Origin: an uncultured Gammaproteobacteria bacterium | Lineage (GTDB): Bacteria; Patescibacteriota; Microgenomatia; Daviesbacterales; UBA10151 | NCBI GenBank assembly: GCA_964360965.1 | Contig: CAYHYM010000002.1 | Span: forward strand, 1-32,000 | Length of the DNA stretch: 32,000 bases | Direction of reading: 5' to 3' | In this document: piece after piece, positions 1 through 32,000 of the stretch | How positions within the stretch are numbered: the stretch's first letter is position 1 | Layout: each line of letters opens with the position of its first letter | The notes under the pieces: model-generated | The model's input: the letters and a program-made list of their open reading frames with translations, nothing else | Database searches by the model: none | What the model was told of the DNA's origin: nothing | Position numbers and translations under genes: made by a program

Positions 1-159
1 ATGATACTTCTTACAAAATCAGATCTTAAAGAAACCGAGCGAAGCCCGCTTGCAGCGCGCACTAAACTTAAAAAGATAGGAGAGAAAGAGGTTATTCCTA
101 TATCAATTCATGATTGGGATAGCATACAGATTCTTACTAAAGTTCTATCAGAGGTTTAA
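1..159 (+). CDS. 3' end of a GTP-binding protein gene (Obg/EngB-like TRAFAC GTPase); 5' part lies outside the window
   Basis: Open frame from base 1 to TAA at 157-159. The translation ILLTKSDL...EVIPISIHDWDSIQILTKVL resembles an (N/T)KxD G4 box followed by the terminal segment of small GTPases. The family call rests on a 52-aa fragment only. Confidence 0.4.
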   Translation: MILLTKSDLKETERSPLAARTKLKKIGEKEVIPISIHDWDSIQILTKVLSEV

Positions 160-226
160 TATTTTGATTGAGCTACAGCTAAAGCAGGCGGCTTTTCAAC
201 CAATACAAGAGGAACAAAATGTTGTA

Positions 227-266
227 CTTCGATTTCACTCAGTACAACCCTGAGCTTGTCGAAGGG
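227..266. repeat. GC-rich palindromic repeat, CCTGAGCTTGTCGAAGGG family (intergenic copy)
   Basis: CTTCGA(227-232)...CTCAG(238-242)...CTGAG(250-254)...TCGAAG(259-264) form a nested inverted repeat. The core CCCTGAGCTTGTCGAAGGG recurs at 7850-7896, 12728-12816 and 23801-23850. Confidence 0.75.
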
Positions 267-339
267 TTGATTCCCGCTGTGCCTACTTTTAAACTCATAC
301 TAAGGAGATTATATCAGAGAAAGAGGCTTACATTTTAAA

Positions 340-368
340 GTTGCTATTATTTTAGAAACCAGGTATAA
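340..368 (+). promoter_or_regulatory. sigma70-like promoter, TTGCTA-17-TATAAT
   Basis: TTGCTA at 340-345, a 17-nt spacer, then TATAAT at 363-368. Only 14 nt separate the -10 box from the ATG at 383 and there is no Shine-Dalgarno sequence, so the leader is very short. Confidence 0.4.
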
Positions 369-382
369 TAGCACTATTCCTT

Positions 383-673
383 ATGAATTTACCTCCTGCT
401 AAGCTACTGAGCAAAGAAGAACGAAAATTAGTTATCCTGAAAGCTCAGGAAGCCAGGGAAAAAATATTTAAACTGGTGGTCAAAATTATCAGCTGGCAAA
501 CCAGATCAATGGACAGTATTGCCATCAAACATGCAGATAAAGTAACCAATCATGAGTGGATAAGATATAAACAGCATCTTCTAAACATATCCAAATCAGA
601 AAGTACAGAAAGAGTAAGGGATAAATTAACCCAAACCTACAATGCCATAAAAGAGCATGGCGGCTTTAAATAG
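383..673 (+). CDS. hypothetical protein (96 aa)
   Basis: ORF track. It lies directly downstream of the predicted promoter and overlaps the next gene by 17 nt. No recognisable motif. Confidence 0.5.
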   Translation: MNLPPAKLLSKEERKLVILKAQEAREKIFKLVVKIISWQTRSMDSIAIKHADKVTNHEWIRYKQHLLNISKSESTERVRDKLTQTYNAIKEHGGFK

Positions 674-1532
674 AAAAAGAATTATTAAATTTTTGGGGCT
701 TATTTTATTCTCAGGGCTTATCATTTCTGTCATATCCGGCAGATTTACCAAAAATGAATCCATCAATATATCCAATCTTGATCCACTGGCGAATGCTGTT
801 CAAAATGCGCTGAAAGGAACAGAAGGAACATATGGAATTGTTATTAAAAATTTAAAAACAGGGGAAAGCTATGTTGCAAATGAGCATAAGGTGTTTGAGA
901 CAGGCAGCTTATATAAAATTTGGATTATGGCAACAGCTTTTGGCCAGATTCAAAATAACACATTAAAAGAGGATGAGCGCTTAAGCGAACAGGTAAATAT
1001 ATTAAATGATAAGTTCAACATTGCTTCTGAGGAAGCAGAAATGACAGAAGGAGAAATAACCCTGACTGTAAAGCAAGCTTTGGAACAAATGATCACCATT
1101 TCTCACAACTATGCTTCACTTCTTCTGATAGAAAGAATTAAACATTCCTCTGTTAAGGCATTTTTGACCCAAAATAGTTTTAATGAATCATCACTGGGAG
1201 AACCTCCTCATACAACTCCCTCTGATATAGCTTCTTTCTTTGAAAAATTATACAAGGGAGAACTTGCCAATAAGGAGTACACCAATAGGATGTTGAATCT
1301 GCTAAAAGAGCAAAAACTCAATGACAAATTGCCTAAATACTTATCAGGGGATACTGCCCTGTCCCATAAAACTGGTGAGATTGGTTTCTATACCCATGAT
1401 GCAGGCATTGTTTACTCACCAAACGGAGATTATTTGATTATAATTTTATCAGAAAGCGCCTCACCTGCCGCAGCCCAAGAACGGATAGCAACAGTTTCCA
1501 AAGCCGTTTATGATTATTTTATAAAATTATAA
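657..1532 (+). CDS. class A beta-lactamase-like serine hydrolase with N-terminal membrane anchor
   Basis: SxxK (SLYK), SxN (SHN) and KTG (HKTGEIG) motifs occur in class-A order and spacing. Hydrophobic N-terminus IIKFLGLILFSGLIISVI. Confidence 0.75.
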   Translation: MAALNRKRIIKFLGLILFSGLIISVISGRFTKNESINISNLDPLANAVQNALKGTEGTYGIVIKNLKTGESYVANEHKVFETGSLYKIWIMATAFGQIQNNTLKEDERLSEQVNILNDKFNIASEEAEMTEGEITLTVKQALEQMITISHNYASLLLIERIKHSSVKAFLTQNSFNESSLGEPPHTTPSDIASFFEKLYKGELANKEYTNRMLNLLKEQKLNDKLPKYLSGDTALSHKTGEIGFYTHDAGIVYSPNGDYLIIILSESASPAAAQERIATVSKAVYDYFIKL

Positions 1533-1541
1533 GTTGCTTGT

Positions 1542-2807
1542 TTACCTTCTTAAAATTTTTTCAAACCTGGTGGTATCTTTAAAAGGACCTATTATTTGTA
1601 AGTTTATTCTTTCAGAAACAAAAAGCTCCTGGGCCACTTCCTTGATATCATCTGCGCCAACCTCATCAATCTTTTTTAAATAATCATCAAATGATTCCAC
1701 TTGTCTGTCCAGGACATACTCCGTGCCAAAATATTCTGCCAAAAAATTGGTGGATTCCTGCCTGATGGCCAGTCTGCCTCTGATAATTTCCTTTCCCTTT
1801 TTTAACTCATCATCTGTTACTTTTTCGCTTGCCACTCTTTGCAGTTCTGCCACAATCACCTCCAAGCCCTCCTCAACTTTTTCCAGTTTAAGCCCTGCCG
1901 AACTTGCAAAAAAACCAGTATCCTTAAAGGTTTCATGCCCTGCATCTACATGATAAGCCAGTCCTCTTCTCTCTCTAACAGAGATAAAAAGTCTGGAAGA
2001 CATTCCCTCTCCCAAAATAGTAGCCAAAATTCTGGCAGCATATCTTTTGGAGTTGTAACGGTCGTATCCCTCCACCCCCAAAACTAAATGAACTTGGTCT
2101 GTTTTTTTATAAAAAATATTGACCCTTGGTTTAGTTTGTTTTTTCCTTTTATAGGGATTAAAAGAGTGGGAAGATCTTTTGGGTAGATTTTGGAAAAATT
2201 CCCCTGCCAGTTGTCTAATATTTTTAGGTAGCTTGCCGGCATATACCAGCACCATGTTTTGGGGAGAATAAAGATAGTCCATATAAGAAACAAAATCTGC
2301 TCTTTTTAAAGAATTGACAATTTTTTCTTCTCCTCCAATATCCCAACCCAGAGGTTGGTCTCCAAATTGTAATCTTTCATAGAGATCCCACACATAGCGG
2401 GTGGGGTTGTCTCTATACATCCGCAGTTCTTCTATAATTACTCCCTTCTCCCTGCCAATTTCCTCTTCAGCCAACAGTGATTCTTTGAGCATAGATGATA
2501 AAATATCTGATGCAAGTCCCACATGTTTGGCAGCGGATTTGACCCAATAGACAGTATACTCTTTAGCAGTTCCGGCATTATTGACTGATCCAATACCATC
2601 AAGTAAAGTGGCTATTATTTCAGCAGTCGGGAATTTTGTGGATCCTTTAAAAAACATGTGTTCTAAAAAATGGGAAATGCCGTTTATATTTTTGGTTTCA
2701 TATCTGGATCCGGCTCCTACACCTATTAGTGTGGTAACAGAATCAAGATGTGGTAGATCAACAGTTATTAGCGTTAATCCATTTTTTAAAGTAGTTAAAT
2801 TATGCAT
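1542..2807 (-). CDS. M16 family (pitrilysin-like) zinc peptidase
   Basis: HxxEH zinc motif (HFLEHMFFKG) with downstream glutamates (REKGVIIEE). Length is typical of a two-domain M16B protein. Its start overlaps the cysS stop by 13 nt. Confidence 0.85.
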   Translation of the reverse strand: MHNLTTLKNGLTLITVDLPHLDSVTTLIGVGAGSRYETKNINGISHFLEHMFFKGSTKFPTAEIIATLLDGIGSVNNAGTAKEYTVYWVKSAAKHVGLASDILSSMLKESLLAEEEIGREKGVIIEELRMYRDNPTRYVWDLYERLQFGDQPLGWDIGGEEKIVNSLKRADFVSYMDYLYSPQNMVLVYAGKLPKNIRQLAGEFFQNLPKRSSHSFNPYKRKKQTKPRVNIFYKKTDQVHLVLGVEGYDRYNSKRYAARILATILGEGMSSRLFISVRERRGLAYHVDAGHETFKDTGFFASSAGLKLEKVEEGLEVIVAELQRVASEKVTDDELKKGKEIIRGRLAIRQESTNFLAEYFGTEYVLDRQVESFDDYLKKIDEVGADDIKEVAQELFVSERINLQIIGPFKDTTRFEKILRR

Positions 2808-4141
2808 TTTTTAACTTTGGGTCCAGTTGGTGTATCTTCTATTTCAAAGCCCATTTTTTTAATTTTTTTCCTTATCTCATCTGATTTATTAAAATCTCCA
2901 GCTTGCCTGGCGTTTTCTCTTTTTCCCAATAAATCCCTAACCTCCTCAGGAACTTCTAGCGGTTTTCCCAAAATTTGATCCATTCCTAATCCCAAAATTT
3001 GATCCATTTTTAAAAGAGATTCTGCTTTGGCAGAGGTGGGATAACCAGATTTTACCATATCCCAAATGATAGCCAAAGCCTGGGGGGTATTTAAATCATT
3101 ATTAACAGCTTCCATAAATTTTTGTTCATATTCAGCACAGCCTACTTTTACCTCTTTCCATTCTCTTATAGTTTCTCTTAAATTGTTTAAGGCATTTTGG
3201 GCAGCCCCTAAAGATTCCCAGGTAAAATTTAATTTATCCCTATAATGAGCAGTTAAACAAAGGTAGCGAAAACTTAAAGGGTCAAAACCTTTATCTTCCA
3301 AATCCTGTAGTCTATAAAAATTCCCGGCAGATTTTGCCATTTTCTGTCCATCAACTAAAAGATGCTCTCCTTCCACAAAAAAGTTGACAAATTTTTTGCC
3401 TGTTTTACCTTCACTCTGGGCAATTTCATTTTCGTGGTGGGGAAAAAGTAAATCTATTCCACCAGCATGTATATCAAAGGATTGACCCAAATATTCCTGG
3501 CTCATGACCGAACACTCAATATGCCAGCCAGGCCTGCCTCTTCCCCAGGATGAGTCATAACCCACCTCATCTGGTTTTACTGATTTCCATAAAGCAAAAT
3601 CTTGGACATCATCTTTTGAGTATTCATCTGACAAAATTCTGGTGCCACTTTTTAGCTCCCTCTTTTCAACACCGGATAATTTTCCATAATCAGGAAACTT
3701 TGAAATATCAAAATAAATCGAGCCATCTTTTTCCATATAAGCCAAACCATTTTCAAGCAAAACCTCTATGTATTTGATCATATGTCCGATGTGTTCTGTA
3801 GCCTTTGGATAAACATTGGCAGATTTGATATTTAGTCTTGCCAAATCCTCAAAAAAAGCTTGTTCAAACGGCTTGGAAAATTCATTGATCCCCAGTCCCT
3901 TCTCCTTTGCCCCTTTGATAATCTTGTCTTCAATATCAGTAATGTTCATCACCCGATTTACAACATATTCATCAGTTTCCAAAACCCGTTTCAGGATATC
4001 CTCAAAAATAAAAGTCCGCAAATTGCCTATGTGGGCAAAATCATAAGTGGTAGGACCACAGGTATACAGACCCACTTTGGGTGGACTCAGGGGTTTAAAT
4101 TCTTCTATATTCCGAGTGAGAAAATTATAAAGTTTAAGCAC
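2795..4141 (-). CDS. cysS: cysteine--tRNA ligase
   Basis: Class I motifs HIGN (YDFAHIGNLRTF) and KMAKS. CysRS-type C-terminal tail (RENARQAGDFNKSDEIRKKIKKMGFEIEDT). The start codon read from the sequence is GTG at 4141. Confidence 0.93.
   Translation of the reverse strand: MLKLYNFLTRNIEEFKPLSPPKVGLYTCGPTTYDFAHIGNLRTFIFEDILKRVLETDEYVVNRVMNITDIEDKIIKGAKEKGLGINEFSKPFEQAFFEDLARLNIKSANVYPKATEHIGHMIKYIEVLLENGLAYMEKDGSIYFDISKFPDYGKLSGVEKRELKSGTRILSDEYSKDDVQDFALWKSVKPDEVGYDSSWGRGRPGWHIECSVMSQEYLGQSFDIHAGGIDLLFPHHENEIAQSEGKTGKKFVNFFVEGEHLLVDGQKMAKSAGNFYRLQDLEDKGFDPLSFRYLCLTAHYRDKLNFTWESLGAAQNALNNLRETIREWKEVKVGCAEYEQKFMEAVNNDLNTPQALAIIWDMVKSGYPTSAKAESLLKMDQILGLGMDQILGKPLEVPEEVRDLLGKRENARQAGDFNKSDEIRKKIKKMGFEIEDTPTGPKVKKCII
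2967..3008. repeat. 24-nt-period tandem duplication inside cysS
   Basis: CCCAAAATTTGATCCATT occurs at 2967-2984 and again at 2991-3008. It encodes the duplicated peptide MDQILG(LG)MDQILG. Confidence 0.85.
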
Positions 4142-4159
4142 AGCCTAAATTGTAAAGGT

Positions 4160-5401
4160 TTATGATGTGTTTTTAAAGAGGTTGTTTGCAAATTCTTTAG
4201 CCCAATCTTCAGCTTGTCTATCTGTCAGTGTAATACTGACAATGTGAGATGATGTCTCTTTAGCAACACATCCCTTATCTATTTTGCTAACTAATAGTCT
4301 AACCTCTTTTTCACTAGCCACTCCATGACTGGAAATTAGTGGTCCCACTTGAGTTTGGAATTCAGCCATATTAGGAATCTCCTCACCCATGGCTTTTTTA
4401 ATACAAATGCCTAAAAATGTATGAAAAGAATCTATATAAACTTGCCTTAAGTTACCTGGTGGTAATGTCCAGATACAGCTTTGAGGTAAAAAATCGCTTC
4501 TGAATCTTAGGTCAGCATCTCTAAAAAAAGCTGGTCTGTTAAAATTGGCAAAATTAATGGCTGCTACTCCCAAAAGTGCCGCCCCTTTATCCTCTGTGAT
4601 TAAAGGAAACTCCACAAAAGGAGATTGTCCTCCCATAAAATCCCATGCCATTGACCGTTCGATCTCGGCCCTCCTTTGAGTTTGAAAATGACCTCCCCCC
4701 CTGGTATCAACGGCCAAAATAGGAGCAACCTTATGTCCCAGAGCGGCAAAGGCTCCTGTGATATCTTGAGCTGCTCTACCAGAAATTACCGTATCTATCA
4801 ACACTATCTGACTATTTTGAACACCTTGATAATTTTTTAGCTCTGCCACAATTTCGCCGGGGCTCAATTTTTGATCATCATGAAGCTCTCTTTGCATCTT
4901 ACCCATCAAGAAATAATACCACCCAAGATCTTCCGGGTATTCCTTGCCTAAAGAGACCAGATCCAAAAATGCTCTGGCACAAGATTCGCGCAGTTTTCTG
5001 GCCAGCCATTCTTCTCCATTTTTCTCGTAAGATACATCAGCAGTAAAAGGGTAAAGTACCACATCTACCTGACTCTCGTCCGATTGATTATGTTGGATAA
5101 TTCTCCCATCTGATAAAAATTCAAATACTCTTTTGGGATAATAATTGGTCTGTGAAGGATCTACCAAGGGATGAACTTCATCAAGAGATTTTAGAGCCTG
5201 ATGAGCCAATAAAAAAATTGGTACTGCTCCACGGGAAGGAATCAAAACAACAGGTTTTTTCCCTGCTGAAATGATGTTTTCAGTAATGGTGTGAAACCTC
5301 ACGGCCACTTCTTCACAACCGGTGATATATTCACCAATAGACTGTTCTGACAATTCTGGTTCTCTAAATATAACTCCCTGTTCAGTTTTTATTTCACTCA
5401 T
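4160..5401 (-). CDS. hypothetical protein with phosphoribosyltransferase-like core (413 aa)
   Basis: VVLIPSRGAVPIF and SQIVLIDTVISGRAAQDI resemble the N-terminal strand-loop and the PRPP-binding loop of type I PRTases. About 110 aa are inserted between them, and a C-terminal region of about 190 aa has no motif I recognise. AGGTGG lies 6 nt upstream of the ATG. Confidence 0.5.
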   Translation of the reverse strand: MSEIKTEQGVIFREPELSEQSIGEYITGCEEVAVRFHTITENIISAGKKPVVLIPSRGAVPIFLLAHQALKSLDEVHPLVDPSQTNYYPKRVFEFLSDGRIIQHNQSDESQVDVVLYPFTADVSYEKNGEEWLARKLRESCARAFLDLVSLGKEYPEDLGWYYFLMGKMQRELHDDQKLSPGEIVAELKNYQGVQNSQIVLIDTVISGRAAQDITGAFAALGHKVAPILAVDTRGGGHFQTQRRAEIERSMAWDFMGGQSPFVEFPLITEDKGAALLGVAAINFANFNRPAFFRDADLRFRSDFLPQSCIWTLPPGNLRQVYIDSFHTFLGICIKKAMGEEIPNMAEFQTQVGPLISSHGVASEKEVRLLVSKIDKGCVAKETSSHIVSITLTDRQAEDWAKEFANNLFKNTS

Positions 5402-5403
5402 AG

Positions 5404-5814
5404 TTAGCCACCTACACCCCTGCCCATTTTTCGCTCAGCTAAGGTTCTGGCCCGAACTTCTTCCGGAAGAGGCTGTTTTTTCTTTTGTACCTCAAGCTGT
5501 TTGACCTGTTTCTTCTCTTGTTCTTGCTTGTCCCGAGCAATGTCAAGGGATTGCTGTTTTTCCCTGACTTTTCTTTGAGCCTCATCCAAATTTTTCCACC
5601 AGGCAATTTTTCTTCTGACCTCGGCCAATCCTTTCTGTTCCTGCTGCTGTTTTAAAAAGCTCTGCCTGGGGGTAAGTTTTGGTTGTGGCGGACCGGAGAA
5701 AACAGTCTGCGCTCCGATCTCAATGGCTTTACCCAGCTCATCAGCTGCAGGTTTTATTACAGCTTCCCCAATATCTTGCGGCAGTTGTCTAATAAATCCT
5801 TTGGAGTTTGGCAT
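5404..5814 (-). CDS. hypothetical K/Q/E-rich low-complexity protein ending in Gly-Gly (136 aa)
   Basis: ORF track. Sits 2 nt from both neighbouring genes. Long charged, probably helical or disordered segment (QQQEQK...QEQEKKQVKQLEVQKKKQ). C-terminus is ...AERKMGRGVGG followed by the stop. Confidence 0.65.
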   Translation of the reverse strand: MPNSKGFIRQLPQDIGEAVIKPAADELGKAIEIGAQTVFSGPPQPKLTPRQSFLKQQQEQKGLAEVRRKIAWWKNLDEAQRKVREKQQSLDIARDKQEQEKKQVKQLEVQKKKQPLPEEVRARTLAERKMGRGVGG

Positions 5815-5816
5815 AT

Positions 5817-7121
5817 TTAATTCTTTAACCCTTCCAGCAGTCCGGTAAATTTTTTGATATTTTCTGCTGAATTCTCAATTGGTCCCTGAATGGTTAAATT
5901 CAGTTTACTAAAATCCCAATATTTTTTCATAAAATTCATAATATCTTTCTTACTTACTCTTTCTATCATCTTAGCATATTCATCAGGTGTGTAAATTTTA
6001 TCTTCCCATAATAGATCACCCTCAATCCAACTGGCAATATTACCTGGATGATCAAACTGCATTAGTATTTGATTAACAGTATAATTTTTGGCAAAATTTA
6101 ATTCTTCCTCTGTAGGACCATTTTCCAAAAAAGAAGTTAGTTCTTTTATGATCAGCTCCATCACTTCCTCTACCTTGTCAGGTGCTGTTTGGGTGGAGAT
6201 ATAAACATAGGCAAAATGTTCATAGGTAGTTGCTCCCATATCCACTCCATAAACTAAACCTCGCTGCAACCTTAATAATCTATACAACCTGCTTACCCTA
6301 AGTCTCCCTAAAATACTTCTGGCTATAGACTGAGGAACTTGCTTGAGGATTCCTTCAGAATCAGGGATGGTGGAAAAGCTTAAATCAATATAACAAGTAT
6401 TTAAAGTTCTATCCTCTCTAATAGCCACCCGTCTTCCTGTTAAATCCTTGTTAGTCAATTTGGGAAATCCGGGAAAAGTTTTACCAGGGAGATATTTGCT
6501 AAAAAACTTGTCTATTAACTCTTCAATAATACTGGTATCAAATCCCCCCACCACTACCAGATAGGTATTTTTAGGGTGAAAAAAAATAGACCAAAAATTA
6601 ACTAGATCTTTTTTCTGTAATTTTTTAATTATCTCTTCTGATCCACCACTATCAAGTAAGAAAGGATGCCCTTTTTTATATCTTACTGATGAGAAAAATC
6701 TGCCTCTTTTATACCAATCAGTACCCTGTCTTTGCCAAATTTCCTCCAGGATTGCCCCTCTTTCTTTTTCTATTCCTGTCTCTGGGAAAAGGGGCTTAAA
6801 AAACACTTCGTGTGAAACTTTTAACATATCCTCTAAATGATTTGCCGGACCATTAATATAAAACCTGATCATCTGCGGAGCAGTCATGGCATTAAAACTA
6901 CCTGCCAAACCCTCAATAAAGTTATAGATAGCTTCACTACTGCCAAAAGTAGGGGTACCTTCTATTAAAATATGCTCCATGAAATGAGCCAAGCCTGAAG
7001 TTTTAGGGGTATCAAAAATTGAACCACCCTTAACAGACTCACTGATAAAAACAGACTTCATCTGTGGAATTGAATAAGTGGCAACTTTTAATCCATTTTT
7101 TAAAGTAAAAGTTTTTAACAT
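5817..7121 (-). CDS. M16 family zinc peptidase
   Basis: HFMEHILIEG (HxxEH) plus EKERGAILEE. Directly abuts the recR stop codon. Confidence 0.85.
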   Translation of the reverse strand: MLKTFTLKNGLKVATYSIPQMKSVFISESVKGGSIFDTPKTSGLAHFMEHILIEGTPTFGSSEAIYNFIEGLAGSFNAMTAPQMIRFYINGPANHLEDMLKVSHEVFFKPLFPETGIEKERGAILEEIWQRQGTDWYKRGRFFSSVRYKKGHPFLLDSGGSEEIIKKLQKKDLVNFWSIFFHPKNTYLVVVGGFDTSIIEELIDKFFSKYLPGKTFPGFPKLTNKDLTGRRVAIREDRTLNTCYIDLSFSTIPDSEGILKQVPQSIARSILGRLRVSRLYRLLRLQRGLVYGVDMGATTYEHFAYVYISTQTAPDKVEEVMELIIKELTSFLENGPTEEELNFAKNYTVNQILMQFDHPGNIASWIEGDLLWEDKIYTPDEYAKMIERVSKKDIMNFMKKYWDFSKLNLTIQGPIENSAENIKKFTGLLEGLKN

Positions 7122-7718
7122 TCAGTATTCTTTTCTTCCTTCCAGGGCGCGAGAAAGGGTTGTTTCATCAGCATACTCCAAATCTGATCCCACAGGCAGC
7201 CCCCTGGCAATCCTGGTTACCATTATTCCCAAAGGGGATATTAATCTTTGGATATACATGGCAGTTGCCTCTCCCTCCATAGTAGGATTGGTGGCCAGAA
7301 TTATCTCTTTTACCTTTCCATTTTTGAGCCTCGGTAAAAGCTCCCTTATATGAATTTCATCAGGCCCTATATTTTCCAGAGGGGAAATAACACCATGAAG
7401 AACATGATACAATCCCTTGTAGTTGGCTTTCTCAAGCGCCAAAACATCTAAGGGGTTTTCCACAATCATTATCACGGACTTATCACGTCCTTCATCTGAA
7501 CAAATATTACAAGGATCCTCTTCTCCAATATTAAAACAGGTTGAGCAAAGAACTGTTCTTTCTTTCATCTGGACTGCTGCATCAGCCAAACTTTCAGCTT
7601 CTTCAATAGGAGCATGAAGTAAATAAAAGGTTAACCTTTGGGCAGTTTTTGGTCCAATCCCCGGCAGTCTTTCAAAAGCTTCGATTAAATTCTGTACACT
7701 CTTTGGAACCCTGGCCAT
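7122..7718 (-). CDS. recR: recombination protein RecR
   Basis: Helix-hairpin-helix LPGIGPKTAQRL, C4 zinc finger CSTCFNIGEEDPCNIC and a Toprim segment (IMIVENPLDVLALEK). Confidence 0.93.
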   Translation of the reverse strand: MARVPKSVQNLIEAFERLPGIGPKTAQRLTFYLLHAPIEEAESLADAAVQMKERTVLCSTCFNIGEEDPCNICSDEGRDKSVIMIVENPLDVLALEKANYKGLYHVLHGVISPLENIGPDEIHIRELLPRLKNGKVKEIILATNPTMEGEATAMYIQRLISPLGIMVTRIARGLPVGSDLEYADETTLSRALEGRKEY

Positions 7719-7734
7719 GTTGTGGCCAATTGTA

Positions 7735-8058
7735 TCACATCCCGGGGATGCCTAAACCGCCCATCATGGGTTTCATCTCTTCAGCTGCTACTTTTTGGGA
7801 TTGTTTTAAAGCCTCATTAACTGCTTCTGTCACTTTTTGCGGATCCACTAGCCCTGAGCTAGCTTGCCCTGAGCCTGTCGAAGGGGTCGAAGGGTCTCCG
7901 GAAATTGACTGCACTTTTTGATCTGCTGTCATCACCACAGTTACCCCCCGATGTTCCACAGTAATTTTGATCATGGCCAATTTTTTTTGCATTTCCATGG
8001 CCTGATTCCGCATTTTTTTTAAATCACCCAACTGCTTTAAATTATCAAAAATTCCCAT
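7735..8058 (-). CDS. ybaB: YbaB/EbfC family nucleoid-associated protein carrying a repeat-derived insertion
   Basis: Size, the N-terminal MQKKLAMIKITVEHRGVTVVMTADQKV and the C-terminal VTEAVNEALKQSQ fit YbaB. Sits in the conserved position next to recR. Confidence 0.85.
   Translation of the reverse strand: MGIFDNLKQLGDLKKMRNQAMEMQKKLAMIKITVEHRGVTVVMTADQKVQSISGDPSTPSTGSGQASSGLVDPQKVTEAVNEALKQSQKVAAEEMKPMMGGLGIPGM
7850..7896. repeat. GC-rich repeat (CCTGAGC/GTCGAAGGG family) inserted in-frame in ybaB
   Basis: CCCTGAGC occurs twice (7852-7859, 7867-7874). GTCGAAGGG is tandemly duplicated (7877-7885, 7886-7894). Translated on the minus strand as GDPSTPSTGSGQASSGL. Confidence 0.8.
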
Positions 8059-8076
8059 GGTATTATTTTAAAATTG

Positions 8077-8805
8077 TTATTGATATTGTTCAATTGCCAA
8101 TTTTTTGGCTTCTTCCAAAATTTTTTCCTCACCGGGCAAAATTAGCCTTTGGGTTCTTTTAAAAGATGTTACCCCTCCATTTTGCACTTTTTGCCAAAAA
8201 TCAATCTGCAACTGATGCTCAACTGGCAATACCCTCTTTTGTAATGTTTCAGGGCTGTCATTATCCAAAATTTCCACCTGATGAGTCATCAAAAGTTCTC
8301 CCTGATCATACTTCTTATTGACCTGATGAATGGTAGCTTCTGTTTGGAAGGGTCTTTTGATTCTTCTTGCAAAATTTAAAACTGCAGCGTGAACCCTTAT
8401 TCCATACATTCCCACTCCCCCAAAATCAGGATAGCCTGGATCCAAGGGGCCTGGATGCTGATTAACAATTCTACCTTCAAACTGCTCAACCACATTTTCC
8501 GGAGTTAAAACCATCCAGCCGTTTTGTGAAACCCAATTAACTTGATACTGGGCAAATTTATCAAGTAGAACCTGGCCATAACTTAAACGAGAAGCTTCCA
8601 TATCCTCCACCCCATCTTTTACCACCTTATATGGTGCTCTGGGCACAATCTCCACCTCCACCATCAATTTTTGAGCTTTTTCTACCACAGCTGCATCTTT
8701 ATTATTGGTTACCACCAACGCCACATCTACCTTCTTAGATTTGATAATGGCCTCAGTAGTGGTGCCTGAACCTGATGCCAAAATGGCCAACCTGATCTTT
8801 TCCAT
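8077..8805 (-). CDS. formyltransferase, PurN (GAR transformylase)-like
   Basis: ILASGSGTT...VVTNN N-terminal fold, NQHPGPL (compare N-x-HPSLLP) and EATIHQV...DQGELL...ETLQKRVLPVEH match the PurN catalytic N/H/D layout. The region between the HP motif and the catalytic Asp looks longer than in PurN as I recall it. Confidence 0.65.
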   Translation of the reverse strand: MEKIRLAILASGSGTTTEAIIKSKKVDVALVVTNNKDAAVVEKAQKLMVEVEIVPRAPYKVVKDGVEDMEASRLSYGQVLLDKFAQYQVNWVSQNGWMVLTPENVVEQFEGRIVNQHPGPLDPGYPDFGGVGMYGIRVHAAVLNFARRIKRPFQTEATIHQVNKKYDQGELLMTHQVEILDNDSPETLQKRVLPVEHQLQIDFWQKVQNGGVTSFKRTQRLILPGEEKILEEAKKLAIEQYQ

Positions 8806-8814
8806 AATAGAATT

Positions 8815-10371
8815 CTAATCTATCAGTTTTCCTTCAAAGATTTCAGAGGCTACTCTAATTACTTCATCATCAGCAGCCACCTCCACATTGGCCACATCTT
8901 CCAATTTTTGAGGCCTGGCGCCCAAAACTGTGGACACCTTAATAGATTTTCCCAAAACATCTGAAAAGACTGATTCCAAAAGATCCCTGGACTTTGGCGC
9001 CTCCAATATTCTTTGATGAAAAGAATAGGGAACTTCCAAAATTACCATACCATCAGAGGCATCACTAACTTTAACTGAACGAAGCAGAGCCTCCAAAGAA
9101 AAATTAAAAGGACGGATGGTTTCTAAAACAAAACTCCATTTTTCTTTAAGCTTTAGGATATCAGGGGAATCAGAATTTGACGGTGGATGATTTATTTTTA
9201 CTTCGTCATTCTGGAGGGATGTACCATCTCGGTACGTCCCGATAGAATCTTCCATAGATGCTATCGGTCGCTTCGCTCCCTCCAGCATGACAGAGGATTC
9301 GTTTTCGCATATTTCCACCACTGCCAGCTCCAGCGGCAGAGCAGGAATTGAGGCAAACTTCATTTTTTCCAAAGCTTGCTGTAAGGTATTCAAAGCGCCA
9401 GCCAAATAGTTGATGCTTAATTTATCTGCCAGATTGTCAAGCAGTTGGTATTGATCTTTTGGATACTCGAGCTCAACCAAACTTTCCCCCAGATCATGTT
9501 TGATAAGCAGGAGTTTTCGCAAGATATTAAGCATCTCCAAATTAAGCTGCCTTGCATCTACTCCCACCTCTAGTTGTCTGGTAATCTCCAATATGGCAGC
9601 TTTAACATCATTTGAGGCTATTTTCTCAACTGTGCTAAATGCCTCTTCAAACCTGACTACTTGTAAAACCCCTACCACTAAAGCTGCCGTAATTTTGCCC
9701 TCCATGCTTGATGCCTGATCTAACAGTTTTACTCCATCTCTAAAACTGCCATCTGAGGCTCTGGCCAGAATTTGTAAGGCCTCATCATCTATATCAATTT
9801 TTTCATCTTTGGCCACTTTTTGTAAAAGCGATAAAAGCTCCGGAACAGTGGCCAGTTTAAAATCCAGCCTTTGCACTCGGGATAAAATTGTGGCCGGTAT
9901 TTTTTCTCCTTGAGTGGTGGCCAAAATAAAAAGGGCGTGAGTAGGGGGTTCTTCCAGAGTTTTTAAAAGGGCATTTAAAGCCTCTTGAGTTAACATATGC
10001 ACCTCATCAATGATGTAAACTTTTCTTTTGGCGCTGCTTGGTAAAAGTTTTACATTTTCCCGCAAGGCCCTGATATCATCTATTCCCCTGTTGGAAGCAG
10101 CATCAATTTCTATCAGGTCCAGATTAGATCCATCTGTAATAGATGAACAAGTAGAACATTTATTACAAGGAACATTCTGCTTTGCAGAACAATTTACCAT
10201 TTTGGCCAAAATTCGGGCTGTTGATGTTTTACCGCTGCCGCGAGGTCCTACCAAAAGATAGGCATGGGAAAGTTTTCCAGTCAAATATGCTGACTTTAGG
10301 TTTTTTTTAACATGATCCTGACCAGCCAGAGCATCAAGAGTTTGCGGGCGGTATTTTAAATAAAGTGTCAT
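8815..10371 (-). CDS. dnaX: DNA polymerase III subunit gamma/tau
   Basis: Walker A GPRGSGKTS, zinc module CNKCSTCSS, Walker B IIDEVHML and sensor segment ILSRVQRL. Its start overlaps the ybeY stop by 4 nt. Confidence 0.92.
   Translation of the reverse strand: MTLYLKYRPQTLDALAGQDHVKKNLKSAYLTGKLSHAYLLVGPRGSGKTSTARILAKMVNCSAKQNVPCNKCSTCSSITDGSNLDLIEIDAASNRGIDDIRALRENVKLLPSSAKRKVYIIDEVHMLTQEALNALLKTLEEPPTHALFILATTQGEKIPATILSRVQRLDFKLATVPELLSLLQKVAKDEKIDIDDEALQILARASDGSFRDGVKLLDQASSMEGKITAALVVGVLQVVRFEEAFSTVEKIASNDVKAAILEITRQLEVGVDARQLNLEMLNILRKLLLIKHDLGESLVELEYPKDQYQLLDNLADKLSINYLAGALNTLQQALEKMKFASIPALPLELAVVEICENESSVMLEGAKRPIASMEDSIGTYRDGTSLQNDEVKINHPPSNSDSPDILKLKEKWSFVLETIRPFNFSLEALLRSVKVSDASDGMVILEVPYSFHQRILEAPKSRDLLESVFSDVLGKSIKVSTVLGARPQKLEDVANVEVAADDEVIRVASEIFEGKLID
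9206..9292. repeat. inverted pair of GTCATKCTGGAG-family elements inserted in-frame in dnaX
   Basis: Termini GTCATTCTGGAGGGA (9206-9220) and TCCCTCCAGCATGAC (9278-9292) are complementary at 14 of 15 positions. Internal hairpins are GTACC-N5-GGTAC (9222-9236) and CGATAG-N15-CTATCG (9241-9267). Each arm resembles the intergenic copy at 24477-24503. Confidence 0.85.
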
Positions 10372-10757
10372 TGGTGATGAATTCCTAACAGATGATCTAC
10401 TCCGTGTTCCACTAAATCTTTAATTTCATCTTCCACTGAAATTCCGTCCAAGCTGGCATCTTCCAAAGCTTGAGCATAAGAGATGACAATATCCCCCAAT
10501 CTTAACCACCTGTCAGGAGAGGACACAAAACCTACTGGATTTGGATCTTCCAAGGCAAAAGATAAAATGTCAGCTGTTGAGTCAATCCCTCTATATTTTC
10601 GATTTAGCTCATGCATCTTACGATCGCCTATGATGCTAACACCGATCTCTACTCTACCCGTTACTCTGTGTTTTTTCAACGAGTCTATTATTGCATCTTT
10701 AATGGCATCCCTGTTAATATTATATCTCGGATCGGAAGAAACAATAATATTTATCAT
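10368..10757 (-). CDS. ybeY: rRNA maturation endoribonuclease YbeY
   Basis: Zinc motif HGVDHLLGIHH (H-x3-H-x5-H) at the C-terminus. Size and the N-terminal part fit the YbeY family. Confidence 0.85.
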   Translation of the reverse strand: MINIIVSSDPRYNINRDAIKDAIIDSLKKHRVTGRVEIGVSIIGDRKMHELNRKYRGIDSTADILSFALEDPNPVGFVSSPDRWLRLGDIVISYAQALEDASLDGISVEDEIKDLVEHGVDHLLGIHHQ

Positions 10758-10765
10758 ATTCCTTT

Positions 10766-10790
10766 GTCATTCCGGACTTGATCCGGAATC
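10766..10790. repeat. palindromic repeat hairpin (GTCATTCCGGA...TCCGGAATC)
   Basis: ATTCCGGA (10769-10776) pairs with TCCGGAAT (10782-10789) around the loop CTTGA. The GTCATTC...GAATC ends are shared with the copies at 23716-23740 and 24477-24503. Confidence 0.8.
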
Positions 10791-10809
10791 TATATAATTA
10801 TTTGTATGG

Positions 10810-10844
10810 ATCCTGAATCAAGTTCAGGATGACACTAGGGTGTC
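10810..10844. repeat. palindromic repeat: 8-bp hairpin followed by a GACAC/GTGTC hairpin
   Basis: ATCCTGAA (10810-10817) pairs with TTCAGGAT (10823-10830) around the loop TCAAG. GACAC-TAGG-GTGTC follows at 10831-10844. TTCAGGATGACACT.GGTGTCA recurs at 12590-12611. Confidence 0.8.
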
Positions 10845-11278
10845 AGCTTGCCCCTAACTATCCCACTTACAACATTCCCGTCAGCTTGACCTTTAACCTT
10901 CCCCATCACCTTTCCCCTCACCTTCCCCATATCCTGCAAAGAAGTAGCTCCTATTTCATTTATAGCCTGTTGGACTATATTAGTCAATTCCTCAGTTGAA
11001 AGTTGAGCTGGCAGATATCCTTCTAAAATTTTTAGCTCTTGTTCTTCCTTTAAAGCTTGCTCCTCTCTACCTCCAGACCTAAAACCAGAAGCTGCTTCAG
11101 ATCTCCTCTTAGTCTCTTTTTGAATAATAGAAATCACATCCTGATCAGATAATTCCTGTCCTTTGGCAATCTGGACATTATGGATTTCAGATAAAAGCAA
11201 CCGCAAGGTGGATATTTTTACTTCCTCACGATCAAACTGCGCCTGTTTTAAATCTTCTTGTATTGTAATCAGTAACAT
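10835..11278 (-). CDS. GatB/YqeY domain-containing protein
   Basis: Typical YqeY pattern: IQEDLKQAQ...STLRLLLSEI...QKETKRRSEAASGFRSGGREEQALKEEQELKILEGYLP...DMGKV. The last codons and the stop lie inside the repeat at 10831-10844. Confidence 0.85.
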   Translation of the reverse strand: MLLITIQEDLKQAQFDREEVKISTLRLLLSEIHNVQIAKGQELSDQDVISIIQKETKRRSEAASGFRSGGREEQALKEEQELKILEGYLPAQLSTEELTNIVQQAINEIGATSLQDMGKVRGKVMGKVKGQADGNVVSGIVRGKLTP

Positions 11279-11475
11279 TAACTACCAAATCTTTTGGCCC
11301 GCATAATTTTTCTTCTTTTTTCCGCTAAATATTCCTGCCGAAGCTGTGAGGGTTTTCTATAAAATTCCCTTTGGCGGATCTCCTGTACCACACCCTCCAA
11401 AAGAACCTTCTTTTGGAACTTTCTAATAACCGAATTAGTATTATCTCTGGGACCAGCTTTTACTATGATGCTCAT
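11278..11475 (-). CDS. rpsU: 30S ribosomal protein S21
   Basis: A 65-aa basic protein. VIRKFQKKVLLEGVVQEIRQREFYRKPSQLRQ matches the S21 pattern. Its TAA stop shares one base with the downstream ATG. Confidence 0.85.
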   Translation of the reverse strand: MSIIVKAGPRDNTNSVIRKFQKKVLLEGVVQEIRQREFYRKPSQLRQEYLAEKRRKIMRAKRFGS

Positions 11476-12560
11476 TTTAACTCACCCACCATCTTCTTTA
11501 GAAGATCCAACGTTCTAGTCTGTCTTAAGGCATGGCGAAGATGCAATCTTGGTTCTTGCGCTTCAAACTGTCTTTTTACCCTCTCATCTGTAATCTTCTC
11601 CACTTCTGCCTGAAGCTCCTCCTCACTCACCTGGATATTTTCCAATCTTGCAACTTCTGCCAACCCCAATTCCATCCGCATATTTTTCTCAGCCTGCGGC
11701 TTCCATTCATTTTTGAGCTGTTCTAAGGTTTTCCCTTGTCCCTTTAAGTAATCCTCCAAGAGTAACCCCATATCAGCCACTCTTCTCTGCAAGGATACCA
11801 GCATTCTGTTTAACTCATCGCTGATCAACACCTCAGGCAGCTCAACCGCGGTAATTTTTTCCACCTCCTGCAGGATGGCCTCTTCAAAATCAAGTTCGGA
11901 ATTGAGTTTAACATGATCTTCCAAATCTTTCCTGATTTTTAATCTCAGGTCAGCCAAACCTGCTGACCCCATGGCTTTGGCAAAAGTATCATCTGGTCCG
12001 GCTGCGCTGGATTGCCCGTTTGATGATGGAGTCTGAGATGGCTGGTTTTGTTGAAAATTAATTGATCCGCCGGAACTGCTTCGCGCTTGCGCAGCTCCTG
12101 CGCCCACACTCCATCTTTTATACAAATCATCAATCACCTTAGCAACTTCCTCATCAGTCACGAGTTTGGTGGTAGGTCTTGTTACTTTTATTGTTTTATA
12201 ATCTCCCACAGTAACTTGCGGCCTGTTGGTGATAGTGGCTTTATATTGAAGCTGACCACCTTTGGCATAAGAAATCAGTTGGTACTTTGGATAATCAATG
12301 GGGATAACATCAGTGCCTTTTAAAGCCTCTATTAAAAATGATGGTTGAACGCTTTTTAACACTTCATCCTGAAGTTTAACCCCCAAAGACTGCTCAACCA
12401 TGCTGCCAGGGGCAGTACCTTTTCTAAAACCAGGCAATTCCACATCAAGGGATAACTTTGTCAGGACCTCATTCCATTTAGGTTCTAAATCTACCCATGG
12501 AACAGTAATGGTTACTTCAACAATACTCTTTGGTTGTTTAATAATATTTTTCTGAATCAT
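11472..12560 (-). CDS. tig: trigger factor, apparently lacking the PPIase domain
   Basis: N-terminal ribosome-binding signature GFRKGTAP, and C-terminal arm region (ELPEVLISDELNRMLVSLQRR...). The position of the FKBP domain is occupied by a low-complexity segment of about 45 aa. Confidence 0.8.
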   Translation of the reverse strand: MIQKNIIKQPKSIVEVTITVPWVDLEPKWNEVLTKLSLDVELPGFRKGTAPGSMVEQSLGVKLQDEVLKSVQPSFLIEALKGTDVIPIDYPKYQLISYAKGGQLQYKATITNRPQVTVGDYKTIKVTRPTTKLVTDEEVAKVIDDLYKRWSVGAGAAQARSSSGGSINFQQNQPSQTPSSNGQSSAAGPDDTFAKAMGSAGLADLRLKIRKDLEDHVKLNSELDFEEAILQEVEKITAVELPEVLISDELNRMLVSLQRRVADMGLLLEDYLKGQGKTLEQLKNEWKPQAEKNMRMELGLAEVARLENIQVSEEELQAEVEKITDERVKRQFEAQEPRLHLRHALRQTRTLDLLKKMVGELK

Positions 12561-12589
12561 AGGCTGTTTAACGTTTTTGCGTCACTATT

Positions 12590-12611
12590 TTCAGGATGAC
12601 ACTTGGTGTCA
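12590..12611. repeat. partial copy of the TTCAGGATGACAC..GTGTCA repeat
   Basis: TTCAGGATGACACTTGGTGTCA here versus TTCAGGATGACACTAGGGTGTCA at 10823-10845. Lies in the tig-proS spacer. Confidence 0.75.
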
Positions 12612-12635
12612 ATTTAACAGAAATCATCTTTAAAA

Positions 12636-13952
12636 TCAATTAGACTTAATAATATCAATCAATTGTTTTAAATCTTTAAAGTTCGTTTCCTTTTCTGATC
12701 TTTTTTTAACCTCTAATTTATCTTTGGCTCGCCCTGAGTTTACCTGCAGTGAGCCACTCGGTCCTGAGCTCGTGGCCGAAGGGCTTGTCGAACCTGCCGA
12801 ATGGGCCGAATGGGTCTTTTTAGAAATAACCACTCTGTAGGGAATTCCAATTAAATCAGCATCGGCAAATTTTTCTCCGGCAGATACATCTACTCTGTCA
12901 TCAAACAAAACCTCAATTCCTTCAACTTGCAGTAATTTATAAACCTTTTCCGCCTCCCTCATTACAGATTCTTGATCCAAATCCAATCCCACCAAATGAA
13001 CCTGATATGGAGCTACAGACTCCGGCCAAATAATGCCTTTTTCATCATTAAATACTTCCACAATTGCTCCCATGGTTCTTGATATCCCCAAACCATAACA
13101 GCCTGCGGAGACCAGCTTCTCTTTGCCATCCCGATCAACAAAAGTTAATTTAAAAGTTTTGGCAAACGACTCCTTTAAGGGGAAAATATTACCAACCTCA
13201 ATAGACCTTTCCAGCGTTAAATTCCCTCCACATTGAACACATTTTTTATCTTCTGCAATTTCTGCATTTGTGGCAGTTTTACAACTCTCACAGACAAAAA
13301 CAGTATCTTCTCCTGAAGGAGTCAGGGTTTGAAATTCCAAAGACAGGTTTGAAAAAGTACCTCCACCTGCTTTAGTCTCCACAACTGGTAGAGTCAATCT
13401 TTGAAAAATTTTCAGATAAGCCTTCCTGACAATTTGGTAATACTCATCCCTATCGCTATCATCTGTATGAAAACTGTACAGATCCTTCATCAAAAATTCT
13501 CTTCCACGAAGTAATCCTGCTTTAGCCCTTGGCTCATTTCTAAATTTGGTTTGAACCTGATAAAGACACAAAGGTAAGTCTCTGTAAGATTTTGCGTATT
13601 CTTTTACCAGAGGATAAATTATCTCTTCGTGGGTTGGTCCCAAAACCAAATCAGAGCCACCTCCTTTTAATTTAAAAAGTACATCAAAAGAGGAAAACCT
13701 GCCTGTTTTTTTCCAAGCATCAGCAGGGTGTAAGGCTGGCATAACCAACTCATGTGCCCCAATATCATTCATTTCCTCTCTGACTATATCAGAAATCTTA
13801 TCTAAAACTCTCCAACCTAAGGGTAAATAGGTATAAACTCCAGCCATCTCCTGATGGATAAAGCCAGCTCGAGTTAGTAACTGATGATTGATGGACTCAG
13901 CCCCTGAGGGGGCTTGCTTTAAAGTTTTCGGGAAAAGTTTTGAGTATTTCAT
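12636..13952 (-). CDS. proS: proline--tRNA ligase (bacterial type, no INS editing domain) carrying a repeat-derived insertion near the C-terminus
   Basis: Bacterial ProRS N-terminus (SINHQLLTRAGFIHQEMAGVYTYLPLG), class II motif 2 (FRNEPRAKAGLLRGREF), Cys-rich segment CESC...CVQCGG and motif 3 (GCYGLGISR). ATGA overlap with the upstream gene. Confidence 0.9.
   Translation of the reverse strand: MKYSKLFPKTLKQAPSGAESINHQLLTRAGFIHQEMAGVYTYLPLGWRVLDKISDIVREEMNDIGAHELVMPALHPADAWKKTGRFSSFDVLFKLKGGGSDLVLGPTHEEIIYPLVKEYAKSYRDLPLCLYQVQTKFRNEPRAKAGLLRGREFLMKDLYSFHTDDSDRDEYYQIVRKAYLKIFQRLTLPVVETKAGGGTFSNLSLEFQTLTPSGEDTVFVCESCKTATNAEIAEDKKCVQCGGNLTLERSIEVGNIFPLKESFAKTFKLTFVDRDGKEKLVSAGCYGLGISRTMGAIVEVFNDEKGIIWPESVAPYQVHLVGLDLDQESVMREAEKVYKLLQVEGIEVLFDDRVDVSAGEKFADADLIGIPYRVVISKKTHSAHSAGSTSPSATSSGPSGSLQVNSGRAKDKLEVKKRSEKETNFKDLKQLIDIIKSN
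12728..12816. repeat. GC-rich repeat (CCTGAGC/GTCGAA/CCGAATGGG family) inserted in-frame in proS
   Basis: Contains CCCTGAG, CCTGAGCTCGTGGCCGAAGGGCTTGTCGAACC and tandem CCGAATGGG (12797-12805, 12806-12814). Translated as HSAHSAGSTSPSATSSGPSGSLQVNSGRA. Confidence 0.8.
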
Positions 13953-14683
13953 CTTACACGTCTTCCCTCACGTTCGAAATCTCCACTTCCATCATTTTTA
14001 TCCTCTTTATTCCTCTCTTTTTGAACCTCTCTTTGTTCTTTTTTATCAGAATGTTCTTTCTCCTTTTTTGACTTTTCTTTTTCCTCTTTTATCTTCTTTT
14101 CTATCTCTTCTATTTTCTTACGAGCTTCATCAATCTCTTTAGCATCAACTCCTCCTTGAGGAGGTTTAGAAGGGGTTACAGGTTGAGCTGACGGAGTGGG
14201 TCTTTGGGTAGGAACTGGAGTCGCAACCAATGTAGCAGATGGTTCTGGTGGAGAAACAACTTCAGTAATGGGCGGGGTTGTAATTTGGTTTGAAGCCTGT
14301 TCTAATCCCTGATCATATTTTTTTATAGAATCCAAAAGTTGATCTGTTAATTGCTCTTTCCTTACAGGATCTTCCACTTTTGCTAACTCATTTGCTGCTA
14401 TGTCTGTTTGGGAAACCAGCTCATTTAAAGTTTTAGAAGCAGATTTACCTTGAGCTATTAATGTAGAAAATTCTTTAAATCTTCTGTCAGATCTGGCTGC
14501 GGAAAACCAGGCGCGGGTTATGGGGTTCAAAGATGCAACTGCATATATTCCATCCTCCAAAATCCTTTTAATTGGGTAAGTCGCATCACCAGGCACGGCA
14601 TTATTGGAAATTAAAGCCAAACTGGATGGTGGAAATAATACTATGGCCAAAATTAGAGTGGCAGTAGAGATAATCTTAACCAT
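13949..14683 (-). CDS. membrane-anchored DUF5667-like protein with Pro-rich and Lys/Glu-rich tail
   Basis: N-terminal TM helix, then VPGDATYPIKRILEDG, which resembles the PGD..YP.KR start of DUF5667. A proline-rich linker and a KE-rich C-terminus follow. I prefer the ATG at 14683, 4 nt after the rseP stop, over the ORF-track start at 14722. Confidence 0.6.
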   Translation of the reverse strand: MVKIISTATLILAIVLFPPSSLALISNNAVPGDATYPIKRILEDGIYAVASLNPITRAWFSAARSDRRFKEFSTLIAQGKSASKTLNELVSQTDIAANELAKVEDPVRKEQLTDQLLDSIKKYDQGLEQASNQITTPPITEVVSPPEPSATLVATPVPTQRPTPSAQPVTPSKPPQGGVDAKEIDEARKKIEEIEKKIKEEKEKSKKEKEHSDKKEQREVQKERNKEDKNDGSGDFEREGRRVR

Positions 14684-14687
14684 AATA

Positions 14688-15830
14688 CTAGTATACACCA
14701 GAGAGAATTTTGGAAAGATCATTAAAAGTGACCAGTATCATCAAGGTCAACAGGATGGCAAATCCCACACCATGAACCCATTTTTCAACTTGAGCATGAA
14801 CCCTTTTGCGCGTTATGGCCTCAATCAAAAGAAAAAACAGCCTGCCTCCATCAAGAGCCGGAAATGGCAGCAAATTTAACACAGCCAGGTTTAAAGATAA
14901 CAGGGCCATAAAATCAAAATAGGAAATAACAGGGTTGTGACTTTTGGTTAAAATGATATTGGCAACATAAGTTATTCCCACAGGCCCTGATACTGTGGAG
15001 GAAAGCGGGGTGAGATTTCTCTCTTGTATAGCTTGTCCCACAAAATTTCCCAAGATTCTTCCTGAATAAGCTATCAAATTAACAGAATGTAAGGGTCCGG
15101 ATAAAATTTTTTGCCACATATTTTGATATTCAAGATCAGCAATCTGGATCTGCAAAAGCCCCACTCCCAAAGGCCCTTCTCCTTTGGGCGGCTCTTTTCT
15201 GGGGGTTATTAGCACACTCCGAAAACTTCCCCTTTCACCAGATAAGGTAAGTTTCACCCGCTCTCCTGCCAATTTTTTAATTTTATCCAGCAGGTCCAAA
15301 CTGCCACTCACTGGCTGATCATCAACAGCCATAATCGTTTCTCCTATCTTTATACCGGAAATTTGAGCCGGAGAATCTTTGGATATGCTTTGCACCAATA
15401 CCTGCGACTCAACTTTTTGATTTACTCCCACAAACTGATGGTTAAAATAAAGCGGAATTTTAGTTTTAAAACCGGAGAATCCTAAAACAATATAAAGCAA
15501 TACCCAAGCCAAAATCAGATTCATTACCACCCCTGCAACCACCACTAATATTCTTTTGCCAACATGCGCTGCTGCAAAAGAGCGTTTGTTCTTGAGGATA
15601 TCTTTATCTACCTCATCCTCTCCCAGCAGGCGTACAAATCCTCCAAAAGGCAGCCAATTTACAGAAACTATTGTTTCCCCAATCTTTTTGCCCCAAGCCC
15701 TGGGGGGAATACCAAAACCAAATTCCTCAACTTTAATCCCAAATTTTTTGGCTATTAAAAAATGGCCCAGTTCATGAATAACCACCAAAAATAAAATAGT
15801 TAGTATAAAAATTATAATGGAAAAAATCAT
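14688..15830 (-). CDS. rseP: RIP metalloprotease RseP (site-2 protease, M50)
   Basis: HELGHF zinc motif in the first TM helix, a central PDZ-like segment and the NLLPFPALDGG motif. Confidence 0.88.
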   Translation of the reverse strand: MIFSIIIFILTILFLVVIHELGHFLIAKKFGIKVEEFGFGIPPRAWGKKIGETIVSVNWLPFGGFVRLLGEDEVDKDILKNKRSFAAAHVGKRILVVVAGVVMNLILAWVLLYIVLGFSGFKTKIPLYFNHQFVGVNQKVESQVLVQSISKDSPAQISGIKIGETIMAVDDQPVSGSLDLLDKIKKLAGERVKLTLSGERGSFRSVLITPRKEPPKGEGPLGVGLLQIQIADLEYQNMWQKILSGPLHSVNLIAYSGRILGNFVGQAIQERNLTPLSSTVSGPVGITYVANIILTKSHNPVISYFDFMALLSLNLAVLNLLPFPALDGGRLFFLLIEAITRKRVHAQVEKWVHGVGFAILLTLMILVTFNDLSKILSGVY

Positions 15831-16381
15831 ATCTGAGTTAACTCCTTTTCCTTAGCTTCCCCCAACTCTTCCACCTCAAGTATTTCCTTATCAATCAGCT
15901 CCTGCAGCAGTCTTGCGCGCCTGAAATTCTCATCCTCACCAAATTGTCCCTGTCCCACCTGCTGCTGCCAGCCGTGACGGGTATCCTGGCGGATTTGTCT
16001 GATCTCCACTTTCACATTTTCCATTTTTTGATGAAGCAGTTTGATAAACTGCTCTCTTCGCTCCTCAGTCAGCGGTGGATGAGGCAGGCGTATCAGCTGA
16101 CCGTCGCTGACGGGATTTAACCCCAAATTTGATCCTTGAATTGCCTTGATAACATTATCAACCAAAGAGCTATCCCAAACCTGTACTATTAAAAGCGTGG
16201 GCTGCGGGGCTGAAATGGTTGCCACCTCATTAAGTTTCATCCTTCCCCCATAAGCTTCAACTAAGATTCCTTCCACCAGAGACGGATTGGCTCTGCCAGC
16301 CCTAATGCCGGCAATTTCCATCTTAAAATGATGAAGTGCATCCTCTATCTTTTGATTAACATCAGTTAAAACAGGGTCCAT
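15827..16381 (-). CDS. frr: ribosome recycling factor
   Basis: A 184-aa protein. IRAGRANPSLVEGILVEAYG...LNPVSDGQLIRLPHPPLTEERR is the RRF signature region. Confidence 0.93.
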   Translation of the reverse strand: MDPVLTDVNQKIEDALHHFKMEIAGIRAGRANPSLVEGILVEAYGGRMKLNEVATISAPQPTLLIVQVWDSSLVDNVIKAIQGSNLGLNPVSDGQLIRLPHPPLTEERREQFIKLLHQKMENVKVEIRQIRQDTRHGWQQQVGQGQFGEDENFRRARLLQELIDKEILEVEELGEAKEKELTQI

Positions 16382-16394
16382 AAATTAACTTAAT

Positions 16395-16449
16395 ACTAAA
16401 GACTGAATACTTAAAACTTTTTATTTTTTAGTCTTTAGTTTTCAGTCTT
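16395..16449. repeat. AT-rich inverted/direct repeat cluster in the tsf-frr spacer
   Basis: ACTAAAGACT (16395-16404) is the reverse complement of AGTCTTTAGT (16430-16439). AAGACTGAA (16399-16407) is the reverse complement of TTCAGTCTT (16441-16449). The two pairings are mutually exclusive. Confidence 0.7.
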
Positions 16450-16452
16450 AAG

Positions 16453-16938
16453 TTATTCCCCTAAAGCTATTCTTTCGAATTTTCCAACTCGGATATTTTC
16501 CCCCAATTTTCCAACTACAGATTTTACCAGCTGATCAACAGTCATCGAATTATCCCTAATATACTCCTGATTAAGTAATTCCTCAACAGATGAAGGTTTC
16601 ATGGAAGCAATTTGTAAGGTAAGCTCATGAGCCAAATTCTTAAAATCATCAGTCCTTGCAACAAAATCCGTTTCACAAAGAAGTTCCACTAAAACTCCCA
16701 CTTTCCCTCCATGGGAATAAACATCTACCACTCCAGCTTTAACTTCTCTTTCAGATTTGGAGATAGCTTTGTCCAATCCTTTCTGTTTTAAGATTTCTAA
16801 AGCTTTTTTAACTACCTCCTCTGAGTAACCTTTCTTCTTAGCTTCAACCAATTCTCTAGCAGCCTCTAATGCTTTCTTTACATCTGCTATTCCAGCACCT
16901 GTTTGTTCTCGAATTTTTTTTATATCTTTAATATCCAT
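16453..16938 (-). CDS. tsf: elongation factor Ts (short form, 161 aa)
   Basis: IKKIREQTGAGIADVKKALE (UBA-like N-domain) and LVELLCETDFVARTDDF core signature. I chose the ATG at 16938; the 21-aa ORF-track extension overlaps the rpsB 3' end. Confidence 0.88.
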   Translation of the reverse strand: MDIKDIKKIREQTGAGIADVKKALEAARELVEAKKKGYSEEVVKKALEILKQKGLDKAISKSEREVKAGVVDVYSHGGKVGVLVELLCETDFVARTDDFKNLAHELTLQIASMKPSSVEELLNQEYIRDNSMTVDQLVKSVVGKLGENIRVGKFERIALGE

Positions 16939-16951
16939 AGCGAACGAGTCT

Positions 16952-17653
16952 CTACAGCGTGAGCGGTGCGTGGGATTTACCTTCCTGATATGCCCCCACA
17001 ACTGCCTGTGTGATTATTTTAATTGATTTGATGGCATCATCATTGCCCGGAATAGGAAAATCCAGCAGGGTTGGATCAGCATTTGAATCTGCAATGGCCA
17101 CCAATTTAACACCAATTCTGTTAGCCTCATTTACAGCAATTCTGTCTTTTTGGGCATCAATTAAAAATAGGGCATCCGGAATTTTACCTAAATTCTCCAC
17201 CCCTCCATAATCACGCTCCAATTTTAATACCTCTCTATCTATCAGCATCTGCTCTTTTTTGGTAAATTTATTAAGCTCCCCTTTTGATCTTTTCTCTTTT
17301 AGCTCTTTTAATTTTTTGATATTTTTGGAAACTTCTTCAAAATTGGTCAGAAATCCGCCTATCCAACGATTTGCCATATACGGCGCTGCTACAATTTTGG
17401 CCAGCTCTTCCACCACTGCTTGAGACTGCTTTTTAGTACCCACCAAAAGTAAAACTCCACCTGTTTGGCCCAAATTATATACATAATCACAAGCCTCTTT
17501 CAGGTATTTTTCCGTTAAAGTCAAATCTATTATTTGAACTCCTTCTCTGGCTCCATAAATATATGGACCCATTTTGGGGTTACCGCGGGAAACCCGGTGT
17601 CCAAAATGAACACCAGCCTCAAGAAGTTGTTTGGCTGTTGGAACTTTAAACAT
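16952..17653 (-). CDS. rpsB: 30S ribosomal protein S2
   Basis: QLLEAGVHFGH...NPKM N-terminal signature, then LLVGTKKQ and IDAQKD...AVNEANRIGV. I chose the ATG at 17653 because it gives the usual ~8 residues before LLEAGVHFGH and lies downstream of the predicted promoter. Confidence 0.9.
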   Translation of the reverse strand: MFKVPTAKQLLEAGVHFGHRVSRGNPKMGPYIYGAREGVQIIDLTLTEKYLKEACDYVYNLGQTGGVLLLVGTKKQSQAVVEELAKIVAAPYMANRWIGGFLTNFEEVSKNIKKLKELKEKRSKGELNKFTKKEQMLIDREVLKLERDYGGVENLGKIPDALFLIDAQKDRIAVNEANRIGVKLVAIADSNADPTLLDFPIPGNDDAIKSIKIITQAVVGAYQEGKSHAPLTL

Positions 17654-17724
17654 ATCAGTCTCTTGTACCTCCTCAAGGTTTGTGGCCTCAGAGACTTTAA
17701 CCACCTTGAGTGTATAATGAGGGG

Positions 17725-17753
17725 AGTATATCAGGACTAGCCCCAAGAGTCAA
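17725..17753 (-). promoter_or_regulatory. sigma70-like promoter, TTGACT-17-TATACT, for rpsB-tsf
   Basis: On the minus strand, TTGACT is at 17753-17748 and TATACT at 17730-17725, with a 17-nt spacer. Confidence 0.45.
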
Positions 17754-17917
17754 CGTCTGCCATCTTGAGGGACTCTCCTCATCTGCCTTCTAATCTGTCT
17801 ATCTTGTTCAAGAATTGGTACTGGTTCCAACCGAAAGGTGGAAAATCTGGGATGAAATCTGACAAACTTATTCTTTATTAGTCAATGGGGAAATTTAATA
17901 TACGGCGAATTTTATTG

Positions 17918-17932
17918 CCGATACAGTATCGG
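17918..17932. repeat. perfect 7-1-7 palindrome CCGATAC-N-GTATCGG
   Basis: CCGATACAGTATCGG lies 35 nt downstream of the thyX-like stop. A related half-copy, seen on the minus strand as GATACTGTTTCG, lies closer to that stop. Confidence 0.7.
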
Positions 17933-17966
17933 AATAAATATAACGAAACAGTATCAACTTGGAAAT

Positions 17967-19688
17967 TCAGCTTCTATCAAAGAATTCTACTTTTGAGGCA
18001 GGGTCAGGACGTTGATCTAACTTAATACCAGAAAGATAGAGATCAGAGTTAGCAATTAGCTGATTGGCTTCATATGCTAATGCCCGATAGTTGATATGTC
18101 CACCAGGTCTATATCTTAAGTCAGTAAAATAGAGAGCCTGTTTAGGATTACCATGCATATAAAAATCAACCATTTGGCCAAGTGGCATCACGTTGGCTAC
18201 AAAGCTAAAGTCTGCTTTATCTCCATATTCAGTTTGTACTTTATCCATTAAACTATATACTCCCTCATAATACCTCTCCATGTCAGTAGTAAAATCTTCT
18301 GCCTGCTCTTCAAACTGATCAACAGCCACTAAATATAATGGCAAACCAAAGCCTTTACAGAGTACCTGTTCTGCTTTCTGTCTACCCCAGGCTTCACCAT
18401 AAAGCAGTGGCATAGGCATAAATCTACCCCAGGCTCTTTGTCTGTTAAAATCTCTTTGCACTCCTAAATCAGCAAACACTTGTAAGGTTATATCAGTAAC
18501 AGCAGCCATATAGGAAGGCTCTCGGTACTTATCATGACCATTAAAAATAATTTGACTAATGCGACGTTTAGTTTCATCACTTCTGGTGGACAACCAGCCG
18601 TTGACTACCTCAGCTGGAAGAGCTGGCCAGAGAGTTTGTACGTACTGCATAGCTACCCTTTCCCCCAAACTTATTTGACCCGGTAACAAATTGATTACCT
18701 GCTCTTTTCTTTGAGGAAAACTACCATAGGCTTTAGCAACTCTGAGCAAATCTTCTTTACCCCCAATAAATGTTTTTAACTGCCTTAAGTTTTCATTAAC
18801 TGTATTATCTGCTTCGGTATGTCTAATTAAACTGGGTGATTCAGCTTTAAAGATAAGTAATTTTTCAGTCTCTGCATCAGGAGCCAAAAAGGCTTCTAGT
18901 TGATTAGCATATCTCCTGTAAAAGGGCACATGTGAAGCCTGAAGTAGAGAAATTATTCTAGACCAGTCTCTAGAGGAGGTCTCGTAAGAAAAACCAGTGC
19001 CCTGGCCAAACAGCAAAAAGTATCTGGCAGAGTCCAGTACCCGAGAGTTCAGTGCTCCTTTTTGACTGGCATCTGGCTGATAAAATTCTTCATAGGCAGA
19101 AGTTAACTTTTCCCTGTGTTTAGCAAATAACTCTAATGAGAGTCCTCCCAATCCTTGATATTCTTCTTCAATCTCTGGGTTCATTTCATCTATAGGTAAA
19201 TAGTTACTCAGTGGATGAAGTACTGCTCTTCTAAAAGAGGGCTGGTAACGGGTGGATTTTTCCTGACCAGAGATGATGTAACCTTCATGAAACATAGTAA
19301 AAGCTAGGTGCATGGGGGTTAAGTGATGGTCTACCTGAATTCTGGCCATATCTCCTACCGACTTATGTCCATATCCAGCAAACATATCATCAATCTTTTG
19401 ATCAGGATCCACTCCTTTTTCACCCATTTCATGATAAATGTCCCAAGGAGTTCCCGGGGCTCTGGATTGCCTGGCTCCACCCCAAGCTTTATGGGCAGCC
19501 GTTCTTTTTTCAGGATTAGCTAGAGGGGAAGTTACTACAACTCCACTCTGTAGATCTTCCATACAGATCATATCCAATCCTGTCTGATCAGCTGAATACC
19601 TAAACCAGCGATAACCATTATGAGTTAATTCTTTAATTGGTAATAATTCTTGCTGCTCAGACATGTATTCCTCGTATTCCTTTGGCAA
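17967..19688 (-). CDS. ThyX-like flavin-dependent thymidylate synthase homologue, internally duplicated (573 aa)
   Basis: There are two ThyX-like units. Unit 1 has YGHKSVGDMARIQV...MFHEGYIISGQEKSTRY and ...LDSARYFLLFGQGT...SSRDWSRII. Unit 2 has NGHDKY...ITLQVFADLGVQRDFNRQRAW and ...NPKQALYFTDLRYRPGGHINYRALAYEAN. The canonical RHR-x7-S-x-RY signature is split between them: unit 1 keeps SxRY and unit 2 keeps RxR. An alternative ATG exists at 19664. Confidence 0.6.
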   Translation of the reverse strand: MPKEYEEYMSEQQELLPIKELTHNGYRWFRYSADQTGLDMICMEDLQSGVVVTSPLANPEKRTAAHKAWGGARQSRAPGTPWDIYHEMGEKGVDPDQKIDDMFAGYGHKSVGDMARIQVDHHLTPMHLAFTMFHEGYIISGQEKSTRYQPSFRRAVLHPLSNYLPIDEMNPEIEEEYQGLGGLSLELFAKHREKLTSAYEEFYQPDASQKGALNSRVLDSARYFLLFGQGTGFSYETSSRDWSRIISLLQASHVPFYRRYANQLEAFLAPDAETEKLLIFKAESPSLIRHTEADNTVNENLRQLKTFIGGKEDLLRVAKAYGSFPQRKEQVINLLPGQISLGERVAMQYVQTLWPALPAEVVNGWLSTRSDETKRRISQIIFNGHDKYREPSYMAAVTDITLQVFADLGVQRDFNRQRAWGRFMPMPLLYGEAWGRQKAEQVLCKGFGLPLYLVAVDQFEEQAEDFTTDMERYYEGVYSLMDKVQTEYGDKADFSFVANVMPLGQMVDFYMHGNPKQALYFTDLRYRPGGHINYRALAYEANQLIANSDLYLSGIKLDQRPDPASKVEFFDRS

Positions 19689-20316
19689 TTAGCTTTGGTT
19701 TTATACAAAGTATAATCCTTTCATGGACTGATTTTATGTCCTCGGTTCCATCTAATAAAACTGCATTGGGATGTTCTTTAGTATATTCTAAATACCCCTC
19801 TCTTAATTTTTTAGAAAACTCTAATCCCTGATGTTCATATATTAAATCTTGCCCCTGCCGATCTTCATTTGATCTCCTTCTAAAACTTTCTTCTGCCGGA
19901 ATATCTAGCACCACAGAAACATCTGGCTGATACTTGTATCCTACAACTAGCCTACTAAGACTCTGGACAAAATCTGTAGCACCCTGAGTATATCCCTGAT
20001 AGACATAAGTTGATGGCTCAAAACGGTCTGTAATAACTGTTACCCCCGATGATAAATTTGGCTCCACTATACTTTTAAGAAACTCTACTCTAGCAGCATA
20101 GAAAAGCAAAGCCTGAGCCTGAGGATCCATCATTTTATCTCTTTTCTTAAGTAAAATCTCTCTAATTTCTTCACCCACTTCTGTTCCACCTGGCTCTCTG
20201 GTTTGCACAACAGGTAAACCTTTACCCTCCAAATATTCTTTCAATAAACCAGACTGAGTAGTTTTACCAGAGTTATCAATTCCTTCAATAACAATAAATA
20301 ATCCTTTTTCAACCAT
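19657..20316 (-). CDS. tmk: dTMP (thymidylate) kinase
   Basis: P-loop FIVIEGIDNSGKTTQ, TREPGGT and the DRF motif (VITDRFEPS). The ATG at 20316 gives an 8-nt overlap (ATGGTTGA) with the dcd stop. The ORF-track start is 20334. Confidence 0.88.
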   Translation of the reverse strand: MVEKGLFIVIEGIDNSGKTTQSGLLKEYLEGKGLPVVQTREPGGTEVGEEIREILLKKRDKMMDPQAQALLFYAARVEFLKSIVEPNLSSGVTVITDRFEPSTYVYQGYTQGATDFVQSLSRLVVGYKYQPDVSVVLDIPAEESFRRRSNEDRQGQDLIYEHQGLEFSKKLREGYLEYTKEHPNAVLLDGTEDIKSVHERIILCIKPKLIAKGIRGIHV

Positions 20317-20953
20317 GAAGTACTCCATTTCCATTTATGAAATTTTTCCAATATTCACTCGGTATTGGTCTGGGGTCTTCTGAATACTCATTACTATATC
20401 TTTTACTCCCTAAAGAGGGATCTCCATATAAAACATCCGCCGGAGAAGATAAAATTGAAAACCTCATCTGTCCTACCGGCATATTTGGATAGACAATGAT
20501 CGGTCTCTCAGTTAGATTAGTTATTTCCAAAGTGCCGTGTCCCCTAAAACCAGGATCAAAAAATCCAGCTGTAGCATGGACCACAAAGCCAAGTCTGCCT
20601 AAGCTGCTTTTTCCATCTAAATTACCTATCAACTGTGCAGGAAAACCAATCCACTCACGAGTAACTCCTAAGAAAAATTCTCTTGGATGTATAGCATGCC
20701 CCCTAACTGGATCAATAACTTCATAGTCATAAAAATCTTCTACTGGCTTTTTAAGATCTATAGCCGCCTCTCGTACTCTACCTCTGGAAATAAAGGCCAA
20801 TGTTCTGGCCAAGTGTAACTCAAGAGAGGCGGGTTGAATATCTAAAGCACAAGGAGCCTTTATCTCTATAAGTCCTGAATCAATCGCTAGTTTAATATCT
20901 GGACGGGATAAAACTGCACCTGGGTATTTTAGGAAATGTAACTCTTCTACCAT
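20309..20953 (-). CDS. dcd: dCTP deaminase (Dcd family; possibly bifunctional dCTP deaminase-dUTPase)
   Basis: LDGKSSLGRLGFVVHATAGFFDPGFRGHGTLEITN matches the Dcd core (LDGRSSLARLG...H.TA..IDPG..G...LE..N), including the catalytic Glu. Confidence 0.85.
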   Translation of the reverse strand: MVEELHFLKYPGAVLSRPDIKLAIDSGLIEIKAPCALDIQPASLELHLARTLAFISRGRVREAAIDLKKPVEDFYDYEVIDPVRGHAIHPREFFLGVTREWIGFPAQLIGNLDGKSSLGRLGFVVHATAGFFDPGFRGHGTLEITNLTERPIIVYPNMPVGQMRFSILSSPADVLYGDPSLGSKRYSNEYSEDPRPIPSEYWKNFINGNGVLHG

Positions 20954-21034
20954 AAGCTTGTCACACAGCGCTAAATCAATTTATACAAAATGGGGAAATT
21001 TTTCAAGTCCCCAAAATGGGTTTATATCAGTAAA

Positions 21035-21544
21035 TTAATCTCTTTTGCTGGGTTCTAGGTAGAAAAGATTAGCTCCTCTTTTCTTCCACTGATTTACTAT
21101 TTCAGCTCTGGTAGTATTTGGCCAATAAACTGATACAGCCACAAAGTTAACTTTAAGTTTCTCACTAACTTGAACTAAAGTATCTAATAACTTTTCACCC
21201 ACTGTTTCTTCACCAATCAGATGAGGTATCTCCACAATACCTGTCGGTGATTTTCCAAAAGATGGAGGACAAACTAAAAAAGACTCATCATATGGACTAA
21301 ATTTACGTCCTTCTAAAACATACTGATAAAAGTGATTTCTTCTAGCCCCCAAAGGATACATTGACTCCACCACGGTAGCTGATAATTTTTCTAAATCACC
21401 TAACCCTTGACAGGAAATTAGATTTAACCTTGAAAGTAGAACTGCAGCATATAAAGGGTCAAGGTAGTTTAAATTAATTATTGTTTCACCAAGCGGAGTA
21501 GTAGGATAAAGTGGCCTTTGAACTTCAACTCGGTCAATTACCAT
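21035..21544 (-). CDS. hypothetical protein (169 aa), first gene of the dcd-tmk-thyX-like cluster
   Basis: ORF track, same strand, 81 nt upstream of dcd. No motif recognised. Confidence 0.6.
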   Translation of the reverse strand: MVIDRVEVQRPLYPTTPLGETIINLNYLDPLYAAVLLSRLNLISCQGLGDLEKLSATVVESMYPLGARRNHFYQYVLEGRKFSPYDESFLVCPPSFGKSPTGIVEIPHLIGEETVGEKLLDTLVQVSEKLKVNFVAVSVYWPNTTRAEIVNQWKKRGANLFYLEPSKRD

Positions 21545-21576
21545 AAATTTTGGGGAGATTTTTAGGGGCCCCCTTT

Positions 21577-21605
21577 AAACTATCAAGTACCCATGTTTTT
21601 GTCAA
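21577..21605 (-). promoter_or_regulatory. possible promoter, TTGACA-17-TAGTTT
   Basis: On the minus strand, TTGACA is at 21605-21600 and TAGTTT at 21582-21577. It lies between the topA stop (21640) and the 169-aa ORF start (21544). Confidence 0.35.
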
Positions 21606-21639
21606 GGAGTAACAACCATCTACACACCTTGGATGTGTG

Positions 21640-23700
21640 CTAGGTAGACACCTTAGTATTATCCCTACCTTTCGGCTTTGTCCAACTAGCATATTTGCAC
21701 TTGGGCCAGTTTTTACAGCCATAAAAAGTTCTACCTTTGCGGGTTCTTCTGACCACAACCTCTCCACCATCATCAGGACATAAACCTGCTATTTTTTCTT
21801 CCAAAGATTCTGTATATTTACATTCAGGAAATCCGGAACAGGCCAAAAACTTGCCGAATTTGCCTGTCCGGACTATCAGTTCTTTACCACAATCCGGACA
21901 TTTTTTACCTGCATACTCCACAACCAATTTAACTTTCTCGGCAGTTTCAATAATCTCTGCCAATTTTTTGGCAAAAGGAGTATAAAACTCTCTTAAGGTG
22001 GGCACCCATGATCTCTCTCCTCTGGAGATCTCATCCAACTCATCCTCCATTTGGGCGGTGAATTGATAATCCACTATATCGGCAAAATTTTTAACCAGAA
22101 AATCAGTCACAGCAAACCCCAATGCAGTGGGAATAAACCTTCGCAGCTGCCTTTCCACATAAAATCTGTCCACAATTATGGATAAAATTGCAGCATAGGT
22201 AGAAGGCCTGCCAATGCCCAACTCCTCTAATTTTTTAATTAAAGATGCTTCAGTATATCTTGGAGGTGGTTCTGTGAAATGCTGTCCAGGAATGATCTGG
22301 ATCAGATTAAGTGGATCATTTTGTGAAAGCTTTGGTAAAACTTGTTTTTTCTCTTCACCATCTTCCCTTGACTCGCCGGAGCCTTCGGCGGAGGCGGTTT
22401 CTGCCTCTTTGCCATATAATTTTAACCAGCCATCGAACTTAATCACAGAACCAGTTGCTCTTAGCAAGTACACCTCGAAGGAGTCAAAGCCCACCTTCGA
22501 GGTGGAGGCCTTCACATCCACTGTGGTTTGATCCATCACTGCTTCATTCATCTGACAGGCCACAAATCTTTTCCAAATTAGATCATATAGCCTGACATGA
22601 TCCCTGTTCATCCCTGGTAAGCTTCGCAAGGCCTGGCCTTGCGTGCGTACATCAGTCGTCCTTATCGCCTCATGAGCTTCTTGTATATTTTTGGCTTTGG
22701 ATTTGTATAATCTTGGGCTTTTGGGTAAATATTGTCTACCAAACTCTTTACCAATAAATTCTCTGGCAGATGCAATTGCCTGGGACGCAAGATTTACTGA
22801 ATCAGTTCTCATATAAGTGATTAAACCCCGCTCATAGAGATTTTGGGCCAGCATCATGGCACGCCTGGCGCTAAATCCTAGCCTGTTTGAGGCTGTTTGC
22901 TGCAGGGTGGAGGTGGTAAATGGAGGAAAAGGGTAGCGGCGAACTTCTTTTTTGGTAACTTTGGCAATCTGATAATCTGCTTTTTGCAGATTTTTTACAT
23001 GCCCATCAGCTTCATTTTTATTTTTAATGGTTAATTTTTTACCATTTTGTTCTATTAAGATTGCAGTAAAGGAGGCGAAGTCTGAGCCAACCAACCCCAA
23101 TATAGCTTCAATTATCCAGTACTCCTGAGGTTTAAAAGTGGTAACTTCTCTTTCTCTTTCAACCACAAGGCGTAGCGCCACAGACTGCACCCTTCCGGCA
23201 GACAAACCCCTTTTAACTTTTTGCCAAAGAAGTGGAGATAATTTATAACCAACCAATCTATCCAAAACTCTCCTGGCTTGTTGAGCATCAACCAGTTTTA
23301 GGTCAATGCCACGAGGATTCTCGAAGGCTTCTTTAATGGCCTCTGGAGTAATCTCATGGAAGACCACTCTTTTAATGTCTTTGCTGATACTCCGATCCAC
23401 TGACCCACTGACTAACTGGGCTATATGCCAGGCAATGGCCTCACCTTCCCGATCAGGATCTGTGGCTAGCCAAAGTGTTTTGGTTCCTTTAGCAATTTTT
23501 TTTAAGTTATTAACAGTTTTTAATTTGGCTTTGGGAATAATATATCTAGGTTCAAAATTATGTTCCACATCCACTCCCAAATCGCCTTTGGGCAAATCTC
23601 TTACATGCCCCATGGAAGCCTCAATTTGATATTTATCACCTAAAAAGCTCTGGAGGGTGCGCGCCTTAACAGGTGACTCAACTATCACTAAATTCTGCAT
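21640..23700 (-). CDS. topA: DNA topoisomerase I
   Basis: Toprim start LVIVESPVKA, DPDREGEAI, the active-site region LITYMRTDS, and two C-terminal C4 zinc fingers (CPDCG...CSGFPEC and CPDDGG...CKNWPKC). The start at ATG 23700 is preceded by AAGGAG at 7-nt spacing. Confidence 0.93.
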   Translation of the reverse strand: MQNLVIVESPVKARTLQSFLGDKYQIEASMGHVRDLPKGDLGVDVEHNFEPRYIIPKAKLKTVNNLKKIAKGTKTLWLATDPDREGEAIAWHIAQLVSGSVDRSISKDIKRVVFHEITPEAIKEAFENPRGIDLKLVDAQQARRVLDRLVGYKLSPLLWQKVKRGLSAGRVQSVALRLVVEREREVTTFKPQEYWIIEAILGLVGSDFASFTAILIEQNGKKLTIKNKNEADGHVKNLQKADYQIAKVTKKEVRRYPFPPFTTSTLQQTASNRLGFSARRAMMLAQNLYERGLITYMRTDSVNLASQAIASAREFIGKEFGRQYLPKSPRLYKSKAKNIQEAHEAIRTTDVRTQGQALRSLPGMNRDHVRLYDLIWKRFVACQMNEAVMDQTTVDVKASTSKVGFDSFEVYLLRATGSVIKFDGWLKLYGKEAETASAEGSGESREDGEEKKQVLPKLSQNDPLNLIQIIPGQHFTEPPPRYTEASLIKKLEELGIGRPSTYAAILSIIVDRFYVERQLRRFIPTALGFAVTDFLVKNFADIVDYQFTAQMEDELDEISRGERSWVPTLREFYTPFAKKLAEIIETAEKVKLVVEYAGKKCPDCGKELIVRTGKFGKFLACSGFPECKYTESLEEKIAGLCPDDGGEVVVRRTRKGRTFYGCKNWPKCKYASWTKPKGRDNTKVST

Positions 23701-23715
23701 AAAATACTCCTTATT

Positions 23716-23755
23716 GTCATTCTGAGTGTAACGAAGAATCTCTTGCGAATGCAAG
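23716..23755. repeat. GTCATTCTGAG...GAAGAATC family repeat plus a CTTGC/GCAAG hairpin
   Basis: GTCATTCTGAGTGTAACGAAGAATC at 23716-23740 resembles 24477-24503. CTTGC-GAAT-GCAAG lies at 23742-23755. Confidence 0.8.
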
Positions 23756-23778
23756 TACTATTGTAGTGATGTTGTCAA

Positions 23779-23797
23779 GGGTCGCCGAAGGCGACCC
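23779..23797. repeat. GC-rich perfect hairpin, 8-bp stem and 3-nt loop
   Basis: GGGTCGCC-GAA-GGCGACCC. It is not followed by a T-run on the minus strand, so it is not a canonical intrinsic terminator. Confidence 0.8.
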
Positions 23798-23800
23798 GCA

Positions 23801-23850
23801 GACCCTGAGCACTGAGCTTGTCGAAGTGTCGAATGGGTCAATAGTTCGAC
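23801..23850. repeat. CCTGAGC/CTTGTCGAAG/GTCGAATGGG family repeat (intergenic copy)
   Basis: GACCCTGAGCACTGAGCTTGTCGAAGTGTCGAATGGGTC...TTCGACTACGCTCACT. It shares modules with 227-266, 7850-7896 and 12728-12816. Confidence 0.8.
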
Positions 23851-23858
23851 TACGCTCA

Positions 23859-24098
23859 CTATTCAAAATCAGAATCCAAAATTTGTGGGTTAACCTTTTC
23901 CAACTCCACCTTTAGATCAGTAGAAGAATTAAATTTAAATTCCTTTTTAATTGGAGTTGGAGATGGAACTGGAGTCTGAACTGTCCCGGAGAAGGGACTT
24001 ATCATTTTTTTACCTTCCCACCCTTGGGGTGCAAACTTAAAAATTGTTATAACTGTTATAACAATTAAAATTATTATAAAAATTACCTTTTTATTCAT
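23859..24098 (-). CDS. small membrane-anchored hypothetical protein (79 aa)
   Basis: N-terminal TM helix VIFIIILIVITVITIF followed by a Pro-rich linker. Overlaps the upstream gene by 8 nt. Confidence 0.5.
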   Translation of the reverse strand: MNKKVIFIIILIVITVITIFKFAPQGWEGKKMISPFSGTVQTPVPSPTPIKKEFKFNSSTDLKVELEKVNPQILDSDFE

Positions 24099-24453
24099 TT
24101 AAAGCCTTTCCTGCCTCTTTTTTAGCCCTTAATACCTTGCCTTTTAAAACCTCCAGACTGGAACGTAACCCGGCTTTTGAAGAAAATTCTTGAGCTCTCT
24201 GATATGCAATTGCCTCTGCAGCATACGTTATCCAATAATCAGCTGATTTTATGGGTGTATCCACTCCCCCAAAAGCCACTCTAGTTTCTGTAATTCCCTT
24301 TCTATCTCTCAACTGCTCCATAATAGCAGCAAGCCTTGAAACATCTTCTTCAAATCTATTACAAACTTTTTGATTTATCTGATCAGTGGCTGGCGCTGCC
24401 AAAACAGTAATGGGGGTGATAAACAGTATACACAACAAAACCAACCACTTCAT
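24091..24453 (-). CDS. secreted hypothetical protein (120 aa)
   Basis: Signal-peptide-like N-terminus MKWLVLLCILFITPITVLAAPA. The remainder looks helical. Confidence 0.55.
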   Translation of the reverse strand: MKWLVLLCILFITPITVLAAPATDQINQKVCNRFEEDVSRLAAIMEQLRDRKGITETRVAFGGVDTPIKSADYWITYAAEAIAYQRAQEFSSKAGLRSSLEVLKGKVLRAKKEAGKALNE

Positions 24454-24476
24454 TATATTTAATAATACACTAAAAA

Positions 24477-24503
24477 GTCATTCTGGAGCGAAGCAATAGA
24501 ATC
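24477..24503. repeat. GTCATTCTGGAG...ATAGAATC family repeat (intergenic copy)
   Basis: GTCATTCTGGAGCGAAGCAATAGAATC closely matches each arm of the dnaX insertion (9206-9292) and the copy at 23716-23740. Confidence 0.8.
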
Positions 24504-24548
24504 TTTTTATCGAGGGGATCGAGAGGTCGGAATAGAACCGGGCGGACC

Positions 24549-25052
24549 CTATCTTGGTGATCTAAGTAGTACAGAGGGTAGAGATAACGCTGAAAGTATT
24601 ACCCCTACAACAACTGCTATTGTTCCACCAACCATCAAATAAGTGTTTCTCTCATCACTCTGCTGAAATGATTCCCTGAGGGTGGCGGCATAACTTTGTC
24701 TCTCTGCTTGTTTATCTAAAATATCTAAATCATCATTCAATCTATTATCTAATCCAGCTGCTACTTGTTTTATCTCTGCTATCCTGGCTCTGAAACTGGC
24801 TGTGTCTAAAGTATTACCCCATTTATTCCAAGTTTGAGCATCTACCAATTTAGTTATCTCCCCTGAAGCACCTTTTAGTTCAGACTTGGCAGCACTTACC
24901 TCATCTCCAGACAAAACTCCCTTAGCCTGATCTACTTGAGGGTCAATTATCCCATTTATTTCCATATTATCTACCACTCCTACAGCCAAAGATGCACCTC
25001 CTAATAAAAATGCAGTCACCCCTCCTAAAAATACTATTCGCTCAGTTCTCAT
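24549..25052 (-). CDS. hypothetical membrane protein with TM helices at both ends (167 aa)
   Basis: N-terminal IVFLGGVTAFLLGGASLAVGVV and C-terminal LMVGGTIAVVVGVILSALSL flank a helical domain of about 110 aa. Confidence 0.55.
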   Translation of the reverse strand: MRTERIVFLGGVTAFLLGGASLAVGVVDNMEINGIIDPQVDQAKGVLSGDEVSAAKSELKGASGEITKLVDAQTWNKWGNTLDTASFRARIAEIKQVAAGLDNRLNDDLDILDKQAERQSYAATLRESFQQSDERNTYLMVGGTIAVVVGVILSALSLPSVLLRSPR

Positions 25053-25082
25053 TGATTAAATATTATAGCATAGATCAGATAA

Positions 25083-27602
25083 CTATGCAACTAATATCTC
25101 TGGGCCACTTTTAAACATTTGTCCTTTCTCTATTTTTCTCTCTAGAATTTTTCTAGATAAATTAGCTTCTAGGGTATCTTGAATTAATCTTCTTAAGGGT
25201 CTTGCTCCAAGTACTGGATCAAAGCCGCGTTTGGCCAGTTCCCCTACCAACTTTTGATCAAATTCCACCAAATATCCCTGTTCTTTTAACCTACCCTGAA
25301 GCTGAACCAGTTTAAGTTGAACAATTTTTTGAAGATTATCCTCTGTTAAGGATTTAAATAACACCACATCATCAAAGCGGTTTATCAGCTCTGGTGTAAA
25401 AATTTGCAACAGTTCGTCATTGACCTGCTTATTAAGCTGGAGGAGACTTTTTCCATCTTTAAGTCCCCTGGCTATAATTAAAGAGGCGGCATTAGAGGTG
25501 GCAATAATAATGGTGTGAGTAAAATCAATGGTTCTACCTGACCCATCTGTTAACCTGCCATCTTCTAAAACTTGTAAAAATAAAGTCAAAATTTTTTGAT
25601 CTGCTTTTTCAAATTCATCCAAAAGCAACAGGGCATATGGTCTTATCCTAACTGCTTCTGTAAGCAATCCTCCTTCTCCCGATGCGCCGATCAACCGACT
25701 CACTGAATCAGGATTCTGATATTCCGACATGTCAAATCGCAAAAAAACTGCTGCATTTTTAAAGTATTCTTGAGCCAAAATCCTGGCCAGTTCTGTTTTA
25801 CCCACACCTGTGGGCCCTACAAATAAAAATGAACCAATGGGGCGGTTTGCCTCCCGGAGTCCTGTGGCAGATCTTCTTAAAGAATCAGAAACTGCTTTGA
25901 CTGCCTCTTGTTGATCAATCAGCTTTGTGTGAATTTGATCTTCCAGATTGAGCAGTTTTTGCTTCTCCATATTTCCCACCTCTAAAACAGGCACATTGAT
26001 TCTGGAAGCCACCACTTCCTGGATAATTTTTTGAGTAATCCAACCATCTGCAGATTGAGTTTGAGCCTGTTCCAAAATGGCAATGGCTGAGTCCGGCAAA
26101 ACCCGATCATGAATCAGCCTGGCAGCCAGCTGAACGCATTTTTTAATGGCCAAATATGATACTTTAATCTTTTGTTTTTTTTCTATTTGGGCACTTCGCT
26201 GTTCCAAAATCATCACAGTCTCATCCTCTGATGCGGGAGGAAGTTCCACTTTGGTAAAAAGCCTGGCAAAGGAGCCATTTTTCTCCAATGTTTTGGTATA
26301 ATTTTCAGGTTCAGTGGTGGCAATAAACTGAAAATTGGCGCCTTCCAGATATGGCAGCATTAATGAGTATAAATTATACTCAGATCCCACTTCACCCAGA
26401 CTTAAGTTGTGAATTTCCTCAACTGCCACTATCACATTTTGGGTAAATGATACTTCTTCAAAAATATTTTTGACCCGATCTGCCAGCTCTCCCTGGGTCC
26501 TGATGCCTGATAACAGTTTTGTCAAATTGAGCAGCACCAGTCTTTTGATAGCTAAAGCTGTGGGCGCATTGCCTTTGACAATCTGCCTGGCCAACAATTG
26601 TAAAAAAGCAGTTTTACCTGATCCCGGGGGTCCCACCACCACTACATTTTTTTGCGTTTCTTGAGATAAGATATTAATAGCCTGCGATACCACCTGTAAT
26701 CTTCCGATAAAATCTGCAAAACCAACCCCTGAGGCCTCTCTGGTTAAATCAACTGAAACGCTGTCCAAATCTGGAGTTGGTACTCCAATCCAGCCGCGAT
26801 TTACCCCTTTTAAGTGTCTCACGACAAAATCATCATCCCAGATAAAAACAGACCGTTTTAAATTTTTCTTTATTTCAACATAAAATAAAGCTTCCTCCAC
26901 ATCTGTTAATTTAAGATCCATTTTTAAAAGAAAATTGTCAATCCCCTGTTGAGTTTTTAATGCTGCCACAAAAAAATGACCCCAGGTAATGTAGGGACTG
27001 CAAGGACTACAACTCCTTCTGGCCAAATCAAAAGCCAGCTGTCCCACAAGATCTACATCAAGGGCTCTAAATTGAGAAAAATTGCCCGCATCTTTTTCCA
27101 AGTAACTAAGCAATTCCCTAACCTCCCAACTACCCAACAGATTTATCCAGGATAAATTTTCCTTTTTGACAGATGAGCTTTGCCAAAAACCCTGACCTTC
27201 CCGAATGAACCACACTTTTTTATGAGGATGAGTCAGGGTGTGGAAGAAAAAAATACCGGCTCCCAAAAACAGTCCCATCCTGCTCCAAAACCCCCCAATA
27301 TCAAAAATGGCAAAAAAGGGCAAAAACAAAAAGTAGCCTGTTAAAAGTAACATAAAGAAAGCCACCAAAGCAAAAGCGAAAAGGCCAATTAAAATCCTTA
27401 CTATTCTAAATATTAGACTCAAAATTCTGCCTATGGGGCTGGCATCATGAAAAAGAGGCACCAATAAAAGCCTCCACATCAGACTTACTGCCAGATCTTC
27501 TTCCAGAAAAAGGATTAAATTTCTAAAGCTACGGGCAAAAACAAAAAGGCATTCATAGTACCAGAACCTTAGTAAATGAATAGGCAACATCAAATACTTC
27601 AT
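25083..27602 (-). CDS. Clp/Hsp100-type double-ring AAA+ ATPase with an N-terminal multi-pass membrane domain
   Basis: D1 has Walker A GPPGSGKTA and Walker B-like VAVEEIH. D2 has Walker A GPTGVGKTE, Walker B LLLLDEFEKA, sensor ATSNA and GARPLRR. The first ~130 aa are strongly hydrophobic with several predicted TM helices. There is no long coiled-coil M-domain between D1 and D2. Confidence 0.85.
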   Translation of the reverse strand: MKYLMLPIHLLRFWYYECLFVFARSFRNLILFLEEDLAVSLMWRLLLVPLFHDASPIGRILSLIFRIVRILIGLFAFALVAFFMLLLTGYFLFLPFFAIFDIGGFWSRMGLFLGAGIFFFHTLTHPHKKVWFIREGQGFWQSSSVKKENLSWINLLGSWEVRELLSYLEKDAGNFSQFRALDVDLVGQLAFDLARRSCSPCSPYITWGHFFVAALKTQQGIDNFLLKMDLKLTDVEEALFYVEIKKNLKRSVFIWDDDFVVRHLKGVNRGWIGVPTPDLDSVSVDLTREASGVGFADFIGRLQVVSQAINILSQETQKNVVVVGPPGSGKTAFLQLLARQIVKGNAPTALAIKRLVLLNLTKLLSGIRTQGELADRVKNIFEEVSFTQNVIVAVEEIHNLSLGEVGSEYNLYSLMLPYLEGANFQFIATTEPENYTKTLEKNGSFARLFTKVELPPASEDETVMILEQRSAQIEKKQKIKVSYLAIKKCVQLAARLIHDRVLPDSAIAILEQAQTQSADGWITQKIIQEVVASRINVPVLEVGNMEKQKLLNLEDQIHTKLIDQQEAVKAVSDSLRRSATGLREANRPIGSFLFVGPTGVGKTELARILAQEYFKNAAVFLRFDMSEYQNPDSVSRLIGASGEGGLLTEAVRIRPYALLLLDEFEKADQKILTLFLQVLEDGRLTDGSGRTIDFTHTIIIATSNAASLIIARGLKDGKSLLQLNKQVNDELLQIFTPELINRFDDVVLFKSLTEDNLQKIVQLKLVQLQGRLKEQGYLVEFDQKLVGELAKRGFDPVLGARPLRRLIQDTLEANLSRKILERKIEKGQMFKSGPEILVA

Positions 27603-27605
27603 ACC

Positions 27606-27962
27606 TTATTTCACTCTAATCAAATTTCCATCAAGATCCAGTTCCACAAAATGTTTGGCCCGTCCCTCAATAAAGGCCGGACATTGATTTTGGGAATCAT
27701 CATCTAAAGCTTGCCTGGGACTGTGGGCAATATCAACCACCCAACCCGGAGAAATATCATTGGATAAACATGGACCCTGGGAAAAATCTAAACCTGCCTC
27801 TTTTTTTGTTTGATATAAATGTTGGGCCTGATTAATAGCATTATCCGCCTCTCTCCAAATACCGGGCTTATAACTTGTGGGAGTAACATTTCTAAGATAG
27901 ATCAGAAATGCGGATATCAAAATTACAGTCAATGAAACTATTAAAATTGTTGATTTAGGCAT
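27606..27962 (-). CDS. small membrane-anchored or secreted hypothetical protein (118 aa)
   Basis: N-terminal TM helix ILIVSLTVILISAFLIYL and two Cys residues in the soluble part. Stops 3 nt before the AAA+ gene start. Confidence 0.55.
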   Translation of the reverse strand: MPKSTILIVSLTVILISAFLIYLRNVTPTSYKPGIWREADNAINQAQHLYQTKKEAGLDFSQGPCLSNDISPGWVVDIAHSPRQALDDDSQNQCPAFIEGRAKHFVELDLDGNLIRVK

Positions 27963-27992
27963 AGATTTAAACCTAAAGATAAGTATAACACT

Positions 27993-29075
27993 TTAGGGAA
28001 TTTTACAATAAATTCCAGACCCTAAGTTTCTGACCACCCCTTTTATTTCCATTTTTAAAAGACCCGATGAAACCTCGGCTGCGCCAAGTTCCAAAATCCT
28101 GCATATTTCATCTATGTGTTTATTATCATTTTGAAGACAATCAATTATTTTCTTTTCATTTTCGGAAAGATCTGAAACTTTAACCATCTCCTTTTTTACT
28201 CCCTCCATTCCCAACTCCTGTAAAATTTCAGATGAGTCAAAAACCGGCCTGGCCCCTTCTTTGATTAAAGACATTGGGCCTTTTGATAGATCAGAGGTGA
28301 TTGGTCCTGGCACGGCAAAAACATCTCTTCCTTGTTCCAAAGCCAATCTGGCAGTAATCAAAGAACCGGAATCCTGAGCCGCCTCGGTTATCAAGACTGC
28401 CAAAGATAACCCGGCTATAATACGGTTGCGGGAAGGGAAATTTCCGGCCAGAGAAGGATAATCAGGAGGATACTCGGAAATGACAGCCCCAAAACCTTCC
28501 GCAATTCTCTTTACCAGTTGGGTATTTTCAGCCGGAAAGATTTTATTTAACCCCCCACCCAAAACAGCCATAGTTCGGCCCTTCGGCAGGCTCAGAGCAG
28601 TCTTGTGCGCTTGAGTGTCAATCCCCCTGGCCAAACCTGAAACAATGGTAAAGCCTGACAGAACCAGATCACGGGTAAATTTTTCTGTTACCAGCTTGCC
28701 GTAACCAGTCATTTTTCTGGTACCCACCACAGCAATGGCCCGATCATCCCCAGGTACAATCTCACCTTTATAGTACAAAACTATGGGAGAATCATAAATT
28801 TGTTTAAGTAAGTCAGGGTAGTTATCGTCAAAAATTGTTAACCAGGAAACACCCATCTTCTTAATAGACTCAGCATAAAGGATAGGATCCAGAATCTTTC
28901 TGGTTTCTGCCAAAAGATCCAAAACAGTTTGCGGCACCCCTATTTGTCTAATCTCCTTTAAATTAGCCTCCCAGGCCAGTTTCGGATCTTTAAAATAATC
29001 AATTATTGCCTTCAGCCTAATAGGACCTAGCCCATCAATACTATGCAGCGCCAAAAGATAAGCAATATTTTTCAT
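27993..29075 (-). CDS. dprA: DNA processing protein DprA
   Basis: LHSIDGLGPIR N-terminal SAM-like region, a Rossmann core with SGLARGIDTQAH and GSLITA, and a C-terminal winged-helix region. I chose the ATG at 29075; the ORF-track start at 29084 is a TTG three codons upstream. Confidence 0.9.
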   Translation of the reverse strand: MKNIAYLLALHSIDGLGPIRLKAIIDYFKDPKLAWEANLKEIRQIGVPQTVLDLLAETRKILDPILYAESIKKMGVSWLTIFDDNYPDLLKQIYDSPIVLYYKGEIVPGDDRAIAVVGTRKMTGYGKLVTEKFTRDLVLSGFTIVSGLARGIDTQAHKTALSLPKGRTMAVLGGGLNKIFPAENTQLVKRIAEGFGAVISEYPPDYPSLAGNFPSRNRIIAGLSLAVLITEAAQDSGSLITARLALEQGRDVFAVPGPITSDLSKGPMSLIKEGARPVFDSSEILQELGMEGVKKEMVKVSDLSENEKKIIDCLQNDNKHIDEICRILELGAAEVSSGLLKMEIKGVVRNLGSGIYCKIP

Positions 29076-29103
29076 AATTACCAACTCTTAAGTGTAAAAG
29101 GTA

Positions 29104-29130
29104 CTCTTCATTATATTCTCGGTCGAGAAC
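29104..29130. repeat. 27-bp perfect direct repeat, copy 1 (upstream of dprA)
   Basis: CTCTTCATTATATTCTCGGTCGAGAAC is identical to 29622-29648. It contains the palindrome TTCTCG-GT-CGAGAA (29116-29129) and a minus-strand TATAAT (29115-29110). Confidence 0.9.
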
Positions 29131-29138
29131 GTTTTGTA

Positions 29139-29621
29139 TCAAAACTTTATAGTACTCGACTCGAAAATACTTACCCATTCGTCTATTCCAACCTTTTTAA
29201 TATACTCATTTAGTAGATCAGCACAATTCTTTTTGCTTACCCAAATGCTATTTTGAAACCTTATAAACCCTAATTGTTTTAATTGATGTCTTAATAAATC
29301 TCTGGCCTTTCTCCTTTTTTCTGGAATATCCCACATTATTATTCTCCATTTCCCATCCCATTTTTCATCCTCCAGTTTCATCTTTGCCCAAAGTGCCTTA
29401 GTCTTTCCCTCGTCAGTAATTCTAGCAGCTAGCTCTTCATCACTTATTAGTTCTACAAATCCATTTTCTCTAAGCCTTTTAAAAACAAGTGCCAGCTCTG
29501 ATTTTTTAACTGGTCTCTCTAACAAAGGATTGTGTATAAAATCATCAAACTTAACATAACCATCCACTGTTTTTTCTAAGGTTAGGAGAACTATTTTAGC
29601 CAAGCTATTTTTCTTATTCAT
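29139..29621 (-). CDS. small PaaX-like regulator: N-terminal winged-helix domain plus a Cas2-like ferredoxin-fold domain (160 aa)
   Basis: WDGKWRIIMWDIPEKRRKARDLLRHQLKQLGFIRFQNSIWVS matches the W-x-hhhh-YD-hP-x3-R-x2-R pattern of the PaaX central and Cas2-like domains. The N-terminal ~70 aa look like a wHTH domain. Confidence 0.6.
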   Translation of the reverse strand: MNKKNSLAKIVLLTLEKTVDGYVKFDDFIHNPLLERPVKKSELALVFKRLRENGFVELISDEELAARITDEGKTKALWAKMKLEDEKWDGKWRIIMWDIPEKRRKARDLLRHQLKQLGFIRFQNSIWVSKKNCADLLNEYIKKVGIDEWVSIFESSTIKF

Positions 29622-29648
29622 CTCTTCATTATATTCTCGGTCGAGAAC
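29622..29648. repeat. 27-bp perfect direct repeat, copy 2 (immediately upstream of the regulator ATG)
   Basis: Identical to 29104-29130. The palindrome is at 29634-29647. Confidence 0.9.
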
Positions 29649-29658
29649 TTATTGTCAA
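29628..29658 (-). promoter_or_regulatory. promoter TTGACA-19-TATAAT with a palindromic operator in the spacer; probably a leaderless transcript
   Basis: On the minus strand, TTGACA is at 29658-29653 and TATAAT at 29633-29628. Only 6 nt (GAAGAG) separate the -10 box from the ATG at 29621. The palindrome TTCTCGACCGAGAA fills the spacer. Confidence 0.5.
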
Positions 29659-29678
29659 TACAGCATAACCATTCCCTC

Positions 29679-29707
29679 TTGACATCTGATAGGATAAGTT
29701 ATTTAAT
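29679..29707 (+). promoter_or_regulatory. possible divergent promoter, TTGACA-17-TTTAAT
   Basis: TTGACA at 29679-29684 and TTTAAT at 29702-29707. The ATG at 29718 follows 10 nt later without a Shine-Dalgarno sequence. Confidence 0.4.
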
Positions 29708-29717
29708 ACAGCTAATT

Positions 29718-30404
29718 ATGCCAGCAGAAGTTCCATTTAGCTTTAAATATACCAATCTGAGTGATAAGTTTTATTTAGAATCAAGAGTGGCTAGTAATCA
29801 AAAAGATCTTGAAGAAACATTAGAGCACATCCACATTGCTAGATATATGGCAGTCCAAGAAACTCAAGATATAGTAAAGGCTACTATGGAAGGGTGGATG
29901 GAAAGAACCCCTAGATCTACCTGGTGGGAACAAAAACCTACTAAAATGACTGCCTCTGTCAATGTTGACCTCCAGCATTTAGCTATAGCGGGCTGGAAAT
30001 ATTCAGGTCGTGAAGGACTATCCTTCCCTCCAGGAATAGAACCCTACAAACCTTATCTTCTACAACTGACGTATAGAAAGTATCCACAATATGCTAATAG
30101 AGATGTGGATGAGGCTGTAATCATTAGATGGGAGCAAGCTGCTGTTGAGAGAAGAGCAGATTTAGAATTACTTCGCCTTAGGAGTAGTCGAGCTGAATTT
30201 AGCTTTAGAAATGATAATGGACCTTTCTGGATGCTACAAGAAACTGCCAAGTGGATTAATTTTTTTGCGGCTGAAGCTGCAGTTAGAAACCCCGTCTTAG
30301 TAGATGATCCTGAATATGGTGAGGATGATGAGGCAACAATTATTTTTGAGAATAGAGATGTCGCAGTAGAAACCGCAACCTCACTCCCCCAAGGTTCTGG
30401 CTGA
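29718..30404 (+). CDS. hypothetical protein (228 aa from ATG 29718), Trp/Glu/Arg-rich
   Basis: A long ORF in AT-rich DNA and the only plus-strand gene in the last ~30 kb. The ORF track starts at a TTG at 29652; I prefer the ATG at 29718, downstream of the predicted promoter. Its 3' end overlaps the PBP gene by 24 nt, convergently. Confidence 0.6.
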   Translation: MPAEVPFSFKYTNLSDKFYLESRVASNQKDLEETLEHIHIARYMAVQETQDIVKATMEGWMERTPRSTWWEQKPTKMTASVNVDLQHLAIAGWKYSGREGLSFPPGIEPYKPYLLQLTYRKYPQYANRDVDEAVIIRWEQAAVERRADLELLRLRSSRAEFSFRNDNGPFWMLQETAKWINFFAAEAAVRNPVLVDDPEYGEDDEATIIFENRDVAVETATSLPQGSG

Positions 30405-32000
30405 ATCTGTGGCAGTCTGATAAGTATCCTGTATCAGTTTACTTTTCTCTTCAGAAAAGAACCAGCGAAAAACTTCTTTAACAATAGGTGAGGCAACAGA
30501 TGACCCTTCTCCTCCACCTTCTATCAGAACTGTCATGGCTATTTTGGGGTCATCTGAGGGAGCAAAAGATGTATACCAGGCATGAGTTCTGCCTTTGGGG
30601 TCACCATATTCTGAAGTACCAGTTTTGCCAGCCGTTTTAATGGGAAAGGTAAAAAAAGGCCAGGCAGTACCACCTGCTGATGCCACCTGCTCCAATCCCT
30701 CTTTGATTACTTTGATATGCTCCGAAGAGGCAATATTTTCTGCCAAAATCTCGCTCTTAAACGCTTTTTGTATATTTCCATTTTCATCTGTGATCTTAAG
30801 CAGAAGCTGCGGCCTAAAAAGCTTGCCGTCTGCAGCGATAAATGAAGTGATCCCCAAAATTTGCAAAGGGGTGGTCAATATAAAACCCTGGCCAATTGAT
30901 AAATGCAGCGTATCTCCGGGAAACCAGACTTCCCCTTTTTCTTTTTTCTTCCAAGTCTCATCCGGCACTAGTCCCATATCCTCCTGGGGCAAATCTATCT
31001 TAAGTTTCCCTCCCAAGTGCAGTTTTCTGGCCCATTCGGAAAGCATTTTTTCACCTATAGTTTGTCCCACTCTGTAAAAATAGGTATCGTTTGATCTTTT
31101 GAGGGCTTTTTTAATATCAACCGAACCCTCAAGTCTTCCATATTGGGTAAAATACCAGTTGGTAAAGCGAAAAGACCCCAAAAAAATTTCTCCCGTATCC
31201 TCAATTTGAGTCTGGGGAGTAATTTTGCCTGAGGACAGCGCTGCCAGGGCAGATACAATTTTAAAAGTTGAGCCCGGCGGATACTGACCTGCTATGGCCC
31301 TGTTTAAAAGCGGAGCATCTTTTCCTTGTAAAATTTGTTCAATTTCCCTTTCATCAGCCTGGCTGGTCAATACATTACCATCAAATGAAGGTAAAGAGGT
31401 AAGGGCTAACACCTGTCCGGATTTAGGGTCCATGGCCATGGCCGCGCCGCAGCAGCTGCCGCTCTTTTTAATGGCAGCAGAAAGTTCATCAAAAAGAATC
31501 TTCTGGATGTCAGCATCCAAAGTTAAAGTAATACTTTTGCCGGGGATTGGGGCAACCGCTCTTAGGGTTCTTATGATCCTGCCCAAATTGTCAACCTCAA
31601 TCACTTCCCCACCATCCACTCCCCGCAATATATTCTCATAGTAAGCCTCCTCTCCCAGCTGACCCACCCGATCGCCAATTTTATATCCGGAAAACTTAAC
31701 ATCTTTAAGCTGATTCTCTGATATTTCTCCCACATAACCTACGCTGTGAGCTGCCATCTCACCCAATGGATAATGCCTTTTTGAATCAATTTCCAAATTG
31801 GAAAAGTTGGGATCTTCACTCACTTCCATTTTCAAAGCCTGTTCCCGGGATAACAGGACGGCTTTTTTACTCTTGGGATCAACCAGCCTAAAAGCGGGGG
31901 AATTGGCTGCCAGCACCCTACCATTACGGTCAAAAATAACCCCCCGGGGAGCATGGATCACTTTTATGGCAATCCTGTTTCCTTCAGCCAATTGTCTGTT
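30381..32000 (-). CDS. mrdA: penicillin-binding protein 2-type transpeptidase; 5' end outside the window
   Basis: APRGVIFDRNGRVLAAN (PBP dimerisation domain), SxxK (STFK), SxN (SND) and KTGT motifs. The frame stays open to the window edge; the TTG at 31991 is not the true start. The choice of PBP2 over FtsI is tentative. Confidence 0.8.
   Translation of the reverse strand, partial: NRQLAEGNRIAIKVIHAPRGVIFDRNGRVLAANSPAFRLVDPKSKKAVLLSREQALKMEVSEDPNFSNLEIDSKRHYPLGEMAAHSVGYVGEISENQLKDVKFSGYKIGDRVGQLGEEAYYENILRGVDGGEVIEVDNLGRIIRTLRAVAPIPGKSITLTLDADIQKILFDELSAAIKKSGSCCGAAMAMDPKSGQVLALTSLPSFDGNVLTSQADEREIEQILQGKDAPLLNRAIAGQYPPGSTFKIVSALAALSSGKITPQTQIEDTGEIFLGSFRFTNWYFTQYGRLEGSVDIKKALKRSNDTYFYRVGQTIGEKMLSEWARKLHLGGKLKIDLPQEDMGLVPDETWKKKEKGEVWFPGDTLHLSIGQGFILTTPLQILGITSFIAADGKLFRPQLLLKITDENGNIQKAFKSEILAENIASSEHIKVIKEGLEQVASAGGTAWPFFTFPIKTAGKTGTSEYGDPKGRTHAWYTSFAPSDDPKIAMTVLIEGGGEGSSVASPIVKEVFRWFFSEEKSKLIQDTYQTATDSARTLGE

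Follow-up and report, generated by a model that had tools for sequence, protein, structure and literature searches.

The window, i.e. the whole stretch of DNA analysed here, is 32 kb of the genome of a groundwater Candidatus Daviesbacteria (CPR), and it contains about 10 palindromic repeat loci. All the motifs that an earlier note had placed in it are present, either exactly or a few bases off. A single family A unit, AACCCT-GAGCTTGTCGA-AGGGTT, with an exact copy of the 17-mer core of the family, is found at 245-269 (+ strand) in an intergenic position, 3' of a partial ORF (1-159) and 5' of the ORF at 383-673; its DNA fold has an energy of -5.9 kcal/mol (z = -2.5). The spacer between ybeY and yqeY is filled by a heads-outward inverted dimer (10766-10845), formed by GTC-ATTCCGGA-CTTGA-TCCGGAAT-C at 10766-10790 (+) and GTC-ATCCTGAA-CTTGA-TTCAGGAT-C at 10809-10833 (-), two units that have the frame and the loop in common but differ in their complementary 8-bp stems. 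A small hairpin, TGACAC-TAGG-GTGTCA (10831-10845), overlaps the head of the second unit and the yqeY stop codon. The TTCAGGATGACAC motif at 10823-10845, which had been listed as a separate related unit, is the head end of the complete inverted unit at 10809-10833. In the tig-proS spacer, the head GTCATCCTGAAAA... of a truncated or degenerate unit (12590-12611, - strand; fold z = -2.9) is preceded by a head hairpin, TGACAC-CAAG-GTGTCA, like that at 10831-10845. A single B unit, GTC-ATTCT-GAGTGTAACGA-AGAAT-C (23716-23740, + strand), lies antisense to topA, ~15 nt upstream of its ATG (~23700), and produces a spurious N-terminal extension (ILRYTQNDN) in the program-called topA ORF, in which the Toprim domain begins at residue 22. 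The 165-nt spacer upstream of topA harbours a + strand cluster (23773-23839) with a TGTC-headed 8-bp hairpin, GGGTCGCC-GAA-GGCGACCC (23779-23797), and a double A unit, GACCC-TGAGC-A-CTGAGC-TTG-TCGAAG-TG-TCGAAT-GGGTC (23801-23839). Another single B unit, GTC-ATTCT-GGAGCGAAGCAAT-AGAAT-C (24477-24503, + strand), is followed by degenerate right-arm-like repeats (TCGAGGGGATCGAGAGGTCGGAAT) up to 24530, the whole locus being intergenic. That nearly every spacer longer than ~60 nt is occupied, as first stated, holds only in part, since, of the 9 spacers that reach 60 nt and are truly non-coding, 5 hold a unit; the apparent spacer at 11279-11471 is the rpsU gene.

Three loci previously regarded as intergenic (7851-7896, 9205-9291 and 12731-12816) lie within the reading frames of ybaB, dnaX and proS, and are in-frame insertions inside essential genes. 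In ybaB (7735-8058, - strand), a double A unit (7851-7896, + strand, antisense to the gene) made of left arms CCCTGAGC and right arms TCGAAGGG, two of each, encodes PSTPSTGSGQASSG in frame, within a predicted low-confidence coil between a strand (49-54) and a helix (73-100). The locus is identical across three independent assemblies and is thus not an assembly artefact. The YbaB product of relatives measures 92 aa with no insert, 98-99 aa with a single unit and 102-107 aa with a double unit. The dnaX gene carries a heads-outward inverted B dimer (9205-9291), composed of GTCATTCTGGAGGGA...GATAGAATC at 9205-9249 (+) and GTCATGCTGGAGGGAGCGAAGCGACCGATAGCATC at 9257-9291 (-), in the linker that connects domain III to the C-terminal domain, where Pfam domains stop at residue 356 and resume at 407; this linker is hypervariable among relatives, and in one of them (L183) a unit there reads VIARNEVTKQS. 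In proS (12636-13952, - strand), a multi-arm A cluster (12731-12816, + strand, antisense to the gene), with CCTGAG three times and CCGAAGGG/GTCGAA/CCGAATGGG repeated, contributes 29 in-frame aa, HSAHSAGSTSPSATSSGPSGSLQVNSGRA, to the anticodon-binding domain, residues 383-409 being predicted as low-confidence coil. This segment is missing from most homologues, while a subset has inserts of 7-16 aa at the same codon; the inserts are patchy on the tree, and two sites (1 and 2) are polymorphic. Empty, single-unit and double-unit states occur at one and the same codon among Daviesbacteria relatives, whose genes with units include tig and dnaX (both in linkers), proS and rarA. Such patchy states could also go back to a single old insertion that was later lost precisely and repeatedly, instead of to recent transposition.

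The repeats are strongly enriched in the window. The motif GTCATTCYG occurs 4 times against 0.31 expected, a count reached in 0 of 100 dinucleotide shuffles, and, allowing up to 3 mismatches, there are 4 copies of CTGAGCTTGTCGAAGGG, the family A 17-mer, against 0.04 expected from such shuffles. It is very improbable that the resemblance is a coincidence, with plain low-complexity linkers inside the genes and chance GC-rich hairpins between them. GC-rich 24-nt islands are indeed common in the coding parts of the window, and the background of a loose hairpin scan is high (9 observed, 4.3 expected), but the specific motifs exceed shuffles 13-fold and 100-fold, spacers and gene inserts carry the same DNA words, unrelated genomes hold identical units, and the stems covary. 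The statement that all copies fold into hairpins applies to the dimers at 9205-9291 (-24.1 kcal/mol, z = -6.55) and 10766-10845 (z = -4.63) and to the cluster at 23770-23850 (-17.5 kcal/mol, z = -3.47), all of which fold strongly as DNA, but the copies within ybaB and proS, like several single B units, fold no better than shuffles, and the proS cluster (12731-12816) has no significant DNA fold left. Nor are the loci GC-rich islands as a class, since family B units have ~40-48% GC in a window of 40% GC.

Each unit opens with an unpaired GTC head and a stem beginning with AT; beyond the centre, the other strand of the stem follows and then a tail of C. Two kinds of centre exist, CTTGA, which is a loop of 5 nt, and a tandem G.A step with a GCGNAGC mini-hairpin (GAGC-GNA-GCGA); the commonest form is GCGAAGC, with GCGCAGC, GCGGAGC and GCGTAGC as variants. 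The heads of the window B units are cGTC (9205), tGTC (9291-, 10766, 10833- and 23716) and aGTC (24477), and among 470 harvested units GTC is preceded by T in 367 and by C in 58. The stem starts AT...AT in all six window B units, of which two, at 10766-10790 and 10809-10833, pair perfectly over 8 bp; the remaining four show 5 Watson-Crick pairs and then the G.A step, amounting to 9 stacked pairs only if sheared G.A is counted. The loop is 5 nt (CTTGA) in two window units, and the others have centres of 11-31 nt. Family A copies do not carry the GTC-AT head. The earlier division into at least two families, in three motif groups, gives way to one superfamily, as A and B are joined by chimeric or nested copies: one relative (L184, 14138-14190) has a B unit with an A unit nested in it, L047 combines a B frame with an A centre, and GTCATCCTGA[CCCTGAACGAAGTGAAGGG]GAAGGATC is found in L008 and L037. 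Canonical copies, GTCATCCTGAGCGAAG(T)CGAAGGATC, which lie on both sides of ybaB in relative L001, also speak for one superfamily.

Compensatory changes in the stems, which the earlier note had named as a check, were found. With one pair of the pattern left free, the matches were T..A in 118, C..G in 85, T..G in 1 and C..A in 0. A set of 45 distinct 25-mers has 96.2% of its cells paired and both sides changed in 5 of 7 pairs; double-changed cells number 41 against 10.1 in shuffles (0/500), and G-U wobble occurs in 5 of 315 cells. The near-absence of wobble among covarying pairs points to a DNA-level palindrome more than to a one-strand RNA helix. This bears on the proposal that they are primarily functional RNA hairpins (mRNA stabilisers at the 5' or 3' end, processing sites or attenuators) selected for their effect on expression. 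Several copies adjoin gene ends or Shine-Dalgarno sites: the topA ATG comes 15 nt downstream of the unit at 23716-23740, and the ybeY ATG 8 nt downstream of the end of the 10766-10833 dimer. Published REPs are mostly transcribed and near 3' ends. Against such a role, units occur in either orientation relative to genes and also inside ORFs, the few wobble pairs are as for a DNA palindrome, no Rfam match was obtained, orthologous spacers of relatives are devoid of units, and no unit has a T-run terminator context: no terminator-like match overlaps any unit, and such sites number overall the same as in shuffles. A primary RNA function is therefore unlikely, and the earlier suggestion of mRNA stabilisers or processing sites between cistrons found no positive evidence.

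Across loci, dimers favour the heads-outward orientation (+,-), seen in 84 cases against 15 of (-,+), with 20 in tandem; both window dimers are heads-outward. The exact 25-mer is spread over more than 15 phyla, in hosts of 30-75% GC, and also occurs on contigs of uncultivated phages. Counts in four relatives are 2-9 units per 20 kb, and the density in related genomes, counted as listed units over locus length, is ~0.1-0.45 units/kb. The near-constancy of the 25-mer over such hosts and phages would fit recognition by conserved machinery, i.e. DNA structural signals selected by the host, whether sites for gyrase, IHF or nucleoid proteins (as BIMEs) or ssi/primase signals based on GCGNAGC. The stable d(GCGNAGC) mini-hairpin has been described as a structural element of origins of priming and transcription (Hirao and co-workers; PMC13037366), including the priming origins of phage G4 and ssiA, and the centre of the commonest unit, GCGAAGC, is exactly this motif; the mini-hairpin is not a dispersed repeat family, unlike the window units. 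A head-strand bias, ~19 units antisense against 7 sense to co-directional genes (tallied by hand over the window and Daviesbacteria relatives), points the same way. Nevertheless, presence differs among close relatives at orthologous sites, intragenic copies exist and are decaying, unit density is very uneven among related genomes, and neither regular spacing nor a conserved neighbour gene was found, all of which makes a host signal quite improbable.

The window loci are best read, with a probability of roughly 0.8, as copies of one superfamily, the CGTC/TGTC-tagged REPs, that most likely behave as non-autonomous selfish hairpin elements. The type of element is already described, and what is new is the host group, CPR/Patescibacteria. 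The CGTC-tagged REPs, CGTC-1 to CGTC-4 (Di Nocera, De Gregorio & Rocco 2013, BMC Genomics 14:522; PMC3733652), are depicted there as hairpins with an unpaired head, CGTC or its variants TGTC or CCTC, at one end, an 8-9 bp stem opening with A-T and T-A pairs, and a loop of 4-5 nt, or of other lengths in some species. That paper also reports many dispersed copies, mostly of one inverted-dimer type, with no dedicated transposase, and some in-frame copies, often in genes for tRNA synthetases and for DNA replication or repair; it also equates RPE-4 with CGTC-4 and RPE-6 with CGTC-1. The head, the AT start of the stem, the C-initial tail, the preference for one type of inverted dimer and the intragenic copies are alike in the window, the match being to the superfamily as described and not to one of its four families, and the units at 10766 and 10809, with 8-bp stems and 5-nt CTTGA loops, fit it. 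The encoded peptides also resemble each other, with RHPGLDPGS and VIPGLDPGI in CGTC REPs and CHSGLDPES in the window. To that extent, the former reading as REP/BIME, RPE or MITE-like elements was right in kind. Differences from the elements as described there (PMC3733652) are that most window copies combine a 5-bp outer stem with a centre of 11-31 nt, consisting of nested arms or of tandem G.A and GCGNAGC, that family A copies have no GTC-AT head, and that the hosts named are Proteobacteria, Chlorobi, Bacteroidetes, Spirochaetes and Thermotogae.

REP/REPIN-RAYT systems (Bertels & Rainey 2011; Nunvar 2010; Ton-Hoang 2012) resemble the present units in being short hairpins tagged by unpaired bases at the 5' end, in forming inverted doublets, in their many copies and in a presumed single-stranded-DNA mechanism, but their tag is GTAG (or GTGG) whereas the heads here are (T/C)GTC, and the window showed no GTAG-tagged family. 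Those systems comprise a single-copy RAYT flanked by the same REPs, while no RAYT flanked by the present units was found in the window or in relatives, and REPIN-RAYT pairs are lineage-specific and vertically inherited, unlike units near-identical across phyla and on phage contigs. As had been claimed, no window ORF has a transposase domain, and no RAYT or Y1_Tnp gene is present in the 32 kb. Among 178 unit-bearing loci, an IS200-like tnpA lies near the units in only 1, and no enzyme family is consistently associated. A RAYT-like gene in the Daviesbacteria relative L184, with the HUH motif NHFHFL and YIHRNP, is flanked by a different palindrome with a 15-bp stem. That these searches turned up no mobilising enzyme weighs against the preferred reading.

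Rickettsia palindromic elements (RPE), reportedly described by Ogata et al. in 2000 and 2002, include the Rickettsia-specific RPE-1 of 100-150 bp, and expression of RPE-decorated proteins has been shown in Rickettsia. Both RPE and window units are palindromic repeats that sit in frame within housekeeping genes of bacteria with small genomes, where they insert short peptides at positions that tolerate them, and both vary in presence among relatives. The likeness is behavioural; window units measure ~25 nt or multiples, in clusters of up to 90 nt, against the 100-150 bp of RPE-1, and their stem and centre sequences are unlike VIPAKAGI-type RPE units.

On the preferred reading as tagged REPs, the units would spread, now or formerly, via a single-stranded-DNA hairpin stage, driven by a factor supplied in trans and encoded outside the window. 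They would typically land as heads-outward inverted dimers, and the symmetrical duplication of arms may stem from nested insertion into a unit's own loop. Copies would survive only at harmless sites, either short spacers by genes or protein loops and linkers, the latter requiring an in-frame, stop-free insert; within genes, the palindrome would decay afterwards while a Ser/Gly/Pro/Thr-rich peptide stays.

One more candidate, absent from the earlier note, is an A-core-like 17-mer, CTGAGCCTGCCGAAGGG, at 28579-28595 (- strand), sense within dprA and read as ALSLPKGR. It has 2 mismatches, with 0.04 matches expected by chance, and its membership in the repeat family is uncertain. Compared with other DprA sequences, the gene presumably has no clear change in length. 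Simple insertion does not explain A-core 17-mers in genes with no evident length change, of which there are two, this one and a parallel copy in the EF-Ts gene (tsf) of L001.

All the motifs listed in the earlier note were found in the window, which has a GC content of 40%. GTCATTCYG occurred four times where dinucleotide shuffles of the window gave 0.31, and CTGAGCTTGTCGAAGGG, with up to three mismatches, occurred four times against 0.04 expected; the fourth match of the latter type, absent from the earlier list, lies at 28579–28595 inside dprA. A looser scan for GTCAT hairpins (nine observed, 4.3 expected) had too high a background, and the specific motif counts were used instead. The genes form a minus-strand housekeeping array of cysS, recR, ybaB, a purN-like gene, dnaX, ybeY, yqeY, rpsU, tig, proS, rseP, frr, tsf, rpsB, a thyX-like gene, tmk, dcd, topA, a clpB-like gene, dprA and pbp2. 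The closest homologues of the ProS and YbaB proteins are about 74–90% identical and, where named, belong to Candidatus Daviesbacteria (Microgenomates, CPR). Three replicate assemblies of a 0.1-µm metagenome from Hainich groundwater contain identical genes on short contigs, so the repeat features are not artefacts of one assembly. Neither Rfam nor tRNA scanning gave a match in the window. The repeats had been described as GC-rich islands occupying nearly every intergenic spacer longer than about 60 nt, a picture that survives in part. Of the nine spacers of 60 nt or more that are truly non-coding, only five hold a unit, and three loci lie within genes, all read through in frame (7851–7896 in ybaB, 9205–9291 in dnaX and 12731–12816 in proS). 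The family B units (GTCATTC(T/C)G type) have 40–48% GC and hence are not islands, and such islands proved so frequent in coding DNA that they have no diagnostic value.

Two or three separate families had been proposed; the copies instead form one superfamily, in which the family A (CCTGAGC type) and family B copies are linked by combined and nested forms. At L001, the syntenic locus of a Daviesbacteria relative, ybaB is flanked by the canonical units GTCATCCTGAGCGAAGCGAAGGATC and GTCATCCTGAGCGAAGTCGAAGGATC, which join the family B frame (GTCAT...ATC) to the family A core (CCTGAGC...CGAAGG). In L184, from another such relative, an A unit is nested within a B unit (14138–14190); a third locus (L047) has the A centre GAGCTTGTCGA within a B frame, and two more (L008 and L037) have GTCATCCTGA[CCCTGAACGAAGTGAAGGG]GAAGGATC. 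Reverse-complementing the head GTCATCCTGAA gives the 'TTCAGGATGAC' motif, and the minus strand at 10809–10833 holds a complete unit, GTC-ATCCTGAA-CTTGA-TTCAGGAT-C, adjoining the unit GTC-ATTCCGGA-CTTGA-TCCGGAAT-C at 10766–10790. Both arms are symmetrically duplicated in the A loci of the window, as in ybaB, where CCCTGAGC stands twice and is followed by TCGAAGGG twice, the pattern that would be expected if one unit had inserted into the loop of another.

In its commonest form the unit may be written ATCCT / GA / GC-GAA-GC / GA / AGGAT, with five Watson–Crick pairs and then a tandem G.A/A.G step around a GCGNAGC centre (GCGAAGC 207, GCGCAGC 13, GCGGAGC 9 and GCGTAGC 2 copies). The GCGNAGC sequence is the 'mini-hairpin DNA' motif, with two G-C pairs, one sheared G-A pair and a Tm of 76.5 °C (PMC13037366). 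Hairpin formation had been predicted for every copy. DNA folding bore this out for the two dimers, with z of -6.55 and -4.63, and for the cluster 5' of topA (z = -3.47), and gave a modest signal for the single units at 245–269 and 12590–12611; the ybaB and proS copies and several single B units were no different from shuffles, null results that are conservative because nearest-neighbour rules give no credit to G.A pairs. Within genes the palindromes have decayed. The pairing itself is under selection. With one pair left free (Y...R), T..A was found 118 times, C..G 85 times, T..G once and C..A never. Among 45 distinct 25-mers, 96.2% of cells were paired and five of seven pairs showed both-sided changes, in 41 cells against 10.1 in shuffles (0/500), in a count where the harvesting pattern itself set four of the paired columns and the cells do not represent independent events; all slid controls collapsed. 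This covariation supports the helix, and the scarcity of wobble pairs fits a palindrome that is read from both strands of DNA, not a one-strand RNA helix. Neighbouring units no more than 120 nt apart also follow a rule of orientation, with heads outward in 84 cases, inward in 15 and in tandem in 20, mostly at 12–45 nt; both dimers of the window are inverted with heads outward.

The intragenic copies occur as distinct allelic states at orthologous codons. Most ProS homologues (408–411 aa) read VVISKKT-GDKLEVKKR at the point where the window protein has 29 additional residues, and a subset has 7–16 extra residues at the same codon (HSASSGQA, HSISFDTTQDRRSGQA, PSTGSGQ and others). At a second ProS site, VADPERSRR in four homologues is GTCGCAGATCCTGAGCGTAGTCGAAGG read in sense. 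When the inserts are masked, a neighbour-joining tree intermingles filled and empty alleles, a pattern left either by repeated insertion at a hot spot or by a single old insertion with repeated precise losses. At a single codon YbaB is found empty (92 aa), with one unit (98–99 aa, G(D)PST..SGQ) or with two (102–107 aa), and the insert DNA matches the unit arms. The linkers of DnaX and Tig are hypervariable, with recognizable units in relatives (e.g. 'VIARNEVTKQS' in DnaX of the relative L183), and a rarA gene of L184 contains a dimer. In AlphaFold models, only moderate in quality owing to shallow alignments, the ProS insert (residues 383–409) and the YbaB insert (about 55–72) are low-confidence coils between conserved elements of secondary structure. 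A count of units within ORFs of at least 100 aa over all loci (54 of 204) is unreliable for GC-rich genomes and was therefore not used. Copies of the A core are also found in conserved parts of two genes: an exact A core in tsf of L001 (5748–5764, 'ALSLSKGD') and a core with two mismatches in dprA of the window (28579–28595, 'ALSLPKGR'), both seemingly without a change in length when set beside EF-Ts and DprA sequences. These cores hint at patch-like replacement, not simple insertion. Even in a genome of about 1 Mb, the repeats reshape ProS, YbaB, DnaX and Tig through in-frame loops; among relatives there are alleles without a unit, with one and with two. They also account for false N-terminal extensions and for recurrent ORF peptides such as ILRYTQNDN and CHSGLDPES.

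Repeats of this kind have been described. As defined by Di Nocera et al. 2013 (PMC3733652), CGTC-tagged REPs have a CGTC, often TGTC, head, stems of 8–9 bp that almost invariably begin with complementary A and T, loops of 4–5 nt, short tails and one predominant type of dimer. The same paper reports them from five phyla, equates them with dRS3 of Neisseria and with RPE-4 and RPE-6 of Rickettsia, presents them as lacking a dedicated transposase, notes that in-frame copies are frequent in tRNA-synthetase and DNA replication/repair genes, and tabulates the encoded peptides RHPGLDPGS, VIPGLDPGI and VIPAKAGI. The window unit at 10766–10790 encodes CHSGLDPES, in the same frame as those tabulated peptides. 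The B units of the window appear to fit the CGTC superfamily; the headless A units, like those units in which tandem G.A pairs enclose a GCGNAGC centre, are variants at the level of the superfamily, not of any one of its families CGTC-1 to CGTC-4. None of them is of the GTAG type, and no RAYT flanked by them was found. Literature searches retrieved no paper linking these repeats, or RPEs, with CPR bacteria, and those by raw sequence and peptide strings returned unrelated primer matches only. The repeats are real and statistically solid, but of an already described kind; what is new is the CPR host group, the wide distribution of one subtype, and the clear series of empty, single and double alleles in essential genes. 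A described yet poorly understood superfamily is thereby extended to CPR bacteria.

The exact pattern GTCATYCTGAGCGAAGCGAAGRATC was found in 58 IMG/VR contigs, and GTDB species representatives hold it in at least 120 stretches. Among the matches listed, the near-identical 25-mer occurs almost unchanged in more than 15 phyla, besides uncultivated phages, in hosts of 30–75% GC. Host groups represented are, among others, Acidobacteriota, Nitrospirota, Nitrospinota, Chloroflexota, Gemmatimonadota, Bacteroidota, Firmicutes, Verrucomicrobiota, Planctomycetota, Cyanobacteria, Ignavibacteria, Bdellovibrionales, Omnitrophica, several Proteobacteria (Helicobacter marmotae included), Gracilibacteria, Saccharimonadales and other Patescibacteria. 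The unit is also carried by plasmids of cultured Gloeothece, Planktothrix, Nostoc, Hymenobacter, Phocaeicola and Granulicella, and the unit-bearing viral contigs encode capsid, portal and terminase proteins; the GenBank phage collection gave no real match. Several related uncultivated phage contigs from IMG/VR (L004, L008, L009, L014, L018, L025 and others) have several units each and share genes for a major capsid protein, an SPP1-type portal and an adaptor; density reaches nine units in 13.7 kb in L025 and ten in 5.4 kb in L024. The cultured Helicobacter marmotae MIT 98-6070 (NZ_NXLR01000033.1), an unexpected host, has eight GTCAT-type units on this contig of 5.9 kb (1.36 per kb) and could serve as an experimental system.

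These observations best support the view that the units are selfish, non-autonomous palindromic DNA elements. They would spread, perhaps also horizontally, through a single-stranded DNA hairpin stage with help given in trans, and would last only where insertion is harmless. Clustering of 3,073 ORFs from 178 unit-bearing loci brought out nothing but two-component domains and structural genes of phages (for capsid, portal and terminase), and no associated enzyme emerged from it. A phmmer search with an approximate IS200 TnpA query and with the RAYT-like protein of L184 gave one match in the 178 loci. This L184 protein (19416–20191) is a RAYT-like Y1 transposase of 235 aa with the HUH motif NHFHFL and YIHRNP, scoring 42 bits, below cutoff, against NCBIfam REP_Tyr_transpos. 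Just 5' of its gene is a perfect palindrome with a 15-bp stem, TCTAGCCTCGCCAGA-GGTCG-TCTGGCGAGGCTAGA, a REP type other than the units studied, and the ORF itself is interrupted by a copy of that palindrome. The repeats offer a small-genome setting for the search for what mobilizes CGTC-type REPs.

An unlikely alternative is that CGTC/TGTC hairpins are not relics of lost transposons and spread without a transposase, through a process tied to replication or repair that many bacteria share with their phages. The copying might be templated by the hairpin, or template switching might be at work, or patching akin to gene conversion at microhomologies such as GAAGG. Such a process would explain why the years since 2013 have brought no dedicated enzyme to light, the near-identity of the 25-mer over more than 15 phyla (among the matches listed), 30–75% GC and phage contigs, the symmetric growth of arms, and the cores in tsf and dprA, seemingly without a change in length. 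If true, the machinery would best be sought in minimal CPR genomes (about 1 Mb), and the elements would be a steady supply of new protein linkers in essential genes. Under the selfish-element reading, RNA-level roles, as described for REPs in general, and host structural roles may be secondary uses; neither finds support here. The suggestion that units stabilize mRNA or act as processing sites finds no support at the RNA level, there being no Rfam match and few wobble pairs, and a terminator role was rejected.

Some further features of the window deserve mention. The complement of the unit head, (A/T)TGAC(A/T), resembles a -35 hexamer on the minus strand at 23715–23720, 24476–24481, 12607–12612 and 10765–10770, 17–18 nt from weak -10-like boxes upstream of topA, a 120-aa ORF, tig and ybeY; the likeness is probably coincidental. 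The apparent 193-nt tig–yqeY spacer (11279–11471, minus strand) is rpsU, encoding ribosomal protein S21, for which relatives have a PF01165 gene at the same position; its frame has no ATG, GTG or TTG start (...ATC ATA GTA AAA...) and was for this reason missed by mechanical ORF listing. The thyX-like ORF (17967–19688, minus strand) encodes an unusually long protein of 573 aa with a Thy1 domain at residues 98–253 only and large unannotated regions. The frr–tsf spacer is filled by an AT-rich 29-nt inverted repeat (16388–16446; 79% complementary, 1-nt gap), unrelated to the GC-containing units. Finally, a 34-nt direct repeat, GTTCTCGACCGAGAATATAATGAAGAG on the gene (minus) strand, occurs at 29104–29137 and 29622–29655 (94% identical) and contains the inverted repeat TTCTCG-AC-CGAGAA, which overlaps a TATAAT box. 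One copy lies immediately 5' of a gene for a PaaX_M/Cas2-like protein of 160 aa, with a TTGACA -35 and the ATG 6 nt past the box, so that its transcript is possibly leaderless; the other copy is upstream of dprA, and the repeat is a candidate shared operator/promoter joining the PaaX-like regulator to dprA.

Follow-up and report, generated by a model that had tools for sequence, protein, structure and literature searches.

INTRODUCTION

Among the small palindromic repeats described in bacterial genomes, the system closest to the one reported here is the superfamily of CGTC/TGTC-tagged REPs (Di Nocera, De Gregorio & Rocco 2013, BMC Genomics 14:522, PMC3733652). Its published unit opens with a CGTC tag (often TGTC or CCTC) and closes with a 3-nt unpaired tail of consensus CCA, and in families CGTC-1 to CGTC-4 the two flank a stem of 8 to 9 bp and a loop of 4 to 5 nt (PMC3733652). 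Intragenic copies are on record, many of them in replication/repair genes (e.g., dnaE in R. conorii), and the same study places two Rickettsia palindromic elements (RPEs) within the superfamily, RPE-4 as the CGTC-4 REP and RPE-6 as the CGTC-1 REP (PMC3733652). In the account of them that PMC10969869 gives, RPEs were first described as elements of about 150 bp (Ogata et al. 2000). In that account and in the sections of PMC3733652 that deal with them, they are palindromic repeats lying in frame in housekeeping genes, where they add a peptide and leave the protein undestroyed. Bacterial MITEs (ERIC, BOX, and the cyanobacterial MITEs) are likewise small and non-autonomous and may form in-frame host fusions, but their definition calls for terminal inverted repeats, target-site duplications, and descent from an IS (PMC10969869). 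That repeats of the CGTC/TGTC-tagged class occur inside genes, replication genes included, is already published, and the gain from the case described below is incremental. It concerns an element inside dnaX of a CPR bacterium, which is probably a non-autonomous, REP-type palindromic repeat with CGTC/TGTC tags, lodged in the DnaX linker.

RESULTS

An in-frame dimer of two palindromic units in dnaX

The window, i.e., the whole 32,000-nt stretch of DNA analysed, belongs to a host that protein searches relate to Candidatus Daviesbacteria (CPR). The host gene and the parts of the element are as follows.

8815 to 10371, minus strand: dnaX (DNA polymerase III gamma/tau), 518 aa, the host gene
9205 to 9291, minus strand: whole element, a head-to-head dimer of two TGTC/CGTC-tagged palindromic units, dnaX codons 361 to 389
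9257 to 9291, minus strand: 35-nt unit A, the 5′ one in coding orientation, GTC-ATGCT-GGAG-GGAGCGAAGCGACC-GAT-AGCAT-C
9250 to 9256, minus strand: spacer TATGGAA, 7 nt, between units A and B
9205 to 9249, plus strand: 45-nt unit B, in inverted orientation to unit A, GTC-ATTCT-GGAG-GGATGTACCATCTCGGTACGTCC-CGAT-AGAAT-C

The first-pass annotation had put this 87-nt element at 9206-9292, one base too high: the segment runs from the first base of GTCATTCTGGAG, 9205, to the last base of the inverted partner, 9291. Its other observations on the segment were borne out. The 15-nt inverted termini GTCATTCTGGAGGGA and TCCCTCCAGCATGAC pair at 14 of 15 positions, the GC content (52.9%, versus 40.7% in the rest of dnaX and 39.8% in the window) exceeds that of the surroundings by 13 points, and the internal hairpins are present, with CGATAG.CATC/GATT.CTATCG at the centre of the fold and GTACC/GGTAC as the other, inside an outer stem. 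Folding of the 87 nt, which had been suggested as a check, revealed strong structure (z between -5.3 and -6.6): the coding-strand RNA reached -43.9 kcal/mol (z = -5.3), a value equalled by none of 200 shuffles, and single-stranded DNA scored z values of -6.1 and -6.6 on the two strands. As had also been proposed, the reading frame crosses the element without a stop, in phase 0, so that codons 361 to 389 read VMLEGAKRPIASMEDSIGTYRDGTSLQND; the tryptic peptides predicted from sequence for the repeat region of DnaX are PIASMEDSIGTYR and DGTSLQNDEVK. No Rfam family matched anywhere in the window at the gathering threshold, and at E values up to 10 the interval 9100-9400 returned just two chance snoRNA matches.

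Both units conform to the pattern (C/T)GTC + ATNCT ... AGN′AT + C, in which an unpaired (C/T)GTC tag leads into a basal stem (ATNCT/AGN′AT), a GGAG/CGAT internal loop, and an inner GC-rich hairpin. The tags, both on the outside of the dimer, are TGTC in unit A once base 9292 is counted and CGTC in unit B once base 9204 is counted (9204-9207, plus strand). The two units are nonetheless unlike, with G/C versus T/A in the stem and different inner hairpins, GTACC/GGTAC in unit B and a GCGAAGC mini-hairpin at the core of unit A. The GCGAAGC motif is a sequence that forms a very stable DNA mini-hairpin. Folded as single-stranded DNA, unit B reached -10.4 kcal/mol (z of -3.6), and unit A and the solo units described below displayed no significant stability under the standard nearest-neighbour DNA parameters (z about 0), which probably give too little weight to sheared G·A pairs and to the GCGAAGC mini-hairpin in such small units.

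The element occupies the disordered linker of DnaX

DnaX comprises a folded clamp-loader module up to about residue 337, a disordered linker (residues 338 to 399), and a C-terminal domain (residues 400 to 518). The initial placement of the element in the linker was upheld, with Pfam DNA_pol3_gamma3 ending at residue 356, DnaX_C beginning at residue 407, and the gap between them unassigned by Pfam; AlphaFold2 modelled residues 338 to 399 at pLDDT <50 and without secondary structure. The suggested test of whether about 29 codons are missing from relatives gave no clean gap: linker length ranges from 21 to 89 aa among orthologues, and the closest DnaX relative in the protein search (62% amino acid identity) has the element too, at an unchanged position. 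In 100 of 121 orthologues the linker bears no repeat-type peptide signature. Since no empty-site allele was found, the term insertion rests for dnaX on family membership and on these 100 signature-free orthologues.

REP-type peptide signatures were concentrated in the linker, where 21 of the 121 orthologues carried them, versus 2 of 121 with such signatures elsewhere in DnaX. At the DNA level, seven orthologous dnaX loci showed stems of the ATGCT, ATCCT, ATTCT, and ATTGC types a few codons past the conserved VVE(I/M)(C/T). Alignment with one orthologous locus (L001), to which dnaX of the window is 67% identical in nucleotide sequence, revealed unit A as the most conserved 39-nt stretch of dnaX, with 38 of 39 positions identical (97%) versus a gene-wide median of 69%.

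Such conservation bears on a reading in which dnaX expression is controlled in cis by the hairpin, through stalling, frameshifting, drop-off, or RNase cleavage that yields a gamma-like product beside tau. Gamma arises from -1 frameshifting in E. coli and from transcriptional slippage in Thermus, at an equivalent position. The location of the repeat directly after domain III, where gamma ends in E. coli, the very stable RNA fold, the recurrence of repeats in the linker of 21 orthologues, and the status of unit A as the best-conserved nucleotide stretch between two orthologues would all accord with such a function. A programmed frameshift or slippage site was nevertheless rejected as a candidate, no slippery heptamer or A-run lying near the repeat: the nearest in-frame upstream heptamer (X XXY YYZ) stops 669 nt short of it, and dnaX has a single A/T run of at least 7, at nt 64. 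The majority of orthologues having no linker signature, the presence of family members both in intergenic DNA and, in frame, in many unrelated genes, and a covariation that backs the small unit hairpins and not the long dimer hairpin (see below) further argue against a cis-element, which we regard as improbable.

Related units elsewhere in the window

Units of this kind lie at the following further sites.

24477 to 24503, plus strand: solo intergenic unit of the CTGGAG subfamily, to which the dnaX units also belong, GTCATTCTGGAGCGAAGCAATAGAATC
23716 to 23740, plus strand: solo unit lying shortly upstream of where topA probably truly starts, GTCATTCTGAGTGTAACGAAGAATC
10766 to 10833, no single strand: ybeY-yqeY intergenic head-to-head heterodimer of canonical units of the CGTC/TGTC-tagged REP superfamily
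10766 to 10790, plus strand: first unit of the ybeY-yqeY pair, TGTC-ATTCCGGA-CTTGA-TCCGGAAT-CTA
10809 to 10833, minus strand: second unit of the ybeY-yqeY pair, TGTC-ATCCTGAA-CTTGA-TTCAGGAT-CCA

Of the two intergenic copies to which the right arm had originally been likened, 24477-24503 aligns across the whole unit, whereas at 23716-23740 the likeness covers the tag and basal stem only and the loop differs. Within the window the similarity exceeds chance, GTCATKCTGGAG occurring 3 times versus 0.19 expected. A looser unit search returned 7 units in the window versus 2.5 expected from Markov-simulated sequences, a number reached by 1% of the simulations. The two units of the ybeY-yqeY pair fold as single-stranded DNA with z values of -4.6 and -3.5.

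As a separate observation, repeats touch three genes of the window: they supply the linker segment of DnaX, a 15-aa block in YbaB, and a false N-terminal extension of TopA.

A multicopy family with covariation inside each unit

Scanning other genomes with the terminus pattern GTCATNCTGGAG-N40-70-CTCCAGNATGAC retrieved at least 119 loci, against an estimated chance expectation of about 2. Among the matches listed these were mostly from CPR lineages, some loci bearing taxon labels that are probably mis-binned or mislabelled, and single MAGs held many copies (at least 24 loci in a Tepidisphaeraceae MAG, at least 15 in MAG E14_maxbin.173, and at least 9 in a Curtissbacteria MAG). The element thus belongs to a multicopy family present in both intergenic DNA and coding sequence, as the first reading had anticipated. 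Family units measure 26 to 48 nt, and the base preceding GTCAT is T in 73% and C in 16% of 246 termini. The fetched loci also contained 42 canonical TGTC-stem8-loop-CCA units, versus none in shuffles, with tails reading CCA in 22, CTC in 10, and CTA in 8 of the 42; in the dnaX units a terminal C runs on into spacer bases (CTA and CTT).

Covariation pointed to the single unit as the conserved structure. The variable stem positions N and N′ form Watson-Crick pairs within the unit in 105 of 107 and 104 of 107 cases (209 of 214 units, among the matches listed), whereas complementarity across units, as the long dimer hairpin would require, is seen in 29 of 107 only, the other 78 dimers being composed of unlike units. 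The long dimer hairpin was accordingly discarded as the selected structure and, because covariation backs the hairpin of each unit and not that of the pair, what had been described as an element with 15-nt inverted termini is better described as two hairpin units.

These data also dispose of the view that the segment is an ordinary lineage-specific linker whose palindromy and intergenic resemblance are coincidental. Hypervariable length (21 to 89 aa) and sequence among orthologues would be in keeping with it. Set against this are a fold that no shuffle in 200 matched (z of -5 to -6.6), the elevated GC content, and above all the recurrence of the termini far beyond expectation, the unit-level covariation, and the near identity of unit A in the orthologue; the last three already effectively refute this reading, to which we assign next to no probability.

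Long ORFs contained 37 to 40 of about 125 copies (about 30%) among the matches listed, in-ORF copies having been chosen as stop-free. In GatB, GyrB, RecJ, TrmD, RecG (two copies), SecA, and ValRS, the sequence to either side of the element aligns to NCBIfam models, and in five of those genes a single continuous alignment spans it. Measured from terminus to terminus, several copies are not a whole number of codons long, namely 71 nt in GatB, 74 nt in RecJ, 92 and 82 nt in RecG, 89 nt in SecA, and 86 nt in ValRS, and these in-frame copies must be read through, because excision exactly at the termini would put the downstream codons out of frame. This bears on whether the dnaX segment is removed after transcription or translation, in the manner of an intron or intein, leaving mature DnaX without it. 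Its sharp ends and its length, a multiple of 3, would allow precise removal to restore the frame. However, self-splicing introns and inteins are far larger than 87 nt (29 aa), no Rfam family matched, and in GatB, RecJ, RecG, SecA, and ValRS the homology beyond the copy stays in frame only when the copy is read through, all of which makes removal hardly credible.

Search for target-site duplications and a linked enzyme

Target-site duplication was sought at 123 copies, where 2-bp matches numbered 2 versus about 8 expected and 5- to 6-bp matches were not detected. None of the 34 ORFs in the window encodes a transposase. A phmmer search with eight RAYT/TIRYT sequences (PMC3733652) against all ORFs in 927 kb around 125 copies, its scope being tyrosine transposases of this type, disclosed no linked enzyme. 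The sole match, a Y1-transposase-like (RAYT-like) ORF in locus L050, is flanked by GTCCACCTGSCAGGTGGAC palindromes, which are other than the family of the dnaX element.

The possibility that the element is an IS-derived MITE was weighed against these results. Its termini, complementary at all but one position, its small size, and its many copies are MITE-like, and in-frame MITEs are known (PMC10969869). The family, however, shows no target-site duplication above chance and no parent IS was found, lone units occur (24477 and 23716), the two halves are usually unlike at the variable stem position with covariation within the halves and not across the termini, and neither a transposase with matching ends in the window nor a linked RAYT/TIRYT-type enzyme in the 927 kb was found. 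Descent from an IS is, on these grounds, very improbable.

Relation to described repeat classes

The dnaX element fits the CGTC/TGTC-tagged REP superfamily as a head-to-head heterodimer. Like the published CGTC-REPs (PMC3733652), its units carry an unpaired (C/T)GTC tag at one end, begin the stem with A-T and T-A pairs (the third position being the one that covaries in our set), and may finish with a short C-rich tail. In both groups, head-to-head dimers dominate and heterodimers are favoured, genic copies include replication/repair genes, and no transposase gene adjoins, for our set within the window and, for RAYT/TIRYT-type enzymes, within the 927 kb. The ybeY-yqeY pair at 10766-10833 reproduces the published dimensions exactly (8-bp stem, 5-nt CTTGA loop, CCA/CTA tail). 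The dnaX units, in contrast, have a 5-bp Watson-Crick basal stem, the GGAG/CGAT internal loop, and a variable inner hairpin, and so depart from the published stem and loop sizes. Moreover, the host phylum (CPR/Patescibacteria) lies outside the five phyla reported for CGTC-REPs, and dnaX and VILE...LQND-type peptides are absent from the list of intragenic copies in PMC3733652.

The initial comparison with RPEs held insofar as this is an in-frame palindromic repeat in an essential gene, and the analogy is reasonable because RPE-4 and RPE-6 have been placed in the CGTC/TGTC-tagged superfamily; the element is not an RPE itself, given its CPR host, its 87 nt, and its other peptides. The peptides listed for RPE-4 and RPE-6, VIPAKAGI, CHSRESGNP, and VIPWLDHGI, differ from VMLEGAKRPIAS...LQND of the dnaX element, and the separation from RPEs is one of host, length, and peptides. 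REPINs and the GTAG-tagged REPs with RAYT (Bertels & Rainey 2011, PMC3116915; PMC3337134) resemble the dnaX family in combining two inverted units across a short spacer into one long hairpin, in reaching many copies per genome, and in the absence of target-site duplication. Their tag is GTAG versus (C/T)GTC here, and no RAYT flanked by dnaX-type units was present in the 927 kb. REPINs are also known as essentially extragenic elements, whereas about 30% of the dnaX-type copies lie inside ORFs. Literature searches by element sequence and typical peptides returned only primers and unrelated text, and the combination of "palindromic element" with CPR returned nothing relevant.

DISCUSSION

The anatomy of the element, its family, its open frame, its linker location, and its recurrence in orthologues together favour a CGTC/TGTC-tagged, REP-like repeat in dnaX. 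Such a repeat may have entered, or built up in, the DNA for the disordered tether between the clamp-loader core and the C-terminal domain of DnaX. It would have survived there by adding exactly 29 codons with no stop in the host frame, at a place where extra flexible residues are tolerated, and would be transcribed and translated as part of tau, with probably no role of its own in DnaX. Spread presumably depends on an enzyme acting in trans on the folded single-stranded unit, in the way that IS200/IS605-type or RAYT-type HUH enzymes recognise hairpins, and gene conversion may in addition homogenise the copies. As a point against this account, the near-identical termini across phyla could also reflect a host-side function.

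A bolder proposal, which we offer tentatively and consider unlikely, is that selection acts on the single-unit hairpin in one cross-phylum family, that a trans-acting enzyme or host factor recognises its folded DNA or RNA, and that the start of the DnaX linker is a preferred site of landing or retention where the repeats are useful. If so, possible uses would be tuning of the length of the tau tether or gamma-like truncation by hairpin stalling where no frameshift site exists.

As a REP-type repeat, the dnaX element extends the CGTC/TGTC-tagged REPs to CPR bacteria, a group known for small genomes, and defines a structurally elaborated subfamily with clear covariation at the level of the unit. 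It also sharpens the question of mobility, no mobilising enzyme being known for the CGTC/TGTC REP class. In dnaX, one disordered tether of an essential replication protein has been occupied repeatedly by different repeat subtypes. For annotation, repeats of this kind inflate or disguise CPR proteins, and their recognition improves gene models and alignments in a group known almost solely from metagenomes.

A repeat dimer within the dnaX reading frame

The dnaX ORF (8815..10371, minus strand) encodes a 518-aa DnaX with the Pfam domains DNA_pol3_delta2, ATPase lid, gamma3, and DnaX_C. Its closest homologues (56-65% identity) are labelled, where source names are given, as Candidatus Daviesbacteria, Microgenomates, or Patescibacteria; the window therefore derives from a CPR bacterium. 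The first-pass annotation had described an 87-nt palindromic segment in this ORF at 9206-9292. The segment exists, but its coordinates were one base too high; it spans 9205-9291 (87 nt). Of the 15 positions in its inverted termini (GTCATTCTGGAGGGA and TCCCTCCAGCATGAC), all but one are complementary (14/15), and the proposed GC enrichment was recovered (52.9%, versus 40.7% in the rest of dnaX and 39.8% in the window). RNA folding of the coding strand yielded -43.9 kcal/mol (z = -5.3; 0 of 200 shuffles folded as well), and single-stranded DNA folds gave z = -6.1 and -6.6 for the two strands. As had been claimed, the element is in frame, constituting dnaX codons 361-389 in exact phase and stop-free, and it lies in the linker, between the end of Pfam domain III (residue 356) and the start of DnaX_C (residue 407). 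An AlphaFold2 model built with 42 sequences assigned pLDDT values near 30 and no secondary structure to residues 338-399, while the flanking folded modules mostly scored 80-90. This position would be the correct one for a regulatory element that yields a gamma-like DnaX; however, a slippery site or A-run is absent nearby and the majority of orthologues carry no repeat at all, rendering such a function very improbable.

The element consists of two units built on a common plan: GTC is followed by the stem ATNCT (5 bp), then GGAG, the inner hairpin, CGAT, the partner stem AGN'AT, and C, where N and N' are a variable base of the basal stem and its partner. The base 5′ of GTC is T in unit A and C in unit B. 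The window holds four further units of this plan, two solo and two in an inverted pair.

Repeat units of the common plan in the window
9257..9291 (-): unit A, 35 nt, 5′ part of the element on the coding strand, GTCATGCTGGAGGGAGCGAAGCGACCGATAGCATC
9250..9256: spacer, 7 nt, between units A and B
9205..9249 (+): unit B, 45 nt, present on the coding strand as its reverse complement, GTCATTCTGGAGGGATGTACCATCTCGGTACGTCCCGATAGAATC
10766-10833: intergenic inverted pair, perfect 8-bp stems, CTTGA loop
23716-23740: solo unit
24477-24503: solo unit of the CTGGAG subtype

The suspected resemblance to an intergenic copy was borne out by the unit at 24477-24503, which is of the same CTGGAG subtype as the dnaX element. 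The units of the 10766-10833 pair also fold well as single-stranded DNA (z = -4.6 and -3.5).

Distribution and selected structure of the family

A scan of one genome per species (185,579 species) with the terminus pattern GTCATNCTGGAG-N(40-70)-CTCCAGNATGAC retrieved at least 119 loci, against a chance expectation of about 2 by our own estimate from database size and pattern information. Among the matches listed, hosts were mainly CPR lineages by record title (Curtiss-, Levy-, Davies-, Roizman-, Gottesman-, Woese-, Falkow-, and Komeilibacteria, WWE3, Saccharibacteria, and Paceibacterota), along with Chloroflexota, Acidobacteriota, Fibrobacter, gut Bacteroidales, Clostridia, many "uncultured Gammaproteobacteria," and two archaeal bins; at least 24 loci belonged to a single Tepidisphaeraceae MAG. 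These labels are record titles only, and the phylum count calls for caution. Several low-GC contigs titled "uncultured Gammaproteobacteria" (L043, L098, L009, L029, and others; GC 36-44%) share repeats with CPR contigs and look like CPR themselves. Near-identical elements also occur in Sodaliphilus- and Oscillospiraceae-labelled bins of a single project (L045, L081, and L089). Mislabelling or mis-binning is likely, and the apparent cross-phylum spread is therefore uncertain.

All copies examined share the same architecture, and dimers of unlike units are in the majority. Within units, N and N' form Watson-Crick pairs in 105 and 104 of 107 non-redundant dimers, whereas the positions required for one long dimer hairpin match in only 29 of the 107; the structure under selection is therefore the hairpin of the single unit. 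No target-site duplication was found in the flanks of the copies, and the base preceding the terminus is T in 73% of cases. An origin as an IS-derived MITE is disfavoured by the missing target duplication, the occurrence of solo units, and the covariation within units.

Recurrence at the DnaX linker

An alignment of the window DnaX and 120 orthologues showed that the segment separating two conserved motifs, VVE(I/M)(C/T) and (L/I)K(E)KW, is 21-89 residues long. Peptide signatures of the REP type (V[IM]L[SEND]..., VIA[SR][SE]..., and ...[QR][NSH]D[DEK]) occurred in the linker of 21 of the 121 proteins and elsewhere in the protein in 2. At the DNA level, seven orthologous loci carry genuine units of differing subtypes at the same linker place.

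Repeat units at the linker of dnaX orthologues
L001: ATGCT/ATTCT units
L002, L126, and L127: ATCCT/ATTCT units
L123: ATCCT unit and a degenerate partner ending in CAGAATGAC
L124 and L125: ATTGC units

The nearest relative, L001 (62-64% amino acid identity), has the rare G/C variant in common with the window element and matching flanks (TCT|GTCATG...ATGAC|GAAGTAAA), and its unit B has a different inner hairpin. Nucleotide identity between the two dnaX genes is 67% (median over 39-nt windows, 69%), and unit A is the most conserved 39-nt stretch of the whole gene (97%), above the P-loop region (92%); the constraint therefore acts on the nucleic acid and not on the protein. Given the fold z-scores, the recurrence of the terminus pattern, and this conservation of unit A, a chance origin of the element is excluded. 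The linker may have been hit repeatedly, or once with subsequent remodelling by gene conversion.

Gene order is shared with other Daviesbacteria for trigger factor ... YqeY-YbeY-DnaX. Downstream of dnaX, the window has a formyltransferase gene (8077-8805); L002, L123, and L127 have SHMT and then FolD before ybaB.

In-frame copies in other genes

Of ∼125 copies, 37-40 sit in a frame that stays free of stops for at least 50 codons on each side; a few of these, from high-GC genomes, may be spurious. In seven low-GC cases, the sequence to the left and to the right of the element aligns with NCBIfam equivalog models: GatB, GyrB, RecJ, TrmD, RecG (two copies), SecA, and ValRS. In five of these genes (GatB, GyrB, RecJ, RecG, and ValRS), one model or more gives a single unbroken alignment across the element. 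Several of the in-gene copies have terminus-to-terminus lengths of 71, 74, 82, 86, 89, or 92 nt, none a multiple of 3, with the frame of downstream homology unchanged. Exact excision at the termini would shift the frame; read-through is therefore required for these copies. Removal of the dnaX segment at the RNA or protein level is disfavoured by such family members and by the size of the element. The dnaX copy is probably translated; the read-through relatives are the best available argument, by analogy rather than direct proof.

The MAG "bacterium E14_maxbin.173" (L068) encodes a 1225-codon UvrD/PcrA-like helicase ORF with at least five in-frame repeat-derived stretches, including a VILERSVSEAIGS...LQHD dimer, CGTC-1-type CHSRAGGNPE and IPAFAGMT units, and a tandem GMTKEKE run.

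Other repeats in the window

A second in-frame insertion (7849-7893) lies in ybaB (ORF 7735..8058, minus strand). Its 15-aa block, PSTPSTGSGQASSGL, is cleanly missing from two Daviesbacteria orthologues (85% and 82% identity), true empty-site comparators that the dnaX case does not have. The block overlaps the motif CCCTGAGCYTGTCGAAGGG, with more copies at 250-270 and 23812-23832.

The topA ORF (21640..23754, minus strand) mechanically starts at a TTG, with MHSQEILRYTQNDNKEYF preceding MQNLVIVESP (23701-23754); its "EILRYTQND" is the 23716-23740 unit read on the reverse strand. Translation probably starts at the ATG at 23700 instead, in which case this unit would lie in the 5′ leader. Upstream of topA, more small palindromes cluster at 23779-23845, among them a GGGTCGCCGAAGGCGACCC hairpin and the motif CTGAGCTTGTCGAAG; together with the 23716 unit they make up a composite patch of repeats. 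The same motif is the loop of a GTCATCCT...AGGATC unit in L078 (near position 2458) and is nested in the linker unit of another dnaX orthologue (protein P0037, L126:1706-1752; GTCATCCTGAGCGA-CCCTGAGCTTGTCGAAGGG-GAGTCGAAGGATC), so the two repeat families of the window are related or mutually nested.

A 573-aa ORF (17967-19688, minus strand) matches ThyX (Thy1) weakly, at residues 98-253 only. It seems unusually long for a ThyX, which may reflect insertions or a fusion.

Proposed mobility, and classification

None of the 34 window ORFs, all ordinary housekeeping genes, encodes a transposase. When every ORF in the 927 kb surrounding 125 copies was searched with eight RAYT/TIRYT queries (supplement of PMC3733652), a single match emerged, in Candidatus Gottesmanbacteria (L050:5083-5772, JACQHE010000049.1): a RAYT/TIRYT-like HUH tyrosine-transposase ORF of 229 codons (phmmer E = 1e-18 against published TIRYTs). 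It was rejected as the enzyme of the GTCAT family, the palindromes on both its sides, GTCCACCTG(C/G)CAGGTGGAC, being of another kind; in its layout this CPR locus resembles a REPtron and is unrelated to the dnaX-type repeats. An enzyme recognising single-stranded hairpins may mobilise the latter, as suggested by the covariation in the unit hairpin, the lack of a target duplication, and the parallel with REP/RAYT and IS200/IS605 systems.

Rfam has no family matching the element, and literature text searches with its sequences or peptides returned nothing relevant. The published class that fits is that of the CGTC-tagged REPs (Di Nocera et al. 2013, PMC3733652). These have an unpaired CGTC (frequently TGTC) tag, 8-9-bp stems beginning with A-T and T-A pairs, 4-5-nt loops, and a CCA-like tail; they mostly form head-to-head dimers, preferentially heterodimers, occur within genes, many of them for replication and repair, and have no associated transposase. 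The same paper equates RPE-6 with CGTC-1 and RPE-4 with CGTC-4. The 10766-10833 pair satisfies all published dimensions, as do 42 units resembling TGTC-ATTCCCGC-GAAG-GCGGGAAT-CCA among the loci retrieved (0 in shuffles). The dnaX units agree with the class in their tag, in a stem that opens with A-T, in dimer type, in their site within a gene, and in the absence of a transposase, but depart from the published stem and loop dimensions because their stem is interrupted and encloses a second hairpin. The first-pass reading by analogy with Rickettsia palindromic elements (RPEs) holds in its essence, in that a disordered linker tolerates an in-frame palindromic repeat of selfish type, but not for the label: the element is related to RPEs without being a member, and should instead be called a head-to-head heterodimer of TGTC/CGTC-tagged REPs. 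Since CPR hosts, dnaX, and VILE...LQND peptides are absent from the listings in PMC3733652, we regard it as a new structural form of a known REP class, carried by a host group new to that class, an incremental gain in novelty.

Follow-up and report, generated by a model that had tools for sequence, protein, structure and literature searches.

Several families of small repeated sequences provide the background against which the locus analyzed here can be placed. The account in PMC10969869 describes Rickettsia palindromic elements (RPEs; Ogata et al. 2000) as palindromic sequences of approximately 100-150 bp that are confined to Rickettsia, and the intragenic ERIC and other small mobile sequences of enterobacteria (Delihas 2007) as elements of 70-130 bp bearing terminal inverted repeats. 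REP and REPIN elements are mobilised by RAYT transposases (Nunvar et al. 2010, PMC2817692; Bertels and Rainey 2011, PMC3116915). For the Bpu elements of Cycas and Ginkgo mitochondria (Chaw et al. 2008), the account in PMC8297867 gives a 36-nt consensus, AAGGTTATCCCTTTCCTGAGCGTAGCGAAGGGAAGG, with AAGG terminal direct repeats.

Here we analyze an insert in the proS gene carried by a 32,000-nt stretch of DNA (hereafter, the window) with a GC content of 40%. The source organisms of the closest ProRS homologues point to a Candidatus Daviesbacteria-like member of the Microgenomates/CPR. We consider it likely that this insert derives from a REP-like family of very small repeats and is now part of the proS reading frame.

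An in-frame insert in the ProRS anticodon-binding domain

The proS ORF (12636..13952, minus strand) encodes a prokaryote-like ProRS of 438 aa without an editing domain, in which Pfam places the class II core (tRNA-synt_2b) at residues 99-300 and the C-terminal HGTP_anticodon domain at residues 320-437. It matches solved bacterial ProRS structures with an E-value of 5e-95 (phmmer). The insert spans 12726..12812 on the minus strand (87 nt, codons 381-409) and adds the peptide HSAHSAGSTSPSATSSGPSGSLQVNSGRA in frame within the anticodon-binding domain, where it separates two conserved strands; the protein reads ...RVVISKKT(380)-HSAHSAGSTSPSATSSGPSGSLQVNSGRA-K(410)DKLEVKKR. These boundaries come from aligning the DNA codon by codon with relatives that carry or lack an insert. 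An earlier note on this DNA had placed the insert at 12728-12816 (89 nt); the insert proved to be real, whereas its extent had to be revised to the 87 nt delimited by the codon alignment.

When the 120 best homologues (65-79% identity, mostly 408-411 aa) are aligned, approximately 105 present zero residues between ...SKKT and G/Q-D-KLEVKKR. With respect to these homologues the segment is an insertion, as had been proposed from the VVISKKT/KDKLEVKKR junction, and the alignment check suggested at that time bears the proposal out. The insert is likewise absent from two close relatives found in a related-locus search of genome contigs, and alignments to solved ProRS structures end at residue 379-380 (phmmer, PDB). 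The insert is in frame and without a stop codon, and it has a GC content of 63% (GC3 0.55), compared to 38% (GC3 0.31) in the remainder of the gene. An assembly artefact is very improbable, since the same gene and insert, identical base for base, were assembled independently in two other samples (L084 and L085).

The enzyme keeps all the columns that are invariant across 38 aligned homologues, a result that is true by construction, and three invariant charged residues in this alignment (E414, K416 and R418) lie on the strands of the insert-bearing hairpin. Because the strands flanking the insert retain these residues, sequence conservation indicates that the insert-bearing ProRS is most likely a functional enzyme. 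An AlphaFold2 model calculated from the 38-sequence alignment, modest overall (mean pLDDT 63), renders the insert as coil with pLDDT values of 36-41 and all residues from 383 to 409 below 50, between strands (372-376 and 413-417) that score 83-88. The predicted structure is thus consistent with a disordered surface loop of 29 residues, rich in Ser, Gly, Pro, Ala and Thr; the Ser/Gly/Pro/Ala-rich, low-complexity loop of the earlier note, which had suggested modeling to assess surface exposure, agrees with this outcome. We infer that the predicted loop is translated and tolerated, and that it is most likely neutral or mildly deleterious for ProRS. The tryptic peptide predicted for the loop is THSAHSAGSTSPSATSSGPSGSLQVNSGR.

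The repeat unit and its copies in the window

Comparison with relatives yielded a canonical unit of 24-28 nt, AGCTTG-CCCTGAGC[CT]TGTCGAAGGG-GTC. With the exact 19-nt core (CCCTGAGCYTGTCGAAGGG) the unit reads AGCTTG-CCCTGAGCYTGTCGAAGGG-GTC, and its form of approximately 24 nt (8 codons) is GCTTG-CCCTGAGCYTGTCGAAGGG. The unit is a whole number of codons long, and stop codons are missing from five of its six frames; a copy that inserts into a permissive surface loop therefore does not disrupt the protein.

Judged by local alignment and motif matching, the modules of the proS insert are pieces of this one unit, which runs 5' to 3' on the plus strand and is therefore antisense to proS. The modules quoted in the earlier note are all present on this strand: CCCTGAG at 12732-12738, CCTGAGCTCGTGGCCGAAGGGCTTGTCGAACC at 12763-12794 and two tandem copies of GCCGAATGG at 12796-12813. 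In terms of the unit, the insert comprises a head piece corresponding to unit positions 1-16 (GCTCGCCCTGAGTTT, 12727..12741, 13/15 in local alignment), a copy of the unit core with a 3-nt insertion (CCTGAGCTCGTGGCCGAAGGG, 12763..12783, local alignment score of 24 and a match to the composite motif described below), a local match to unit positions 13-22 (CTTGTCGAA, 12784..12792), the tandem 9-mers (12796..12813), which form the tail module and are read as HSA-HSA in the protein, and a locally aligned tail piece at 12807-12816. Positions 12742-12762 showed no match to anything compared. Joining CCCTGAG (12732-12738) to CTTGTCGAA (12784-12792) would restore one unit, which suggests that the 45 nt at 12739-12783 are a nested addition inside a first unit.

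Five collinear local matches in the same orientation, comprising the pieces at 12727-12741, 12763-12783, 12784-12792 and 12807-12816 and one more, link the insert to the 28-nt canonical unit, with a summed score of 94. None of 1,000 dinucleotide shuffles of the insert reached this value (mean 16, maximum 70), and the reverse complement of the insert scored 0. The window also holds five occurrences of C[CT]GAGC-N2-9-CGAA[GT], a composite motif for which 0.08 would be expected, and eight of the 9-mer [GC][TC]CGAA[GT]GG, for which the expectation is 0.9. The repeat-derived nature of the ProRS loop put forward in the earlier note is supported by these shuffles and by the recurrence of the modules in the window. 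The blastn comparison that it had also suggested, performed here within the window with blastn-short, returned only matches of 9-11 nt with E-values of at least 0.5, and the motif and shuffle statistics were used in its place. What the insert shares with other parts of the window is therefore short and modular, and the strong link between insert and repeat is provided by the inserts of relatives and the canonical unit.

A hairpin scan of the window revealed a family of small hairpins with variable stems and a conserved GAG[CT]...CGA loop. Intergenic copies form short hairpins in which the unit core supplies the loop and the inner part of the stem. Because the unit thus has the stem-GAG[CT]...CGA-stem plan of the other hairpins in the window, the 'second repeat family' of the earlier note is probably not a separate one. 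RNA folding of the proS insert and of the ybaB copy described below was, on both strands, no better than that of shuffled sequences (z of -0.06 and -0.64 for the insert), and for this reason we dropped a palindromic, RPE-like description of the coding copies. Searches against Rfam gave zero matches over the whole window at gathering thresholds, and noise alone for 23650-23950 at relaxed thresholds.

Motif, hairpin and unit-alignment evidence together identify four to five loci with repeat units within the 32 kb. The second coding copy lies in ybaB (7735..8058, minus strand; Pfam YbaB_DNA_bd), where an in-frame unit aligned on the plus strand at approximately 7848..7895 adds about 15 aa (PSTPSTGSGQASSGL) and contains a hairpin at 7867-7885 (+). 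Of the 28 nt at 7861-7888 in this copy, 27 agree with the unit that a different organism (L088) carries in its ProRS insert. The ybaB repeat segment has a single stop-free frame, which is the one in use. The syntenic YbaB proteins of L001, L002 and L086 lack the 15-aa block, and that of L087 presents a 7-aa block at the same site.

The intergenic copies agree with the modules that had been reported at 227-266 and 23801-23850. An intergenic pair of hairpins in opposite orientation occupies 221..269 and is formed by gttgtactGAGTGAAATCGAagtacaac (221-248, minus strand; hairpin scan and unit alignment) and caaccctGAGCTTGTCGAagggttg (245-269, plus strand; hairpin scan), the latter containing the exact 19-nt core at 248-266. 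A larger cluster upstream of topA (23719..23863, both strands; hairpin scan and unit alignment) comprises a hairpin at 23719-23739 (+), a GC hairpin at approximately 23778-23797, a composite unit, CCCTGAGCA-CTGAGCTTGTCGAAGTG-TCGAATGGGTC, at 23804-23839 (+) that aligns with the unit and includes a hairpin at 23810-23828 (+), and a hairpin at 23840-23863 (-). The spacer upstream of topA measures 336 nt in the window, compared to approximately 53 nt in the syntenic L086. In both clusters (221-269 and 23719-23863) the hairpins alternate in orientation, as in BIME/REPIN arrangements. A look-alike sequence in dprA, considered as a fifth copy, was rejected, the region being of native length.

Distribution of the unit in related ProRS genes and beyond

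At exactly the codon occupied by the insert in the window, 14 of 119 relatives carry shorter inserts of 18-51 nt (6-17 residues), encoding peptides such as HSASSGQA, PSTSSGQ, FTADSGQA, LSINSG, HSISFDTTQDRRSGQA and HSVSSPRGDLAEPGQA, among others. Fourteen of the 15 same-site inserts, window included, share a common orientation and frame, and in the DNA of eight insert-bearing relatives the unit is antisense to proS. The insert of L088 is pristine (GCTTGCCCTGAGCTTGTCGAAGGGGTC), matching the unit at 28 of 28 positions; those of L083 and L211 bear a CCGAATGG tail, as the window insert does; and that of L082 resembles a unit split by a 24-nt insertion. L086 carries its insert in another frame, L089 and L081 present different loops, and the insert of L087 is AT-decayed, with approximately 17 of 29 positions matching the unit. 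Set beside these sequences, the window allele resembles the single unit of its relatives in an expanded or nested form.

The closest pairs of filled and empty alleles (L211/L212, with 88.5% amino-acid identity, and L083/L210) show a clean gain of 24 nt, with neither terminal inverted repeats nor a target-site duplication in either pair. Carriers are scattered on a neighbor-joining tree of ProRS, and the nearest relative is insert-free for all 15 of them; this scatter is weakly resolved, because the deep part of the tree is star-like. The inserts are 88-92% identical to one another, compared to 54-58% for the flanking third codon positions, a difference that is not significant on 24 nt; such high identity amid divergent flanks is suggestive of recent gain. 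Other sites in ProRS are occupied as well. Seven other relatives bear 9-aa inserts of the V[AG]DPERSRR type in a second loop, after residue 342, which in L089 consists of a perfect hairpin unit (tcctGAGCAAAGTCGAagga) in sense orientation, and sites 328 and 411 are single insert-bearing cases.

Beyond these relatives, the exact core CCCTGAGCYTGTCGAAGGG is found in at least 120 metagenome contigs, with a GC content of 31-75% among the matches listed, and in at least 120 IMG/VR viral contigs. Plasmid and chromid matches to a 33-nt hairpin version, most of them in DNA that lacks annotation, come from Sphingobium (up to 22 places per replicon), Comamonas, Moraxella, Sinorhizobium and others. The core typically appears within a longer hairpin (CCGTTCG-core-CGAACGG), as inverted doublets or in 24-nt tandem arrays (L107). 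Where contigs are low in GC, the core lies inside long ORFs and is read as PSTGSGQA, LRQAQG or PFDKLR. According to Pfam, it is located between the MacB_PCD and FtsX domains of an ABC permease (L114), between the two domains of an epimerase/Polysacc_synt_C protein (L167), upstream of the sole Pfam match of a T9SS-sorted protein (L176), and at the N-terminus of a ResIII helicase, ahead of its domains (L159).

Origin of the insert and comparison with known repeat systems

The agreement of 14 of the 15 inserts in site, orientation, frame and ends (CAT/CCT TCG ... TCA GGG CAA GC) would follow from a single ancestral insertion in Daviesbacteria proS, with the patchiness arising from precise losses or from recombination of filled and empty alleles among co-occurring lineages, and a ProRS tree that is star-like at depth leaves room for such a history. 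We nonetheless regard it as unlikely. All 15 carriers have empty nearest relatives, the carriers hold differing unit variants, including another frame (L086) and other loops (L089 and L081), and no flanking direct repeats that would favor precise deletion are present. Moreover, L088 matches the cross-phylum consensus at 28 of 28 positions, while synonymous sites in the flanks are near saturation (54-58% at third positions). A single vertical origin does not predict the scatter, the unit variants or the range of ages; random insertion followed by selection does not predict the orientation and frame common to 14 of the 15 inserts. The patchy same-site pattern may reflect site-preferring insertion or the recombinational spread of a filled allele.

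That the loop is an adaptive, selected feature of ProRS, such as a new interaction surface or a tRNA-handling element, is decidedly improbable: it does sit in the hairpin bearing the invariant E414, K416 and R418, within the domain that reads the anticodon, and it is intact in three assemblies, but these assemblies are essentially one population, carriers vary freely in length and sequence, most relatives lack the insert, the loop is predicted to be disordered, and the unit occurs also in intergenic DNA and in unrelated proteins. Compositional chance, with the loop being a lineage-specific low-complexity expansion by slippage, is strongly disfavored and has very little probability in our estimation. 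The 9-nt tandem duplication is a classic product of slippage and the blastn matches to other copies in the window are short; against this, none of the 1,000 shuffles attains the observed unit content, the matches are strictly one-oriented, and relatives have, at this site, the exact 19-28-nt unit of window positions 248-266 and 7861-7888. It is still harder to credit, with nothing specific in its favor, that the segment is missing from the mature protein as an intron-like RNA, an intein, a translational bypass or an assembly artefact, given an in-frame, stop-free sequence that is identical in three assemblies, yields zero Rfam matches and folds as RNA no better than its shuffles. Its 29 aa are also far below the size of inteins, which are far longer.

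In the explanation that we favor, an origin of the insert from the repeat family, a single unit antisense to proS would have entered the anticodon-binding domain at the turn that joins its last two strands and would have been read in frame as P/H-S-T/A-S-S-G-Q-A, a single-unit state (24 nt) that is seen in relatives. Growth to 87 nt would have proceeded by the acquisition of further partial units in the same orientation, namely the apparent 45-nt nested addition and the 9-nt tandem duplication, an order of expansion events that we infer from the window allele. Candidate copying routes are REP/RAYT-like single-strand transposition, templated repair or gene conversion, and slippage. Among the 16 window ORFs scanned with Pfam there was neither a transposase nor a RAYT, and in the other loci examined the ORFs lying between inverted pairs of the element encoded unrelated proteins, none of them RAYT-like. 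We advance more tentatively, as a proposal with the balance of probability against it, that a 19-24-nt REP-like family with a GAGC...CGA loop, compatible with coding and distributed across bacterial phyla and viral contigs, repeatedly enters the same codons of essential genes in Daviesbacteria (at least three ProRS loops and one in YbaB) by site-preferring or homology-guided copying rather than by cut-and-paste.

These observations indicate that repeat DNA, selfish or neutral, is tolerated by streamlined CPR genomes within an essential enzyme of translation, and they provide a natural series for the birth and erosion of a protein loop, from the empty site through a single 24-nt unit and an 87-nt mosaic to an AT-decayed remnant. 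Recurrence at one codon across a clade, together with the exact conservation of a 19-mer in genomes of 31-75% GC and in viral contigs, points to a copying or targeting mechanism beyond known REP, MITE and RPE biology. If repeated entry holds true, it would represent a general source of flexible protein loops that has so far gone undescribed. On a practical level, inserts of this kind make sequences look more divergent than they are, interrupt local alignments (phmmer halted at residue 380) and yield many spurious 'hypothetical proteins' in other frames.

Our survey of the literature found no bacterial description of the unit sequence or of its six-frame peptides, and by their defining features the proS and intergenic units do not appear to belong to the RPE, REP, MITE or Bpu families. 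Like RPEs as portrayed in PMC10969869, the unit, with its four to five loci in 32 kb, is found both in intergenic DNA and in frame within unrelated, often essential genes, apparently without destroying the host protein, and RPEs are its closest functional analogue. Unlike RPEs, however, the unit is 24 nt long and the insert reaches 87 nt, the coding copies are non-palindromic partial or tandem mosaics, one codon is occupied patchily across a clade, and the core extends across phyla and viral contigs. ERIC-type elements are likewise small intergenic repeats with occasional in-frame fusions inside ORFs, but the account in PMC10969869 presents their intragenic copies as rare and does not describe them as recurrent at one codon. 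MITEs differ in the terminal inverted repeats and target-site duplication that are absent from the filled and empty pairs.

The resemblance to REPs is one of architecture. The intergenic copies are imperfect palindromes of 20-30 nt, clustered in alternating orientation, with variable stems and a GAGC...CGA(A) loop, and the RAYT-associated REP of Coxiella burnetii, GTAGGTTGGGCTGAGCTTGCGAAGCCCAAC, follows the same stem-GAGCTTGCGA-stem plan as the window unit (PMC2817692). In contrast to REPs, the GT[AG]G head is absent and the sequence ahead of the stems varies (CCCT, caac, attct and others), no RAYT accompanies the units in the window or the inverted pairs examined, and units occur also in reading frames, whereas REPs are extragenic by definition; the proS insert as a whole, moreover, is not palindromic. 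With the Bpu elements of Cycas, as given in PMC8297867, the unit shares CCTGAGC-N-CGAAGGG and a stem-GAGC...CGA-stem layout, a resemblance that constitutes a lead and not demonstrated homology; Bpu elements are organellar, and their 5' AAGG and 36-nt length are not found in the window unit. Among the systems compared, the closest structural analogues of the unit are RAYT-associated REPs, in particular that of Coxiella, and, more loosely, the Bpu elements of Cycas.

In-frame copies of the unit in YbaB and ProRS

The unit that makes up the proS insert has a second in-frame carrier in the window, the gene for the nucleoid protein YbaB/EbfC (ybaB, 7735..8058, minus strand), where a copy at 7848-7895 contributes approximately 15 aa (PSTPSTGSGQASSGL). 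This block is missing from three syntenic relatives, and the YbaB of a fourth relative (L087) carries a shorter block, in the ADLSADQTG region, at the equivalent site.

Comparison of ProRS homologues reveals a second insertion site after residue 342 (window protein numbering), occupied by 9-aa inserts of the V[AG]DPERSRR type in the ProRS of P0079 (encoded at L089:3946-5220, a locus outside the window) and in homologues P0035, P0095, P0109, P0113, P0115 and P0119. At the DNA level, the L089 insert is a perfect hairpin unit in sense orientation (tcctGAGCAAAGTCGAagga). Two further inserts are single cases, LTRSARSGQV after 328 in the P0105 homologue and KQSLRPDGL after 411 in P0077. In the ProRS insert of another locus (L082, 860-2074), a 24-nt piece appears to split the unit after CCCTG, suggesting that units insert into units. 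The 24-nt unit also occurs in a tandem array at L107:1900-2100, within a 2.1-kb stop-free span, where it reads (PST[GS]SGQA)n.

A look-alike in dprA

Within dprA (27993..29084), a look-alike of the unit (CTGAGCCTGCCGAAGGGCCGAAC; 28579-28601, minus strand) shows a single mismatch to the CTGAGCCTGTCGAAGGG part of the core, versus three to the full 19-mer. It codes for ALSLPKGRT, in a region of DprA that has native length and matches Pfam without an insertion. The look-alike is either a chance resemblance or a unit that has overwritten a native loop, leaving its length unchanged.

The topA upstream region and other features of the window

In the midst of the repeat hairpins upstream of topA lies a perfect GC-rich hairpin with a GAAG loop at 23778-23797 (GGGTCGCCGAAGGCGACCC). 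The listed TTG start of topA, at 23754, would overlap the hairpin at 23719-39, and the true start therefore probably lies further downstream.

The trigger factor (11472..12560, minus strand) comprises Trigger_N and Trigger_C without a PPIase domain. Between these two lies a low-complexity linker rich in GC (...AGAAQARSSSGGSINFQQNQPSQTPSSNGQSSAAGPDD...; notable stretch 11979-12121), and the trigger factors of relatives are similarly long (355-372 aa). Two 34-nt direct repeats (29104-29137 and 29622-29655; 94% identical) exactly bracket a 160-aa ORF with a PaaX_M / Cas2-like domain (29139..29621, minus strand), an arrangement that may represent either a small cassette or a regulatory spacer that was duplicated.

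Unit-like hairpins in distant phyla

Distant phyla also hold unit-like sequences (L027:7420, L071:18249 on the minus strand, and L045:11709). Hairpins combining the unit loop with long stems were observed on a contig labelled Saccharibacteria (cctccaaccGAGCGAAGCGAggttggagg) and in Omnitrophota (gttgatgctGAGCCTGTCGAagcatcaac), and in a further Omnitrophota genome proS has a near-exact unit core just downstream.
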